Notes: a model not told the origin generated them from the letters alone. A DNA stretch of 64,000 nt from an uncultured Chloroflexia bacterium (GCA_963774265.1 CAVZDU010000001.1:64001-128000), one strand, 5' to 3'; counted from the first letter of the stretch, positions 1 to 64,000 are shown. Numbers and translations are program-made.

Positions 1-1041
1 TTCATCGAAGTGCATGTCGCCAAAAGTCGACGCATCAGCCGGCTGGCAGGGAAGGCCCTGCCGCACGTCATCACGACCAGCTATCTCACCCACGATCGCA
101 TCGCGGCATACCTGGCACGGGAAGACTACTACGGCGATGGCGGCCAGGTTCATCTATCGCCGGGCAGGGCTATCGGCCTACGCCTTGTTCCCATGGCGCG
201 CGATTTGCGTTTCGCGTGGGAGGAGCTGCCTCAGCAACTGCTTGATGAGCAGGCGCAAAAGGTCCGCGAAAGTCTCCACGCTGCGCTGATTGCCTGGGCA
301 CAGGGGATGGGCGAAGGTGGCGACTACACCGACAACCTTCCGCAACAATGCCTGCACCCGGTAGGGCATTGGTACGAGATACCGAATATGCTCAAGAACG
401 GCGTGTTAGCCCGGCTGCTGCGAGCGCAACCTGGCCTGCGGTACCTGATGGTCCACAATATCGACGCGCTCGGCACAGACGTCGACCCGGCGGTGTTGGG
501 CTGGGTGATGCAAAGCGAGGGCGCATTTACGGCCGAGGTTATCACGCGCAGCATCGAGGACCGTGGCGGCGGCTTGGCGCGCGTCGATGGGCGTCTCCGG
601 TTGCTCGAAGGGCTCGCAATGCCGCGCGAAGAAGACGAGTTCAGCCTCTCCTATTACAACTCGAACACAAGTTGGCTGCACGTCGACCGTGTGTTGGGTG
701 TCTTTGGCCTGACGCGTGAAATCGTGCTTGCCGCGGCTGAGGGCGACGCTGCCGCGGAAGAGAAGATCACTGCCGGCATCCGTCACGTCGCAGCGCGGAT
801 GCCCACCTACATCACCTTGAAGGATGTGAAGAAGCGCTGGGGGCACGGGCAAGAGGACATCTTCCCCGTGGCCCAGTTCGAGAAACTGTGGGGCGACATG
901 ACGGCCCTGCCGGAGCTGGCGTGTCGCTTCCTTGCTGTGCCACGGATGCGCGGGCAAAACCTGAAGGATCAGGCACAACTCGACGGTTGGCTCCGCGATG
1001 GATCAGCGGCCTATGTGGAGGCGCTCTGCGAATGGCAATGA
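1..1041 (+). CDS. UTP--glucose-1-phosphate uridylyltransferase-like protein (UDPGP family), 5'-truncated by window edge
   Basis: Frame open from base 1; motifs [39 protein letters not shown] resemble the UDPGP/UDP-sugar pyrophosphorylase family. Confidence 0.75.
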
Positions 1042-1073
1042 GGGCGACTCCCACCCTGGAGACATGAACGAAG

Positions 1074-1628
1074 ATGTTCATATTGCTTACGGGAAAAGGT
1101 GGCCATGGCAAGACCACGGCCTGTTGGAAAGCGCTGCCCGGCCTGCGCAGCGGCGGAATCAAGCTGGCCGGCTTCATCTCACCCCCCTTGCTGGACGCTG
1201 AGGGCAAGAAGACCGGCATCGAAATGCTGGATCTCGCCACGGGTGAGCATCATACCTTTGCGCGTGTGGTCGGGCGTGATCAGGACACCGACATTGGGGT
1301 TTACCGACTCGAGGCGGATGCGATCGATTGGGCGCGCGGCGTGCTTGCGGCCGCACTGCTGTCAGACATGGATTGGCTGGTGATCGACGAAATCGGCCCC
1401 TTGGAGTTGCATCGTGGGGGCGGCTTTGCCTTCGCGATCGAGCCGCTCGCCGATCCTGTACGCATCCCGAACGCGATCGTGATCGTTCGTCAGGAGCTGG
1501 TCAACGAGCTGGCCGAACGAATCGGTCGATCCGACATGATTCGCGTTGTTGTCACTGAAGGCGCCCGCGGCCAGGCCCCTGCGCAGCTTGTAAAGCTGGT
1601 GCGAGAGGCGCATAGCAGGACGAACTGA
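1074..1628 (+). CDS. Nucleoside-triphosphatase (THEP1/NTPase_1 family)
   Basis: Walker A LTGKGGHGKTT, Walker B LVIDEIGPLE. Confidence 0.8.
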   Translation: MFILLTGKGGHGKTTACWKALPGLRSGGIKLAGFISPPLLDAEGKKTGIEMLDLATGEHHTFARVVGRDQDTDIGVYRLEADAIDWARGVLAAALLSDMDWLVIDEIGPLELHRGGGFAFAIEPLADPVRIPNAIVIVRQELVNELAERIGRSDMIRVVVTEGARGQAPAQLVKLVREAHSRTN

Positions 1629-1646
1629 TCTTCGCAGGAGTGAGTA

Positions 1647-1877
1647 ATGCAAAATATGACCCCCTCCGAGAAATACGGCATTGCAGCCGCCCTCGGGCTG
1701 CTGGTGATGGTCATGATCAACAACGCGCTCTTGATGCTGGTGCTCTCAGTTATTGGCCTGGTCGCAGGCTTCTGGATCATCCGGCTGGGCGAGGTGAGGC
1801 GGGTGGCATTCGTTGCCTTCGCGGCGTTCGCAATCGCCGCCGTCTTTGCCGTGATCGGGCTGGTTCGCGCATCGTGA
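1647..1877 (+). CDS. Small hydrophobic membrane protein
   Basis: AGGAG RBS upstream; 76 aa, almost entirely hydrophobic; co-oriented in operon. Confidence 0.65.
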   Translation: MQNMTPSEKYGIAAALGLLVMVMINNALLMLVLSVIGLVAGFWIIRLGEVRRVAFVAFAAFAIAAVFAVIGLVRAS

Positions 1878-1936
1878 TTGCGCACACCGACATTGTGTGC
1901 GGATCGTGTTAGCATCCCCACTGAAGCGAGGGCCGC

Positions 1937-3535
1937 ATGAACCAAGGCGAAACTTCGGGGCAGGGACAAATCAATCCGGCGATCACCGTCATCTTCGGCG
2001 CCAGCGGTGATCTGACGCAGCGCAAGCTCATTCCCGCGCTCTACACGTTGTATGTCGAGGGCCGGCTGGGTGACCAGTTCGCGATTGTCGGGGTGGCTCG
2101 CAGCAACCTGGGGACAGGCAACACCGATGATGACGCCGCTGGCTTTCGCGAGCACTTGAGCGCATCCGCGCTCGAAAACGCGCGCGTCGGCGGCGCGGAA
2201 CCGGCCAAGTGGGAAGCGTTCTCAAAGCACCTCTACTACTGCCGCGGCGAGTACGGTGATGCAGCGACCTACGCCCGGCTCGCAGAGCTTCTGAGTGAGC
2301 TTGACGGTCAGCACAACACACATGGCAATCGGTTATTCTACCTCGCCATGCCGCCGCAGCTCTATACGACCGTTGTCGAGCAGCTCGGTCACGCGGGACT
2401 GGATCGCGGCAATGGGTTTGCGCGCATCATCATCGAAAAGCCTTTCGGCCACGACCTAGCCAGCGCACAGGATCTGAATCGTCGGGTCCACGAGGTCTTC
2501 GACGAGAGCCAGGTCTATCGCATTGACCACTACCTGGGCAAAGAGACCGTCCAGAATATCCTTGCCTTCCGGTTTGCCAACGCTATTTGGGAACCGCTGT
2601 GGAACCGCAACTACGTCGATCACGTTCAAATCACCGCATCCGAGACAGTGGGTGTCGAAGGTCGGGCGGGCTATTACGAAGGTGCGGGCGTGCTGCGTGA
2701 TGTGTTCCAAAACCATCTGCTTCAACTGTTATCCCTCGTGTGTATGGAGCCCCCCGCGGCAATTAACGCCAAATTCCTGCGCGACGAAAAGGTGAAGGTT
2801 CTGCAAGCGGTGCGGCCTTTGAAGCCAGAGGATGTGGTGAATAGCACGGTGCGAGGCCAATATCGGACCTACCGGGACGAAGTGGGTGTCGGCCGCGGCT
2901 CGGCAACAGCCACGTTTGGCGCCCTGAGTCTCTTTGTCGATAACTGGCGTTGGCAGGGTGTACCGTTCTACCTGCGCTCCGGAAAACTGCTGCCGGCTAA
3001 GGTCACCGAGATCACCGTTCAGTTCAAGGATGTGCCCCACCAGTTGTTCCCGCGAGAGACGAACGGAAATCCGCCCCAGGGCGGCCAGGGCAGCGGTGCG
3101 CCACACGCCAACTTTCTCAGTCTCTGCATACAGCCGGACGAAGGCGTCCATCTTCGCATCGAGACAAAAATGCCCGGCCAGGGTATGCGCATGCGGTCGG
3201 TCGAGATGGAATTTCATTTCGGCCAGGAGTTCGGAACCGCGGCGCTGCCTGATGCCTATGAGCGGCTCATTCTCGATGCAGTCGCGGGCGACGCCGCGCT
3301 GTTCGCTCGGGCGGACGAGATCGAGTTGAGTTGGCAGATTATCGATCCGATCGAGGCCGGCTGGGATCAAGGGACCAGCCCAGTCGCAGGCGAATGGCAG
3401 GTTGTTAGCGCGCCGCCACTCGAATTCTACGAACAGGGCACCTGGGGCCCGTTGGGTGCGGATCAGCTGATGACGCGTACAGGACGGCACTGGCGGCTTG
3501 GTTGCGCCGCCGATCTGCACCGGGCAGATCGGTGA
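1937..3535 (+). CDS. zwf: Glucose-6-phosphate 1-dehydrogenase
   Basis: GASGDL NADP-binding motif, [14 protein letters not shown] signature, [13 protein letters not shown]. Confidence 0.97.
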
Positions 3536-3553
3536 GTACCAAGGGCATGGGCA

Positions 3554-4312
3554 ATGGAACTGATCGTGCGGACCGATGTCGAGGCGCTGGCACAGGCAGC
3601 GGCTGAACGCATTCTGACCGCGGCAGCGGCTGCGATTGCCGACCGCGGCCGGTTCACCATCGCGCTGGCAGGTGGCTCGACGCCCGCGGCCCTGTACCGG
3701 CTGCTGGCCGCGCCTTCCCATGTCGCTCGGCTCGATTGGCTGGCCACGGAGGTCTTCTTCGGGGACGAACGATGCGTGCCGCCGGACCACGAGTGGAGCA
3801 ATTATGCGATGGCCTGGCGTTCGCTGTTACGCCATGTGCCTTTGCCGCCTGAGCAGCTCCATCGCATGCGTGGCGAGCTCCCCCCTGCCGTTGCGGCGGA
3901 GAGTTATTCTCGAATCCTGACGCACACCATCGATTCAGCGGGAGCGCCCTGGCCTCCCCTTGATGTAATTCTCCTCGGCATGGGCGAGGATGGCCACACC
4001 GCTTCCCTCTTCCCCGGCATGGCAGTTCTGGCTGAACGCAGCACGGCGGTCGTGGCGACGGAGGTCCCGTCGTACGTACGCCCTCAGGTGCCGCGGGTGA
4101 CCCTGACGCTGCCCGTTCTCAATGCTGCACGCGAGGTCATGTTCCTGGTCGCCGGCGAGGGCAAGGCCGGGATGATTGAGCGAGTGTTGAAAGGTGACCA
4201 GTCGGGGGAAGGCGAGGATGGGCGGGCGCCAGCCGCGCGGGTGCGACCTTCCCATGGCCAGTTGTCGTGGTTTCTGGATCAAGCGGCTGCATCTCTGCTG
4301 CAGCAGGAGTAA
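3554..4312 (+). CDS. pgl: 6-phosphogluconolactonase
   Basis: LAGGSTP, GDERCVPPDH, LGMGEDGHTASLFP; follows zwf. Confidence 0.95.
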   Translation: MELIVRTDVEALAQAAAERILTAAAAAIADRGRFTIALAGGSTPAALYRLLAAPSHVARLDWLATEVFFGDERCVPPDHEWSNYAMAWRSLLRHVPLPPEQLHRMRGELPPAVAAESYSRILTHTIDSAGAPWPPLDVILLGMGEDGHTASLFPGMAVLAERSTAVVATEVPSYVRPQVPRVTLTLPVLNAAREVMFLVAGEGKAGMIERVLKGDQSGEGEDGRAPAARVRPSHGQLSWFLDQAAASLLQQE

Positions 4313-4315
4313 CGG

Positions 4316-4765
4316 ATGGGCAAACGCGGTGAGGGTTGGTTTCTGCTTCAGATGATCCTGTTTGCTGTCATCCTGGTTATCCCACGGATCTTCGCCGTGG
4401 CGTTCCCTCTCTGGTTGCAAGGGCTCGGAATCCTGTTGTTGGTTGCGGGCGCCCTATTCGGTACGTGGGGTATGATCGCGCTTGGGCGTAACCTGACGCC
4501 TTTCCCGAAACCCATCGAAGACGGTATACTCGTGACCACTGGGCCGTACGCGTGGGTGCGCCATCCGATCTACACGGGCTTGATCCTGGGCACACTTGGT
4601 TGGGCACTGTTTCGCGCTAACCTGGTTGGCGTGGCGCTGGCTGTGGCGTTGTTCGTCTTTTTCGACCTCAAGTCACGGCAGGAAGAGCGCTGGCTCGTTG
4701 AAGCCTACGGGGGCTACACCGAATACCAAAGCCGCGTCCACAAGCTGATCCCCTGGGTTTATTAA
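4316..4765 (+). CDS. Isoprenylcysteine carboxylmethyltransferase (ICMT/PEMT) family membrane protein
   Basis: LVTTGPYAWVRHPIYTG, EERWL, YxEYQSRV motifs. Confidence 0.85.
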   Translation: MGKRGEGWFLLQMILFAVILVIPRIFAVAFPLWLQGLGILLLVAGALFGTWGMIALGRNLTPFPKPIEDGILVTTGPYAWVRHPIYTGLILGTLGWALFRANLVGVALAVALFVFFDLKSRQEERWLVEAYGGYTEYQSRVHKLIPWVY

Positions 4766-4801
4766 GAAGGGGGGGCTGAACCGTATCAGCCCCCCCTTCT
4801 T
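4764..4801. terminator. Hairpin between convergent genes, probable bidirectional terminator
   Basis: aagaagggggggctga-accgta-tcagcccccccttctt, perfect 16-bp stem. Confidence 0.8.
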
Positions 4802-5511
4802 CACATCCAGCCCTGCTGCTTTGCGAAGTCCGTCAGGAATGGCAGCGTAACGCGCTTGCCGCTGTACGCCTGGAATGCGTAGTACAACCCCAACGCATGC
4901 GGCACGAGGAAGATCGGCCACAAGCAGATCGCACCACAGCCGGCCGTCACCGCGGTCAAGATGGAGAACACCACCGTCGCCAGGATTTCGTACACGATCC
5001 CAGCACCGTAGAAGAGCAGCGATGTGATCGCATGATGTCGCTGGAACGGCCTATCCTTCGTGTTGGCTGACAACAACTGGATGACCGATACGATGGGCAG
5101 TTGCAGGATCACCATCGACAGCCAGGCCAGCGCCGCCAACAGCCGGTCGTCATCACTCCCCTCGCGCACGACTGCCGCGCTGCCCTTAGACGCCTCTTGA
5201 CCCGACGTAGGCGGGGCAGCAGTGAGTACGAGCGGCTCATTCACCGGTTCTGGCGTCTCCCAGGTGGGCGTCTCGGCGAGAGGCGTCTCGGCGAGAGGCG
5301 TTTCGGTCGGCTCCTCTGCTGTCGGCGGCAAGAGCTCGTCCTGCAAATCACGCAACCCCTGGGTAATCGTGTCAGCGGTTTCGTCGAGCCTTTCCGCAAT
5401 TCGATCCACCGGCTCCTCAGGCACAATCGGCGCATCCTCCGATGACCACGACTCGCGACCTTCTTCAGGTGCGGGCTCGGGCGGAATATCTTTGCGTTCT
5501 TCGTCAGACAT
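4801..5511 (-). CDS. DUF4870/Tic20-like membrane protein with acidic Pro/Glu-rich N-terminus
   Basis: DDDRLLAALAWL...RPFQRHHAITSL...YYAFQAYSGKRVTLPFL; start MSDEE after AAGGAG RBS. Confidence 0.75.
   Translation of the reverse strand: MSDEERKDIPPEPAPEEGRESWSSEDAPIVPEEPVDRIAERLDETADTITQGLRDLQDELLPPTAEEPTETPLAETPLAETPTWETPEPVNEPLVLTAAPPTSGQEASKGSAAVVREGSDDDRLLAALAWLSMVILQLPIVSVIQLLSANTKDRPFQRHHAITSLLFYGAGIVYEILATVVFSILTAVTAGCGAICLWPIFLVPHALGLYYAFQAYSGKRVTLPFLTDFAKQQGWM
5267..5306. repeat. 15-bp tandem repeat (2.7 copies) encoding ETPLA
   Basis: ggcgtctcggcgaga x2 plus ggcgtttcgg. Confidence 0.85.
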
Positions 5512-5680
5512 CTCTCTTCTCCTTTGTATCTCTCTACGCAACTCCGGGTACTAAGTTTCACTGTACAGTCGGATGCGGGCGATTCAGCAGTCCGGTTGGC
5601 TATGCAACCTGCTCAGAATCGGTGCGTATAGAAAGCTAAGAATGATCATTGTGATGCAGCCTTACTGAGGAGGATTTATC

Positions 5681-6313
5681 ATGAACAACAGTCGTACAGG
5701 GGCCCTGGCGGTGGGCGCACTCCTGGTGGCTTTCGGTGTTTTGTTCCTGTTGCAGAACTTCGGCGTATTTGGCAGAGTCGAAAACCTGGTCTGGCTGGTC
5801 CTGTTCGGCGCAGGCGGCCTGGCTTTCCTATATGTGTTCGCATCGAACCAACAGCAGTGGTGGGCGGTGATTCCCGGCTTCGTGCTGCTGGGACTGGGCA
5901 TGCTCATCGGCTTCGGCGACAGGCTCGGGCCCTGGGGCGGCGCACTGTTCCTGGGCAGCATCGGCCTGGCCTTCTGGGTGATCTACTTTGTGCGGCGCGA
6001 CTTCTGGTGGGCCGTCATTCCGGGCGGTGTACTGGTGACATTGGCGGCTGTCGCTGCGCTGGGGGAGAATCTGCCGGGCATGGCTGCCGGCGGCATCTTC
6101 TTCTTGGGTCTTGCACTGACATTCGCCCTGGTGTACCTTCTGCCCACTGAGGAGGGCCGGCAGCGCTGGGCAGCCATCCCTGCCCTCGTGTTGGGGGTCA
6201 TCGGCCTTCTGCTGACCCTATCGCTCGGTGGCATCATCAATTATGTATGGGCAATCGGCCTCATCGTGGCCGGCGTGTATCTGCTAACCCGCTCCAGGCT
6301 ATTTCAGCGCTGA
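5681..6313 (+). CDS. Multi-pass membrane protein, LiaF/LiaI-like TM region
   Basis: GAGGAGG RBS; LLVAFGVLFLLQNFG start; repeated WWAVIPG. Confidence 0.7.
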   Translation: MNNSRTGALAVGALLVAFGVLFLLQNFGVFGRVENLVWLVLFGAGGLAFLYVFASNQQQWWAVIPGFVLLGLGMLIGFGDRLGPWGGALFLGSIGLAFWVIYFVRRDFWWAVIPGGVLVTLAAVAALGENLPGMAAGGIFFLGLALTFALVYLLPTEEGRQRWAAIPALVLGVIGLLLTLSLGGIINYVWAIGLIVAGVYLLTRSRLFQR

Positions 6314-6337
6314 ATCGCGCTATCTGAGGAGGGATTT

Positions 6338-7267
6338 GTGAACGAGCAACGGCATTATCGTGGGGGCTTCGTGTGGCCCATCATCCTGATCGGCGCAGGA
6401 CTGGTTTTCCTGCTGAACAACCTCGGGGTCATCGGTTGGGGCATCTGGGACACTCTGCTCCGGCTTTGGCCCATCCTGTTGATCGCGGCGGGACTGGACT
6501 TGCTGGTGGGGCGGCGTTTCCCGCTCGGCTCTGCACTCCTGGCGCTTCTGCTGATAGTCGTGCTGGTTCTGGCGGTCCAGGGGACGCTCACGTTGCCGGC
6601 CGTCGCTGGCAACGCCGGAGTGGACCGCACCGAAACGATCAGCCAGGATCTGGGCAGCGAGGAACGCGCTGCGGTCGACATCAAGTTCGGCACAGGCAAT
6701 CTCAACATCGCCGCCCTCAGCGAAGGCAGCAGCCAACTGGTGCAGGGCAAGGCCGACCTGAGCCGCGACGAGCGCCTGAACGACAGCTTCCGCGCCAGCA
6801 ACGGTGTTGACTATTACACCCTTGAGAGCCAGGGTTCCTGGTCGTGGGGCACCCAGGTCTTCACTGATAATGGCAAGAACTGGGATCTGGGCTTGAACCG
6901 GGACATTCAACTCGATCTCGAAGTCGATGCGGGCGCCGGGAAGTCGACGCTGGATCTAGCAGCTCTCAACCTTCGCCGCTTCAAGCTCGATGGCGGTGTG
7001 GGCCAGGTGACGGTGAAGCTGCCGGTGCGTGGCCGATATGACATGACCATCGACGGCGGCGTTGGCCAGATGATCCTGATGGTTCCCCAAGGGCTGGGCG
7101 CACGCGTGCGCGTCGACGGAGGGCTCGGGGGCGTGGATGTCCAGGGCGACTTCCGCAAGCAGGGCGACGAGTATATCACCGACAACTACAACACTGCTGA
7201 GAACCGCGCGACCCTTGAGGTCAATGGTGGCGTTGGCCAAATAGTCATCAAGACGCTGAGCGAGTAG
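6338..7267 (+). CDS. LiaF-like (DUF5668) membrane protein with toast-rack beta domain
   Basis: WPIILIGAGLVFLLNNLG...LWPILLIAAGLDLL; C-terminal DGGVGQ repeats. Confidence 0.75.
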   Translation: MNEQRHYRGGFVWPIILIGAGLVFLLNNLGVIGWGIWDTLLRLWPILLIAAGLDLLVGRRFPLGSALLALLLIVVLVLAVQGTLTLPAVAGNAGVDRTETISQDLGSEERAAVDIKFGTGNLNIAALSEGSSQLVQGKADLSRDERLNDSFRASNGVDYYTLESQGSWSWGTQVFTDNGKNWDLGLNRDIQLDLEVDAGAGKSTLDLAALNLRRFKLDGGVGQVTVKLPVRGRYDMTIDGGVGQMILMVPQGLGARVRVDGGLGGVDVQGDFRKQGDEYITDNYNTAENRATLEVNGGVGQIVIKTLSE

Positions 7268-7293
7268 ATTTCGGAACCGTAGAATCTGACTTT

Positions 7294-7340
7294 GCGGTGC
7301 GACTTGCCCGATTGAGGCAGCTCGCACCGCTTTGTTTTTT
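7294..7340 (+). terminator. Rho-independent terminator
   Basis: gcggtgcga...tcgcaccgc stem followed by tttgtttttt. Confidence 0.8.
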
Positions 7341-7479
7341 CAGTTTCTCTTGTTCTACAAGTGGCCGCTGAAATACATTGGCCTGGGCGAGTTGGCCGTC
7401 ATCGTCGTGTGAGGACCGCTAATGGTCGGCGGTGGCTATTTTGATTGATGACTGCTCGCACAATGGGTCGGGCCGAGTC

Positions 7480-8454
7480 CTATTTGCGAGTAGTCAAATG
7501 TCCGTAGCGCGCCGGCACTCGCCACGGCGCGACAATCGGTGACAGGAAGCGGATATCGGGGCGGTTCTTGAGGTGCTGGCGCTGCTTCAGAGCACCGCCG
7601 AGTGCCGCCAATCCCGCGATGCGCCCCCGCAAGGCGTGGCCATCGCGCCTTGCGACCAGTGCATAAAAAACCGCTAGCAGATCATATATCACAACCAGCG
7701 GCACACCCCACCATAGCTCACGGACCGGGTAATTCTTAGCGAGCAGCCGCACCTTATTTCTTCCCAATTGGTATCGCTTGAAGGGAGATCCCTCTACGCC
7801 CGTGGCAGAGTGGCGATGGAGCACACGCGCCTGCGGTGTGTAAAAGCAACGCCAGGCGCGTGCCCGGCCTCGCCAGGCCAGGTCTACATCCTCCAGATAG
7901 GCAAAATACGCTTCATCAAACAGGCCGATTTCATCCAGCATTTGTCGACGATAGAGCGCGGCGCCGCCACATGGCCCAAAAATCTCGACAATATGGGTCT
8001 CGTCGCCTGCGTCCAACTCACCCCCGCGACGATCCCATGCGATTCCCGCCAGATCGACGCAGATGCCTGTCGAGTTGATGACTTCTGGTCGATCAGCGAA
8101 AAGCATTTTGCTTGCCACCATGCCAACATGTGGTTGTGATTCGGCGGCTGCCAACAAAGCAGCGAGCCAGCCCGGCTCAGGTTCAGTGTCGTTATTGAGG
8201 ACGGCGACATAGGGCGATGCGCTGTTACGAATACCCTGATTCACCGGTGCAGCGAATCCCAGGTTTTCTTTGTTTTCGATGACACGGATCTGGGGGTGAT
8301 GCTGGCTCAGCCACTCAGCGGTGCCGTCAGATGAGCCGTTATCCACAACCACGATGGCAAAGTCCTGCTCAGCCTGAACGCGCAACGCTTCGAGGCAAGT
8401 TTGCAGCAGAGCCCGGCCATTCCAAGTCGGTATTACGACTGTGACGAGAGGCAT
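7480..8454 (-). CDS. Glycosyltransferase family 2 (WbbL/rhamnosyltransferase-like)
   Basis: VVIPTWNG, VVDNGSSDGT, LNNDT, YLEDVDL. Confidence 0.9.
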   Translation of the reverse strand: MPLVTVVIPTWNGRALLQTCLEALRVQAEQDFAIVVVDNGSSDGTAEWLSQHHPQIRVIENKENLGFAAPVNQGIRNSASPYVAVLNNDTEPEPGWLAALLAAAESQPHVGMVASKMLFADRPEVINSTGICVDLAGIAWDRRGGELDAGDETHIVEIFGPCGGAALYRRQMLDEIGLFDEAYFAYLEDVDLAWRGRARAWRCFYTPQARVLHRHSATGVEGSPFKRYQLGRNKVRLLAKNYPVRELWWGVPLVVIYDLLAVFYALVARRDGHALRGRIAGLAALGGALKQRQHLKNRPDIRFLSPIVAPWRVPARYGHLTTRK

Positions 8455-9782
8455 GAATCATAAATCTCGACCAGGCGGTCGATGTGTTGTTCCACCGACA
8501 AGATCGGAGCTGACCCGGGCAAATGAAGGTTCGTCAGCAACTCGGGCTGATCCGCAAGTCGAATGAAAAGCGCAGCGAGAGCTTCTGTGTCGCCCGGTGG
8601 CGTCAGGAACCCATTGACCCCATCTTCCACCACCTCCGGCAGTGCCCCGATCCGCGCCGCAACAACGGGCTTGCCGCGCAGCAGGGCCTCTCGAGCCACC
8701 AGCGAGAAGCTCTCGTGGGCGAGGGAGGGAATCACCAGGACGTCGATTTCGTTGTATGCCCGATCCTTGTCCCCTGGTTGGAACGGACCGGCGAAAATAA
8801 TTCTTTCGTCGCTCGCAGCAAGCTGGCGAAGGGAACGTGAAAAGGCAGGAATGATATCCTCGCGACCGTAAAAGGTAAGCCGGAGCTCCGGGTGTCGCGC
8901 GGCTTTGAATGCGTGGACCAGGACCTCCGACCCCTTCCAGGGCAAGATAGAGCCGACGAACGCAAGGCGCAGCGGTCGGCCCGGCGCGATGCTGGAAGGC
9001 GGCGCCGCCGGCTTTTCCATCCCCAGCGGCAGCACTGCAATGTGGTTACCGCGGTATCCGTTGTCCTGCAGCATCCGCTTGACGAACTGTGACGGTACAA
9101 CGATCCGTCCCGTCCCCTCCAACGCCCGTCGAAACAACTCATAACGTTGGTCCAACACCTTGGGTGTGGCCTGCATGTCGGGAAGGAAGTAATCATCCTT
9201 TGTAAGAAGGCGTCGCAGCCACGTGCGCAGTCTGAAGGGAACCACATTGCGTAATGTTGAAATGGCAACGGTACGCGCGTGTTTGGCCGGCGTGGGGGAG
9301 GTAATGCAGGTATAGCATTGGCCACCCCTCGCCGGCCCTGGGCAGGCCTGCTTGAGCCAGTTATGGAGGTAAATCCGTTGACACAGGGCCCAGAAGTCGT
9401 GCGCGGTGAACAGGCTCGGAATGCCGCGCGCGGCGGTGATGAGTGGCAGCCGCGCCGAAAGCGCTATCAGGTGGTTGAAATGCACCAGGTCAGGCTGCAA
9501 CCGATCCAGCAGGGTGCTAAAAACCTGCTCGATCTGAGGGTCGGCGAAGATATCGGCAAACGAATGAATCTTCCTGTAATTGTTGACGAGCCGAAACAGC
9601 GCAATCTCGTCCATGCGTTCTTCAAGGAGTTCGTAGTCTGCTTGGTCCGGCTGACCCTGGGCACACATGACAGATACGGTGTTTCCTCGTGCCTGCAATG
9701 ACTGCGCCAGGCCAGCCGTATAGACTTCGACCCCTCCAATCGCATAGGGTGGATAACCGTTTGCCACCAACAATATTTTCAA
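8433..9782 (-). CDS. Glycosyltransferase family 4
   Basis: KILLVANGYPP..GGVE, TAHDFW, PSLAHESFSLVAREA. Confidence 0.9.
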   Translation of the reverse strand: MKILLVANGYPPYAIGGVEVYTAGLAQSLQARGNTVSVMCAQGQPDQADYELLEERMDEIALFRLVNNYRKIHSFADIFADPQIEQVFSTLLDRLQPDLVHFNHLIALSARLPLITAARGIPSLFTAHDFWALCQRIYLHNWLKQACPGPARGGQCYTCITSPTPAKHARTVAISTLRNVVPFRLRTWLRRLLTKDDYFLPDMQATPKVLDQRYELFRRALEGTGRIVVPSQFVKRMLQDNGYRGNHIAVLPLGMEKPAAPPSSIAPGRPLRLAFVGSILPWKGSEVLVHAFKAARHPELRLTFYGREDIIPAFSRSLRQLAASDERIIFAGPFQPGDKDRAYNEIDVLVIPSLAHESFSLVAREALLRGKPVVAARIGALPEVVEDGVNGFLTPPGDTEALAALFIRLADQPELLTNLHLPGSAPILSVEQHIDRLVEIYDSCLSSQS

Positions 9783-9786
9783 CTGC

Positions 9787-11292
9787 TCAGCGCCTCACGA
9801 ACGGGGCAAAAACTACCGCCTTAGGATTGATAACCGTAATGGGTAAGCCTGTCGAGCCTGCGCGCACTGTAACGGTGCGAGTGCCCGGCTTCAGCGTTGC
9901 ATCCGCAGTCAACTTGATCGTCGAAATACCCCAGGGTGGGTTCATCGTCGAAGGACTGACCGTCCCCCGCACCCCCGAGGGCAGCTCCAGGGCGATTGAT
10001 GTTTGCGCCGATAACCCATAGCCCTGCAATGTAACGGTTGTCGATGCGCCTGGACGGAGCAGAACGACGCTGCTGCTGAGTATAAACGGCTGACTCGGAT
10101 TCGAACAAAGGGCGTAGGGTGGTGTAGCCTGCGCCACGGTGGGCAGCCCGTTTGTGTATGTACTCGTGCGAACGGTGTTCACATAAGCGTCGGTGATCTT
10201 GCGTCCCGCATCACCCGGCAGCGGCTGCACACCGGTGCAGCCTCCGCTATTCTGACAGTCCTGTCCACCCGTGGTCACTCGGAAGTCCGCGTTGCCACGG
10301 CTACCATACGCGAAATCGTTGAACCAGACAATTCCCCGCACAAATGGATAGTCAGCCAACTTGGTGTACAGGTTCGTGATCCAGGCAGCCTTAGCAGAAC
10401 CGCTCCCATCCTGATCGACGGATCCGATTTCCGAGATAATCACCGGTTTAGCATAGCGACATGCCAGATCGCGGAGGACGCCATCATACAACACCTCGAA
10501 GCTTTCCCAGGGTCGATCGCGCCAACTATACCAATTGTACCCGCTAAGACCGATCCAATCAACATAGGCGTCTCCGGGATAGTAGTTGTGAAGGCTATTC
10601 CAGGCTTCGTCTGGGTTGCTGGCGTAGTTCGGTGACCATATCCACTCGACGTTGTTGGCGCCCACCTCACGGAAGAGGTTCCGGACGCGCTGGAACATGG
10701 CAACATAGGATCCTGCATCCAGTCCATACCGTCCCGGCCACCACGCCACGTCGCTGATGTTCATTTCATGAGCGAAACGGATGATGAAGCGTTCCGGGCG
10801 CGCTTTGAGGGCCCGTGCATAGCTGCGAATATAACCATCGCAGCGCCCCGCGTTTACGGCGCGCAACGGCCCTTGCCCGTCATTGAAACCCAAGTCGCAT
10901 CCAGAGCTGTTAGCCGTGGGTTCCCATGCCAGGAGGATTGTCGGTCGACGTCCTTCCGGTACTTTGTTCAGAATATCATCGAGCAGGAATGGATCGAATG
11001 CAGACCAAGGGGTGAAGAAGGCGACAATCGCAAGATCCTTGCCGACCAGGCCATTGTAGGCCATGACCTCGTTGCCGTAGGAGTACCAATTGCCGTTGCC
11101 GTAATCGACAAACACAGGCCGCAGATGGGCGCCGTGTGCGATGCCAAGCACGCCCGCAACTGGGACGGCATCCGGACTCTCGGATTGAGGAATATCCTGT
11201 GCAAATCCCACGAGAGAGCTCGTGATGAAAAGCACTATAATTTGAGTCAACAGTAGGTAGAAGGCGCGAACGCGCCTGTTTTGGCCAGTCAT
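9787..11292 (-). CDS. Secreted GH26-family glycoside hydrolase with C-terminal Ig-like domain and VVFAPFVRR tail
   Basis: Signal peptide; IRFAHEMN, WIWSPN, YYPGDAYVDWIGLSGYN, IISEIG. Confidence 0.85.
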   Translation of the reverse strand: MTGQNRRVRAFYLLLTQIIVLFITSSLVGFAQDIPQSESPDAVPVAGVLGIAHGAHLRPVFVDYGNGNWYSYGNEVMAYNGLVGKDLAIVAFFTPWSAFDPFLLDDILNKVPEGRRPTILLAWEPTANSSGCDLGFNDGQGPLRAVNAGRCDGYIRSYARALKARPERFIIRFAHEMNISDVAWWPGRYGLDAGSYVAMFQRVRNLFREVGANNVEWIWSPNYASNPDEAWNSLHNYYPGDAYVDWIGLSGYNWYSWRDRPWESFEVLYDGVLRDLACRYAKPVIISEIGSVDQDGSGSAKAAWITNLYTKLADYPFVRGIVWFNDFAYGSRGNADFRVTTGGQDCQNSGGCTGVQPLPGDAGRKITDAYVNTVRTSTYTNGLPTVAQATPPYALCSNPSQPFILSSSVVLLRPGASTTVTLQGYGLSAQTSIALELPSGVRGTVSPSTMNPPWGISTIKLTADATLKPGTRTVTVRAGSTGLPITVINPKAVVFAPFVRR

Positions 11293-11319
11293 GAAAACCT
11301 CGCTGGTTTTGGTTACTTA

Positions 11320-12333
11320 CTACTGGGCGTCGGTATGCGTGCGAAGTCGCTCCTGGCGAGAGAGACCCCGGCGAAGGGTAACGGGCAGCCGGTGCAACTC
11401 GGCTCCCACAAAAGTCCCCAGCGCTGAAGCCAGATGCCAGGAGGGGCTATGTGCCATCCAGAAGAGTCTACGCCCCAGTGACTGATGTTTGAAAGGCTCT
11501 ATCGTGTAGGTGAAGCGCCAATCCGCCAGCACCTGCCTCGGGATACCGGCAAAGAGCCGCAACCAGTTGCGCCATCCGTGATAGACGTTACCGGGGAACA
11601 ACTCTTTCATCCCGGCAGCGTGGTCCACATTCTGCCGAAACTGTTCCAGAACGGGATAGTCGTGCGAGTGCACAACAGCCGAAGCAGGTTCGAATACCAG
11701 GCGATAACCCGTCTGGAGCGCTCGGTCGGCCCAGTCCGCGTCTTCTGCGAAATCGACAGCCCGAAATGGAACCTGCGCCCAAGCGCTGCGCCGCAGAGCC
11801 GAACTTGTATCAGAAAAGTAAACGTAATACAACTTGTCTCGTTGGTAAAGTTGCCTATCATCCGGCATGGCTTTGACCAGTCGCTCGTGACCCCCCGTTT
11901 GCCAAACGGTCAGCAATTGACGGGCGAGTGCTGGGGCGGCGTCAGGCCGTGGGATATGCCGGCTGAAAACGCCACCCACGGCCGGGTCCTCCTGCATTGG
12001 TCGTATCAGATGCGCCAGCCACAGTTCATTTGCTGGCGTTGCGTCTTGCGTCAGGTAGACAAGATACTGCGAATCCGGGTAAGCCAGTTTTGCCCCCAGA
12101 TTACGCGTCTCCCCGTGATTGAACTCCTCCGGCGGAATCTCGTGCAGTTGGAGAGGAAACCTCCGCAAGACTTCCTTCGACCGGTCTCCCGACCCTGAGT
12201 CGATTGCGATGACTTCGAACGGGCCGGCGTCGCGCTGTGCAAAAACGCTGTTAAGCAACTCTCCAAGGTAGCGTTCCCCATTCTTGACGAGGATGATGAT
12301 TGAAGAGGTTGGGAGATGTTCCAAGTCCTTCAC
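11320..12333 (-). CDS. Glycosyltransferase family 2 (rhamnosyltransferase-like)
   Basis: IDSGSGD, FNHGETRN, LTQDATP, FAEDADWA, HSHDY; GTG start overlaps upstream stop. Confidence 0.88.
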   Translation of the reverse strand: MKDLEHLPTSSIIILVKNGERYLGELLNSVFAQRDAGPFEVIAIDSGSGDRSKEVLRRFPLQLHEIPPEEFNHGETRNLGAKLAYPDSQYLVYLTQDATPANELWLAHLIRPMQEDPAVGGVFSRHIPRPDAAPALARQLLTVWQTGGHERLVKAMPDDRQLYQRDKLYYVYFSDTSSALRRSAWAQVPFRAVDFAEDADWADRALQTGYRLVFEPASAVVHSHDYPVLEQFRQNVDHAAGMKELFPGNVYHGWRNWLRLFAGIPRQVLADWRFTYTIEPFKHQSLGRRLFWMAHSPSWHLASALGTFVGAELHRLPVTLRRGLSRQERLRTHTDAQ

Positions 12334-13436
12334 CCTCTGCCAACCATGCTGCTTTCGAGGGCCCCCAGCCACAAGGTCGCTCCCTGCGCCAACGTCCTCT
12401 TTTCGTATAAGTAGCGTTGCGCCGCGTAGGCAATCACACGTGCCTGAGCCGGGTGCGTGATGAGATGCACCAGCGCCTCCTCCCAGGCGTCCGCGTTGTT
12501 ATCGACGAGCCACCCTGTCACACCCTGCTGAACGCTCGAAGTATACGCCGGCACCCGGCTGAAAACGCCTGCAGCACCGATCGCCGCATAATCCAGGAAC
12601 TTGATATCCGATTTGTAACCGTTGAAAGTTGTGGCCACAAGGGGCGCGAGCGCGATGTCCCAGCGGCACGATGCGCAGAACCAGGGCAGAAAGGCCGGGT
12701 ATTCCGCGAAAACCGGTCCAGGGTTGCGTTCATAGCATGGCATACCGTAGAAATGCGACCAGGTCTCAATACGGGTGGCAACCCCCACGATCTCGATGCG
12801 AATCTGTCCCTCGTATCGCTTGCAGATGGAACGCAGGGCCGGCACGATCAGGTGCAAATCATCATCGTGCGTCCGCGTCCCCATGTAACCGATGGTCACA
12901 GATGTGTCCTGGATGCTTCGTTGCCGCCAGGCGGATATCCAGGTGCGATAGTCTTCGACCAGCGCGCTCCTGGAAGGAGTCAACAGGCGCTCGTCAAGGT
13001 AATTGGGGATAACCAGGACGTGTGGGTTGAACTCCTGCAGTGCACTTCTGAGTGCGTCGGTACTCACAATGATTTGATCCGCGCTCCGCAGGAAGACATT
13101 CAGCGCATCCAATCGCGGCTGCGTCAGGTGGAAGTCCTTGCGCTCGCTCTGCAGTGCAATCAGATTGTCATCCAGGCTGTAAAAGAGCCGTGCTCCCCCG
13201 CGCCGCACCTGGTCGATCAACTCGCTGGCCACTTCAAACGATACATCGGGGCGCCACAGTCTATCCACTACGACCACGTCCACCCGGTCCATGCACAGTT
13301 CTCGCCCAGCCGACACACGCACCCAGGGCTGTAGACTGGGGTGGGTCAATGGTCTCAACAGGCGGGCGTGCGAATGGGAATATGGAAGGCCGTCGTGGCC
13401 ATGTTCGTACAGGACGTGCAGGCGACAAGGTCTCAT
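12330..13436 (-). CDS. Glycosyltransferase, GT-B fold
   Basis: YSLDDNL, IGYMGTRTHDDDL, DIALAPL..FNGYKSDIKFLDY. Confidence 0.82.
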   Translation of the reverse strand: MRPCRLHVLYEHGHDGLPYSHSHARLLRPLTHPSLQPWVRVSAGRELCMDRVDVVVVDRLWRPDVSFEVASELIDQVRRGGARLFYSLDDNLIALQSERKDFHLTQPRLDALNVFLRSADQIIVSTDALRSALQEFNPHVLVIPNYLDERLLTPSRSALVEDYRTWISAWRQRSIQDTSVTIGYMGTRTHDDDLHLIVPALRSICKRYEGQIRIEIVGVATRIETWSHFYGMPCYERNPGPVFAEYPAFLPWFCASCRWDIALAPLVATTFNGYKSDIKFLDYAAIGAAGVFSRVPAYTSSVQQGVTGWLVDNNADAWEEALVHLITHPAQARVIAYAAQRYLYEKRTLAQGATLWLGALESSMVGRG

Positions 13437-13535
13437 GTGAGCTCTCGTGCATAATTGAACGAGATCCTCATGGTTTCCAACGCATCGAGCATCAAAAGGA
13501 AACGGTCCACGCGCAACACATCCATGGATTTAGCA

Positions 13536-16500
13536 TCAGGCGAAGAGCGTCTGGAGGATATTGTATGTCGGAAGCTCGGGGTGGTAGGCGCACACTTCGG
13601 CCGTGCCTGCCTTCTGCAGGCGCTGCCTGAGGCTATGATCCTCCACCAGCCGCGTGAGTGCGGCCGTGCACGCGTCAGCCGAACCAGTATCGACCACCAG
13701 GCAGTTGTGATTGTGCCTGGCAAACGCGCTCGTGCCGCCCGCCTCCGGAACAATCACCGCCGCTCCGCTCGACATTGCTTCTTGGGCGGTGATCCCCAGC
13801 GCTTGAAAGGTGGAGAAATCCACAAAAATGTCGACCTCGTTCAGAAAGGACGCGACCTGGCGTTGGTTGAGGGCGCCAGCGAGGCGCCAATTGAAGTCCC
13901 TGGGCAGTTCAAGGAATCCGGGCTCCAGCGGATTCGTGCCGAAAAGGCGAATTTCGACGCGTGCGCCGAATTTGTGCTCGACCACGCGCAACACTTCCAT
14001 CGTCAATCTGGGCGCACGATGCGGCGTCATCGGACGAATCATTGCCGCAACCCGGAGAGGACGATCCGGCCACTCCGGAAGGGCACGTGGTCGCGGGCCG
14101 GAAGAGGGTGGCATTGTAGCAAGGGCCTACCAGCCCACACTCCATGCCCGTGTTGCTGATCACCTCGTTCCGAATCCACTCGGTGGTCGCAAATCGCACC
14201 ATTTGGGGAATGACCGAATACGAGGCCCAGGCAAGTTTGTAATCTGCGCTGGTGGGCTGATAAAAGTAGGGTTCGAAATCCTGAATGAAGTAACCGAGAA
14301 CAGTCAGCGGGGCCTGGGTGGCCAGCGGCAGCAACCAGAATGCACTGACATTGGCCGTGGCAATGACGGCGTCATACTGTGGACCGAGGCGACCCACGTC
14401 CTCGGGTTGTCCATAGAAAACGGGGATGTCAAGCCCGGGGTAGATGCGTTCAAAATCCTCGCGGTACTCAGCGAGATTGAATATGCTGACGTCGACGCCC
14501 ATGTCGCGCATGATGGCGGCCTTGGAGACGATCACCGCGCCACCACCGCCCGATGTCCGAACGGGTAGGACCCAGAGGACTTTGCGGCCACCGAAATTCT
14601 CCCGGCCCTGGCGCAACAGGGCTTCCTTTTGAGGCAGGACCGCCGCGTGCCCACGAATCCCTTCCAGCACACGATCGCCAGCGAGAAAATCTACGCCGGC
14701 CTGCACGCTGCGAGCTCCATGCTTCCGCTTAAGCGTCTCGTTGGCTCGATCGCATAATGCCCGTCGTTTCTCGTCGCTGTAGCTCTTCGAGCCAGCGTGA
14801 TAGACGTAAGTATCGTCGGCCAGTGCCAGCAACCAGCCACTTTTCCGCGCACGGAGGCAGTAATCATTCTCCTCGCCGTATCCAGCGCCGAAACACTCTT
14901 CGTCGAGGTAGCCGGTGTTGTCGATCACTTGCCGCCGGATCAGCAGGCAGAAACCATTGAGGAACGGCAAGCGCGGATACGACCGGGCAGAGTAGCGGGC
15001 AACGGTCTCGGCCATCGCGGTTACGGTAAGACCTTCGGGAAGCAGGTTATTAGCCCAATCAGCGCCGTCATACACCTGCGGAATTGACTGCCAGGTCGCG
15101 GCATTGGACAGCGGACCGACGATGCCTATCTGCGCGTCTGAAACCATGCACGCCACGAGGCGGTCAAGCCAGCCGGGGCCGACAACAGTGTCGCTGTTCA
15201 ACAGCAGGACGAAGTCAGCCGTTGAATGCTGCAAGCCCTGGTTCGCCGCGCGGGTATATCCGCGCGGCTGTTCATTCCGAATCAGCAGGAAGCCCGATGT
15301 TTGCGCCGATTCAGTGAGATAATCTGCGGTCGGTGCGTCACTGCCATCATCGACCAGGATGACCCGGTAGGGCGGCGAACTGTAAGACTGCAGTGACTCC
15401 AGACAAAGCTTCACGTCGTCCAGCGCGTTATGAACACAAATAACGATATCAACTACTGCCGCATGGGGAGGAATGGAGGGTGGCGCCGGCACATCATGGA
15501 TCACCAGTTCCGAGGCGCCCTTTGCAGTGCTTGTTTTCCAGCGCGCCTTACGCCACAGTGCCCCCAGCTGTTGATCGACCTCGTAGCGCAGGCGGTGGCC
15601 GTGGACATGCAGCGCCTCACGGTTGTGCAGCCGGATCAGCTGCCAGGCAGCATCCAGGATCTGGTCACGCGAGCTGCGGGGAGGAGCGATCGAGTTGCGT
15701 GCTCGCTGCAGAGTGCGAACGAACGCGTATCCGGGCGTACTCTCAAGCTCACTCCAGCGCTGGTGCCAACGGCGCAACTCCTGGTCCTGCTCAGTCAGTT
15801 CCCCGGTCACATCGCTCAGCGCCTGAGCCAACTCATCCGCCGGTCTTTCGTTCAGCCGCACTGAAGAGGCTGGCGTGGATTTGACAGCGCCTCCCGAGGG
15901 TTGCCGTAGTTCCAAAGCAAGGGCGCGCAGGTCGCGGTTTTCCTTACGCAGCACCCAGTAGCCGCGCTCATAATCGCGGATGATGCGATGCAACGGTTCC
16001 TGGCGCCGTCTGAGCCGAACCGCCCATTCTGTGATGAACGAGGCATCAAAATCCACATCGCGATAAAAGCCCTGCTGTGCAAACAACTCAGCCCAGTATT
16101 CCGGCGGCTGCACATTGAAATGGGTGACCTCTTTGTAATCGAAAGGGGTGGAGGAAAAGAGAATGTCGTCCGTGAAAAGACACAGATTCGCGATCGCTGC
16201 CCGCGCTTCATCCGCTCGCATGTGTTCCAGAACTTCAATTGAGACGATCAGATCGTAGCGCCGAGGCAGGGGCTCGGCAATCGAGCCTTTTTCGCAGTAG
16301 GGCCGGATAGAGGGGTGGACATTATCGATGGCAAAGGCAGAGACATCCCGGCCGTAGGCCTCCACGCCTCTACCCCGCAACCCTTCTACCAGAAAGCCGA
16401 GCGCGCAACCGGCATCCAACACACTCTGCGGACCGATATCAGCAATGATGCGGTCGGCAATACCTCGAAAGAATGCTAACCATTCTTCGTCACGTTCATA

Positions 16501-16566
16501 TTTGCGACCGCACCCGGTCGCGTAGTAGCGCGCATCGAACACCTCGGCCGGGGTCACTTCCGTCAT
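13536..16566 (-). CDS. Multidomain SAM-methyltransferase / coiled coil / GT2 / GT4 (WsaE/WsaF-like) glycan synthase, ~1009 aa, broken by a 1-bp insertion near 14097
   Basis: VLDAGCALG and EVLEH methyltransferase motifs; helical linker; VDDGS, LLNSDT, GYGEENDY (GT2); FIQDFEPYF and, after the shift, QALGITAQEAMSSG (GT-B). Removing one C gives LFRPRPRALPEWPD. Confidence 0.85.
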
Positions 16567-17867
16567 CCTGACTCGGCCTCCATCGCGATCAGCGGCTTGT
16601 TTGGAGTAAGCTCTGCCGTCCAGGTTCCACCCAACGTCACAACGCCGTAGCGCTCGCGAGCGCGCTCCGGCGACACGCGGAAAGAGTAAACCCGATCGTG
16701 GTAATCGTACACTTCGCTATCGGCGCTATCGACGGCAGCAACCGATACCAGATAGAGGCCTTCAAGCAGCGGCAATTTGGGAATCCGGTACACAACCTGA
16801 CCGTCGCCTTGAGTGGCCGGGATGTGCAACCCATCAAACTGCGTATTGGGGCCGCACACATGAACGCCGTTCTGATGGTGGATGGCAAGGCCGAAGACAG
16901 GCTCATGCCCACCCTCACGGATGGTGTACGAAAGCCGGATTTCCATCGGAGAACCGGTGAAAAACACCTTGCGCTCCTGCCCATCCTTGTCGCACAGCTC
17001 GATGCGTGTCACCTCCACACGGCCTGAACCCCACCGCCGGCCTTCGCCCGGTGCAGCCAGAGGTAGGGTGCCCGCTTTCGCCTGCGCTTCATCGGCCACG
17101 TGGTTGATGTAGGCCATCGCCACGTCCAACGGACCGCCCGCGGCCCGCACCCCGCCGTGATCCAGCCAAATGGCTCGGTTGCAGAGCGCCTGAATCGAGG
17201 AAATGTCGTGGGATACAAAAAGGAGTGTTCCGCCGTCGGAGCGGAACTGCTGGATGCTATCCAGACACTTATGCTGGAATGAAACGTCACCCACCGCCAG
17301 TACTTCATCCACCAGCAGGATATCCGGATCACTATGGATCGCAACGGCAAATCCCAGCCGCACGTACATACCCGACGAATAGTGCTTGATCGGGACATCG
17401 ATGAAGTCCCCAAGTTCAGCGTAGTCGATAATTTGATCGATGCGGTCCCGCATCTGACGCCGGCTCAAACCATACACCGAGCCGTTGAGAAAGATATTCT
17501 CGCGGCCGGTCAGCTCATGATGGAAGCCTGCGCCCAACTCGAGCAGAGAAGCAATGCGACCATTCACGCCGATCTCACCCTGGGTCGGTTCAAGGATGCC
17601 CGTAATGAGCTTGAGAAGAGTACTCTTGCCCGAACCGTTGGGCCCGATCACCCCGAAGCAGTCGCCTCGCTGCACGTCAAATGACACATCCTGGATCGCC
17701 CAAAACCGCTGCCGGCTGTCCTTTTGACGGTGAAGCAACCGTATGAAAGTGCTTTGAAATGAACGACTCACTTCGCGCCGCAGCGTAAAGCGCTTCGAAA
17801 CATGAGACAGGTGAATAAGCGGCTGATCGTTTGCCGGCGCCGCCCGATGATTGCGGCCAAACATCAT
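16563..17867 (-). CDS. wzt: Polysaccharide ABC transporter ATPase with C-terminal carbohydrate-binding domain
   Basis: GPNGSGKST, YSSGMYVRLGFA, LLVDEVLAVGD, RWGSG-led Wzt_C domain. Confidence 0.92.
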   Translation of the reverse strand: MMFGRNHRAAPANDQPLIHLSHVSKRFTLRREVSRSFQSTFIRLLHRQKDSRQRFWAIQDVSFDVQRGDCFGVIGPNGSGKSTLLKLITGILEPTQGEIGVNGRIASLLELGAGFHHELTGRENIFLNGSVYGLSRRQMRDRIDQIIDYAELGDFIDVPIKHYSSGMYVRLGFAVAIHSDPDILLVDEVLAVGDVSFQHKCLDSIQQFRSDGGTLLFVSHDISSIQALCNRAIWLDHGGVRAAGGPLDVAMAYINHVADEAQAKAGTLPLAAPGEGRRWGSGRVEVTRIELCDKDGQERKVFFTGSPMEIRLSYTIREGGHEPVFGLAIHHQNGVHVCGPNTQFDGLHIPATQGDGQVVYRIPKLPLLEGLYLVSVAAVDSADSEVYDYHDRVYSFRVSPERARERYGVVTLGGTWTAELTPNKPLIAMEAESG

Positions 17868-18727
17868 AGTTCCTCTCCGAAACGGCTGCTGTAGCGCAAG
17901 AAGAACCAATAGCCGAACCCCAGGACGATCAGCGATGTTGCGGCTGTGCGCAGGAAGAAGTCCATATTGGTGCGATAGCCCCAGTACAGCAAATCCCGAT
18001 ACGCCGCAATAAGCGACGCCAATGGATTCAAAATGTACATCCACCGGTGGATATCCAACGTGATGCCCGCCAACTCAAAGTTGCGCGGCAGGACCTCGAT
18101 GGGATAGAAAATCGGCGTGAGAAAAAACCACGCTTGCAGCACAACGTCCATGATCATTCCCGTATCGCGATAGAAGACGTTAAGTGTGCTCAAGACGAAG
18201 CTCACGCCTAGCACAAAGCAAGTCTCGATCAGGATGACCACCGGCAACAACCAGATATATGGGCTCAGCCGCGTATGGGTTACCACCAAGGCGCCGAAAA
18301 GCACGAGCAGGGCAAGCAGGAAGTTCACCAAATTGGCGAGCACGCTGGCAATGGGCAGCACCTCACGCGGGAAATAGACCTTCTTCAAGAGGTTGCTGTT
18401 ATTAATCAAGCTGTGCATGCCTCCGGTGATGCCCGTAACGAAATATTGCCAGGGCAGGAAGCCGCAAAGAAAGAAAATCGGGAACTTCTCAAGCTGTGTG
18501 TTCGGCACCATTACGGTGAAAACCAGGGTGAACACCAGCATCATCCCGAGAGGGTTAAGGAGGCTCCACAGGAATCCAAGCACGCTGTTCTTGTAGCGCG
18601 CCTTCAGCTCCCTGACCACAAGATTCAAAATGAGCTCGCGGAAGGACCACAATTCCTGTATACGACGATACAACGAGATGCGCCGAACACGGACCGGGCT
18701 CTCGGTAGCGAAGTTGGTTGAACTCAC
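17864..18727 (-). CDS. wzm: Polysaccharide ABC transporter permease
   Basis: RELKARYKNSVLGFLWSLLNP, KKVYFPRE, FFLTPIFYP, LNPL. Confidence 0.93.
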   Translation of the reverse strand: MSSTNFATESPVRVRRISLYRRIQELWSFRELILNLVVRELKARYKNSVLGFLWSLLNPLGMMLVFTLVFTVMVPNTQLEKFPIFFLCGFLPWQYFVTGITGGMHSLINNSNLLKKVYFPREVLPIASVLANLVNFLLALLVLFGALVVTHTRLSPYIWLLPVVILIETCFVLGVSFVLSTLNVFYRDTGMIMDVVLQAWFFLTPIFYPIEVLPRNFELAGITLDIHRWMYILNPLASLIAAYRDLLYWGYRTNMDFFLRTAATSLIVLGFGYWFFLRYSSRFGEEL

Positions 18728-20004
18728 AAAGCCTCTGTTTTGCGTGATGAATGGGCCAGTATGGGTCCTTCCGCGACCGGCGCTTCGCCGCGGACCCGCG
18801 CGTAGAGTTGCGCAATTTGCTGTCCGGCGGGCCCCCAGCCGAACAACTGCGCTGCGCGCTGGCGCAGACGGTGCCCTCGTTGATTGGTGTGTTGGGACTT
18901 GTCTACGTCGTCAAGCGCCTGGTGCAGACACTCAGCCAAACTGCTGGAATTCCCTGGCTCAGCGTAGATGCCATCCGACCCAAGATATTCGCGCGCCACT
19001 GGCGTGTCGAAGGCCACCACCGGTAAACCAACTGCCATGTAATTCAGGAGCTTACCTGCGCCTTCTGTCAAGCTCATCTTGGGCGCTGCCGCCACCTGGC
19101 CGAGCGCCAGGTGCGCAGGCGCCTCGCCGTAGGGCACGCGGCCCGTCAGAGTCACGCGATCGCCGATGCCAAGGTCAATCGCTCGCTGGCGATACTGCAG
19201 CACGTTCGGGAAGCCCATCAACAAGAGGTGAGCATCCTGGCGTCGATTCACAAGCTCCCGCATCGCGTCGAGCAACAATCCGACGCCTTGATACTCAGCC
19301 AGCAGGCCGAGATAAACGATCAGGCGCCGTTCTGCCGGAATTCCGAGTTGCTGCCGCAAGGCAGCAAGTTCACCAGGATCATATTTTGTGCTGGGGCAGA
19401 AAACTTCAGTGTTGACGCAGTCGGGAAGCGCCTGCACGCGGTCTGGCCGGCACCCAAACTTGTCAAGTAGCAACTGTCGAGCATGGACGGAGCTTGTCAA
19501 CACCATCGCGGAAGAGCGATCGATCATCGTCTCCAGTCTTAGCAGGGCAGAACTGAAGTAGCTGTCATGGCGCAGAAAGCGGTGATCCATCATTTCTGCC
19601 GTCAGGCTGCCCTGAAAATCGAACACCACTGGCAAGCGAAGGAACCTGCCCAGGACCACCCCGATCAGCGCACCTTCATGCAAATGAGCGTGGATGACAT
19701 CAAACCGGCGTCGCGCCAGTAGTTGCAGCGTCTTCAGGCCGAGGAGAGCGTCAAAAGCGATCTTGTGGCGGCTGGCCCCCACTTCATATCCCTTACGCCA
19801 TGGGATAGGCAGGGTGCGTTCAATGTGTATGCCAGGCACATCCTGACCATTGCGATAGGTCACGATCGTGACCGAATGCCCTAGTTGCTGAAGAATCCGC
19901 GCCTCTTCCAGGATGCGCACATGGCAGCCGTAGTCGGCGAAGAAGCTTGTCGGTGCAATCATTAGCACGCGGTAGCTCCGGAATGCCAGCGGAGTTCCCG
20001 ACAT
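18724..20004 (-). CDS. Glycosyltransferase family 4
   Basis: IAPTSFFADYGCHVRI, HAHLHEG, KLLNYMAVGLPVV. Confidence 0.88.
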   Translation of the reverse strand: MSGTPLAFRSYRVLMIAPTSFFADYGCHVRILEEARILQQLGHSVTIVTYRNGQDVPGIHIERTLPIPWRKGYEVGASRHKIAFDALLGLKTLQLLARRRFDVIHAHLHEGALIGVVLGRFLRLPVVFDFQGSLTAEMMDHRFLRHDSYFSSALLRLETMIDRSSAMVLTSSVHARQLLLDKFGCRPDRVQALPDCVNTEVFCPSTKYDPGELAALRQQLGIPAERRLIVYLGLLAEYQGVGLLLDAMRELVNRRQDAHLLLMGFPNVLQYRQRAIDLGIGDRVTLTGRVPYGEAPAHLALGQVAAAPKMSLTEGAGKLLNYMAVGLPVVAFDTPVAREYLGSDGIYAEPGNSSSLAECLHQALDDVDKSQHTNQRGHRLRQRAAQLFGWGPAGQQIAQLYARVRGEAPVAEGPILAHSSRKTEAL

Positions 20005-20130
20005 GTTCAACTCCCAAGGTCACAAAAATACCTCAGCCTGATCTGGTAGATCGGCCGAAGCTACGGAAAATGATTATAGTCAGAAACACGGATTCAAAAA
20101 ACTTGCGGTGCAGGTCGCGCGTGAATGTAT

Positions 20131-21606
20131 CTATTTGGCCGGCAGTGTGAAAGCGAATACGTTGTCTGCCTCGTCCCGCTCCGCAACCAGATTGGCGGGA
20201 TCGACGACTGCCCACAAGTCGGCCTGCGCACTTGGCGCGCCAACCCAGTTCGCGGTGACCGTTGACGTTGCTCCGCAGCCTTCGAGAACATACACAAACC
20301 GTTCGGCGCCGATCGGAGTCCCGCCCTGCAGAGGATTGCCACGATAGAACTTCACCCCAAACATACCCGGTATGGCCGAATTACCGTTGTTCGCGACGGT
20401 AACAGACAGGGTGACCTGCTCTGTGCCGGAACCAGCCTCGCGCGTAGCCGATGCACGGACTGGTTGCAGATTAACATCGCCCGGATACCGGGCGGCAAGC
20501 GCGGCGAAGTTATCCCCATAAACGGTGCGCTGCCGGGTCAACGGACTGAACAGCATGCCGTTGTACCCATCGCTCAGGCTATACCACGCCCAGGCTTGGA
20601 CGAGGCGGTCATTGTCGGGAGGATAGCCGTTTGGTCCGGTCGCTGAATTCAGGAACTCAAAAGCTCCGGTCATGAACGCATTCACGCGAGCGGGACCAAA
20701 GCCGGAGCCGTAATCCTCTGGCCAAAGAATGCCGAACTCGGTAATGATCAGTGGGCGATCTTGATAGTCGCGGTCAGCCATCCACTGCCGGAATGTTTCG
20801 ATGAAGTCCTTAAAGATGTCCAGGCGATCGTGATCGTCGATTTCGTAGAGCATCCCTTCGTCTGCACGGATGCCCGGCGGTATGTCTGCGCCCCAAGAAT
20901 CAGGCCAATCACCGCGTCGCTCCCGGAGGATGAAAGCATGGATGTTCCAGACATCGACAGGCATCGCCGGCTCGTCGGGGTTCGGCCGGCCGTAGAGCCT
21001 CTCGTACTCCTGCAACACCATATCGAGATACTGAAGGCGCAGGGGTGTAGGTTGGACGACGGCGCCGATGGCGACCCGGGCGGTGGGGTCTACCTGTTTG
21101 ATCACCGTATACAGATCATGATAGGCTCGCGCATACGGGCCCGGCTCGATGCTGTCTTGCCAGTACCTGCGATCAGGTTCATTGCCGATGATCCACAACG
21201 CCCCGACCCGGCCAGCCACGATTTCCGGCAACTCATCCGCTGTGGGCTGAGATGCGTAACCATCATTGCCGATTTGCGACAGACGGATCATGGGATGATA
21301 GGTGATTCCGTCGGGCTGCGCTGGATTTGGCGTCGTCGTCCAATCGAGATACCAGCCCAGCCGCAAGGCCCGAATCGGATAGGCGGCAATGGCGGAAGTA
21401 CCGCCGACGCCCAACCGGCACAACTTCTGGCTTGCAGGGATCGCGGTGTTCGCGATCGCTGGCAGAAGGAGCCGGCCCTGTGATTGCGGCGCCTGGAGCG
21501 TGACTGCCGGCGCTGCTTGCGCCGAACTGACTCGCAGCAACAAGATCAGAGGCAAAAGCCAGAATACGGATATCGCCGCAATCCGCAAGGGCCGCACCAA
21601 TGTCAC
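20131..21606 (-). CDS. Secreted clan-A-like glycoside hydrolase with C-terminal CARDB domain; N-terminal LLLPAIAN motif
   Basis: Signal peptide; IGNEPD acid/base and ITEFG nucleophile motifs; VVDPANLVAERDEADN CARDB signature. Confidence 0.78.
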   Translation of the reverse strand: MTLVRPLRIAAISVFWLLPLILLLRVSSAQAAPAVTLQAPQSQGRLLLPAIANTAIPASQKLCRLGVGGTSAIAAYPIRALRLGWYLDWTTTPNPAQPDGITYHPMIRLSQIGNDGYASQPTADELPEIVAGRVGALWIIGNEPDRRYWQDSIEPGPYARAYHDLYTVIKQVDPTARVAIGAVVQPTPLRLQYLDMVLQEYERLYGRPNPDEPAMPVDVWNIHAFILRERRGDWPDSWGADIPPGIRADEGMLYEIDDHDRLDIFKDFIETFRQWMADRDYQDRPLIITEFGILWPEDYGSGFGPARVNAFMTGAFEFLNSATGPNGYPPDNDRLVQAWAWYSLSDGYNGMLFSPLTRQRTVYGDNFAALAARYPGDVNLQPVRASATREAGSGTEQVTLSVTVANNGNSAIPGMFGVKFYRGNPLQGGTPIGAERFVYVLEGCGATSTVTANWVGAPSAQADLWAVVDPANLVAERDEADNVFAFTLPAK

Positions 21607-22988
21607 GGCATCTGCTCTAGATAAAGCGGTTGCTGGCTCACCGTGAACCGCACAAAGCCATCCGATGAGCCATCGTCGCCGTCCCGCAGAATGCCCTGGA
21701 CGACGCCCAGCGAATCTGACACCTTGAGGTTATCTCCCGCCAGCTTCAGTGTGACGGGACTGAAGGTGTCTGTCCAGGCCACATACAACTTGTGACCCGC
21801 CTTAAACTCATACACATGCTCGTCTTCGCTTCCCCCTCTCTCGTTCTGGGGAACCGCGCGCAAGAAGGTGGCGCCACTCAACTTGCCCGCCATGGAGCGA
21901 TACGCATCGAAGGAAGGTTTCCGCACCCCCGCAGCCGTCAGCAGACCCGTTTCGCCCCAATAATCCGGCAGATCGAGCCAAGACCACCAGATCATAAGCT
22001 GGTTGCCTGCAGCCGCGGATTGCGTGGACATCTTCACCAGGTAATTGGCCTGCACTTGTGGCGAGCTGGGCTGCGATGGCTCGGCATCGCTGTGGTGCCC
22101 GGCCTCAGTGACGATGATAGGCATCCACCCATACCCGTATCTCGACAATATATCGCGCAGGTAATTGGTCTTGCCCATCAGGCCGTCGCCGTATGGCTTC
22201 CACCGCCACTCGAAGTACGGGTAGTAGTGGAAGTTCATCAGGTCCATGCAGTTCCCGCCGCCGTTCTTCAACACGTCCTCGATGAAGCTGCGAACAAACG
22301 GACCCCTGTCCTCTTTGAAGAAATCGTACGCGATGCCGCCGATAGCAACTCTCGCGCTCGGGTTCGCTGCCTTGGTTGCACGGTAGGCAGTGCAAAGCAT
22401 GGCCGCATATTCCTTGCCGTATGGACCCCAGAACGGCTGGACTCCTTCCGCTCCGACAACATCGCCGGCATCGGGCTCGTTGTAGAGTTCCCAAATGCGA
22501 ACCTTGGGCGAGCCGGGCGCATCCTGATTACCGTCGCCGTCATAGCGTTCGACCAGCGCGCCCATGAACTGGCCGAATTCATCCAGCCCGACTTTGTCAA
22601 TGGGGCCATTGGTATAGGTGGCCGCCCACTTCGGAGCCCGTTCAATCGTCACAAGCGGACGCAGATTGAGCTGCACTGCGGCCAGCATGGACGCATCCAT
22701 CGAGGACCAGTCGTATTTGTCCGGCGTCGTGTTATTTGGCTCAACACTCCCCCAGAACACGCGCCAGCGCAACCAGTCCACCCCAGCCTCTGGGGTGTCC
22801 GCGGCATACTGATCGGTGACGGCGCCGTACATTTGGACCCCAAATGCAGGCACGGGTTTCTGGTTGAAGACCGCCGGAAGCGTCAACGTATTGCCGGAGC
22901 CCGCCTGGTCAACAGGTGTCTGGGCGGCCGCTGATGCGGGACAAAGACAGGCTAGGCAGCAGAGTGCCACAACGAGAAAACGCAGCAT
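21603..22988 (-). CDS. Secreted GH39/GH5-like glycoside hydrolase; N-terminal LTLPAVFN motif
   Basis: Signal peptide; WGSVEP, WELYNEPD, NFHYY, IIVTEAG. Confidence 0.8.
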   Translation of the reverse strand: MLRFLVVALCCLACLCPASAAAQTPVDQAGSGNTLTLPAVFNQKPVPAFGVQMYGAVTDQYAADTPEAGVDWLRWRVFWGSVEPNNTTPDKYDWSSMDASMLAAVQLNLRPLVTIERAPKWAATYTNGPIDKVGLDEFGQFMGALVERYDGDGNQDAPGSPKVRIWELYNEPDAGDVVGAEGVQPFWGPYGKEYAAMLCTAYRATKAANPSARVAIGGIAYDFFKEDRGPFVRSFIEDVLKNGGGNCMDLMNFHYYPYFEWRWKPYGDGLMGKTNYLRDILSRYGYGWMPIIVTEAGHHSDAEPSQPSSPQVQANYLVKMSTQSAAAGNQLMIWWSWLDLPDYWGETGLLTAAGVRKPSFDAYRSMAGKLSGATFLRAVPQNERGGSEDEHVYEFKAGHKLYVAWTDTFSPVTLKLAGDNLKVSDSLGVVQGILRDGDDGSSDGFVRFTVSQQPLYLEQMP

Positions 22989-22993
22989 ACCTT

Positions 22994-24037
22994 TCACCTT
23001 TTGGATACAAGTGGGAGGTAGATGGAGTAAGAATAAGGCGCACACCAGCGCACGAGCCGGTTCTGCGCGTTATCTGCCAGCCAACCACATAGGTTTTCGT
23101 CAAAGGACAGCCCGGTGAAGCCGGCGCCGGGCGCCGGTAGCTCTCGGACCACCGTCGATGAGGGACCCAGCCAGCCTACTCGTTGCCCGGTCCGCTCGGT
23201 AAACCAGATTCGTCCCCCGGCCAGCTCGATCGCATAGGGATTACTCCCCGCGACAGACAGGCCAACCCATCGCAGAAGAGTCAATGTGCCGGGGTCATAG
23301 TGGCCGATTCGATTGCCGGCCCGATCCGTAAACCAGGGATACGCACCGGTCTCGACGCTGATATTCCAGGGTTCACTGGCTGCGCCTGTGTAGACGAAGG
23401 CAAACGCAAGATCACCCGGCCACAGGTTCAAGTTAAACCGGCCGATTTGGCTTGTGCCGGGCGCAGTGAACCACGCAATCCCATCGCCAGCCAGATCAAT
23501 GTCTTCAAACTGCGCACCCGGCGTTGGAGATGCATACTCGGTGAGAGTGGCCTCACCCTGAATGGGAATCACCAAACGGCCGACCTTGTTCCCGGTGCGC
23601 TCGACGAACCAGACCTCGGTTGGATCGCCTGGTTGCACGTCCAACCCGGTGGGTTCACTGGCGAGCGTGGGGATCGCGTATTCAGTCCAGCTTGTCATGG
23701 CAGGATTGAACTGCGCGATCTTGTTGCCGGCCCGCTCCGTCACCCAGACCAGCTGATCAGCACAGGCGATATCGTAAGGTTGGCTTGCTGGGGTAGGCAG
23801 GGAAAACGTTTGAACGGCGACGCTCGGCGCCAGGCTTAAGCGGCCGAGCATATTCTGCTCCGGCAGCGTAAACCACACCGTGTCAGGTGACTGGGCGCAG
23901 ACCCGAAAGGGCTGGCCAGCACCAATCGGGTACTCGGTGAATACCCCTGCAGCGGCTTGCGCTGCGACTTGTGGCGCACCAAATGCGGCCGCGAGGACCG
24001 CCCAGAGCACAACCACAATGGCTGGTAAGGTCGCCAT
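22994..24037 (-). CDS. Secreted Vgb/streptogramin-lyase-like beta-propeller with C-terminal YLPLVSKR tail
   Basis: Signal peptide; repeated WFTE..GNKIG and SxPxxI blades; GGAGG RBS. Confidence 0.8.
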   Translation of the reverse strand: MATLPAIVVVLWAVLAAAFGAPQVAAQAAAGVFTEYPIGAGQPFRVCAQSPDTVWFTLPEQNMLGRLSLAPSVAVQTFSLPTPASQPYDIACADQLVWVTERAGNKIAQFNPAMTSWTEYAIPTLASEPTGLDVQPGDPTEVWFVERTGNKVGRLVIPIQGEATLTEYASPTPGAQFEDIDLAGDGIAWFTAPGTSQIGRFNLNLWPGDLAFAFVYTGAASEPWNISVETGAYPWFTDRAGNRIGHYDPGTLTLLRWVGLSVAGSNPYAIELAGGRIWFTERTGQRVGWLGPSSTVVRELPAPGAGFTGLSFDENLCGWLADNAQNRLVRWCAPYSYSIYLPLVSKR

Positions 24038-24069
24038 GGAGGACCTCCGATGCCAATCTATAGCAGGAC

Positions 24070-24588
24070 CTAAGGCCAAGCCAGTTCAAGTTTGCCCAGG
24101 TCAACGCGTTCATCGGCCTTAATGGAGAAAACCCGAGGCGAATCCTCTGAACGCGACTGCGGGATGACCAGCCAGTTCAATGGAGCCCATATCACGAGGA
24201 AATAATCCCCAGGCAGCACATTGTTCAGCAAAAATCGTCCCTGCTCATCTGTCTTACCGCTGATATCGCCTTGTTCAGGCCGGGCGCTTCCCATCACCGC
24301 AGGCAGTTCAGTTGCACTATCCTGCAAGTGATAGAGATAGAAGTAGGTCCCAGGCACGGGGCCATTGCCGGTGTAAGTGAAGATTTCCCCGCCGACCGTG
24401 GCCTTCCCGGCTTCTGACGCAGGTAGTGGGAGAGCATTGTTGGCGACAACGGGAGGCGGCAGCGGCGAAATCGGCGATTCGGTCGCCAACGGGGGCATGG
24501 TTGTTGCTGGTAAGCTACTGCAGGCAGCGAACACCCACATCGTCATCAGCAGGACAAAGACAATCCACCAACTCGATCTTGTCATCAT
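24070..24588 (-). CDS. Lipoprotein with Pro-rich linker and carboxypeptidase-regulatory/CnaB-like beta domain
   Basis: Lipobox FAAC; TDEQGRFLLNNVLPGDY. Confidence 0.7.
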   Translation of the reverse strand: MMTRSSWWIVFVLLMTMWVFAACSSLPATTMPPLATESPISPLPPPVVANNALPLPASEAGKATVGGEIFTYTGNGPVPGTYFYLYHLQDSATELPAVMGSARPEQGDISGKTDEQGRFLLNNVLPGDYFLVIWAPLNWLVIPQSRSEDSPRVFSIKADERVDLGKLELAWP

Positions 24589-24621
24589 TCTTCTAAGTAT
24601 AGACTAAAATCGCCCACACGT

Positions 24622-24654
24622 AAAACTGGCCAGCCGTTGGTGCGGCTGGCCAGT
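24622..24654 (-). terminator. Rho-independent terminator of the 4-repeat secreted protein gene
   Basis: actggccagccg-6 nt-cggctggccagt 12-bp stem with T run on minus strand. Confidence 0.8.
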
Positions 24655-24687
24655 CCTTACAGGCTGAACCTACAGGATCGCTAAAGG

Positions 24688-26118
24688 TTACGGCTGCGTG
24701 AAGGCATTGTGTGCCATGAAGTTGTCACCGCTGGCCAGGCTTGGGTTGATGGATGCCAGGAACGTGAGCTGAGCGAAGCCCGCCAGCGCATGGTCCGAGT
24801 CCACCACCAGGGTGCCATTCCAGCCATCGGGCAGTTCCGGCACTGCCGTGCGGTGATTCTGGATCAGGTTGCCACCCGCCGGGATCGACGCACTAAATGA
24901 GATCGGGGTTGCGCTGCCGCCAGCTGCGATGTATTCTGCCGAAGGCGTGTACGTCAAGGTCGCGTTCGCTGCGTTGGCCGTATCCAGGTTCTGGACCGTG
25001 ATCGCGGTCGCGAACCCGTTCGGCAGGCGCTTGGCAACCAGCGGGACAACGACCTTCGTATCGGTCGAGCCGCCCCGGAAAGCCTCGTAAGCCGCCGCTT
25101 CGCCGGTGGCCACAAAGCGCATCTGGACGAACGCCACGACGTTGCCCGTCGAAGTGACAACACAAGAACCCGTGTACAGCGCAGGAACGGTCATGTCGGT
25201 CACAGGGTTGACGGCCCAGGCGGCCTTGTTCGGAACGGCGTCCGCGTTGGTCTTACTAAACGGATTCGCGTTGTTGGTGTCTTTGCAGTTCACGGTGATG
25301 CCGCCGGCCGCAATCGGACCGCCGCTCAGGTTCTGGACCGAGATCGGCGTGCTCAGGCTATTCGCCAGGCGGGACGTGAAGAGCGGGACGAACCACTGTT
25401 GCGCCGGTGCAGACACCGGGAAGGCGTTGAAGGTCTGCATCGCGTCGCCGGTGAAGAAGTTGGCGACGACTGCAACCTGCCCGCCACTCAGCGCGCGCAC
25501 TTCGGCGGAACCGATGAAGCCATCGCTCAACCCGGGTTCGGTAGCGAGATCGTACAGGAACGCTGCGTTCGGTGCGATCGCAATGCCGGTCTTGGTGAAG
25601 CCGGCGCCGCCGACACTGGAGAGCAACTCAACTTCCACGCTCACGGAGGCCGTGCCCGAATTCTGGATCACGATCTGGCTATTGGCAAGGCCCGTTGCGG
25701 TGGGCCGATTCTTAGCTGCCAGCGGAACATAGAAGGACGCGGCGCCGGCCGAGAAACCGGAATAAGCGCCGCTGCTGGTCGGGTTTTGACCACGTGCGAG
25801 GACCTGGACAACCGCGCCCACAGACTTATCGGCGCTCACAACAACCGAGCCACGGCCCGCAGCGAGAGCCGAGTCAAGGTACTGGCGGAAGATTTTCTGA
25901 CCGCCATTGGCTGCCAGCGTGAAGCTCTCATCGGCTTTCCACACCGTGCCATCCGTCTTGAAGTATTGCACGGTGCCGCCTGCCGGTTCACTTTCAAGGT
26001 TCACAAGTGTGAAGTTGGTGCTCAGGCTCTTGGTGGTCGACTGCGCCGCACCCGTAAGTACTGTCGCCAGTATCAGGGTGAGCGTGAGAAGGGTGATTGA
26101 GACGGTCCTTCGCTTCAT
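24688..26118 (-). CDS. Secreted 476-aa protein with four ~110-aa beta-sandwich-like repeats; candidate S-layer/surface scaffold
   Basis: AGGAGG RBS; signal MKRRTVSITLL..TGAA; repeats share SxIxVQN, GSxxV, VxAxV and AYxxF; rich in A/S/T/G/V. Function is inferred. Confidence 0.8.
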   Translation of the reverse strand: MKRRTVSITLLTLTLILATVLTGAAQSTTKSLSTNFTLVNLESEPAGGTVQYFKTDGTVWKADESFTLAANGGQKIFRQYLDSALAAGRGSVVVSADKSVGAVVQVLARGQNPTSSGAYSGFSAGAASFYVPLAAKNRPTATGLANSQIVIQNSGTASVSVEVELLSSVGGAGFTKTGIAIAPNAAFLYDLATEPGLSDGFIGSAEVRALSGGQVAVVANFFTGDAMQTFNAFPVSAPAQQWFVPLFTSRLANSLSTPISVQNLSGGPIAAGGITVNCKDTNNANPFSKTNADAVPNKAAWAVNPVTDMTVPALYTGSCVVTSTGNVVAFVQMRFVATGEAAAYEAFRGGSTDTKVVVPLVAKRLPNGFATAITVQNLDTANAANATLTYTPSAEYIAAGGSATPISFSASIPAGGNLIQNHRTAVPELPDGWNGTLVVDSDHALAGFAQLTFLASINPSLASGDNFMAHNAFTQP

Positions 26119-26182
26119 AAGATTGCCTCCTGCGGAACGATAGGTCGAGTTGACGAGGTCTTGGGGACTTCGTACCGGGCCT

Positions 26183-26211
26183 AGTATGGACGCTGCGCGG
26201 CTAAAAAGCAA
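26183..26211 (-). promoter_or_regulatory. Putative sigma70 promoter for the 4-repeat protein
   Basis: TTGCTT-N17-CATACT on minus strand. Confidence 0.5.
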
Positions 26212-26243
26212 TACCCCAAGTGGGTTAACTATGCCCGCGCGGG

Positions 26244-27215
26244 TCAAACAGGCGTATCTTCCCGCCCTTTTCGCGTCGCGCGGAGCGCAAAGCCTGCCAG
26301 CACCCAGGCAAGTTCGGCCAGGACCATGGCCAGTCGCGAGATAACTGCGACGAGGCCCCCCATCGCCACGGGCAGACCGGCCGCTTGTACCAGGACTGCC
26401 GACATGACCGCCTCACGCACACCAATGCCAGACGGGACAAAGAGGATAAGAAACCCGACTGCCCACGAGGCCGAGGCTGCCAGCGCGCTGACGCGTAGAT
26501 CGATGCCGGATCCCGGAGCCACGGCCCGGGCAACCCAATAGACCGACGCGGCATAGGAGAGCCAAAGCGGCACTGTCAGCGCCAACGCGGCGACCCACGC
26601 GCCGGGCTGCGGCGCAGAAGGAAACGCCAACCGCCTGAACCGCCTGCCAGCCCATTCCACAAACCGCGGCGCGAGAAAGACGGCCAGGCACATCAAGATG
26701 ATGGACCCGACGGGCGCAACGTGACGCCAGGGTTCTCCGAGAAGCGGCCCGCCAGTGACTCCGACGCACGCGATTGCTGTCACAAGGATCGCGGCTGCTT
26801 CGAGCACCGACCCGGTCAACGAGAGGGGATAGCCCACACCGTGGTCGTCCAGCAGCCACTGGCTTCGGCTCAAGTAGCCCCACACGGTGCCGGGGATGTA
26901 GCGGGGCAGAAAGGAGATCATAAACCCTTCTGTCGTCTCCCGCAGGGTGAGGGCCACGCAGAGATAACGCATGATGGCGCGCCAGGCCACCATCTGGAAA
27001 GCGGAAAGTACGAGCGCTGCGACGAATGCCGGGATCAATTGCCCAAGCGAAAGCTCGCCCAGGCCATCATACTGTTGCACCGCGAGCCAGGCGATCCGCA
27101 GCTGGTTGGCGAACAGCCCCAGGCCGAGCACCAGGCCAACGCGCCAGAGGACCGCGCGCAGCGACCAACGTGACCGCCCCGGGCGACCGCTGTCCGGGTC
27201 AGGAAGCATGGTCAT
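26244..27215 (-). CDS. YbhN/UPF0104 (LPG-synthase TM-like) flippase-type membrane protein
   Basis: LPRYIPGTVW, FVPSGIGVREA, SRL motifs; ATGA coupling. Confidence 0.8.
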   Translation of the reverse strand: MTMLPDPDSGRPGRSRWSLRAVLWRVGLVLGLGLFANQLRIAWLAVQQYDGLGELSLGQLIPAFVAALVLSAFQMVAWRAIMRYLCVALTLRETTEGFMISFLPRYIPGTVWGYLSRSQWLLDDHGVGYPLSLTGSVLEAAAILVTAIACVGVTGGPLLGEPWRHVAPVGSIILMCLAVFLAPRFVEWAGRRFRRLAFPSAPQPGAWVAALALTVPLWLSYAASVYWVARAVAPGSGIDLRVSALAASASWAVGFLILFVPSGIGVREAVMSAVLVQAAGLPVAMGGLVAVISRLAMVLAELAWVLAGFALRATRKGREDTPV

Positions 27216-27967
27216 GAGCTTACGCCTGGCTTCCAGAGAAGCCAGTTGAAATTTGGAAAAAACGGCAACGCCGAGCGCCAGATCCACCGGGGAAGTCTCC
27301 GCCCGAGGCGCGCGATCGGGCGCGTATCCGCGGCCAACTGGCTCTCCAACACTTCGAGCGTCACATCCTGGATATCAAAACGCTGCCACAGGCGACGCAA
27401 GCCCCACATTGGCCGGGAACGTTCGTAGTAGCGATCCCCGCGGCGCAGAACGCGCAAAGTGGCGTTGGCCAGGGGGGAGGGCAGCCAATGCACAAAAGGC
27501 AGGTTGTAGTGAAGCTCGATCGGAAACAGCCAATTTGGACCGCTAAAGAAGACTACCCCTCCCGGCGCAAGTACACGGTAAATCTCCTCGGCTAGCCGCG
27601 TGTCGTCCGGAACGTGCTCGTACACCTGCGCGCACAACACCACGTGAACGGATGCATCAGCGAGCGGCAAACGCATCGCGTCACCCCGAACGAAACGCAC
27701 GGCGGCGCGACCCTCGAGCGTCGTTGCGCCGAGCGCCAACGCGTCATATTCCACGCCGACCATCGTGCGAAAAAGTGAGGCTAATGAGGCGCTGATCAAG
27801 CCCGAGGAGCAGCCGATGTCCAGGCAGACTGCTTCAGCCAGAGGCCACGCCACGTGCCGTTCGAGGAGCATCCGAATCTTCGCTGCACGTCGCGAGCGGC
27901 TGGTCGCGTCCCGTACGGCGGCGGATAACTCATAGAAACCGTCCTGATAACCGCGCGGCTCAGCCAC
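27212..27967 (-). CDS. Class I SAM-dependent methyltransferase
   Basis: CLDIGCSSG, GDAMRLPLAD, VYEHV, RVLAPGG. Confidence 0.88.
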   Translation of the reverse strand: MAEPRGYQDGFYELSAAVRDATSRSRRAAKIRMLLERHVAWPLAEAVCLDIGCSSGLISASLASLFRTMVGVEYDALALGATTLEGRAAVRFVRGDAMRLPLADASVHVVLCAQVYEHVPDDTRLAEEIYRVLAPGGVVFFSGPNWLFPIELHYNLPFVHWLPSPLANATLRVLRRGDRYYERSRPMWGLRRLWQRFDIQDVTLEVLESQLAADTRPIARLGRRLPRWIWRSALPFFPNFNWLLWKPGVSS

Positions 27968-29153
27968 TGACGCCTCGGTAAATTTCGACCAGTCGAGCAG
28001 CGATGATATCCCAATCGTACTCCTTTTCTGCCCGGAGTCGCGCAGCCCGGCTCATGGCCTGCCAGCCAGGGTCGTCGCTCAAGACCGCCGTGATAGCCTC
28101 GGCCAGCGCCTGGGGCTGCGCAGGTGGCGCCAATTTGCCCACCTCCTGCGTGACGACGTCGACGATGCCATCTACAGCGCTCGCGACAATGGGAGTGCCG
28201 CACGAGAGTGCTTCCAGGAGGACCACGCCCAGCCCTTCCTCCAGGCTCGGCAAGACAAACAGCCTCGCCCGGCGCATCGCGGCCACGACTTCCGCCTGCG
28301 GCAGGAAGCCCGCCATGTCGATGCGATCGACGATGCCCAACGCCGCGGCCTGTTCGCGGAGCGCTTGCTCATCCGGCCCATCGCCCAGCATGACCAACCG
28401 ATAGCCAGGAAGGGCTGTGAGGACAGATGGCATGGCCTCGATCAAATGGTTGGCGCCCTTGCGCGGAATCAACGAGCCCACAAACAGAATCAGAGGTTCA
28501 CGTTCCGCCACTGGCGCCGGGGTGAACCGCCCGGTATCGACGCCATTCGGTACGATTGTCAGGCGGTCCATCGGTATGCCGGTGCGTGCGGTCGCCTGCG
28601 CCAGCGCGCGGCTCAGTACCAGCACGCGGTCGCAGGCCCGCAGTGTGGCCGCGGTCAGCCGGCGCCCGAGCCCGCTTCTTGTCACCTGAAAAATGTCGCT
28701 GCCCTGCAGAGTGGCAACGACCGGCCGGCGGTGGACGGGCCGCGCAAGCACAGCCGCAAGCGCCGACAACGTCCAGTTGGCATGCACCACGTCGCAATCA
28801 CGTGCCCACCGTGCGATCGCCAACACGTGCGCCAGGCCAAAAGGCACGAACAGCAACCGGGCCAGCTTGTTACGTCGCCAGATGATGGGCAGTCCACCGC
28901 CTTCGCGTCTCAGGATCTCCCAGTTCTCCCTGGGCATATAGCGCGGGCGGATGACCTCGATGCCTTCAAGCGTCTCATGCGTGGCCGCGCCCGGTGCGTG
29001 CATCGCGATCACGCGGACCGCAGCTCCCGTCCGGCAAACGGCGCGGGCGGCCTCCCAAACAAAACTGCCCTGCGCGTCGCCGGCCCAGCGGGGAAACGCA
29101 GTTGTAACGATACAGACTCTCAATTTGCGATCCATTTCCCTCAAGGGGTTCAC
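27960..29153 (-). CDS. Glycosyltransferase family 4
   Basis: VHANW, VPNGVD, FVGSLIPRKG, PSLEEGLGVVLLEA. Confidence 0.92.
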   Translation of the reverse strand: MNPLREMDRKLRVCIVTTAFPRWAGDAQGSFVWEAARAVCRTGAAVRVIAMHAPGAATHETLEGIEVIRPRYMPRENWEILRREGGGLPIIWRRNKLARLLFVPFGLAHVLAIARWARDCDVVHANWTLSALAAVLARPVHRRPVVATLQGSDIFQVTRSGLGRRLTAATLRACDRVLVLSRALAQATARTGIPMDRLTIVPNGVDTGRFTPAPVAEREPLILFVGSLIPRKGANHLIEAMPSVLTALPGYRLVMLGDGPDEQALREQAAALGIVDRIDMAGFLPQAEVVAAMRRARLFVLPSLEEGLGVVLLEALSCGTPIVASAVDGIVDVVTQEVGKLAPPAQPQALAEAITAVLSDDPGWQAMSRAARLRAEKEYDWDIIAARLVEIYRGVSG

Positions 29154-30651
29154 CTGCTCGATGCCGTACGCTCCAGGTAAATGGGCGACCAGCCAACGGC
29201 AAGCCGCCCTCCGGGCACGGCCAGCTTCTGACCGAATTTATCGTAAGCCGCGAGGAAGCCGGCCGGCAAAACCAGGCTGACATCACTTCCATCCGTGGAC
29301 CAAAGGATAAGCAACTGCCGCCCGTCCTCTTTCCCAAACTGTTGCCCCGACACACCCTGGAACTCGGTCACTGCGCGCTGATAGCGCGCCCGGCCGAGCT
29401 GGCTGCCCAGGTACTTGTACGCGGCGAAAGCCGGCTTGGGCGTAAGGTCAGGGAGGATCAGCCCCTTGTATTTGAACTCCGTGATCAGTGCATAGTAGGT
29501 CGCACCGGAAAGACCCAGGCCGTAGGCCTCAGCGTAGACGCGCGGGATAAAAGCGGCCCCAACCTCGTTACATTCCGGTGTGGGATCGTCGCATTTCAGC
29601 GCAACCTCGCCTGCAAACACGGGCTTCTTGTCAAACCCGTAGCGTGCCAGTATCCGCCGCACGAACCCGACTTTCTCCGGCAACCCCGTGCCGCCACCAG
29701 CCGGATCGCTCCAGGCATAGTAGCTATGCATGCGCTGTGGAAGATCCATGCGCAGAACTGCGTAGGAATGCACATCCACCATGTCGAAGTAGGGTCCGCC
29801 GCCATTGCGCAGCACGCCTTCCAAGAAATGACCCGAGGCCCACCGCCGTTCGTTGTCGCAGCCGTTACCTGGCGACGTCGTCTCAGGGTCACACTCGAGC
29901 AATAAGCCGGCCATCATGACCTGCGCACCGGGATCTGCCGCCTTGATGCGAGGGTAGACAACCTTCAGCATGTCGGCATAGTAAGGTCCACCATAGTATG
30001 GATCGTTTGGATCGCCCCAGCAGCCGAATGGCGCATCCCCCCACACCTCGGCCGGCGCCACGTCCGGCTCATTGCCGATCTGCCAATGGCGCACGCCGTA
30101 GCGCGTCTGGCTACCATAACGAGCCACCACTTGTTCCATGAACCGCGCAAAGGCCTCGAACTTGTCGCGCCTCACTGGACCGCACGGATACGAAGCAACA
30201 CCCTGCGCCCACGTTGGCGTCATTTGGATGTTGATGATCGGCTCGAAAGCGTCCGCGGAGCGCGCAGCAACTCCTGTTCAAGTTGGGCGAGCACTTCCCA
30301 ATGGTTCTGCCCTTCGACCGGCTCTACTTCCAACCACGAAAGCTCCCGATAGCGCCGCACCCAACGCGCGCCGAGCTGTTGAATGCGGTCGTAAGCGTAC
30401 TGGTTGGCGAATCCTTCAACTGCCACACCCAGCAGTGGCGCGGCCGCGCGATCCCTGTTCGCTGCGACTGGCAGTTGGGTCCGCTTCGCAGGCGCCGGGG
30501 TTGCCTCGGCTGCGGGTTTGCTGCGAATCACCGGTTTTGCGGTAGGGGTTGGTTTCGGGGCAACCACAAGGTCGTCACCAGGCGGCCATCCGGGAGTCAG
30601 GCCGGCAAAGATGGTGACGACTATTGCGAGCACGATTCTGGCAGCGATCAT
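29150..30651 (-). CDS. Secreted GH39/GH5-like glycoside hydrolase (~500 aa), split by a frameshift near 30255; N-terminal TQLPVAAN motif
   Basis: ORF 30220-30666 (signal, LGARWVR, WLEVEP) continues in the -1 frame as FEPIINIQMTPTWA...WQIGNEPD...VFAGE. Confidence 0.78.
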
Positions 30652-32639
30652 TGGCTGAGACTCCATTCGTTGCGCAGCGGGGCGAACAGCAACAGGCTCG
30701 CTCCCTGGCCGTAAAGCTGCAGCCCGGTGTTAGGAATCGCCGCATACTCGGCCTGTGTAGCCATCGGACCGGTCGGCGCGGAGACCCCTCTCACCCTGCC
30801 GTCAGCATCAACCTGCCGCCAGGCGCCCGTTTGGACAGATCGAACGGCGGCCGGGGCAATGCTGGCGTCCAGCCACCCTGCGGATGCTGCCCGGCGCAGG
30901 CCGTATCCGATCAGTGCGGAGCCACTGGTCTCATGATAGAAGTCAGGACGGTTCACGATTGTGGACCACAGACCCGACGCATCCTGACAGGCGACCAGAC
31001 CACGCTGCTGTGCGTGGAGCCTGGCCAACAATGCCTGGGTGTCGATCGCGTCCGCGGGCGCGTCCCGCAGCGCTTCCACCGTCGCGACCATAGCCCAACC
31101 ATTGCCGCGCGCCCAAAAATGCGGGCCAAAATACCAGTTTTCGCTCGCATCCCACCCGTGGCGAAAAAGCCCGGTCAGCGGATCCTGGAGGTGTTTTGCA
31201 TGGAGCAAGACTTGCTGCCGCGCAAAATCATGGTAGAGCGGCCCTGCTGATAGATCGGTGCGCCCCATCGCCATCATGAACGGTACGACGCCAATCAATG
31301 TGTCGTCCCAGACGGTGTCGCCCTCATGGAAGAGCGTGCCATCTGCCGCCCGTGGCGCCTCATTATACAGGTAATGCAGCACCTCGACCGCGTAAGCGTG
31401 GCGAGCAAAGCCCCCTTCCGCCTGCCACACACTAATGGCCGCCAGCCCCAACAGCCCATCGTTCACATGCCCGATAGGGTGGCTCGCTGTGATGCAGCCG
31501 TCGATCCAGTCGCGGACCCAAGCCAGGTATCGGCGGTCTCCGGTCTCCTGCCAAATTGTGATGAGACCGTAGGCCCACGTGCCGGCCTCCCAATCGCAGC
31601 GCAGTCCGGCCAGCATGCCCCGGCCGGTTGCACCGATATGATACAGAGGACTTTCGAAGGAGCGCAGAAACACGTCGTGACCCTGGCCCTCCGGCGCGGC
31701 AGCAAACACAAGCGAACTGCCGTCACCAGCAACCCTGGGTGTGAACACGCTCCAACCGGGCCGAGACCAGAGCTGCCGCGCACCGGCGCCGGCGGGATTG
31801 ACGAGTGTCACCTGGTCGACGCCACCCTGGGCTGAAACGTAAACGACTCCGCTTCCATCAGGAATGACAAGCGGGTAGTTGACAGCCGAATCAAGGGATG
31901 TCATACGGGTCACATCGGAGCCATCTGGGGCCATGCGATAGGCGGCACTGACGCCGTCCCGTTCGCTGCGGAACACAATTGAGTGACCGTCTGCCGAAAA
32001 TGACGGTAAGCGATCCACGGCCGGATCATTCGTCAGTTGGACCCACTCAGACCCGGCGAGTGCTGCCCGGTAGATGTCCCAATTGCCGGCCCGGTTGCTG
32101 CTGAAGGCAAGATGGTCGCCGTCCGGCGCCAACGCCGGATGCACCTCATCGGTGACCTTGGCGCCTGCGGCCAAACGCACGTTTCCCCCGTCGAGATCAA
32201 CGAGGTAAATATCCCAATCGCCTGAACGATTTGACGCAAAGATCACTGACTCGCCGTTTGAGGTGAAGGTAGGGGTGTCCTCATCGTCATTCGGAGTCAT
32301 CGTCAGATTAACGGCATCACCAGCTGATGTGCTGGCCAACCAGACTTCAGGATGAGCCGAGGCATCGACAAATACAACCCGTGTGTTATCCGGCGAGAGC
32401 GCAGGCTGCCTGGCATCGCGCGGGCCATACGTGAGCTGCACCGTGGAGGTGAACTGGTACGAGTTGAGCACCAGTGGCAAACTAGCGGAGAAGTCCACAC
32501 TGCCGGGCGCCGGCGAGTCGGGAATCTCCGACAACCAGGCGCGTGAGGCCCGGCTTCGCGGAGTTGCCCATAGCGCGAGCAACGCGAATGCAGCCACGGC
32601 GAGGATGCCGCCCATCCGCATCGAACATCGTGCCGCCAT
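30648..32639 (-). CDS. Secreted TolB-like (PD40) beta-propeller fused to GH105/GH88 unsaturated glycosyl hydrolase; N-terminal SLPLVLN motif
   Basis: PALSPD and FSSNRAGNWDIY PD40 repeats; WDDT, FRHGWD, FWARGNGW, ETSGSAL, YGQG. Confidence 0.85.
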   Translation of the reverse strand: MAARCSMRMGGILAVAAFALLALWATPRSRASRAWLSEIPDSPAPGSVDFSASLPLVLNSYQFTSTVQLTYGPRDARQPALSPDNTRVVFVDASAHPEVWLASTSAGDAVNLTMTPNDDEDTPTFTSNGESVIFASNRSGDWDIYLVDLDGGNVRLAAGAKVTDEVHPALAPDGDHLAFSSNRAGNWDIYRAALAGSEWVQLTNDPAVDRLPSFSADGHSIVFRSERDGVSAAYRMAPDGSDVTRMTSLDSAVNYPLVIPDGSGVVYVSAQGGVDQVTLVNPAGAGARQLWSRPGWSVFTPRVAGDGSSLVFAAAPEGQGHDVFLRSFESPLYHIGATGRGMLAGLRCDWEAGTWAYGLITIWQETGDRRYLAWVRDWIDGCITASHPIGHVNDGLLGLAAISVWQAEGGFARHAYAVEVLHYLYNEAPRAADGTLFHEGDTVWDDTLIGVVPFMMAMGRTDLSAGPLYHDFARQQVLLHAKHLQDPLTGLFRHGWDASENWYFGPHFWARGNGWAMVATVEALRDAPADAIDTQALLARLHAQQRGLVACQDASGLWSTIVNRPDFYHETSGSALIGYGLRRAASAGWLDASIAPAAVRSVQTGAWRQVDADGRVRGVSAPTGPMATQAEYAAIPNTGLQLYGQGASLLLFAPLRNEWSLSQ

Positions 32640-32651
32640 GCTTCGATCACC

Positions 32652-34499
32652 TCACCGCAGCCGAAAAACATAGGATCCTGCGTCCGAGTACAGCTGCTCG
32701 AACTCAGGAGAGGTCAGTAACGCCTGCACGTCGATATTACCGCCCTTGGCCCCCACGAACACATGCGTGATTCCGGCGGAACGCAGTGCTGCCACCGCAG
32801 CCGGGGTGGTGAGCTGCCCATTCAACGAATCCAACGCGATGAGCTGGGGCAACAGATCGGGAGTCGCACCGCGTTCGATCGAAAATGTCATCGGCATCGT
32901 GACGGTCTGCCTGTTTGCCAGGAGGGGCAACCAGTAGCCGGCATCAATCCCAATGATGAAGTCTCGCATGAAATCCCAGTGATAGGTGTTAACCATGAAC
33001 CGGGCGGATTCCGGCGTGTTCGCTCGAATCCATGCCGCTGCCGCGACATCACCCCCCTGTACGAATGTACCGTTCGGGTCCGCAATGGCGGCCGAGCGCG
33101 GCGCGCCAGTGAGTATCAGGGCGAGTAACGCCACGAGCGTCAGCACACGCAGGACACGTGACGCTCGACCGGCGCGGTCGAGCAGCCGTCCAGTCGCAGC
33201 CCCGATGACAAAGGCCACCGGGAGGAACAGCGATATGACCACCGACACGGTGTCCATGAACGTGCCGGCAAACAGCGGCAGAGATGCCGCAAGCATGAAC
33301 CCCGCCCAAGCGACGACGAGCAAACTCGGCCGATCGCGAAACAACAGGACCGCCACCAGCGCCAGTCCCAATAGCACCATCAACAGGGTGTTCGTCGGAT
33401 AGTTCAACACGACCGGACCGAACCGGTCGAGCGAAAAAAACGAGGGACCCGGATCGCTAACCGCCAGCGAGTAGCCTATATTGCGCTGACTGAGCACATG
33501 ACCAAGCCACGGCGCAACAAGGACGAAGGCCAATCCCGCGAGGGCAACCCCCCGCACGGCCAGCATTTTCCACATGCCCCATGGCGCCCGGCGCCACAGA
33601 AGCCCGACGCCAAAGATGATAACCACGCCACTTGCGGCCATCAGTGTGACCCGATAATGCGTGAGCGCGATCCCAGCCGCGACCAATCCGACAAACGGCA
33701 GGCGCTGCCATCTCCACCCCGTCGCCTCCCAGTCCCAGACCAGGGCCAACAACCCAGCCAACAGCACCGTACCGGTTAGCTGCGTGTACCGCCCATAGTT
33801 GATCAGATAGGCTGGAAAAACCGCAACACTCCCTACCAGCACTGCGCTGACAGCGGCTGCCAGGCGGTTACGCGTGACTATCTCCGTGAAGGCCGCCACG
33901 GCGAGTGCCGCCAGACCAATCAGCAATTGCGCCACGAGCGGCACGACAATGTGGACCGGCACGCGAGCGATCTCAGCAATTGCGGCGGCCACCGAATGAA
34001 AGCCGTAGTGATAGGTGAAGCTCAAGAGGGGCGCATAGGGCAGGTAGTTACGCGGAAGTTGGCCGCGTTCAACGATCAATTGCGTGATGAGAGTATGATG
34101 GTAACTGTCGCTGCCCGGGCCAACCACCACGCTCCTGAGCGCATAGACGGCTGCCCCCGCCCCAACGACCACGGCCAACCAGAGGATGACACGCTCGGGC
34201 GCAGGGAGCGAAGGCGCCAGGCGGAGGCGAGGCCGCAAATGAATCGCTGCAATTAACCATCCGATGGCAAGGCACACGACGAGCGCCGGTCTGGACAGCG
34301 AAATATCGAACAACTGGAGCCATGCCATGAAAACCGGCCAGGCAGCGACGGCGAACAAGATGGCGAAAGTTGCCTGCCAGGTTGTGGCAAGTTTTTGATG
34401 GTTTGTGTAGAAAGAGAGCAACGCCATACCGGGGCCAACAAACAGCACCAACGCAGCGACAAGCCGGAGCCAATCGCTGATCGAAAGCGAGGTCAGCAT
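32652..34499 (-). CDS. Polytopic membrane protein, GT-C-like putative glycosyltransferase (alternative start 34532)
   Basis: >10 TM helices; first-loop GSDSYHH, YHYGFH; C-terminal AAAWIRANTP..LRSAGITHVFV domain. Confidence 0.65.
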   Translation of the reverse strand: MLTSLSISDWLRLVAALVLFVGPGMALLSFYTNHQKLATTWQATFAILFAVAAWPVFMAWLQLFDISLSRPALVVCLAIGWLIAAIHLRPRLRLAPSLPAPERVILWLAVVVGAGAAVYALRSVVVGPGSDSYHHTLITQLIVERGQLPRNYLPYAPLLSFTYHYGFHSVAAAIAEIARVPVHIVVPLVAQLLIGLAALAVAAFTEIVTRNRLAAAVSAVLVGSVAVFPAYLINYGRYTQLTGTVLLAGLLALVWDWEATGWRWQRLPFVGLVAAGIALTHYRVTLMAASGVVIIFGVGLLWRRAPWGMWKMLAVRGVALAGLAFVLVAPWLGHVLSQRNIGYSLAVSDPGPSFFSLDRFGPVVLNYPTNTLLMVLLGLALVAVLLFRDRPSLLVVAWAGFMLAASLPLFAGTFMDTVSVVISLFLPVAFVIGAATGRLLDRAGRASRVLRVLTLVALLALILTGAPRSAAIADPNGTFVQGGDVAAAAWIRANTPESARFMVNTYHWDFMRDFIIGIDAGYWLPLLANRQTVTMPMTFSIERGATPDLLPQLIALDSLNGQLTTPAAVAALRSAGITHVFVGAKGGNIDVQALLTSPEFEQLYSDAGSYVFRLR

Positions 34500-34521
34500 G
34501 GGCGGCCGGGGGTGATTGCCG

Positions 34522-35481
34522 TCACGGCGCATCCTCGCGTCGAGCGTCGAGTTCTTGTCTCCGCGTGCGGTATAGCATCTCCTCTAACATTCTTCGATTC
34601 ATGCTCACCGAATCCGCGATCAACCCGATCAGCCCGACCTGAAAGCCAATAATGCTGAGAATCGCGGCGAGGATCAGCGACTGCACGTGCCCCGCACCGT
34701 TCCCCTGGACGTAGAAGACAAGAAAGCGCACTCCAAGAGCGAGCGCAAATGCCATCAATATACCGCCGGCCATCATGAACACGCGCAGCGGCCGGTAGGT
34801 GGTGTAGAAGCGAAGGATCGTGGCCGCCGACAATATCAGGAAGGAGGGTACGCTGCGTATGAGGCGCGACTTGCGTGTTTGAATATTGGTGCGGATGGGC
34901 ACGTACACTACCTTCATCCTGCGCGCACCGGCTTGGATCAAGGTTTCCAGCGTATAGGTGTACTCGCTCAGGACGGTCAGTCGCAGAGCCGCCTCACGAC
35001 TGAAAGCGCGAAATCCGCTGGTGGCGTCAGGGATGGGCATCCCCGCCGCCCGCTCCACCACCCAACTCCCGAGCCGCTGCAGGACACGTTTCAGTGGTGA
35101 AAACTCGGCGTGCGCCGCCACACCGCGATCGCCCACGACAATATCGGCCTGTCCCGTCAGGATCGGCTCAATTAGCTTCCCGACGTCCGCACCCGCGTAC
35201 TGATTGTCACCGTCCGTATTGACAATGATGTCTGCCCCGGCCGTTAAAGCGGCCTCCATTCCGGTTTGAAACGCGGCTGCCAACCCGCGATTGTGCCGAT
35301 GGCGGATAACGTGGTGAATACCCAACGCCTGAGCCACCTCGACCGTGCGGTCGCGGCTGCCGTCGTCGACAATGAGATACTCAATCGCATCAATGCCGGG
35401 CAACGTGCTTGGCAAATCGGCCACAGTAAGCGGCAGTGTCTTTTCTTCGTTATAACAGGGGATCTGGATGATGAGCTTCAC
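34522..35481 (-). CDS. GT2 polyprenol-phosphate glycosyltransferase (DPM1-like) with C-terminal TM helices
   Basis: [34 protein letters not shown]. Confidence 0.9.
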
Positions 35482-35530
35482 AATTGTGTCCCGCGGGTAC
35501 GCATGGATAGATGCCGCCAGTTAGGGGAGA

Positions 35531-35539
35531 ATTATAACA
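35531..35539 (-). promoter_or_regulatory. Extended -10 promoter heading the glycosylation locus
   Basis: TGTTATAAT on minus strand, ~50 nt upstream of the start. Confidence 0.55.
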
Positions 35540-35558
35540 CGGTCCGCGCAACACAACA

Positions 35559-35601
35559 GAAACCCGGTTTCCGCTGATGCCTTGGGCGGAAACCGGGTTT
35601 C
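35559..35601 (-). terminator. Hairpin terminator after clpC
   Basis: gaaacccggtttccgc-11 nt-gcggaaaccgggtttc perfect 16-bp stem. Confidence 0.8.
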
Positions 35602-35609
35602 CAGGGGAT

Positions 35610-38129
35610 CTAGCCGTTCGTCTCCTGCCCGTTAAGCATTCGGCTCATCGGCAGTTCGATTGCGATCGGTTCGGGCGGATGATTCGCAAACGTCAATTGC
35701 GTCTGTCCCCCCTCGTCCTCTCCGACATCAACGATCACCGTGTCGCCGTCTTTGAACTCGCCGGCCAACAGTCGTTTGGCCAGCGGATTCTCCACATGCC
35801 GCTCCAACGTCCGGCGGACTGGCCGCGCCCCAAACTGCGGATCGTAACCCTCCTGCGCTAACCAGTCACGCGCCGCCTCGGTCAGTTCGATCTTAAGCCC
35901 CTGCTCCGCCAGGCGTCCACTGATCTCAGCCATCTGTAGATCCACAATCGCTTTCACGTGCTCCTGCGTCAGGCTGTGGAAGATAATTACTTCGTCGATC
36001 CGGTTCAAGAACTCGGGCCGGAAAGTCTGCTTCAAGTCCCGCTCGATGTTCTCTCGCAGTTGGCGCTCCTGTGAACTGACGCCATTCTCTTTGAGAAACC
36101 CCAACGTACCGCCTGATCGTACGAACGCGGTGCCGATGTTCGAAGTCATGATGATGACCGTATTGCGAAAGTCGACGACATGGCCCTGCCCGTCAGTCAG
36201 CCGGCCATCTTCCAGGATCTGCAGCAGGGAGTTCCAGACCTCCGGGTGGGCCTTCTCGATCTCATCGAAGAGGATCACCCGATAGGGCCGCCGCCTCACC
36301 GCTTCCGTCAATTGCCCGCCCTCATCGTATCCGACATAACCCGGGGGTGCACCGAACAGACGGCTGATCGTGTGTCGTTCCTGGTACTCGCTCATGTCGA
36401 TGCGCACCAGCGCTTCTTCATCGTCGAACAGAAACTCGGCCAACGCCTTCGCTAACTCGGTCTTGCCCACGCCGCTCGACCCCAGGAAGATGAAGCTGCC
36501 GATGGGCCGCCGCGGATTCTTCAGCCCACTGCGAGTGCGCCGCAGGGCATCAGACACCGCGCAAATCGCCTCATCCTGGCCCACCACGCGCCTGTGAAGC
36601 TCATCTTCCATGCGCAGCAGTTTAGCCGACTCTCCCTCCAACATCGTGTTGATCGGGATGCCCGTCCAGCGGGCAACCACCTGAGCGATATCCGAGGCAT
36701 CGACCACCTCGTCCAGCCCGCTCGACTGCTGCCAGGTCGCATAATCGACCTCGTACTGTGCAGCCAACTTCAACCGGTCACTCTTCAGCTCAGCAGCTTG
36801 TGCAAAGTCATTCCCGGCATAAGACGCGTCCTCTTGCGCCTTCATCTCAGCCAGTTTCTTCTTGATGGTCTTCAACGGCAGCGGCATCGTGAAAAGCGAC
36901 ACCCGCAGCCCTGCGCCGGCCTCGTCGATCAGGTCGATCGCCTTGTCAGGCAGCCGGCGATCGGTGACGTAACGGTGGGACAACCTGGTGGCAGCCACCA
37001 GCGCCTCGTCTGTAAACGTCACCTGGTGGTGCTTTTCATACCGGTCGCGCACGCCGCGCAGGATCTCGATCGCATCCTCGACCGAAGGCTCGTCCACATA
37101 GATCGGTGCGAAGCGGCGCTCCAGCGCACTGTCTTTCTCGATGTGCTGGCGGTATTCGTCCAGCGTCGTCGCGCCGATGCAGCGCAGCTCGCCGCGCGCC
37201 AGCGCCGGCTTCAGCATGTTGCTCGCGTCCACCGCCCCTTGCGCTGCGCCCGCGCCGACCACCGTGTGCAGCTCATCAATGAAGAGGATCACCTCGCCTT
37301 CGGCCTTCTGCACCTCTTCGATCGTCGTCTTCAGGCGCTCCTCGAACTCGCCACGGAACCGGGTGCCCGCGATCATGGCGCCCAGGTCAAGGCTCATCAA
37401 CCGCTTGCCGACCAGGCTCTCGGGCACATCCTCAGCCACGATCTTCTGGGCCAATCCTTCGACGATGGCCGTCTTGCCGACACCCGCTTCACCGATCAGG
37501 ACCGGGTTGTTCTTTGTGCGCCGGCTGAGCACCTGGATCACACGCAGGATTTCTGCATCACGGCCGATCACCGGATCGAGCTTACCCTCGCGCGCCGATG
37601 CGGTGAGGTCACGAGCGTATTTCTCCAGGGTGCGATAACGGCTCTCGGCCTGCGGCGTGCTGGCCTTCTGACCACCGCGGCCCTCCTCGATAGCTTTCAG
37701 CACCATCTCCCGGGTCACATGTGCCTCGCGCAGCAGGCCGGCGGAGAAGCCACCGCGCTCGCTGAGAGTGCCCAGCAACAAATGCTCGGTGGAAATGTAC
37801 TCATCCTTCAGGGCTTGTGCTTCTTCAGTCGCCTGATCGATCACTCGTTTCAGCCGGGGCGTGATAAAAACCTGGGCAACGGCCTGAGGGAACATCGCCG
37901 GTCCGCCGGCGCGCGGCGTACGCTGCAGATTATCAGTCAGCCGTTCCTTCATAATGTCGAGGGGCGCACCCATCCGCGCGAGCATCTCCGCCACGACCCC
38001 CTTGGGCTGCTCCAGCAGCGCCAGGAACAGGTGCTCGACATCGACCTGGCTGTGACCGTAACGCTGCATAATCTCATAAGCGCGCATTGCAGCATCCTGT
38101 GCACGCTCGGTAAATCGGTCAAATCGCAT
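35610..38129 (-). CDS. clpC: ATP-dependent Clp protease ATPase subunit ClpC
   Basis: Clp-N repeats, GEAGVGKT, short UVR-like middle domain, [11 protein letters not shown] ClpP-docking loop. Confidence 0.9.
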
Positions 38130-38172
38130 TTGCATCCTCGAAAGAAAGTGCAAGCCAAACCTTGCAGAAAAC

Positions 38173-38230
38173 ACAACCCGCAGTGCCCCCGGGCGCCATT
38201 AGCAGCGTCCGGGGGCACACTACGGGTTGT
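38173..38230 (-). promoter_or_regulatory. Long GC-rich hairpin in the clpC leader/intergenic region
   Basis: acaacccg..gtgcccccgggcgc-8 nt-gcgtccgggggcac..cgggttgt. Confidence 0.6.
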
Positions 38231-38353
38231 AAGATGCTCCTATTGCTGCCAGTCGTGGTGCCACTCGTGGCTTTCAAGCTGACACTAACACGCAAGTGTT
38301 AACAGAAGCGTATGAGCGGCTCCACATCCGGCATATCTAATAAAACGCTAACG

Positions 38354-39445
38354 TCAGTAGCGCAACACCGCCGCGATCTGACCTACCTGTGCCAGTTGTG
38401 CGTTCGATTCCATCGCTGAAACCTTGATCCCCGCGTCCATGGCGCGATGGATCGCCAGATTAACGACATCGTTTGATGTGACCAGGTTGCCGTTGCAGTA
38501 AGGGCAGGCGGGCAGATCATCGATCACAATCGCATGGCAATGGGTGCACTGGCGTCCCGCATGGTGAAATGTCGGATCGACCAACAGTTGGTGGACGCGA
38601 CCTTGCTGCAACGCCATCAGTGTTTTGGCAAGACCGGTCGCGCCCGCCCCGCCCTTGTGCTCCGACGTGATCACCTGCCCCAAGAGGTCAGACTCCTGCT
38701 GCTTTTGCGCGAGTTGCGCCACTTCATATGCGCGCTCCCACGCATCGGCCGGAGATGCACTCATGTCGAGATTGATCTGACCGACGACTTTGTCGGCCAG
38801 GGATCGCGGCATCTGTCCCTTTATCTCGGCCAGGTTTTCATCTGTGCCGGAGAGAACCACGCGTGACACCTTGTGCTGAGTCAGGTATTCAGCCGCCCAC
38901 TCAGCAGCATCCCGCAGGTTATGCCGCGCTTCCTGATCCTCATATCGTTGGAGCTTCTGAGCGGCCCAGCCACCTTGCTTGTGCCGCTTGACCTCGGCCC
39001 CCAATGTGCCGGCCGTGTCTGACAATGCACCCATCCGGTAGGTCATGGCCCGTGCGCCTTCGCGGTCCACCATGATCACGGCGAAGGATTCGTAGTTATC
39101 CCACAAATCGCTGAGAGGCTTTACATAGGGCCGGCGGCCCACGAAGACCGCATTCTGCACGGAAACCAGGAGAGGATAGCTGCGCCAGAACTTGCGCGCC
39201 TGGCAACCAAAGCAGACCACAGAACGCGCCTGCCGATCAAATTCATGCTCGAAGAAGCGCTCAACGCGCTCAACATCACCGGGGGCGGCTCCCTGTTCGA
39301 CCGCTTGGGCTAGCAACTGCCGCAGCGCCAGCTTATGATCGTCGGTCGATCGACTATGCCGGTCCAGGTGCAGGTAGAGACTCAAGACCGGCGCATCTTC
39401 GCTTACCAATTCGGCCAGTTCCTGGAGGTCCTGTTCTTGCATCAT
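38354..39445 (-). CDS. Bacterial archaeo-eukaryotic release factor (baeRF1/eRF1-like) with C-terminal Zn ribbon
   Basis: VLSLYL N-domain, PYVKPL, RHKQGGW loop, LQQGRVHQLLV, CxxC-x9-CPYC, IAAVLRY end. Confidence 0.85.
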   Translation of the reverse strand: MMQEQDLQELAELVSEDAPVLSLYLHLDRHSRSTDDHKLALRQLLAQAVEQGAAPGDVERVERFFEHEFDRQARSVVCFGCQARKFWRSYPLLVSVQNAVFVGRRPYVKPLSDLWDNYESFAVIMVDREGARAMTYRMGALSDTAGTLGAEVKRHKQGGWAAQKLQRYEDQEARHNLRDAAEWAAEYLTQHKVSRVVLSGTDENLAEIKGQMPRSLADKVVGQINLDMSASPADAWERAYEVAQLAQKQQESDLLGQVITSEHKGGAGATGLAKTLMALQQGRVHQLLVDPTFHHAGRQCTHCHAIVIDDLPACPYCNGNLVTSNDVVNLAIHRAMDAGIKVSAMESNAQLAQVGQIAAVLRY

Positions 39446-39520
39446 TGTTCACGCTCCTATGCGCGCAGTAGTCGACACCGGCACTGGCATGCCGGAAATT
39501 GACTCGCTACGCGACGCTGC

Positions 39521-40501
39521 TTAGTTGGGGGATGCGCCGCGCAGTCTGGCCCACTCGCGTACGAGCTCCTCCTCACGCTCGTTAAGCTTCTCGGGGAGCA
39601 TCACGCGCACCCTCGCGTATAAATCTCCCCGTTCATTGCCCCGCAGCTTGGGCATCCCTTGGCCCGCCAGCCGGATTGTGCGGCCGGTTTGCGTGCCGGG
39701 TTTGATTTTCAAAGCGACCGCACCTGTGAAGGTGGGGACACGCACTTCGCCACCCAGCAATGCCTGGAACAAGTCTACGGCGATTTCGGTATACAAATCA
39801 TCTCCGCGGCGCTCGAAGTTTGCGTCCGGCAACACCTTGACAACCAGATAGATGTCGCCGCGCTGACCGCCGGCCATGCCGCCCGGTCCCTCACCTGCCA
39901 TCCGGATGCGCGAGCCGGTCTTCACGCCCGCAGGAATCTTAACTTCCAGGCGGCGGCCGTCCACGTCGAGCAGCCGTTGGGTGCCGCGAAACGCCTCCTC
40001 CAGTGTGACTTCGATCTCGTGCTCGTAATCTTGGGGTGGGGTGGCTTGAGCCGTGCGGCGCGCACCCGTTCGACGACCGGTTGCCGCGCCCGCCGTGCCT
40101 GTTGGCATGCCGCCGAAGATGGCCTGAAAAAAGTCGGAGAAGCCCTGCTCGCCGCCAAACAAGTCGTTGATGTTGCCGTACTCGACGCGCACATTACCTC
40201 GTGCGCCACCCGGCGCGCCACCCGCAGAGTACTGGCCCCAATCGAACCCGCCGCCTTGCCCACCGGTTTGCTGCCAGCGCTGGTAGTTCTGCCCCAGCTC
40301 GTCATACTTGCGGCGTTTTTCTGCATCGCTCAGCACTTCGTGAGCTTCGTTGATCTCTTTGAAGCGCGCTTCGGCGGCCTTATCGTCAGGATTCATGTCA
40401 GGATGATATTGGCGCGCCAGCCGCCGATAGGCTTTCTTGATTTCTTTCTCGTCCGCGTTCTTCTCAACACCCAGAGTCTTGTAGTAGTCCTTATACTCCA
40501 T
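39521..40501 (-). CDS. cbpA: Class B J-domain protein (CbpA/DnaJ-like, no Zn finger)
   Basis: KDYY, HPD motif, G/F-rich region, DnaJ C-terminal domain. Confidence 0.85.
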
Positions 40502-40547
40502 CCCTGACTCCCCGTTAGCCCCGGCGGCGAAGGGTGACAGCAAAACC

Positions 40548-40576
40548 AGTATAGCCCCGCGGCTGGGGGCTGTCAA
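40548..40576 (-). promoter_or_regulatory. sigma70 promoter for the cbpA operon
   Basis: TTGACA-N17-TATACT. Confidence 0.7.
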
Positions 40577-40709
40577 GAGATTCTCGGCATTCGCCGACCC
40601 GGTTAGCTCAGACCCCTCAATACAAACCGGCCAAACCCTTGCCCCCAGTTATGACCGGAGTCAGGACTTTAGCCGGTTCATGTGACGTTACCGTAGACCT
40701 AAGAGTTGC

Positions 40710-41516
40710 TTATGGAATCACCAAAGTCTGCCCGGGGAAAATCCGGTCAGGATCCGTGATCTTGTTGGCCTCCGCAAGCTGCTTGACCGTCAACCCATAC
40801 TGTCGCGCGATGGAGAGCAACGTATCCCCACGTTGAATCACATACGTCTTGCCTTGGCCCGCACTTGGCTTCGCCGCTCCCGCCGCTTCGCTGCTGCCGC
40901 CCGGCAACTTGAGCACCTGACCAATTGCGATGTTGTCGGCGTCCGCCAGTTTATTCAGAGTTGCGAGCTCCTTGACCGTCGTTCCAAAACGCCGGGCAAC
41001 CGACCCCAGCGTGTCGCCCTGCTGCACAGTGTAGGTGGTCGAGCTGCCCGTTGTGGTTGTTCCGGATCCAGTCGTTGTCCCCGTGCCCGGAATAACCAAC
41101 ACCTGCCCAAGGATCAGCGCATTCGGGTCCGCGAGGCTGTTGAGTTGCGCGATCGCTTCGGTCGTAGTCCCAAAGCGACTAGCAATATCCAAAAGCGTGT
41201 CGCCGGCCGCCACCGTGTATTTGAATGTTTGGCCGCTGCCCGCTGCGGTCACCGCCGTTGGGTTGGCCGCCACCCCTGACTGAGAGGCAGGCGCACTTGG
41301 CGTCGATGCCGTACTTGCACCACTACCCCCCATCGTGGGCACTGCAACCTGAGTAGACGCCGGCACGACGGCAGTCGGTCCTGCCACAGTGGCACGCGCA
41401 GCCGGCGTACCTGTGCCGGTGGTCAACGCGGGCCTTTCCCTATTACAGGCCGTCATCGTCATGCTGAACAAGATCAACGTGCCAAGGACCAGCACTCGCT
41501 TCAGATGGTTATTCAT
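40710..41516 (-). CDS. Lipoprotein with three LysM domains
   Basis: Lipobox MTAC; three YTVxxGDTLxxIAxxFG repeats. Confidence 0.9.
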   Translation of the reverse strand: MNNHLKRVLVLGTLILFSMTMTACNRERPALTTGTGTPAARATVAGPTAVVPASTQVAVPTMGGSGASTASTPSAPASQSGVAANPTAVTAAGSGQTFKYTVAAGDTLLDIASRFGTTTEAIAQLNSLADPNALILGQVLVIPGTGTTTGSGTTTTGSSTTYTVQQGDTLGSVARRFGTTVKELATLNKLADADNIAIGQVLKLPGGSSEAAGAAKPSAGQGKTYVIQRGDTLLSIARQYGLTVKQLAEANKITDPDRIFPGQTLVIP

Positions 41517-41578
41517 GAGAACTCCTCCCCCGTGCCCCGGCGTAGAAAAATGCGGATTACACATGAACACTTGGCGCC

Positions 41579-41607
41579 AGCATACCATAGGCTATACCCA
41601 ACGTCAA
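41579..41607 (-). promoter_or_regulatory. Putative sigma70 promoter for the LysM gene
   Basis: TTGACG-N17-TATGCT. Confidence 0.55.
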
Positions 41608-41631
41608 TATCATTTTCTGGTTGAACTGCCA

Positions 41632-42817
41632 CTATAAGACGCCGAGCGCCTTCCCCACCTTGCCAAAAGCCTCCAGACCTTGCTCCAGATCATCGCGGCT
41701 ATGCGCGGCCGTGTTCATCACACGGATACGGGCTGCGCCGCGCGGCACCGTCGGGAAGCCGATGGGCATCGCAAAGACACCCGCACCGAATAGCTCGCGG
41801 CTGAATTGCTTGGCCAGGCCTGCATCGCCCAGCATCACCGGCACGATGGGCGTCTCGCTCCGCCCGGTGTCGAAGCCAAGCTTGCTTCATCTCGCCCTGG
41901 AAGGTCGCTGCGTTGTCCCACAACCGCTTAACCAGCTCCTCGGAATCTTCCAGCAGATCCACCGCGGCCAGGCACGCCGCGGTATCGGCCGGTGTGACTG
42001 CACTCGAGAACAGGAATGGTCGCGCCTTCTGCCGGATGTAGTCGATGATGGTCTTCTTGCCCGCGATGACGCCGCCCACCACGCCAAACGCCTTGCTGAG
42101 CGTGCCGATCTCCACGTCGAAGGCGCCGTGCAGGCCGAAATGATCCACGATGCCGCGACCGCCGCGACCCAGCACGCCCTCGCCGTGCGCATCGTCCACC
42201 ATGGTCAGCACACCGTAACGGTCGGCAACCTCGGTCAGCTTGTCCAGCGGTGCAATATCGCCGTCCATGCTGAACACGCCGTCGGTGATCATCAGGCCGC
42301 GGCGATAGTTAGGCAAGTGCTCCTTGATCTTTGCCTCAGCATCGACTGGGTCGCAGTGTTCGTAGACGATGATCTTGGCGCCGCTCAGCCGTGCGCCGTC
42401 GATGATGGAGGCGTGGTTCAGTCGGTCGGAGAAGATGACATCCTCCTTGCCCACCAGCGGCGCGATGGCCGCCTGGTTCGCGAGGAAACCGCTCTGAACG
42501 TAAAGCGCGTCCTCGACGCCCTTGAACTCGGCCAGCCGGCGCTCGAGTTCGAGGTGCAGTGCCTGCGTGCCCGCGATCGAGCGCACCGCGGCCGGCCCCA
42601 CGCCCCACCGGTCCACCGCCGCCTTGGCCGCCTCCTTCATAGCCGGGTGATTGGCCAGTCCCAGGTAGTTGTTGGTGCAAAAGTTCAGCACCCGCTTGCC
42701 GTCGACCACCATCCAAGCGTCCGCAGGGGAACCCATGATGCGGAAGTTGATGAGCAGATTGCTCTCGCGCAGGGCATCCATGTCCGCGCGGATGAAGTCG
42801 AGTTTGTCGTTGGACAT
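41632..42817 (-). CDS. kbl: Glycine C-acetyltransferase (2-amino-3-ketobutyrate CoA ligase), 1-bp insertion near 41883
   Basis: [37 protein letters not shown]; C-terminus [19 protein letters not shown] in shifted frame. Confidence 0.88.
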
Positions 42818-43037
42818 CAGTCACCTCATGGTGCGATTTCGTTCATGTAGATTCTTCGGCCACGACGCCTTGCTCTCCGAGGCTCATGGGCGGAAGCTAT
42901 TCAGCAGCCTCAATGGTGCGTGTTGCCCTTCAGGCACCAAAAACGCCAGACAAGCCGCTCCATGGCAGTTGTATTGTACTACAATCATGAGGCTGCATTC
43001 AAGGTGATTTGGAAGTGGTCGCCCCTCCGCCTGACAC

Positions 43038-43070
43038 AAAAATCGGGGGCCCCTCGCGGAGCCCCCGACT
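43038..43070 (-). terminator. Rho-independent terminator of hppA
   Basis: tcgggggc...gcccccga stem with TTTTT on minus strand. Confidence 0.75.
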
Positions 43071-43107
43071 CATTCAAAACCGTTCACGTCACCGTGTGAT
43101 CCGGCCG

Positions 43108-45400
43108 TCACGCCTCAACGGAGTACTGCGCCGGCCGCTTGCTGCGCGAAATCGCCCAGATGATCACGCCCAACAGCACCACCAACGCGATGATCATCAC
43201 GGGCGGCGTGCCCTGGATGCCCACGACGATGGGCGCGATGATCAGGCTGATCAGGTTGATGACCTTGATCAACGGGTTCAGCGCCGGGACCAGCCGTGTC
43301 CTTCAGCGGGTCGCCCACGGTGTCGCCGACGATGCTCGCCTTATGCGCATCTGAGCCTTTGCCGCCGTACTGTCCTTCCTCCACCAGCTTCTTGGCGTTG
43401 TCCCACGCGCCGCCGGTGTTCGACATGAACACCGCCAGCAGCTGGCCGGACAGGATGACACCCGCCAGGAAGCCGCCCAGCGCCTCAGCCTTCAGCGCGA
43501 AACCAACGACGATGGGGATCAACACGACCATGATGCCCACAGGCAGCAGCTCGCGCTGCGCAGCCAAGGTGGAGATGCCGACGGCCTTCTTGTAGTCCGG
43601 CATGACTTTGCCCTCGCGCACGCCCGGCACATCGAACTCCTTGCGCACCACCGCCACCATGCCGTTCGCCGCGCGGGCCACGGCCTTCACCAGCAATGCG
43701 GCGAAGAGCACCGGGATGCCGCCACCGATCAGGAAGCCGATGAAAATACGAGGATCGGCAATGTTGATTCCCTGGATGACCTTGTCCGCGGCCAGTGTTC
43801 CCGCCTTCACCATCTCGCCCTGCACCACGCCGATATCGGTGATGAAGGAGCCAAACAGCGCTACTGCCGCAATAACTGCGGAGCCGATGGCCACACCCTT
43901 GGTGATGGCCTTGGTGGTGTTGCCGACTGCGTCCAGGTCGGTCATGATCTTACGAGCGCTCTCGGGCATCTTGGCCATTTCACCGATGCCGTTGGCATTA
44001 TCGGAGATGGGGCCGAAGGAGTCCATCGAGACCAGGTTGCCGGCATGGGTCAGCCAGCCGATACCGATCAGCGCCACGCCGTAGATCACGTACTGCATGC
44101 CCAGGCTGCTGTAGACAATCACCGAGACCATGATCGAGGCCGCGATGGTGAAAATCGACCACACGCTGGACTCGTAGCCCTCGGCCAGACCGCTTAGAAT
44201 CGTGGTCGCCGGGCCGAAGCGCGTGCTCTTGGCAATTTCCTTCACCGAAGTGCTTTCGGTGGCAGTGAAGATCGCCGTCAGGCGGTTCACGATGACGTTG
44301 AAGATGACGCCTGCCGAGATCATGGCCGCTGGCTGCCACCAGTTGACGGGGTCAGCAGCCCGAATGTAGACGAAGCTCAGCAGGAAGGAAAATGTGATGG
44401 TGATGACCGAGGAGACCTCGTAGGCGATCTCCATGCGTGCCAGGCATTGCCCTTGGCGACCGTGCGCTCCCAGACCGGCACGGAGAAGGTGCCGACGATG
44501 GAACTGATGACTCCAATCGCACGGACCAAAAGCGGGAAGACGATCCAGTAGACATGGCCCGTGACGCGCATCAGCGCCAGGCCCAGGATCAACGTCGGAG
44601 ACAATGGTGACCTCGTAGGACTCGAAGATATCCGCCGCCATACCGGCGCAATCGCCCACGTTGTCGCCCACCTGGTCGGCGATAACGGCCGCGTTGCGCG
44701 GGTCATCTTCTTCCAGGTTCTCCTCGACCTTACCGACCAGGTCCGCACCCACATCCGCGGCCTTGGTGTAGATGCCACCACCCACGCGCATGAAGAGCGC
44801 CAGCAGCGTGCCGCCGAAACCGAAGCCCAGCAGCGCATCCGGCGCTGCTGCGCCGAAGATGATGAAGATCGTGGTGCCGCCCAGCAGACCCAGCCCATCG
44901 GTCAACATGCCCGTGACAGTGCCCGAGCGGTAGGCGATGCGCAGCGCGTCGCCGAAGCTTTCGGCCTTATCCTTTCCCATAGACGCTGCAGCCACGCGAA
45001 TGTTGCCCTGAACTGCCATGCGCATACCGAGCTGGCCGACGATCAGTGAGAACGAAGCGCCGAGGATGAAAGCAGCGGCTCGACCGAAGGCGATGACGAT
45101 GCGGGCGTTATCGCCGAACATGTCCAGCGCCTCAGGCGTGGGCTTGGCGATCCACACACTGCCGAATAAGGCAAACATCAAGATCCCGACAAATGGGAGG
45201 ATCGTCCGGAGTTGTTGCCCCAGGTACGCGTCCGCGCCTTCCTTGACAGCGGTCCAGACGCGGATCATGGCGTCCGTACCCTTGCCCTCGCTCATCACAT
45301 TGCGGAAGAGCGAGTACGCGTAGAGAAGACTGATGACCGCGATCACCAGCACACTGGCGATGCCTGCAATTTCAAACGACGTCAGATGTAGTTCAGCCAT
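43108..45400 (-). CDS. hppA: Membrane-bound pyrophosphatase, K+-independent H+-PPase type; three indels (~44597, ~44445, ~43287)
   Basis: GGGIYTKAADVGADLVGKVE, DNVGD, GNTTKA, GDTVGDPLKDTAGP; corrected C-terminus ALNPLIKVINL...YSVEA*. Confidence 0.92.
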
Positions 45401-45456
45401 GAGACCTCTTGGAACCTCCTCAAAAACAAAAGAATTGACCGTAGCGCAACACTTCC

Positions 45457-45485
45457 ATTCTAAACACTCACATTTCCTTTGTCAA
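45457..45485 (-). promoter_or_regulatory. sigma70 promoter for hppA
   Basis: TTGACA-N17-TAGAAT. Confidence 0.7.
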
Positions 45486-45536
45486 AAAGCCTGCAATTTG
45501 ACTCGTATCATGTGAAAGGAATCACCTGATATTTGT

Positions 45537-45565
45537 TTGACAGGGAACCGCCTTGGGAAGATAAT
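45537..45565 (+). promoter_or_regulatory. sigma70 promoter for rnd
   Basis: TTGACA-N17-GATAAT, ending 6 nt before ATG 45572. Confidence 0.65.
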
Positions 45566-45571
45566 AGTCAA

Positions 45572-46747
45572 ATGACTATTGAAGCAACGAATCTGACGCA
45601 GCGAGACTATCAAGCGCCGGAGAGGCTTTCAGCGCCCGTGCTGGTTGACACGCCGGCAGCCTTCGCCGCAATGCTCGACATCCTGTCTTCCCAGCCGGCT
45701 TTGGCGCTTGACACGGAGTCTAACAGCCTCTACCGCTACCAGTATCGCGTCTGCTTGATCCAGATAAGCACGATCGATGTCGACTTCCTGCTGGATCCGC
45801 TGCGGCTGCATGATATCGAGCCGCTGGGGAAAATCCTGGCCAACGAGACCGTGCAAAAGGTATTTCACGCGGCCGAGAACGACATCCTGATGCTGAAACG
45901 CGATTTTGGATTCAGCTTCGCCAATATTTTCGACACGATGCTGGCCGCGCGCATCCTGGGCTGGCGCCGAGTCAGTCTGGCTGCGCTGCTGCTGCAACAT
46001 TTCAGCGTCACGCTGGACAAGCGCACACAGCTCACCGACTGGGGCCAGCGTCCCCTCACAACCCCGCAACTCAGTTACGCCCGCCTGGACAGTCACTATC
46101 TGCTGGCCCTGCGCGATTTGCTCAGCGACGCGCTCCGCGCCCGCAAACGCTGGCGCGAGGCGCAGGAAACCTTCGACGGGCTGCCGCGGGTCACGTACAC
46201 CGAAAAAGCATTTGATCCTGAAGGCTTTTGGCGCATGAAGGGTGCGCGGGATCTGATCCCCAACGAGTTAGCTGTTTTGCGTGAGCTCTACCTCTGGCGC
46301 GACGAACAGGCGCGCCAGCTCGATCGACCACCGTTCAAAGTCCTGGGTGACGAAACGCTTCTCCACCTCAGCCAGCTGCAACCACAACACCTCTATGAGC
46401 TTCCGCTCAGCCCCCGGCAGATCGATCAGTGTGGCAAGAAGCTGCTGGACGTGATTCAGCGCGGAAGATGTGCACCGCCTCCGGCGCCGCCGGCAAGGCC
46501 ACACAATGGGAACGGACGCCCTGATCCCCAGGTCCAGGCGCGCTTCGACAAGTTGCGCGCCTGGCGTGCACAACGTGCGGCTGAACGACAGGTCGACGCC
46601 GACATTGTGCTGACCAATGACGCGCTTATGTCTATCAGCCGCGCTGCACCCACGACCGTCGAAGCATTGGCGAACGTGGGTGTGATGGGGGAGTGGAGGC
46701 TCCAAGAGTACGGCCCGGAGTTGCTGCGCGTGCTGGGCGCTTCGTGA
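45572..46747 (+). CDS. rnd: Ribonuclease D with two HRDC domains
   Basis: ALDTE, CLIQIS, FHAAEND, FDTMLAA, DWGQRPL, YARLD; HRDC repeats. Confidence 0.9.
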   Translation: MTIEATNLTQRDYQAPERLSAPVLVDTPAAFAAMLDILSSQPALALDTESNSLYRYQYRVCLIQISTIDVDFLLDPLRLHDIEPLGKILANETVQKVFHAAENDILMLKRDFGFSFANIFDTMLAARILGWRRVSLAALLLQHFSVTLDKRTQLTDWGQRPLTTPQLSYARLDSHYLLALRDLLSDALRARKRWREAQETFDGLPRVTYTEKAFDPEGFWRMKGARDLIPNELAVLRELYLWRDEQARQLDRPPFKVLGDETLLHLSQLQPQHLYELPLSPRQIDQCGKKLLDVIQRGRCAPPPAPPARPHNGNGRPDPQVQARFDKLRAWRAQRAAERQVDADIVLTNDALMSISRAAPTTVEALANVGVMGEWRLQEYGPELLRVLGAS

Positions 46748-46754
46748 CCCTGCG

Positions 46755-46973
46755 ATGGTCACTTCCTACCCCGAAATACGCCTCGGCGATATTGTACGCA
46801 TGCGCAAGCCCCATCCGTGCGGCGGCACGGATTGGGGCGTCGTCCGCCTCGGTGCTGATATTGGCATCCGCTGCGAGGGTTGCGGCCGTCGGGTCCTTCT
46901 GCCGCGGTCGCAGTTCATCCGCCAGGTCAAGACCTTGTTGAAACAAGGCCCGGCTCCCGAGCAACTCGCATGA
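46755..46973 (+). CDS. DUF951 (YyzM-like) protein
   Basis: LGDIVRMRKPHPCG...RLGADIGIRCEGCGRRVLLPR. Confidence 0.88.
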   Translation: MVTSYPEIRLGDIVRMRKPHPCGGTDWGVVRLGADIGIRCEGCGRRVLLPRSQFIRQVKTLLKQGPAPEQLA

Positions 46974-48313
46974 CTGAGTCAACAGATCGCGGCTTCGGCA
47001 CGGTGTTGTCCAACCGCCATTTCCGCGCACTTTGGTTCGCGCAGTTGATGGCGCAGACTTCACAGCATGCCATCCATTTCATCCAGATGGTGCTCGTCGA
47101 GAAGCTCACCGGGTCGGCCACGCATCTTGGGATCACCATCCTCGCATTTACGATCCCAGGCATCCTCTTCAGTCCCATCGCCGGAGTAGTTGTGGATCGG
47201 TTCCCCAAGAAGTGGATCTTGCTCGGGTCGAACATCATACGCGTCTTCTTTGCGCTCAGCTATATCCTCGTTCTCAACCAACTCGAGGGCGCCTGGCGGC
47301 TCATCGCCATCTATGTCATCACCTTTCTGACCTCGACGCTGGCCCAGTTCTTTGCGCCCGCTGAAGGAGCAACGATCCCGATGTTGGTGGGTGAGAAACA
47401 CCTGCTGGCCGCTAACTCACTCTTCACGCTTACCATCGCCGCCGCCCAAATTCTTGGACTGATGATACTTGGCCCCCTCTCGATCAGTCTGCTGCGCGTC
47501 GAGGGCGGCTTCATCGTGGTGGCCGTCCTCTACCTGATCGCGGCCGTTTCCGTGTCAACGCTGCCGAAGGACAAACCTGTAGCGCGGGTCGCAGCGGCCG
47601 TCTCCCCGTGGAAGCAACTGTGGGGTGATATCCGCGAGAGTCTTCAATTTGTCAGTGGACAACGCCGCATCCAGGCGGCCCTTGTGCAACTGGCGGTCAT
47701 CGCCACCATGATTATGATCATGGCGATGCTGGCGCCTGGCTATGCAGCGCGCGTCTTGGGCATGTCCGCTGAAGATGCCGTGATTGTCTTTGCGCCGGCC
47801 GGTGTCGGCATGTTACTGGCAATCGGCCTGACCGGCCGCTGGGGTCATGTCTTGCGGCGTGTGGGCTTCGATTACCTGGGCCTGATCCTCACCGGCTTGA
47901 CCTTCGCCGGCATGGGCTGGATGGCGCTAGGCTATGACAGACTGATGCGTCCCATTTTGCAGCTTTACCCTAACGCTGGCCTGAGCCTGACCAGCGCTAC
48001 CATGGCTTTGGCTTTTGTTCTGGGCCTCTGCCTGGCTGGCGTTAACATCCTCGCGCAGACGCTCGTCCAGCAGCAGTCGCCGGCCTTCATCCGCGGTCGC
48101 GTGCTCGCCATGCAGTTCACTTTGAGCAACATGGTCGGCATCCCCCCCATGCTGGCTCTTGGCATCCTTGCGGACGCCATCGGCATCCCGAGGGCCATGG
48201 AAATCGTGGGGCTGATAGCCATAGTCATGGCCATTCTGAGCATGGTGGTTCAGCGCATCCCAGCGCGTGTCCCACCGTTAGCCGCCGACGCGACGCAAGA
48301 AGGCGAACCATAA
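46970..48313 (+). CDS. MFS transporter
   Basis: GVVVDRFPKK motif A, ~12 TM, RGRV; ATGA coupling. Confidence 0.88.
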   Translation: MTESTDRGFGTVLSNRHFRALWFAQLMAQTSQHAIHFIQMVLVEKLTGSATHLGITILAFTIPGILFSPIAGVVVDRFPKKWILLGSNIIRVFFALSYILVLNQLEGAWRLIAIYVITFLTSTLAQFFAPAEGATIPMLVGEKHLLAANSLFTLTIAAAQILGLMILGPLSISLLRVEGGFIVVAVLYLIAAVSVSTLPKDKPVARVAAAVSPWKQLWGDIRESLQFVSGQRRIQAALVQLAVIATMIMIMAMLAPGYAARVLGMSAEDAVIVFAPAGVGMLLAIGLTGRWGHVLRRVGFDYLGLILTGLTFAGMGWMALGYDRLMRPILQLYPNAGLSLTSATMALAFVLGLCLAGVNILAQTLVQQQSPAFIRGRVLAMQFTLSNMVGIPPMLALGILADAIGIPRAMEIVGLIAIVMAILSMVVQRIPARVPPLAADATQEGEP

Positions 48314-48332
48314 CCCGGTCAACCAAGGTAAT

Positions 48333-48362
48333 TTGACACCAGGGACCCCTGACAGGTATAAT
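48333..48362 (+). promoter_or_regulatory. Consensus sigma70 promoter for the rpmH operon
   Basis: TTGACA-N18-TATAAT. Confidence 0.8.
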
Positions 48363-48442
48363 CTTTTAGGTTAAGCGGGTGAGACCTGCTATCTGTCTCG
48401 CCTGCTTTTTCTGTCTGCGATTAATATGAGGAGTACGAGTTC

Positions 48443-48583
48443 ATGTCCACCAAGCGTACGTATCAGCCGAAGAGCCGCCGCCGTCAACGGGTGCACGGAT
48501 TCTTCAGCCGCATGAGCACTCATGGCGGTCGCCGCGTGATTGCGGCTCGCCGCAACCGTGGTCGAAAGCGTCTGTCGGTCTAA
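48443..48583 (+). CDS. rpmH: 50S ribosomal protein L34 (not in ORF track, 46 aa)
   Basis: [46 protein letters not shown]; GAGGAG RBS. Confidence 0.97.
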
Positions 48584-48606
48584 ACACATCACATGGAAGC
48601 TTAGCC

Positions 48607-48945
48607 TTGGAGCGCCGGTTTCGAGTCAGCAACAATGAGCGATTCCGGCAGGTTCGGCAGGAGGGCGCAAGCCACGCGCACCCGTTGTTGATCTTGAGTT
48701 GCCTGCGCAACGATTTAGATGTCAGCCGGTGCGGCTTCACCGTAAGTAAGCGAGTCGGTAAAGCGGTCGAACGAAATCGGGCCCGGCGCCGGATCCGCGA
48801 GGCGGTGCGAAATCTGTGGGATCTCGTCCAACCGGGTTGGGACCTGATCTGGATTGCCCGGCCGGGCATCAATGAAGCCAGCTTCGCCGACTTACAGGAT
48901 GCCTGTGCCCGCCTATTACGGCGGGCACGCTTGCTGATAGAATGA
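48607..48945 (+). CDS. rnpA: Ribonuclease P protein component
   Basis: [23 protein letters not shown]. Confidence 0.95.
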
Positions 48946-49151
48946 AGCGAATTTTCTTGGTCCTGATACGGGGTTATCAGCGAATTATCTCGCCGTGGTT
49001 TCCGCCTTCATGCCGGTTCTATCCGTCCTGTTCGGAATATACCTATCAGGCAATCGAAAAGCACGGGGCCCTGCGTGGCGGATGGCTGGGCATTCGCAGG
49101 ATCAGCCGGTGCCACCCCTGGAATGAAGGGGGCTATGATCCCGTACCTTAG
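48942..49151 (+). CDS. yidD: Membrane protein insertion efficiency factor
   Basis: [31 protein letters not shown]. Confidence 0.96.
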
Positions 49152-49172
49152 TCTAGAGGAGCGTCTCTGAGC

Positions 49173-50243
49173 GTGAACAAAAAGCACCGCACTCTGCTGT
49201 TGGTCGGTGTACTGCTGGTCGCGGCCGTGATCCTTTCCGGTTGCACGATACCGCGGGGCAGCATCGATCTCAACAATCCCCCCGGCTGGTGGGAAGGCAT
49301 CATCGTCTATCCCCTTGCCAAACTCCTGATGGCGATGAATGGCTTCCTCCAGAAGCTTGGCATCGTCTCGAATAGCTGGGGCTGGGCGATCATCGTCTTC
49401 ACCATCGTGATCAAGCTCGTTACGTTCCCCTTGACGCTCAAGCAGCTGCAGTCGACCAAAGCGCAGCAAGCGATTCAGCCAAGGCTGCGCGAGCTGCAGG
49501 AGAAGTACGGCAAGGATCGGCAAAAGCTCTCCGAAGAGCAGATGAAGCTCTACAAGGAAGCGGGCATCAATCCGATGGGCGGCTGTCTGCCTATGCTCGT
49601 CCAGTTGCCGATCCTGTGGGGCCTCTATCAGGCTCTCTACGTTCTTGCCAATCCCAGCATCGCTCAACTGAACGGCCAGCGCTTCTTCTGGATGCCTGAC
49701 CTGTCACTTCCAGCCCTGGCGACGCCGGATCAAGGCGCCCCGATGCTCGGGAATGTCCCCATGGCGGGCACCAGCTGGATCAGCCCTGCGTTCCAGCAGC
49801 AAGCATGGGGCATTTTGCTTGCCTACTTCAGTCTGCCAATTTTCATGCTGATCACCCAGATGCTCGTGCAGAAGATGTCGCAGCCGGCAAAGGCATCGAA
49901 CAAGGGACAGCAGGATTCGCAAGCACGCATGATGAACCAGATGATGTTCTTCATGCCGATCATGTTCGCCTGGATCACCCTGGGGCTGCCGTCTGGTTTG
50001 ACACTCTACTGGACTGTATCCAACATCTTGGCTGTGATCCAACAGTACTTTGTTACGGGCTGGGGTGGGTTGGCCGATTGGCTCCCGTTCCTGCAGGGTG
50101 GCCAGCCGGCACTGGCAGCCGCAACTAGCGCAGACGCACCGGCTCGCAGCATCTATTCAGGAGCCACAAACGCCACTGCGCCCGCGCGCACAACTAGCGA
50201 AGCACCAGAAAAGCCAGCCAAGCGCCGCAAGCGCCGCCGCTAA
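49173..50243 (+). CDS. yidC: Membrane protein insertase YidC (lipoprotein type)
   Basis: Lipobox LSGC, NPMGGCLPMLVQLP, PSGLTLYW, basic C-tail. Confidence 0.95.
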   Translation: MNKKHRTLLLVGVLLVAAVILSGCTIPRGSIDLNNPPGWWEGIIVYPLAKLLMAMNGFLQKLGIVSNSWGWAIIVFTIVIKLVTFPLTLKQLQSTKAQQAIQPRLRELQEKYGKDRQKLSEEQMKLYKEAGINPMGGCLPMLVQLPILWGLYQALYVLANPSIAQLNGQRFFWMPDLSLPALATPDQGAPMLGNVPMAGTSWISPAFQQQAWGILLAYFSLPIFMLITQMLVQKMSQPAKASNKGQQDSQARMMNQMMFFMPIMFAWITLGLPSGLTLYWTVSNILAVIQQYFVTGWGGLADWLPFLQGGQPALAAATSADAPARSIYSGATNATAPARTTSEAPEKPAKRRKRRR

Positions 50244-50280
50244 CTCTGGTTTGGTTCACCCTCTCTGAGGAAGTATACGT

Positions 50281-51108
50281 ATGACAGGAGAAAAAAGCGG
50301 AGAGTTCCGCGGTAAGACCGTCGAAGCGGCAGTGGCCGCCGGGTTGGCTGCGCTGAGGCTGGCCCGCGAGGATGTCGAGGTGGAAGTTGTGCGCCCGGGA
50401 AGCCGCGGTGTGTTGGGCATTGGCGCCGAAGACGCCATCGTGCGCTTGAGCACCGTTCGCAGCGAGCCCCCGGAGCCGCGGCCCACGCCGAGGCCCGAAC
50501 CCAAAAGCGAACCGCGTCCCGCGCCGGCCCCGCGTCAAGAGCCAAAGCCCGCGCCGCAGGTTGTCCAGCCGGCGTTATCAGCCGAGCCAAAGGTCCCGGC
50601 TCCAGCAGTGGTCACATCAGATGAGCGCGTGGCGGCTGCAGCCGAAAAGGGCCGCGAGCTGCTGGCGGGCATGCTCGAACTCATGAACCTGACCGCACAT
50701 GTCGAGATCGTTCCGCAAAGCGCCGCCGAAATCGACGATGACGAGCCCGCATTGGTCCTCAATATCGTGGGCGACGATTTGGGCGTCCTGATTGGCCGCC
50801 AAAACGAAACGCTCTCTGCGCTCGAGTTTGTCACCCGTCTTATGGTTAACCAGCAAGTTCGGACGCGCACGAACTTCGTGGTCGACGTCAATGGCTACCG
50901 CGCAAAGCGGGCCGAGTCGCTCCGCAAATTGGCGTTGCGCATGGCCGATCAGGTTAGTCAGTCGGGACGCACCGTCGCCCTCGAGCCCATGCCGCCGGCC
51001 GAGCGCCGCATCATCCATCTCGCCCTGCGGGAGCATCCCAGCGTCATCACGCAGAGCGTGGGCGAAGGGGACCGACGCAAGGTCACCATCGTTCCGAAGA
51101 AGAGCTAA
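50281..51108 (+). CDS. jag: Jag/EloR (KhpB) RNA-binding protein
   Basis: Jag_N GKTVEAA, KH LIGRQNETL, R3H ERRIIH. Confidence 0.93.
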   Translation: MTGEKSGEFRGKTVEAAVAAGLAALRLAREDVEVEVVRPGSRGVLGIGAEDAIVRLSTVRSEPPEPRPTPRPEPKSEPRPAPAPRQEPKPAPQVVQPALSAEPKVPAPAVVTSDERVAAAAEKGRELLAGMLELMNLTAHVEIVPQSAAEIDDDEPALVLNIVGDDLGVLIGRQNETLSALEFVTRLMVNQQVRTRTNFVVDVNGYRAKRAESLRKLALRMADQVSQSGRTVALEPMPPAERRIIHLALREHPSVITQSVGEGDRRKVTIVPKKS

Positions 51109-51142
51109 GGTTCGCACCTGCTCGCTTAGCCCTAGGACCACC

Positions 51143-51175
51143 AACGCCGACCTCTGCCAGGGGTCGGCGTTTTCG
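51143..51175 (+). terminator. Rho-independent terminator after jag
   Basis: aacgccgacc...ggtcggcgtt followed by T-rich tail. Confidence 0.75.
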
Positions 51176-51234
51176 TTGACCCACCACGTCCGGTGTGTTA
51201 GAATCTTTCCGACCACCACGAAGCGGAGCCATCT

Positions 51235-52156
51235 TTGCCCATCAATTTTCTTGCCATCGGAAATCTCACCCGAGACACGACGCCGCAAGGCTTTCGCCTG
51301 GGGGGGACCGTCTCATTTGCCGCCTTCACCGCCCAGCGCCTGGGTTGGCGACCAGGTGTCCTGACACGAGCTTCGCTGGATGGGTTGGAGCCAGGGGGAC
51401 GCCTTGGGGAAGCAGGCACGCTGCGGACGACGGGCTTGCCTGGTACTCCGTTGGCGGGCATTCCGGTCCACCTCATGCCGTCGCCGGTCACCACGACCTT
51501 CACCAACATCTACACCGCACGCGGCCGAACCCAGGTCATTCAGGCAGTGGCGGATCCGGTCACCCCCGACGGTTTGCCTTCCGAATGGGCACAGCCGCCA
51601 GTCGTGTTGCTCGGGTCCATCGCCCGTGAGACTCCTCCGAGCTGGGCCGAGATGTTTCCCAATTCGCTGCTTGGCATCACCCCACAGGGTCACATGCGCC
51701 GTTGGGATACGGCCGGACACGTATTCCCCGACCGTTGGGAAAACGCCGGCCCCTTGCTGCGCCGCGCCGATGCGATCATCCTGAGCCGGGAAGACGTCGG
51801 CGGCGATGATGCCTATATCGCAGAACTCGCAGGACAAACGCGACTGCTTAATTGTAACGGATGGTTGGCACGGAGCGTCCGTCTATCAGAGCGAGGAGGT
51901 CACACGGATCCCTCCTCGGGCTGCACGCGAGGTCGACCCGACCGGTGCGGGCGACGTTTTTGCCACTTCGTTCTTGTTGCGCCTGGCTGAGACCGGCGAT
52001 CCCCTTGTGGCCGCCCGGTTCGCCAACGTCGTTGCCTCCATGTCCATCGAGGCGCCCGGAATGGACGCTATCCCCACGCGAGCCGAGGTCGAGAACTGGC
52101 TTGCGGAAGATGCAGCGGCAGCTTCCGCTGCCGTTGCAGGGAATTTGCAGACGTGA
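51235..52156 (+). CDS. PfkB-family carbohydrate kinase, 1-bp insertion near 51850
   Basis: LGGTVSFAA, TPQG; after the shift IVTDGWHGA and VDPTGAGDVFA. Confidence 0.85.
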
Positions 52157-52968
52157 CTCGTATCTATGCTTTTGCGAACCAGAAAGGCGGCGTTGGCAAG
52201 ACCACCACCGCCGTCAACCTGGGCGCCTACCTGGCGGAAGCGGGCTGCCGCGTCCTCTTCGTCGACGCGGATCCGCAGGCCAACGCGACCAGCAGCCTGG
52301 GAATCGCGTCGAATTCGCTCCGCTCTTCGCTATACGATGTGCTCATCCGCAAACACGCTGCTGCCGATAACCTCTTGCCCACTTCGCACGATGGTCTGCA
52401 CCTCCTCCCCAGCGCCCCCGCGTTGGCCGGCGCCGAGGTCGAGATGGTCCCACTTTTTGCTCGTGAGTTCTTGCTGCGCCGTGCGCTGGAGCCGGTGCTG
52501 GGTCTATACACGCACGTGCTGGTGGACTGCCCGCCCAGCCTTGGCCTGTTAACGGTCAATGCCCTGGCCACATCGGCTGATGGCGTCCTTGTACCGATCC
52601 AATGCGAATACCTGGCTTTGGAAGGCCTGGGCCGGCTGTGGCACACGGTACAGATGGTGCGGGAGAGCCTGAATCCGGCGCTTTTCATTAGCGGCATGGT
52701 GCTCACCATGTATGATCCGCGCACCAACCTTTCCGACCAGGTGGTCGCTGAGGTGCGCAACCATTTTCCGCAGCAGACCTTCTCCACAGTCATTCCGCGC
52801 AGCGTGCGCCTGAGCGAGGCGCCCAGCTACGGCAGAACGATCCTGCAATATGCGCCGGCATCCGCCGGCGCTCGCGCCTATCGCGCATTGGCGCAGGAGC
52901 TTTTGGCCCGCGAGGCGCACGACGCGCCCCGGGCCGAAGCGGTTACCGCGGGAAGGAACACGCCATGA
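52153..52968 (+). CDS. parA: Chromosome partitioning ATPase ParA/Soj
   Basis: NQKGGVGKTTT, DADPQAN, DCPPSLG, QCEYLALEG, IPRSVRLSEAPSYG. Confidence 0.95.
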   Translation: MTRIYAFANQKGGVGKTTTAVNLGAYLAEAGCRVLFVDADPQANATSSLGIASNSLRSSLYDVLIRKHAAADNLLPTSHDGLHLLPSAPALAGAEVEMVPLFAREFLLRRALEPVLGLYTHVLVDCPPSLGLLTVNALATSADGVLVPIQCEYLALEGLGRLWHTVQMVRESLNPALFISGMVLTMYDPRTNLSDQVVAEVRNHFPQQTFSTVIPRSVRLSEAPSYGRTILQYAPASAGARAYRALAQELLAREAHDAPRAEAVTAGRNTP

Positions 52969-53864
52969 GCGCACAATCTCGTGGGTTAGGTAGAGGTTTA
53001 GACGCCCTGATCCCATCCTCAAGCAGCAGTGCGGACGATGCCACAGCCTCTGGGCCGGCTGGCTTGCTCCATGTGCCGGTCTCTGACATCGTCCCAAATC
53101 CCCGGCAACCGCGCACGAAGATGGACCCGGACTCGCTCGCAGAACTGGCCGCTTCCATCAAAGAACACGGCCTGCTCCAACCATTGATTGTCACCCGGGC
53201 TTTGCCCACCGCGCGTGCGCCCTACCAACTCATCGCCGGCGAGCGGCGCTGGCGCGCGGCGCAACAGGCTGGCCTCGACGTTGTCCCTGTGCTGCTGAAA
53301 GAGGCCACACCCCAGCAATTCCTCGAGCTGGCCCTGGTCGAGAACATCCAGCGCTCCGACCTGAATCCGCTGGAGGAGGCTGAGGCGTACCAAGCACTGA
53401 TGAACGACTTCAGCCTCAACCAACAGCAGGTCGCCGAACGCGTGGGAAAGAGCCGCGTGGCGGTCGCCAACACGCTCCGCCTTCTGCGCCTGCCTGAGCG
53501 CGTCAAGACGCTTCTCGCGGATGGCGTGCTTTCCGAAGGTCACGCGCGTGCGCTGCTAGGTCTGCCCGATGATGAGGCCATTCTCCAGGCAGCCGGCGTT
53601 GTGGTGAGTCGCGGGCTGACCGTGCGGCAGACGGAGGATCTCGTCCGCCGCCTGGCTGACGTGAAGACCGAAGCCGAACACGAAGACTCGGATGCGGACG
53701 ACCCAGACCACGCTAACACACGACAACTAGAAGAGGCGTTCCGCGGCGCGCTCGGCACCAAGGTCGCACTGACCCGCAGCCGCAAAGGTGGCCGGCTCGT
53801 CATCTCCTTCTACTCGGACGAAGAACTGCAAACCATCTATGAGCGCATCGTCGGCGTAGAATAG
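52965..53864 (+). CDS. parB: Chromosome partitioning protein ParB/Spo0J
   Basis: GLGRGLDALI, PNPRQPR, AGERRWRA, ENIQRSDL, HTH. Confidence 0.96.
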   Translation: MSAQSRGLGRGLDALIPSSSSSADDATASGPAGLLHVPVSDIVPNPRQPRTKMDPDSLAELAASIKEHGLLQPLIVTRALPTARAPYQLIAGERRWRAAQQAGLDVVPVLLKEATPQQFLELALVENIQRSDLNPLEEAEAYQALMNDFSLNQQQVAERVGKSRVAVANTLRLLRLPERVKTLLADGVLSEGHARALLGLPDDEAILQAAGVVVSRGLTVRQTEDLVRRLADVKTEAEHEDSDADDPDHANTRQLEEAFRGALGTKVALTRSRKGGRLVISFYSDEELQTIYERIVGVE

Positions 53865-53885
53865 GTCTTCATCGAGGATCAGGCA

Positions 53886-55511
53886 ATGGAACTCCACGCA
53901 GACTTGTTCCTGACCGGCGGTCGCGTTTACACCGCAGATCCGGCCGGCAGCCGTTGGGCCGAAACCGTTGCTGTGCGCAATGGCCGCATCCTGGCCATCG
54001 GTAAGGAGGCGGACCTGAGCGAGCTGCGCGGGCCGCAGACGCAAGTTATCGACCTGCACGGCCGCCTGCTCCTCCCCGGCTTCACTGAAAGTCATATCCA
54101 CTTCCTCGAGTTGGCGCTGCGCGCGCCTCAGGTGGACGTAACGCACGCGACCTCCGCCACAGAAGTCGTCGAAGCCGTGCGCAAGCGCGTCCAGGCCAGC
54201 CGAACGTCCGATACGGATCATCCCGCGTGGATCCGCGGCGGCGGCTGGAACGCCTCCATTTGGACCGACGGCCTGACGCCCCATCGACGCCTGCTCGACG
54301 AGGCTTCGCCGGACATCCCTGTAGCGCTGGATAGCAAAGACCTCCATGCGGTTTGGGCCAACACCGCCGCGCTGCGCCGCGCCGGCATCGGCAAGGCGAC
54401 GGCCGACGTGTCCGGCGGCGTGATCGAGCGAGATAGCGATGGCGAACCAACAGGTGTGCTGCGCGAGAACGCGGTAGAACTGCTGAGCCGCGCCATTCCC
54501 CAACCCGGCCTGGCCGAAACGACCAAAGCCGTGCGCGCCGTCATTCCCGACATGTGGCGGACCGGCATTGTCGCGATCCATAACGCGAACGACTCGTGCG
54601 ACGCTTTATCATTTCGTACCTACCAGGAACTCAAGCAGCGGGGGGAGCTGCGCCTGCGTGTGCTGCAGCACATCCCTGTCTGCAACCTGCCGCATGCGCG
54701 GGGCCTCGGGTTGCGCAGCGGCCTGGGTAATGCCTGGTTGCGTATCGGTGCGGTCAAAATGTTTGCGGATGGCGCGCTGGGCAGTCGCACCGCGAACATG
54801 TTGGAGCCCTACGAGGGAGAACCGGGCAAATGGGGCGTGGCGGCCACCGATCCGGAGGAGATGCTGGAGCAGGCCCTGGCGGCCAGTGAAGCGGGCCTCG
54901 CCCTGACCATCCATGCGATTGGGGACCGCGCAAACCGGGATGTACTAAATGTACTGACCGAAGTGCGTCGCCGCGAGGGAAACACGACGTTGCGTCATCG
55001 CATCGAGCATGTCCAATGCATTCACGACGATGACTTGCCTCGCCTGGCGCAGCTTGATGTAGTCGCCTCCGTCCAACCCATCCACGCAACGTCGGATATG
55101 ATCATCGTCGATCGGCATTGGGGCCCCCAGCGCGCGCGAGGGGCCTACGCTTTCCGCAGGTTGCTCGATTCGGGAGCGCATCTCGTCTTTGGCTCCGACG
55201 GCCCGATCGAACCACATGACCCCCTGATCGGCATCCACGCGGCCGTCACCCGTCGCCGCGCGGATGGGACGCCCGGGGCAGAGGGCTGGCAGCCCCAAGA
55301 ACGCATCACCGTTGCTGAGGCGATAGATGCCTACACCTACTGGCCGGCCTATGTGGCGTGCGAGGAGAGCTACCGGGGAAGCATCACCGCGGGGAAGGTT
55401 GCGGACCTGGTCGTTCTTTCCGATAACATCTTCTCAGTCGATCCGATGCACATCCTCGACGTCCGCGTTGATATGACCGTTCTTGGCGGGAAAATCGTGT
55501 GGCGGAGCTAG
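53886..55511 (+). CDS. Amidohydrolase 3 family (YtcJ-like)
   Basis: PGFTESHIH, KMFADGALGSRTA, IHAIGDRA, RIEHVQ, FGSDGP, GKVADLVVL. Confidence 0.9.
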   Translation: MELHADLFLTGGRVYTADPAGSRWAETVAVRNGRILAIGKEADLSELRGPQTQVIDLHGRLLLPGFTESHIHFLELALRAPQVDVTHATSATEVVEAVRKRVQASRTSDTDHPAWIRGGGWNASIWTDGLTPHRRLLDEASPDIPVALDSKDLHAVWANTAALRRAGIGKATADVSGGVIERDSDGEPTGVLRENAVELLSRAIPQPGLAETTKAVRAVIPDMWRTGIVAIHNANDSCDALSFRTYQELKQRGELRLRVLQHIPVCNLPHARGLGLRSGLGNAWLRIGAVKMFADGALGSRTANMLEPYEGEPGKWGVAATDPEEMLEQALAASEAGLALTIHAIGDRANRDVLNVLTEVRRREGNTTLRHRIEHVQCIHDDDLPRLAQLDVVASVQPIHATSDMIIVDRHWGPQRARGAYAFRRLLDSGAHLVFGSDGPIEPHDPLIGIHAAVTRRRADGTPGAEGWQPQERITVAEAIDAYTYWPAYVACEESYRGSITAGKVADLVVLSDNIFSVDPMHILDVRVDMTVLGGKIVWRS

Positions 55512-57451
55512 CGCAGCAGGCGCTCGTCACCCACGCGCCGGGTGATCTTCAATTCGTCCAACCGCTCCATGAGCGCTAGCGCGTACTTGCGACTGGTGTT
55601 GAACTGATCGCGCACCTGCGCGACCGTCATGCTTCCTTGCGCCTTAATGGTCTCGACGATGCCTTTCACCATCTCGTCATAGGTTTCACTCAACAGCAGA
55701 ACGTCTTCGCTCAGCCGCACCAGTGTCCCCTGGTGCATGAGCGCGCTCACGATCTCTGGGTCCGTCAGGGCCAGGCTTTCGGCCATCGAAGGTGGGGTCG
55801 CGGGCTGACGCCGAAACGCGGCCAATAATGCGATAACCTTCGTCTGCTGCGCGGGTGAGAAAGTGATCCGGTGAGTGGGTCGGGCCAAGAACTCACCCAC
55901 CTCCACCAGGTACTCCTCTGCCACAGCGCGCCCGGCCAACTCATTAAACAGCTTCGCCGGCCACTTGTCTCGTCCCTGGACGCGTCCCTTGAGTTCTTCG
56001 CGGCCCATCCCGGGCCGCAGAGGATACTGCGCATGATAGTCTGACAGGATCTCGGCCATGCGCGCAGCGAGGGAGTGCCAGCCGCCCAACGAAATGACCG
56101 GCGTCATGCTCTTCGCGTATGGCGCCTGGATGGCGCCCAAGGCGATCAATTCGCCGCCGGCGAGCATCTCGGCCGCGACCCGTTCCGCGGTGGGGGCGTC
56201 AAGGCCGCAGCCTTCCACTGCTACTTTCAGCGGAGCAGGCTCCGAGCGAGCGAGCGCATGAAAAATGAGGTCCTGGGGCGTGCCCCGTGCCAGCGTCTCG
56301 AGTTGCGTGATGACATCAGCCTGGAAGCGCCGCCAGCGTCGCGCGGGGTAGGGGTTGACAATCACACCGCCGCCCACGGTCAGGCTCGGTGATGGCTGGC
56401 GAATGATGAAACGGTCGCCAGGCCCGACAGCCACCGGCGACTCGAGCACCAGCTGGGCCCACCCAGCTTGCCCCGCGCGGATTTCCTCAGCATCGAGCAA
56501 CCGGACGCGCGCGGGCACCTCGGCCGCGCCACTGAAGAAATCGATCTGATCGCTGTGTCCTAGTGACGCATGCCAGTCGTCGCTGCGCACCAGCCTCAGG
56601 CGAACGTCAATCATGGTCGTCGCCCGCAACGTCCCTGGCCGCGCGACGACCATGCCCCGACGCAGATCATCCGGATGCACACCGGTCAGATTGATCGCAA
56701 GCCTGCTGCCCGGGAGACCGATCTCCACACCCTTTTTGTGGGTCTGCATGCCGCGGATACGGGCTTTGAGGCCTGCCGGCAGGATTTCGACTTCATCACC
56801 CACCTTGAACTGCCCGTCGCTCAAGGTGCCTGTGACCACCGTGCCAAAGCCTGCAATCGTGAAGATACGGTCGATAGGCAGGCGCGGCGCCCCCTTGTCT
56901 CGTCGTTGGGGAACAGTTGTCAGTGCGTCCGCGAGTGCCTGCTTGAGCTTCGGAAGATCCGCACCCGTACGCGCCGACACCGGCACGATAGGGGCTGATT
57001 CGAGGCAGGTGCCCTGCAAAGTCGCCTCTAAATCCGCCTGGACCAGCTCAATCCATCCTTCTTCCGTGACCGCATCTGTCTTGGTCAGTGCAACCACGCC
57101 CGCCGGCACCTGCAACAAATCAAGGATGGCCAGGTGTTCGCGCGTCTGCGGCATGACGCCTTCATCCGCAGCCACGACGAACAGCGCTGCGTCGATGCCT
57201 CCCACGCCTGCCAGCATATTCTTGATAAAGTCGATGTGCCCCGGCACATCGATGACCCCGACCGTCTCGGGTCCGGATGTGGCACCCTCGGCTCCGCTCG
57301 GCGGCGGCAGTTCAAGCCACGCAAAGCCAAGATCGATCGTCATCTCGCGCTCTTTCTCTTCGCGCAGACGATCCGGATCGATGCCGGTCAGGGCCAGTAC
57401 CAGCGTAGACTTGCCATGGTCGACGTGGCCGGCTGTCCCGATAACTCGCAT
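55508..57451 (-). CDS. selB: Selenocysteine-specific translation elongation factor
   Basis: GTAGHVDHGKS, DRLREEKEREMTIDLGFA, DVPGH, TKTD, C-terminal winged helix SRKYA...RRVGDER. Confidence 0.95.
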   Translation of the reverse strand: MRVIGTAGHVDHGKSTLVLALTGIDPDRLREEKEREMTIDLGFAWLELPPPSGAEGATSGPETVGVIDVPGHIDFIKNMLAGVGGIDAALFVVAADEGVMPQTREHLAILDLLQVPAGVVALTKTDAVTEEGWIELVQADLEATLQGTCLESAPIVPVSARTGADLPKLKQALADALTTVPQRRDKGAPRLPIDRIFTIAGFGTVVTGTLSDGQFKVGDEVEILPAGLKARIRGMQTHKKGVEIGLPGSRLAINLTGVHPDDLRRGMVVARPGTLRATTMIDVRLRLVRSDDWHASLGHSDQIDFFSGAAEVPARVRLLDAEEIRAGQAGWAQLVLESPVAVGPGDRFIIRQPSPSLTVGGGVIVNPYPARRWRRFQADVITQLETLARGTPQDLIFHALARSEPAPLKVAVEGCGLDAPTAERVAAEMLAGGELIALGAIQAPYAKSMTPVISLGGWHSLAARMAEILSDYHAQYPLRPGMGREELKGRVQGRDKWPAKLFNELAGRAVAEEYLVEVGEFLARPTHRITFSPAQQTKVIALLAAFRRQPATPPSMAESLALTDPEIVSALMHQGTLVRLSEDVLLLSETYDEMVKGIVETIKAQGSMTVAQVRDQFNTSRKYALALMERLDELKITRRVGDERLLR

Positions 57452-58643
57452 CTAAGCCTCAGGCTTGGGCCGCGCTCCGACACCCGCGCCGATCGTATCC
57501 AGCAGCCGTTGCGAGCTTTGGGTTTGGGTTGCACCGAGTGCTTCCTGCAAGCGCCACAACGCCTCGATCTCACGTTGAATCAAGGCAAGCTGGCGCTCCA
57601 CCGGTGGGAAACGCTCGCCAAGCTTCTGGTTCACCTTCTGCTGCTCTTGTATCGAGTAGTCCCAACGGAGCGATTCCTTCTTCCAGCGTTGCTCGTTCTC
57701 GCCCTGCCAATCGATCAACTCTTTACGCTGGCGTTCCTCCGCCAACCGCTGCAACTCGGCCACCTGCTTCTGATCGCGCACGACAAGGGCTTGGAATTCC
57801 TCAATGCCTTTGAGCGCCCGGGAGGCCTGCTCGTAACGCGCCTCAAATTCGCGAAGTCGCACGATCTGTTTCTCAATGAGCGTCTTCTGCTCGGCGAACT
57901 CCTGTTCCCAAATCCCCATTTGCCGGTTGCGCTCGACTTCAGCGAGCTTCTGCGCTTCAATAAAGGACTTCTGGTCCTGATGAAGCTGCTCCGGGATGGG
58001 CTGGATGCGCTGCAGGCCTTTATCCAGCCGCTGCAGACGCTCTTCCAACACGGGAAGGCGTGCGGCAGTCGTATCCGTACGCTTCAACAACTCTGTGTTC
58101 TCGGCCTGGAGTCTGGGCGATACGCTTGTTGTCCTGGGCGCGCTGCTCGACCATGTACGGCAGCGTCCGGGTGCGCTCGTCGAGATCCTTGGTGACGTTG
58201 TTGAGCGAGACACGTTGGGCCAGCAACATCTCGCCGAGCCGCTGGTCCTCAGCTTGCCGGGTGACAAGATCTTCTTCGAGGCGCGTGAGGCGGCTCAGCT
58301 CTTTGCGCACCTCCGCAATACCTCGCCCCAATGCATCGCGGTCGCTGACGCGCGCTCGTTCGGCCTCTCGCTCCGCGGTCAGCCGCGCCTCCACCTGCTT
58401 GTCCAACAGCACGACCACTTCACTCTTAAGTTGCTGCAAAGCTTGCTCGAGCTGCGTGAAGCGCGTCAACTGGGCGTGCGTGCTGGCCAGGCGACTCTCC
58501 AGGTCCTGGATGCGTCGCGATTGTTCCTGTTTCTCGATGGCCATGCTCTGCATGCGCTGGTCGAGTCGCGCGATCTCTTCGCGGTCGCGGCGATGTTCTT
58601 CGTCCAGCCAAGCCACCATTTGACTGAGTTGGGTCAGATCCAT
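57452..58643 (-). CDS. Long coiled-coil protein (~396 aa), 1-bp insertion near 58111
   Basis: ORFs 58020-58643 and 57452-58267 join as KRIAQ/LQAENTELLKR; E/Q/R/L heptad pattern throughout. Confidence 0.75.
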
Positions 58644-58655
58644 GGGAATACTGCC

Positions 58656-59312
58656 TTATTCGTTGAGTTCGACAACCGTATTGGTTTGCAGGAAAACAAC
58701 GCGTTCCCCGATGTTCGTGGTCCGGTCGGCGAAGCGTTCGAGATTGTGCGCGGCCCACAACAAATAGGTCGCGCGGGTGATCGTACGCGGGTCAGTCATC
58801 ATGATGACCAGCAATTCGCGGTACACCTGGTCATTCAGCTGGTCGACTTCAGTGTCACGTGCAGCCAGGCGGCGCGCCGCCTCGACGTCGCCTTTCACGA
58901 AAGCATCAATCTGACCCAATAGAAGCTCGCGGCCGATCTCTGCCATCTGCGGAACGTCGATCAGCGGCTTAAGCAGAGGCTGATCGGCCAGGCGCAGCGC
59001 CAGAACCGCAATACCCTTGGCGTGGTCGGCCATACGCTCGAGCTCCCAAGCAATCATCGATATAGAGAAGATCAGGCGCAAGTCACGAGCCACCGGCTGC
59101 TGGCTCGCAATCAACAACAAGCAAGTCTCCTCGATTTCCCGCTGCGCCTGGTTGATGAAGCTGTCCCCCACGATGAGTTCTTTGGCACGTTCTGCGTCGC
59201 GGTCGGCAAGCGTCTTGACGGCCTGCTCTTGCTGCTTGTTCACCATCGTAGCCATCTTGACAAGCTTTTCTTTGAGATGTGCAAGCTGCAAATCGAAGTT
59301 TTCGCGTGTCAC
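58656..59312 (-). CDS. phoU: Phosphate signalling protein PhoU
   Basis: QQPVARDLR, ELERMADHA, NLERFADRTTNIGE. Confidence 0.95.
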   Translation of the reverse strand: MTRENFDLQLAHLKEKLVKMATMVNKQQEQAVKTLADRDAERAKELIVGDSFINQAQREIEETCLLLIASQQPVARDLRLIFSISMIAWELERMADHAKGIAVLALRLADQPLLKPLIDVPQMAEIGRELLLGQIDAFVKGDVEAARRLAARDTEVDQLNDQVYRELLVIMMTDPRTITRATYLLWAAHNLERFADRTTNIGERVVFLQTNTVVELNE

Positions 59313-59350
59313 TGCTGGTCTCCTCCGGACTCAGGACTGAGGCGGCTAGC

Positions 59351-59359
59351 ATTATATCA
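59351..59359 (-). promoter_or_regulatory. Extended -10 promoter for phoU
   Basis: TGATATAAT on minus strand. Confidence 0.5.
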
Positions 59360-59430
59360 TCCTTTGGGTGCGAGGTGAATTCGTGCTAAGATATGCGCGT
59401 CGCGCAGAATCGAAGGAGAAACCGAACCGA

Positions 59431-60069
59431 ATGAAACCGACGTTAGCCGTCATCCACATTGACATTGCTGCAGGGGCAGATGAGTTGGTGCGCGAGCACC
59501 TGCTGGAGAATCTCGAGGCGTACAAGAACCCTTGTCTCACTGTCCTGTGGGTGAACTGGATTCGCGAGCGCGCCGACCTGCACGTCGTCTGCCTGGTCTA
59601 CGATCTGGATCTCTTCGACGAGTTCCTCATTGGCACGGTCCGCACTGCACCAGGCGTGCGCGGCACATCCGCACAACTCGCTTTCGATGGCATCGTACGC
59701 AGCGACGCGATGATGGATGTCTCGATGCTCAACTCCGGCTGGGACCGTCGCGCGGCAGCCTTGGTACAGGTAAAGCTCCAGCCAGGCAGAGACAACGAGG
59801 TCTATGAGGCACTCTGTCAGTTGCCTCCGCATGAGCAGGTCGACGTGGTCTGGGTCGTTAAGCTGTTCCACTCGGCCGATGCGGATTTGCTGATCCTCCT
59901 GCTGGGCGAGCGGACGGCAGCGCTGACCGGCTACACGATGAGCTGGATTCGTACGACGCCGGGGGTGTTGGACACGAGCCTGACAAGCGTCCTGGACTGG
60001 CGCATCCTGAGCGAGACTGAAGCCTTCGTGGCCTTATGCGAGCGCTTCTCCGATCAAGTGACTAACTGA
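59431..60069 (+). CDS. Protein with two tandem Lrp/AsnC ligand-binding (RAM)-like domains, no HTH
   Basis: Internal duplication ADLHVVC..VRTAPGVRGTS / ADLLILL..IRTTPGVLDTS; AAGGAG RBS. Confidence 0.65.
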   Translation: MKPTLAVIHIDIAAGADELVREHLLENLEAYKNPCLTVLWVNWIRERADLHVVCLVYDLDLFDEFLIGTVRTAPGVRGTSAQLAFDGIVRSDAMMDVSMLNSGWDRRAAALVQVKLQPGRDNEVYEALCQLPPHEQVDVVWVVKLFHSADADLLILLLGERTAALTGYTMSWIRTTPGVLDTSLTSVLDWRILSETEAFVALCERFSDQVTN

Positions 60070-60084
60070 GGGCTGGAGGCTATC

Positions 60085-60303
60085 ATGTTGGCGATTGCCT
60101 GTGACAAATGCCGGCGCCGCTTTTCGGCGACCGACGAGGAGCTGCGCGTCTTTCTGCAGCAGGCTGAGGGCAAGAAATTCGCCTTGATCCTATGCCCTCA
60201 CTGCGGTAAGGGTAGCAAAGTGGCCACGGATCGTATCCACCAGGCCTTGCGCTTCAGCGCGTCTCCGGCGGAACCCGAGGAGCCAGTGAAGCCGGCCACA
60301 TGA
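60085..60303 (+). CDS. Small Zn-ribbon protein
   Basis: CDKC...CPHCG; GGAGG RBS; ATGA overlap with next gene. Confidence 0.7.
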   Translation: MLAIACDKCRRRFSATDEELRVFLQQAEGKKFALILCPHCGKGSKVATDRIHQALRFSASPAEPEEPVKPAT

Positions 60304-61409
60304 CGCACCTTTCGACGCCGCGTGGCCGCCGCACAGCGTTGGTGCACGACTGGCTTAACCAGGTGGGTGGGGCAGAGAATGTTCTCGAGCTTCTGGTGCG
60401 CACGTTCCCGGGCGCGCCCGTTTTTACCAGCATGTATGCGGGCGACCGGATGCCCTCCGCGTATCGTGAGTGGGACATTCGCACCACCTTCATGCAGCAC
60501 TTGCCTGGCGTCACACGGAAACACCAGGTCTATCTGCCGGTGTATCCGCTCGCGTTCAGCGGCGTGAACTTGTCGGGATACGACCTGGTCCTTAGTAATA
60601 AGAGCGGGTTTTGCCACGGCGTAAAGGCGCCCGCTGGCGCCGTACATGTCTGCTATTGCCTGACGCCCACGCGCTTCCTATGGCAGTACGAGGCCTACCG
60701 GGCCCGCGAAGTGCTGGGAAAGGGCGTTGACCTGGCGCTGCGACCCTTGTTGGGGCCGTTGCGCCGCTGGGACTATGCTGCTGCGCAGCGCGTGCATCAT
60801 TTCATCGCTATCTCACGCGAGATTCAGGATCGGATTCGCCGCTTCTATGGCCGGGAGAGCACCATCATCTACCCGCCCGTCGACCTGAGGCGATTCACAC
60901 CCAGCGCGGATGCACCGGGCGACTATTTCCTGGCAGGCGGCCGGTTGATCCCATATAAACGCACCGACCTGGCGGTGCGGGCATGTTCTGAGTTGGGGCT
61001 GCGCTTGCTCGTCTTCGGTGACGGCCGCGACAGGGCAGCGTTGAAAAGCATGGCGGGACCTACGGTGACCTTCCTGGGTCACGTGCCCTGGGATGAGCTG
61101 GGACGGCTCTACGCGGGCGCCCGCGCATTTCTCTTCCCCGGCCTTGAGGATTTCGGCATCGCGCCGCTGGAGGCGCAGGCAGCGGGCCGGCCAGTTATCG
61201 CATATGCCGGAGGGGGCGCCCTGGACACGGTCTTGCCCGCTGAAACGGGCGAGTTCTTTGCTGAGCCGACGGTCGAATCGCTCAAGGGTGTATTATCCGG
61301 GTTCGACCCGGCGGCCTACGATCCTGCAGCATGCCGTCGCAACGCCGAGCGATTCGGAGAAGAACGGTTCGCGGATGAGTTGCGCTGTTTCATCGACAAG
61401 ACTATGTAG
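60300..61409 (+). CDS. Glycosyltransferase family 4 (WbaZ-like mannosyltransferase)
   Basis: ALVHDWL..GGAE, CYCLTPTR, IYPPVD, EDFGIAPLEAQAAG. Confidence 0.92.
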   Translation: MTHLSTPRGRRTALVHDWLNQVGGAENVLELLVRTFPGAPVFTSMYAGDRMPSAYREWDIRTTFMQHLPGVTRKHQVYLPVYPLAFSGVNLSGYDLVLSNKSGFCHGVKAPAGAVHVCYCLTPTRFLWQYEAYRAREVLGKGVDLALRPLLGPLRRWDYAAAQRVHHFIAISREIQDRIRRFYGRESTIIYPPVDLRRFTPSADAPGDYFLAGGRLIPYKRTDLAVRACSELGLRLLVFGDGRDRAALKSMAGPTVTFLGHVPWDELGRLYAGARAFLFPGLEDFGIAPLEAQAAGRPVIAYAGGGALDTVLPAETGEFFAEPTVESLKGVLSGFDPAAYDPAACRRNAERFGEERFADELRCFIDKTM

Positions 61410-61418
61410 GAAAGAGCC

Positions 61419-62108
61419 ATGGAACTACGAGCTTACTGGGCCGTCATCATGCGGCGTTGGTGGCTGCCGATAGGGCTGGCGCTGCTGGTCGCTGCTCTGG
61501 CGCTGATTGTGCAACGTCCGTGGCAGCCCCGCCCGGTCAGTTACAGCGCGAGTATGCGCTTTAACGTCGGCATCCAGCCGGAACGTATCCCTGGCGTTTA
61601 CACCTATGACCGCTACTACACAATGCTCACATCAGAGTATTTGGTGGACGATTTAGGTGAAATCGTGCGCAGCCAGGTATTCGCAGGGGCAGTCAGTCAA
61701 CGGCTGGCCGATCAGGGGATTACGGTGCCGGCCGGCGCGATCGGCGCCAGCGCGCAGCCCGGCAAGCTCCATCGCATCCTGACCATCAGCATCAACTGGC
61801 CTCACGAGGATGAATTACGAGCCATCGCTAATGCCGTCACTGCGACCCTGACCGACAGCACGGCGGACTTCTTCGGCCAGTTCAGTGCAGACGAAGCGGA
61901 TATCCGCCTGATCGATCCACCGGTCGTGGGCATCGTCGGTCGTCCGGCCCGTGAGCAACTGGACCTGCCTCTGCGCATCCTCTTGGCCCTCGCCGCCGGC
62001 CTGGGACTTGCATTCCTCCTCGACTACCTGGACCGGTCCATTCGGGACCGGGCAGACGTAGAGAAGCTCGGTCTGCCCATCCTGGCAGAAATCCCCCGCG
62101 GCAAATAG
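61419..62108 (+). CDS. Wzz/YveK-like polysaccharide chain-length/co-polymerase protein
   Basis: MELRAYWAVIMRRWW, two TM helices, LLDYLDRSIR..LGLPILAEIP. Confidence 0.8.
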   Translation: MELRAYWAVIMRRWWLPIGLALLVAALALIVQRPWQPRPVSYSASMRFNVGIQPERIPGVYTYDRYYTMLTSEYLVDDLGEIVRSQVFAGAVSQRLADQGITVPAGAIGASAQPGKLHRILTISINWPHEDELRAIANAVTATLTDSTADFFGQFSADEADIRLIDPPVVGIVGRPAREQLDLPLRILLALAAGLGLAFLLDYLDRSIRDRADVEKLGLPILAEIPRGK

Positions 62109-62128
62109 CACGGGCGCGCTGCCCGCTG

Positions 62129-62265
62129 CTATCCACAGGCAGGTCGCGCGAATGAAATACTAGATATAGGGGTGGTGGCAGGCGAGAGGCGTAATAGTGC
62201 CTCCAAGGCCGGGTTTATCCACAACGCAAGCCAGTTATACACCGTAAGAGGCCCAATTATCCACA
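62129..62265. other. DnaA-box cluster, probable oriC
   Basis: TTATCCACA at 62215 and 62257; one-mismatch boxes CTATCCACA at 62129 and TTATACACC at 62235; intergenic, directly 3' of dnaA. Confidence 0.8.
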
Positions 62266-62332
62266 ATAGAAACGCCAACACGCCGATCTTGACGACGTGT
62301 TGGCGTACCACAATTGTTTGACGGCGTGGTTG

Positions 62333-63727
62333 TTAGCGCACTCGCACAGGCTCGTACAGCCGATTGCGCAGGCTGCTGACACTTTGCGCAAGTTGCGCGT
62401 CCCCATCCATTTCCCTCGCGATCCGCTCGATCCCATGCATCACGGTGGTATGGTCACGTTGGAGGGCATTCCCGATCTGTTGGAGCGAAGCTCCCACTTC
62501 TTCGCGCATCACGTACATGACCACCTGCCGGGGGAGCGCAATCTTTGCGCTGCGGTTCCGACCGACCAGCTCAGCCAGCGTCACATCGAAGAAATCTGCA
62601 GCAACCCTGAGCACCATCTCCAGGGTCAGTTTGCCCTGCGCGGGGGCCAGGTAAGCCAGAGCGTCTTCTACGACCGCGACGCTGATCGGCCGCTGGAACA
62701 ACTCAGCGTGTGCAATCACCTTGGTCAGCGCACCTTCCAGGTCGCGGATGTTCCGGTGCGCGCGCTGCGCAATGGCCAGCAGCACATCGTCAGGCACGCG
62801 CCTGCCCACCGATGCCGCCTTTGTTTGTAGAATTGCTATCCGCGTCTCCAGATTGGGCGGTTGGATGTCCGTGATCATCCCCCAGGCGAACCGAGTGCGC
62901 AGGCGGTCCTCCAGGGTGGGAATCGCCTGCGGCGCCCGATCACTGGTAAGCACGATCTGCCGGTTTGCGGAATGCAGTGCGTTGAATGTGTGGAAGAATT
63001 CTTCCTGCGTCTGTTCTTTGCCTGCAATGAAGTGGACGTCATCCAGGAGCAATACGTCGGTGTTTCGATACTTGGCGCGGAAACTATCCGTGGAGCCGGA
63101 GCGGATAGCCTCAATCAGATCGTTGGTAAAGATCTCCGATGTAACATAAAGCACGCGTTGTCCGTTTGACTGCACCGACTTGCCGATGGCTTGGAGCAGG
63201 TGGGTCTTGCCCAGGCCGCTGCCGCCATAGATGAACAGCGGGTTGTAGGCGATTCCCGGTCGCTCCGCTACAGCGAAGGCCGACGCATGTGCCATCCGAT
63301 TTGACGGACCGACGATGAACGTCTCGAAACTGTACTGCGAACGCAGACCTGCGCTCTCGACGGCCGGTCGCTCGGCGGGCGCAGGGACGGCAGCCGGCTC
63401 CACCTCAAGCAACGGCGCCGGAGTAGGGTCCGGCCCGTCCTGTGCCGGCGTCGTCTGAATGATGAAGGTGACATCCACCGCATGACCCACGATGCTGGCC
63501 AATGTCCCTTTGATCATACGGCGCAGCCGCACCTGGAGCCAATCCCGGGCATAGGCATTGCTGGCCCCAATGACGAAGGCTCCATCCTCATGCGCCACAC
63601 ACACAGTGTCCCGCACCCAAGTGTCATAGGTGCTCTGGGGCAACTGCAAGCGCAGATGGCTCCGTGCGATCTCCCAAACTTCGCGCGGAGATCGTCCATC
63701 AGGGGCGTCAGGCGCGTTCATACGCAT
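62333..63727 (-). CDS. dnaA: Chromosomal replication initiator DnaA
   Basis: YNPLFIYGGSGLGKTHLL, LLLDDVHF, QEEFFHTFN, RDLEGAL, RDHTTVMHG. Confidence 0.98.
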   Translation of the reverse strand: MRMNAPDAPDGRSPREVWEIARSHLRLQLPQSTYDTWVRDTVCVAHEDGAFVIGASNAYARDWLQVRLRRMIKGTLASIVGHAVDVTFIIQTTPAQDGPDPTPAPLLEVEPAAVPAPAERPAVESAGLRSQYSFETFIVGPSNRMAHASAFAVAERPGIAYNPLFIYGGSGLGKTHLLQAIGKSVQSNGQRVLYVTSEIFTNDLIEAIRSGSTDSFRAKYRNTDVLLLDDVHFIAGKEQTQEEFFHTFNALHSANRQIVLTSDRAPQAIPTLEDRLRTRFAWGMITDIQPPNLETRIAILQTKAASVGRRVPDDVLLAIAQRAHRNIRDLEGALTKVIAHAELFQRPISVAVVEDALAYLAPAQGKLTLEMVLRVAADFFDVTLAELVGRNRSAKIALPRQVVMYVMREEVGASLQQIGNALQRDHTTVMHGIERIAREMDGDAQLAQSVSSLRNRLYEPVRVR

Positions 63728-64000
63728 AACTCCAATAACAAGAGCTTAACCCATGACAACGTCACAACGAACAGATCGCTCTGCAACTCATGCCCACAAA
63801 CGGGCAAACGCATCCGCACGCTCGCAAGTGAAGCGAGCGACCACCGCGCAAGAGATCCCGCGCACATCAGACGTCAGTTACGACGGCCGTCATGGCCGTC
63901 TGCGACAGAAGGGGGCCTGCAAGCCAGTGCGAGCGGACTGAGGACGATGCTGCCGAATGCGTGGTCGCGCTGGCTCAGTTGTGGGTGGAATTCTAGCATC

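Follow-up and report, generated by a model that had tools for sequence, protein, structure and literature searches.

A candidate terminal tag on secreted proteins and its putative four-repeat receptor in a Chloroflexia genome

The window analysed here, a stretch of 64,000 nucleotides from an uncultured Chloroflexia bacterium (GCA_963774265.1 CAVZDU010000001.1:64001-128000), carries the gene of a secreted repeat protein (P0001, the acceptor or receptor in what follows) among genes for six secreted proteins that bear a short proline-containing motif (Table 1), with glycosyltransferases, methyltransferases and membrane proteins found in a Pfam scan of the neighbours. The lipoprotein gene lies immediately downstream of the acceptor gene in all six loci compared, its product retaining the lipobox cysteine in 6/6; it gives a weak Pfam fn3_3 match, and no conserved tag-like motif was seen in the linker of six orthologues. 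The LPG_synthase_TM-type protein and the methyltransferase each recur in 4/5 orthologous stretches, the former being absent from the G027 stretch and the latter from that of G004.

Table 1. Features of the locus, with coordinates counted from the first letter of the window.
Feature	Coordinates	Strand	Details
GH26-like cargo with C-terminal Ig-like part	9787..11292	(-)	Pfam Glyco_hydro_26; C-terminal tag AVVFAPFVRR, then stop (9790-9819)
Glycosidase-like TIM-barrel protein with CARDB domain	20131..21606	(-)	Pfam CARDB; N-terminal motif GRLLLPAIAN (21448-21477)
Glycosidase-like protein	21603..23045	(-)	N-terminal motif NTLTLPAVFN (22863-22892)
Vgb-lyase-like beta-propeller cargo	22994..24079	(-)	Pfam Vgb_lyase, E 1.7e-35; C-terminal tag YSIYLPLVSKR, then stop (22997-23029)
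Lipoprotein, 172 aa	24070..24588	(-)	Lipobox, Pro-rich linker, small beta-sandwich, end ..LELAWP
Acceptor ('scaffold') protein, 476 aa	24688..26118	(-)	Signal peptide, then four beta-sandwich repeats
Strand A of domain 4, KVVVPLVAKR	25027..25056	(-)	Strand 355-362 in model; VVVPLVAKR = residues 356-364 = 25027-25053 (translation)
Strand A of domain 3, QWFVPLFTSR	25369..25398	(-)	Strand 239-249 in model; WFVPLFTSR = residues 242-250 = 25369-25395 (translation)
Strand A of domain 2, SFYVPLAAKNR	25705..25737	(-)	Strand 128-136 in model; FYVPLAAKNR = residues 129-138 = 25705-25734 (translation)
Domain 1, residues 27-127	25738..26040	(-)	Repeat without own strand A; predicted docking site
LPG_synthase_TM-type membrane protein	26244-27287	(-)	Upstream of acceptor; Pfam
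Methyltransferase	27212-27967	(-)	Upstream of acceptor; Pfam
GT4 glycosyltransferase	27960-29153	(-)	Upstream of acceptor; Pfam; in 5/5 other genomes
Glycosidase-like gene, frameshifted	29150..30666	(-)	Two ORFs in different frames (30220-30666 and 29150-30223), split near 30223-30277; motif KRTQLPVAAN (30457-30486)
PD40 propeller + GH88 cargo	30648..32639	(-)	Pfam PD40 and Glyco_hydro_88; N-terminal motif FSASLPLVLN (32463-32492)
Large polytopic membrane protein, DUF6541 type	32652-34532	(-)	Pfam; homologues at 5/5 orthologous loci
GT2 glycosyltransferase	34522-35481	(-)	Pfam; homologues in 2/5 stretches fetched

The acceptor has a cleavable signal peptide only and no anchor of its own; searches of Pfam and NCBIfam gave no match and hence neither SLH domains nor any other known wall-binding module. 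Its mature chain begins, after ..AAQ, with STTKSLSTNFTLVNL, so that no VPL-type segment precedes repeat 1, and neither terminus holds a spare tag (translation and alignment A1). In the confident AF2 model (pLDDT 91.6, pTM 0.88) each of domains 2-4 opens with an extra first strand, strand A, and domain 1 consists of strands 33-40, 46-54, 59-68, 74-78, 90-96, 100-107 and 116-120, which DSSP counts as 7 versus 8-9 in domains 2 and 4. An earlier reading of the sequence, the first-pass annotation, had proposed four repeats with a VPL strand ahead of repeats 2-4 only, and hence a first domain one strand short of the others; the former is borne out by translation and coordinates and the latter by the model, and all nine motifs that it listed lie where it had placed them (counted by hand for the six cargo motifs). 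The strand A segment of domain 2 is conserved among homologues, with P132 invariant in alignment A1, P245 of domain 3 is invariant even in distant relatives, and so is P359 of domain 4. Throughout the genome the acceptor is the only ORF with at least two matches to a tag-like regular expression (3 versus 0.014 expected).

The acceptor belongs to a large uncharacterised superfamily (>560 homologues; 6992 representative clusters at E<=0.001), which, as read from alignments A1 and A2, is defined by a signal peptide, four beta-sandwich repeats and a strand A ([YF]-x-P-h-h) ahead of repeats 2-4 only, and the aligned sequences conform to this definition. The strand ahead of repeat 1 is absent in 30/30 aligned close homologues, in 103/103 homologues with a recognisable mature N-terminus (120 examined) and in 9/9 distant relatives of ~490 aa, and the motif precedes domain 1 in 0/88 stand-alone-size representatives with a signal-peptide-like start, as the earlier claim of a consistently strand-less repeat 1 had anticipated. 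Homologues that retain this strand, which would have told against that claim, do not occur among the stand-alone forms examined but do occur as fusions with a foreign domain ahead of the repeats: in P0407, P0419, P0423, P0435, P0436, P0446 and P0455 the foreign N-terminal domain leads into Y-[LVAQ]-P-[DE]-h, 4-9 residues upstream of domain 1 strand B.

Among the proposed cargos, the Vgb-like protein has a C-terminal tail that is conserved in close homologues; in distant homologues the tag is missing, and the chain stops at the propeller or continues into a C-terminal transmembrane anchor. In its monomer model the propeller is well defined (pLDDT ~97) and residues 332-347 lack secondary structure, with pLDDT declining from 77 to 52, in keeping with the free strand foreseen for the cargo. 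The strict tag expression forms the C-terminal end of 79/120 GH26 homologues, most of the others ending in a YLP[SGN][VI]R-type sequence, and the tag is kept across three architectures (~400, 500 and 675 aa). The N-terminal motifs, the weaker ones of the locus, lie ~10 residues from the catalytic domain and not at a free end; they are kept at the same place in orthologues, where they are often more canonical, GRLLLPAIAN corresponding to ISLPTVLS and NTLTLPAVFN to a canonical RIFLPLAAVSR in G004, and FSASLPLVLN to VAYLPAVFQA in G023. The frameshifted gene encodes an N-terminal hydrophobic anchor and a Pro/Thr-rich linker ahead of its motif; the G023 orthologue is intact (570 aa), with a lipobox, a linker of ~110 aa and then AYLPAVSAG, and is thus already lipid-anchored, the tag not being needed for its retention. 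Most of the six cargo motifs fit the pattern as originally written, the exception being KRTQLPVAAN (T at the first position), and among the scaffold strands WFVPLFTSR deviates from it (S before R). The spacing between motif and barrel is similar in the three glycosidase-like paralogues.

A census of the six-frame ORF set (17110 ORFs of >=100 aa) places the terminal tag [YF]LP[LIM][IV]x[KR], with the consensus h-[YF]-L-P-[LIMF]-[IV]-x-[KR], at ~20-25 C-termini and ~8-10 sites after signal peptides. The core [YFW]LP[LIMVF][IVLM] occurs 128 times genome-wide, 24 of these within 16 residues of a stop versus ~9 expected on the assumption of uniform motif positions. The expression [YFWV][LV]P[LIMF][IVLAF].{1,2}[KR] has 66 matches in 2.27 million residues, the loose pattern of the first-pass annotation has 502 genome-wide, and LP-h-h-h-N at most 50 aa past a signal-peptide-like stretch is found three times in the genome, each time in this locus. 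Tag carriers derive from unrelated families, including proteases, glycosidases, propellers and an amidase: among 17 scanned proteins with a C-terminal tail, Pfam gives matches for 13 and none for the remaining 4, the families being subtilase, peptidase C25, penicillin amidase, three Sortilin/BNR propellers, VWA, CBM96, DUF11, an Rv2525c-like protein, two InlB B-repeat proteins and fn3+CARDB. The C-terminal tails stop 1-6 residues past the motif, with no transmembrane helix after it. What had been described as a system of six locus enzymes is present in all six, but is genome- and phylum-wide rather than local. The receptor has one predicted docking site, and this genome encodes ~30 or more tagged proteins.

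Docking of the tag was modelled for one of the six locus motifs, with one model family and in one job, from the mature receptor (residues 27-476, alignment A1) and the C-terminal 36 residues of the Vgb-like protein. Three runs gave ipSAE values of 0.93, 0.96 and 0.95, versus 0.01 in the highest-scoring of 3 controls, and the Vgb-like tail is predicted to dock on domain 1, as had been proposed. The ipSAE mark was reached in a benchmark by 58/80 solved complexes and 2/110 mismatched pairs, counts that are only roughly applicable here because a custom alignment was used. The runs share at least 92% of contacts, with a partner pLDDT of at least 65, and the score does not reflect recall of a known complex, since there is no solved relative by sequence. 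On the partner side the predicted interface comprises residues 347 and 349-361 (YSYSIYLPLVSKR), and on the receptor side residues 31-38, 48-52, 79-106 and 119-125 of domain 1, together with residues 150-154, 186-188, 216-220 and 229 of domain 2. The register of the tag relative to domains 2-4 is deduced from the contact list, and a repeat protein may bias the model toward copying the strand arrangement of these domains.

The distribution of tags was compared with that of the receptor superfamily in 201 Chloroflexota genomes, those with at least 5 net hits to a narrow DNA pattern of the tail being counted as tail-rich. In agreement with the predicted co-occurrence of motif and scaffold, tail-rich genomes are found only among those with a match to profile A2 (12/56 versus 0/145 without; Fisher 8.6e-8), and the same holds when families are counted (7/26 versus 0/29, p = 0.003). 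The receptor-match-negative genomes of this sample yield 146 tail hits versus 196 control hits, and in many genomes the tail pattern is in excess of its reversed-pattern control. By the narrow DNA pattern 44/56 receptor-positive genomes are not tail-rich; in one such genus, five genomes encode proteins of ~475-482 aa. Among close relatives the receptor was found in 9/41 genomes by a single-protein search and in 35/41 by a profile with distant relatives; the superfamily is present in 21/23 tail-rich versus 14/18 tail-poor genomes, and this sample does not discriminate because the superfamily is nearly universal there, and co-occurrence can be mimicked by common descent. Tail-rich genomes devoid of scaffold homologues, which would count against the proposal, thus largely disappear with the profile, but two exceptions persist: G009 (13 tail hits versus 0 control hits; 92% complete, 760 contigs) and G018 (8 versus 1; 97% complete, 420 contigs) give no receptor match with profiles A1 or A2 or with two single proteins.

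We favour, with a probability of about 0.55, a mechanism in which a tag on unrelated secreted proteins docks by donor-strand complementation at domain 1 of the acceptor, a proposal for which we found no description in print. As far as sequences go, the tag is real and terminal, and domain 1 lacks its strand in all stand-alone homologues; in the models, the tag is free in the cargo monomer and docked on domain 1, which suggests that tag and receptor would also bind in reality. The tag would be a modular element at the extreme C-terminus or just ahead of the first folded domain, and its sequence pattern is that of the putative strand A preceding each of receptor domains 2-4. Domain 1 starts right after the signal peptide, which would leave the strand position empty at the junction of domains 1 and 2, where the cargo tag would insert after export as the missing strand, burying the residue before the tag proline in domain 1 and placing the flanking residues against domain 2. 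The outcome would be a tight, non-covalent 1:1 attachment of cargo and, if true, a new bacterial way of attaching enzymes to an extracellular carrier. The idea of a free terminal strand that completes scaffold domain 1 is thereby consistent with every computational check run, the word 'free' failing only for the N-terminal motifs. For tethering to the cell surface, docking is modelled, but surface location is not borne out by a receptor that has a cleavable signal peptide only. The receptor is co-conserved with the lipoprotein and with glycosylation-type genes and may belong to the cell envelope, perhaps as a glycosylated protein retained there by a glycan or by the lipoprotein, the latter being a candidate membrane anchor.

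The tag could instead be a genuine sorting or retention signal with another partner (a wall polymer, the membrane surface, an envelope protein or a processing enzyme), in which case it would resemble strand A through convergence on a generic beta-strand pattern, and the complex model would be a false positive. This is unlikely, but would suit the two tail-rich genomes without a receptor match, the few tails in many receptor-positive genomes, the 2/110 mismatched pairs that also reach the complex-score mark and the many cargos that a single site per receptor must serve. It accords poorly with a tail that is placed, at 0.95 versus 0.01 for the best control, on the sole domain without a strand, and with the absence of tail-rich genomes among the 145 receptor-negative ones. 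Nor would it account for the receptor being the only ORF of the genome in which the tag pattern recurs internally, or for the cis fusions, which place a tag-like strand directly ahead of domain 1, and the motif, unlike sortase- or exosortase-type signals, has no transmembrane helix after it. Alternatively, the empty site of domain 1 may serve the receptor's own assembly into a layer or fibre, filled by another receptor copy, by the co-conserved lipoprotein or by tag-carrying family members, with tagged enzymes as minor or incidental clients. Such a role gains from P0384 and P0470, in which the signal peptide is followed by a domain 1 without the strand and the C-terminus is tag-like, from the tag-like tails that also end P0475, P0484 and P0478, from a 494-aa paralogue in G014 ending ..RVFLPLVLR and from the constant adjacency of lipoprotein and receptor genes. 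We nonetheless consider it improbable, in that the receptor of the window has a spare tag at neither end, the lipoprotein linker shows no conserved tag-like motif in six orthologues and the tagged proteins are mostly enzymes of unrelated families.

That the motif acts within its own protein, as a capping strand or linker boundary of the terminal domain, with no common partner, is suggested by its position never more than ~10 residues from a folded domain and by the similar motif-barrel distance in the three glycosidase-like paralogues; it is made highly improbable by the unstructured, low-confidence motif of the Vgb-like monomer model, by the many unrelated folds that the motif adjoins and by its persistence in GH26 homologues whatever domain precedes it. 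The looseness of the original pattern, with its 502 matches, and the 2/9 instances that deviate from it might point to a degenerate hydrophobic-proline pattern picked by eye, but the terminal enrichment of the core motif, the positional conservation of the tags in orthologues and hundreds of homologues and the surplus of tail-pattern hits relative to the reversed-pattern control in many genomes leave chance a barely credible explanation, and one already disfavoured.

The proposed donor-strand docking invites comparison with chaperone-usher pili, in which homologous donor and acceptor subunits polymerise by donor-strand complementation and exchange. In the pili an Ig-like or beta-sandwich domain one strand short receives a strand from another polypeptide in a very stable non-covalent link, as the complex model suggests for domain 1, and the incomplete Ig-like acceptor fold typical of donor-strand systems is seen in the model of domain 1 and is consistent across homologues. 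Unlike in the pili, the donors here, ~30 or more in number, would be enzymes and binding proteins unrelated to one another that carry a 7-9-residue tag; the receptor is not related to pilins in sequence, nor clearly so in fold, and no PapD-like chaperone or usher was found by Pfam among the locus proteins and neighbours. Archaeal threads and cannulae, other donor-strand fibres, also differ in having homologous subunits. Some distant members of the acceptor family carry both the acceptor site and a tag; the receptor of the window has no donor tag.

As in cohesin-dockerin scaffoldins, diverse secreted enzymes would plug a common terminal module into a dedicated non-catalytic carrier. The cellulosome dockerin, a Ca-binding module of ~70 aa, is itself folded and attaches to the face of a cohesin, whereas here a 7-9-residue tag would complete a fold, with one site per carrier rather than many, and neither cohesin nor dockerin was matched by Pfam in the receptor, the six cargos or 17 other tagged proteins. 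LPXTG/sortase and PEP-CTERM/exosortase signals likewise contain a short conserved proline motif close to the C-terminal end, shared by many unrelated secreted proteins within one lineage. Behind those motifs come a transmembrane helix and a basic tail, and a dedicated enzyme cleaves the signal; the tails here, by contrast, end 1-6 residues past a motif that is also found N-terminally, and the conserved neighbourhood of the locus holds no sortase- or exosortase-type enzyme. SpyTag/SpyCatcher, an engineered split CnaB2 domain locked by an isopeptide bond, similarly has a short tag that docks from either terminus and supplies the strand which an incomplete beta-sandwich domain lacks, but the system proposed here would be natural, with no covalent step indicated.

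The nearest named family to the acceptor is the uncharacterised Pfam family DUF5719 (PF18986; Atlas feature score 0.93), of which no mention was found in any paper. Membership of P0001 itself was rejected, as it gives no match even at E<=10. Three of its homologues score 25.8, 24.5 and 27.2 bits over 48-103 of 319 profile positions, one of them passing the gathering cut-off of 26.2 bits. According to the Atlas listing, DUF5719 is commonest in Actinomycetota.

The first-pass annotation had placed a short hydrophobic motif in six secreted proteins of the locus (here, the cargos) and ahead of three of the four repeats of P0001, the candidate receptor. Both placements hold: translation recovers FYVPLAAK, WFVPLFTSR and VVVPLVAKR in P0001 at their claimed coordinates, and the six cargo motifs, counted by hand, lie at their claimed positions, although KRTQLPVAAN and WFVPLFTSR, themselves correctly located, fit the pattern in which the motif had been written only inexactly. 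Moreover, the reach of the motif is wider than the annotation supposed, extending to unrelated secreted proteins genome-wide. Among the 17110 six-frame ORFs of at least 100 aa in this genome (5.5 Mb, 10 contigs), the core [YFW]LP[LIMVF][IVLM] occurs 128 times, 24 of them within 16 residues of the stop, the majority of the latter in proteins of 330-1700 aa that end in x[KR] plus 0-3 residues; ca. 8-10 further sites in the genome lie soon after signal peptides. A tag-like expression, [YFWV][LV]P[LIMF][IVLAF].{1,2}[KR], gives 66 matches in the 2.27 million residues of ORFs of at least 200 aa (15 C-terminal, 20 in the first 110 residues and 31 internal), and P0001 is the sole such ORF with more than one match (3 observed versus 0.014 expected). 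The weaker form LP-h-h-h-N, seen after the signal peptide in four enzymes of the locus, is found in that position only three times genome-wide, each time in this locus.

The proteins that carry the motif belong to diverse families (see the table for those of the locus). Pfam matches were obtained for 13 of 17 further C-tailed proteins encoded in this genome and for none of the remaining 4; they comprise a subtilase with PPC, a peptidase C25, a penicillin amidase, three Sortilin/BNR propellers, VWA with CARDB, CBM96, DUF11, an Rv2525c-like protein, two InlB B-repeat proteins and fn3 with CARDB. Orthologues of the locus proteins in other genomes have a motif in the corresponding position, in many cases in its canonical form (IFLPLAAVSR, AYLPAVSAG, VAYLPAVFQA, ISLPTVLS), and a Vgb-like orthologue ends in IYLPLIRLNS. 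Among the 120 GH26 homologues listed, 79 have the strict pattern at their end and most of the others have YLP[SGN][VI]R-type endings, with tag endings common to architectures of ca. 400, 500 and 675 aa. The strict pattern is present in 28 of 120 Vgb-like homologues, and the ending ..PYF..YLPL[IV]x[KR] is shared by almost all of the ca. 50 closest ones, whereas distant ones stop at the propeller or have a C-terminal transmembrane anchor instead. The counts relative to chance, the retention in orthologues and homologues and the unrelated Pfam families identify the motif as a genuine terminal tag, modular in nature and borne by secreted proteins of unrelated families.

In the distant Vgb-like homologues P0184-P0237, a hydrophobic stretch followed by basic residues (a membrane anchor) occupies the place at which the Chloroflexota subfamily has its YLPLV tag, so that tag and anchor look like alternative retention devices. 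The glycosidase-like cargos are weakly similar in pairwise BLAST, and two of their N-termini align from the motif onward (E 0.07, too weak to judge shared ancestry). A frameshift near 30223-30277 divides the gene carrying KRTQLPVAAN between two frames; either the gene is a pseudogene or the break arose in sequencing or assembly. The orthologue of this gene in another genome (G023) is a single intact ORF of 570 aa with a lipobox.

Features of the locus, with one receptor paralogue from another genome (positions are those of the window unless another contig is named)
Feature	Position	Strand	Description
P0001, receptor	24688-26118	-	476 aa; signal peptide ending ..TGAAQ, followed at once by the mature start STTKSLSTNFTLVNL
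Lipoprotein	24070-24588	-	172 aa; ends ..LELAWP; next to the receptor gene in 6/6 genomes compared
Cargo, GH26-like	9787-11292	-	Pfam
Cargo, glycosidase-like with CARDB	20131-21606	-	Pfam
Cargo, Vgb-lyase-like propeller	22994-24079	-	Pfam
Cargo, PD40 + GH88	30648-32639	-	Pfam
Cargos, two more glycosidase-like proteins			No clear Pfam family; one of the two is the frameshifted gene of the next row
Frameshifted glycosidase-like gene	29150-30666	-	Carries KRTQLPVAAN
ABC-transporter-type glycan pathway	8433-20010	-	Several GT2 and GT4 genes; syntenic in G004, partly in G023
ABC-2 permease	17864-18727	-	Part of glycan pathway
ABC ATPase	16563-18044	-	Part of glycan pathway
Methyltransferase + GT2 ORF	13909-16566	-	885 aa
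L018, divergent four-repeat paralogue	G014:C13 570-2054	+	494 aa

P0001, which is encoded in a minus-strand gene cluster, matches no Pfam or NCBIfam family, even at E<=10; three of its homologues, though not P0001 itself, give marginal matches to the nearest named family, DUF5719. P0001 has more than 560 homologues of ca. 480 aa (50-87% identity), the few named ones labelled Roseiflexus, Anaerolineae or Chloroflexota, and a receptor profile searched against 1.84 billion representatives matches 6992 clusters at E<=0.001, 3941 at 1e-10 and 1640 at 1e-30. A PDB sequence search gave no solved relative (chance rows at E 0.17), an ESM Atlas search returned unnamed Chloroflexota clusters only, and Foldseek searches of the PDB with the P0001 model gave generic tandem Ig or macroglobulin-type beta-sandwich matches (TM ca. 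0.1) with nothing on function or a groove, as well as one single-domain match (1nc7, TMt 0.73). Contigs from four RNA-library runs (two studies) contain pieces 90-99% like the receptor gene, a weak hint that relatives transcribe it, the runs having been chosen by the receptor gene itself and the contigs carrying no expression level. Six close receptor or GH26 homologues (P0028, P0052, P0099, P0106, P0111, P0281) bear archaeal MAG names (Bathyarchaeia, Methanomethylicaceae, Nitrososphaeria); they are nevertheless 52-58% identical to Chloroflexota proteins and are likely to derive from mis-binned contigs.

The proposal that the first repeat lacks its leading strand is borne out by the homologues and by the predicted fold. 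In a close alignment of 30 receptors (A1), the signal peptide runs straight into [QG]STTK.LSTNFT in 30/30 sequences, and the three VPL strands, which precede domains 2-4, are conserved together with the C-terminus GDxFMAHNAFTQP; furthermore, no strand motif lies between signal peptide and domain 1 in any of the 103 homologues with a recognisable mature N-terminus (120 listed). The AlphaFold2 model computed with A1 (pLDDT 91.6, pTM 0.88) has seven strands in domain 1 and the same set plus the VPL first strand in each of domains 2-4.

Modeling of the mature receptor (residues 27-476, A1) with the C-terminal 36 residues of the Vgb-like cargo supports tag-receptor binding. The complex scores 0.95 (runs 0.93, 0.96, 0.95) versus 0.01 for the best of three controls, a mark that solved complexes attain in 58 of 80 cases and mismatched pairs in 2 of 110 (rough counts, since the alignment was user-supplied), and the runs share at least 92% of contacts, with a partner pLDDT of at least 65. 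The confident interface on the cargo side is YSYSIYLPLVSKR; on the receptor it includes residues 31-38 (first strand), 85-106 (strands 90-96 and 100-107) and 119-125 (last strand) of domain 1, and residues 150-154, 186-188, 216-220 and 229 of domain 2. L355, directly before the tag proline, contacts residues 36, 91-94, 104 and 121-122, and its neighbours Y354 and P356 contact 150-152 and 216-218. These contacts place the predicted tag at the junction of domains 1 and 2, on the sole domain without a first strand of its own. Docking of this tail on domain 1, as the annotation had anticipated, is thus reproduced in the model; the register anticipated with it, that of the VPL strands of domains 2-4, is suggested by sequence, a hydrophobic residue preceding the proline in the tag and in all VPL strands. 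In the Vgb-like monomer the tag is predicted to be free, since in the AlphaFold2 model with 36 homologues (A3) the propeller (pLDDT ca. 97) closes with a last strand at 327-331 and the tail, 332-347, has no secondary structure and a pLDDT of 77, then 52.

Natural fusions bear on the same site. Among the best 150 of the 6992 clusters, 95 are of stand-alone size (440-560 aa), 88 of these with a signal-peptide-like start, and in none of the 88 does a tag-like motif occur in the 45 residues after that start. Seven longer forms (P0407, P0419, P0423, P0435, P0436, P0446, P0455) consist of a foreign N-terminal domain followed by a tag-like strand (TYLPDT, VYAPDT, FYLPEI, TYLPDV, IYVPDL, TYLPDL, TYQPDI), with 4-9 residues separating it from the first strand of domain 1, and two fragments have the same arrangement. 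The retention of the strand in repeat 1 of homologues, which the annotation had held to refute docking, is found narrowly, in fused forms only. The fused forms are read as covalent versions of the proposed tag-receptor complex and, by their sequences, show a tag-like strand being accepted at the domain 1 site. Long family members (1029-1701 aa) also bear tags: P0384 and P0470 have a tag-like C-terminus in addition to a domain 1 that lacks the strand and begins right behind the signal peptide, and P0475, P0484 and P0478 have tag-like tails, as does the G014 paralogue L018 (ending ..PPTPKRVFLPLVLR), a family member that is itself a tag bearer. Members with an empty domain 1 and a tag in one chain could form head-to-tail chains.

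The annotation had also named tail-rich genomes without scaffold homologues as refuting docking, and such genomes at first appear to exist: P0001 alone as query matches 9 of 41 related genomes and profile A1 27 of 41, and in P0001-negative genomes the DNA pattern [YF]LPhhxR-stop exceeds its reversed control (e.g. 25 versus 0, 29 versus 1, 18 versus 1). This reading was rejected. Nine weak A1 matches proved on inspection to be ORFs of ca. 490 aa of the same four-repeat design, with a signal peptide, a first domain without preceding strand and three further domains each after an h-[YF]-x-P-x-h-h-[KR]-like segment, and the profile that includes distant relatives (A2), in which the first-strand prolines of domains 3 and 4 are invariant, matches 35 of 41 genomes, including 8/8 of the genus. 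The objection is thereby mostly removed, A2 matching 21 of 23 tail-rich genomes (at least 5 net tail hits); G009 and G018, both tail-rich and both fragmented assemblies, gave no receptor match with four different queries. With 14 of the 18 other relatives also matching, this sample is non-discriminating. The informative sample is phylum-wide. Across 201 genomes (completeness at least 90%), 12 of 56 A2-positive genomes have at least 5 net tail hits versus 0 of 145 A2-negative ones (Fisher 8.6e-8, relatives being non-independent; by family, 7/26 versus 0/29, p = 0.003), and in A2-negative genomes the tail pattern is no commoner than its control (146 versus 196). The DNA pattern, by which 44 of the 56 A2-positive genomes are not tail-rich, detects just part of the tails.

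On the basis of the models, the comparative genomics and the fusions, strand docking is the best-supported explanation, with a probability of roughly 0.55. More tentatively, at somewhat less than even odds, the Chloroflexota would have a general attachment system of their own, with a role like that of LPXTG/sortase in Firmicutes. In this reading, dozens of secreted proteins in each genome carry, at one end or the other, a YLPLV-type tag of 7-9 residues that is captured non-enzymatically, supplying the beta-strand that is missing from an envelope protein of four domains, abundant and probably glycosylated. Chloroflexota are abundant in soils, sediments and wastewater, their envelope is unusual and little studied, and to our knowledge little has been established about how enzymes are retained at the cell; a concrete tag, a candidate receptor and a testable mechanism are offered here. 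The docking would also give a role to a large unnamed superfamily, annotating thousands of ‘hypothetical proteins', and recognising the tag would make the predicted location of many secreted hydrolases more reliable.

Donor-strand complementation is known from pili. Its use in pili and archaeal fibres resembles the proposed tag docking in mechanism; cohesin-dockerin display is similar in logic, and the engineered SpyTag/SpyCatcher is the closest analogue in form. The system described here is a member of none of these, since the proteins scanned matched no chaperone, usher, cohesin or dockerin family and the motif is not followed by a transmembrane segment. If donor-strand complementation served to tag cargo in general instead of building fibres, the known uses of the mechanism would be wider, and a natural short peptide that would work at either terminus with its receptor is a possible protein-coupling tool. 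Full-text literature searches yielded no description of the tag, the receptor family or such a system and no paper on DUF5719 or DUF6541; PMC13319060 concerns other envelope structures.

P0001 has no anchor of its own, no SLH and no other wall-binding module. In five other genomes of different genera compared with this one, a lipoprotein gene (168-183 aa) always lies directly downstream of the receptor gene, its product consisting of a lipobox, a Pro-rich linker in which no tag-like motif was seen and a small beta-sandwich ending ..WP; the 172-aa lipoprotein of this genome may be the receptor's membrane anchor. Upstream lie GT4 and a large DUF6541-type membrane protein (5/5 each), an LPG_synthase_TM-type membrane protein and one to three methyltransferases (4/5 each), with GT2 nearby in 2/5 stretches compared. 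The conserved lipoprotein and the glycosylation-type neighbours suggest that the receptor is a glycosylated protein of the envelope, partnered by the lipoprotein. Within P0001, two sequons resemble N-glycosylation sites: N35-F36-T37, in which none of the three residues varies, and N263-L264-S265, in which N263 is invariant and S265 almost so. The mature N-terminus, itself conserved, is rich in Ser and Thr. Along with the glycosyltransferase genes next to it, these features hint at receptor glycosylation. In this genome and in G004, the cluster also includes an ABC-type glycan export system and tagged glycosidases. The 885-aa methyltransferase and GT2 ORF aligns to its G004 orthologue over residues 1-727 only, and its last ca. 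160 residues are of low complexity and rich in Arg, Ser and Gly, so its 3' end may be frameshifted or mis-joined.
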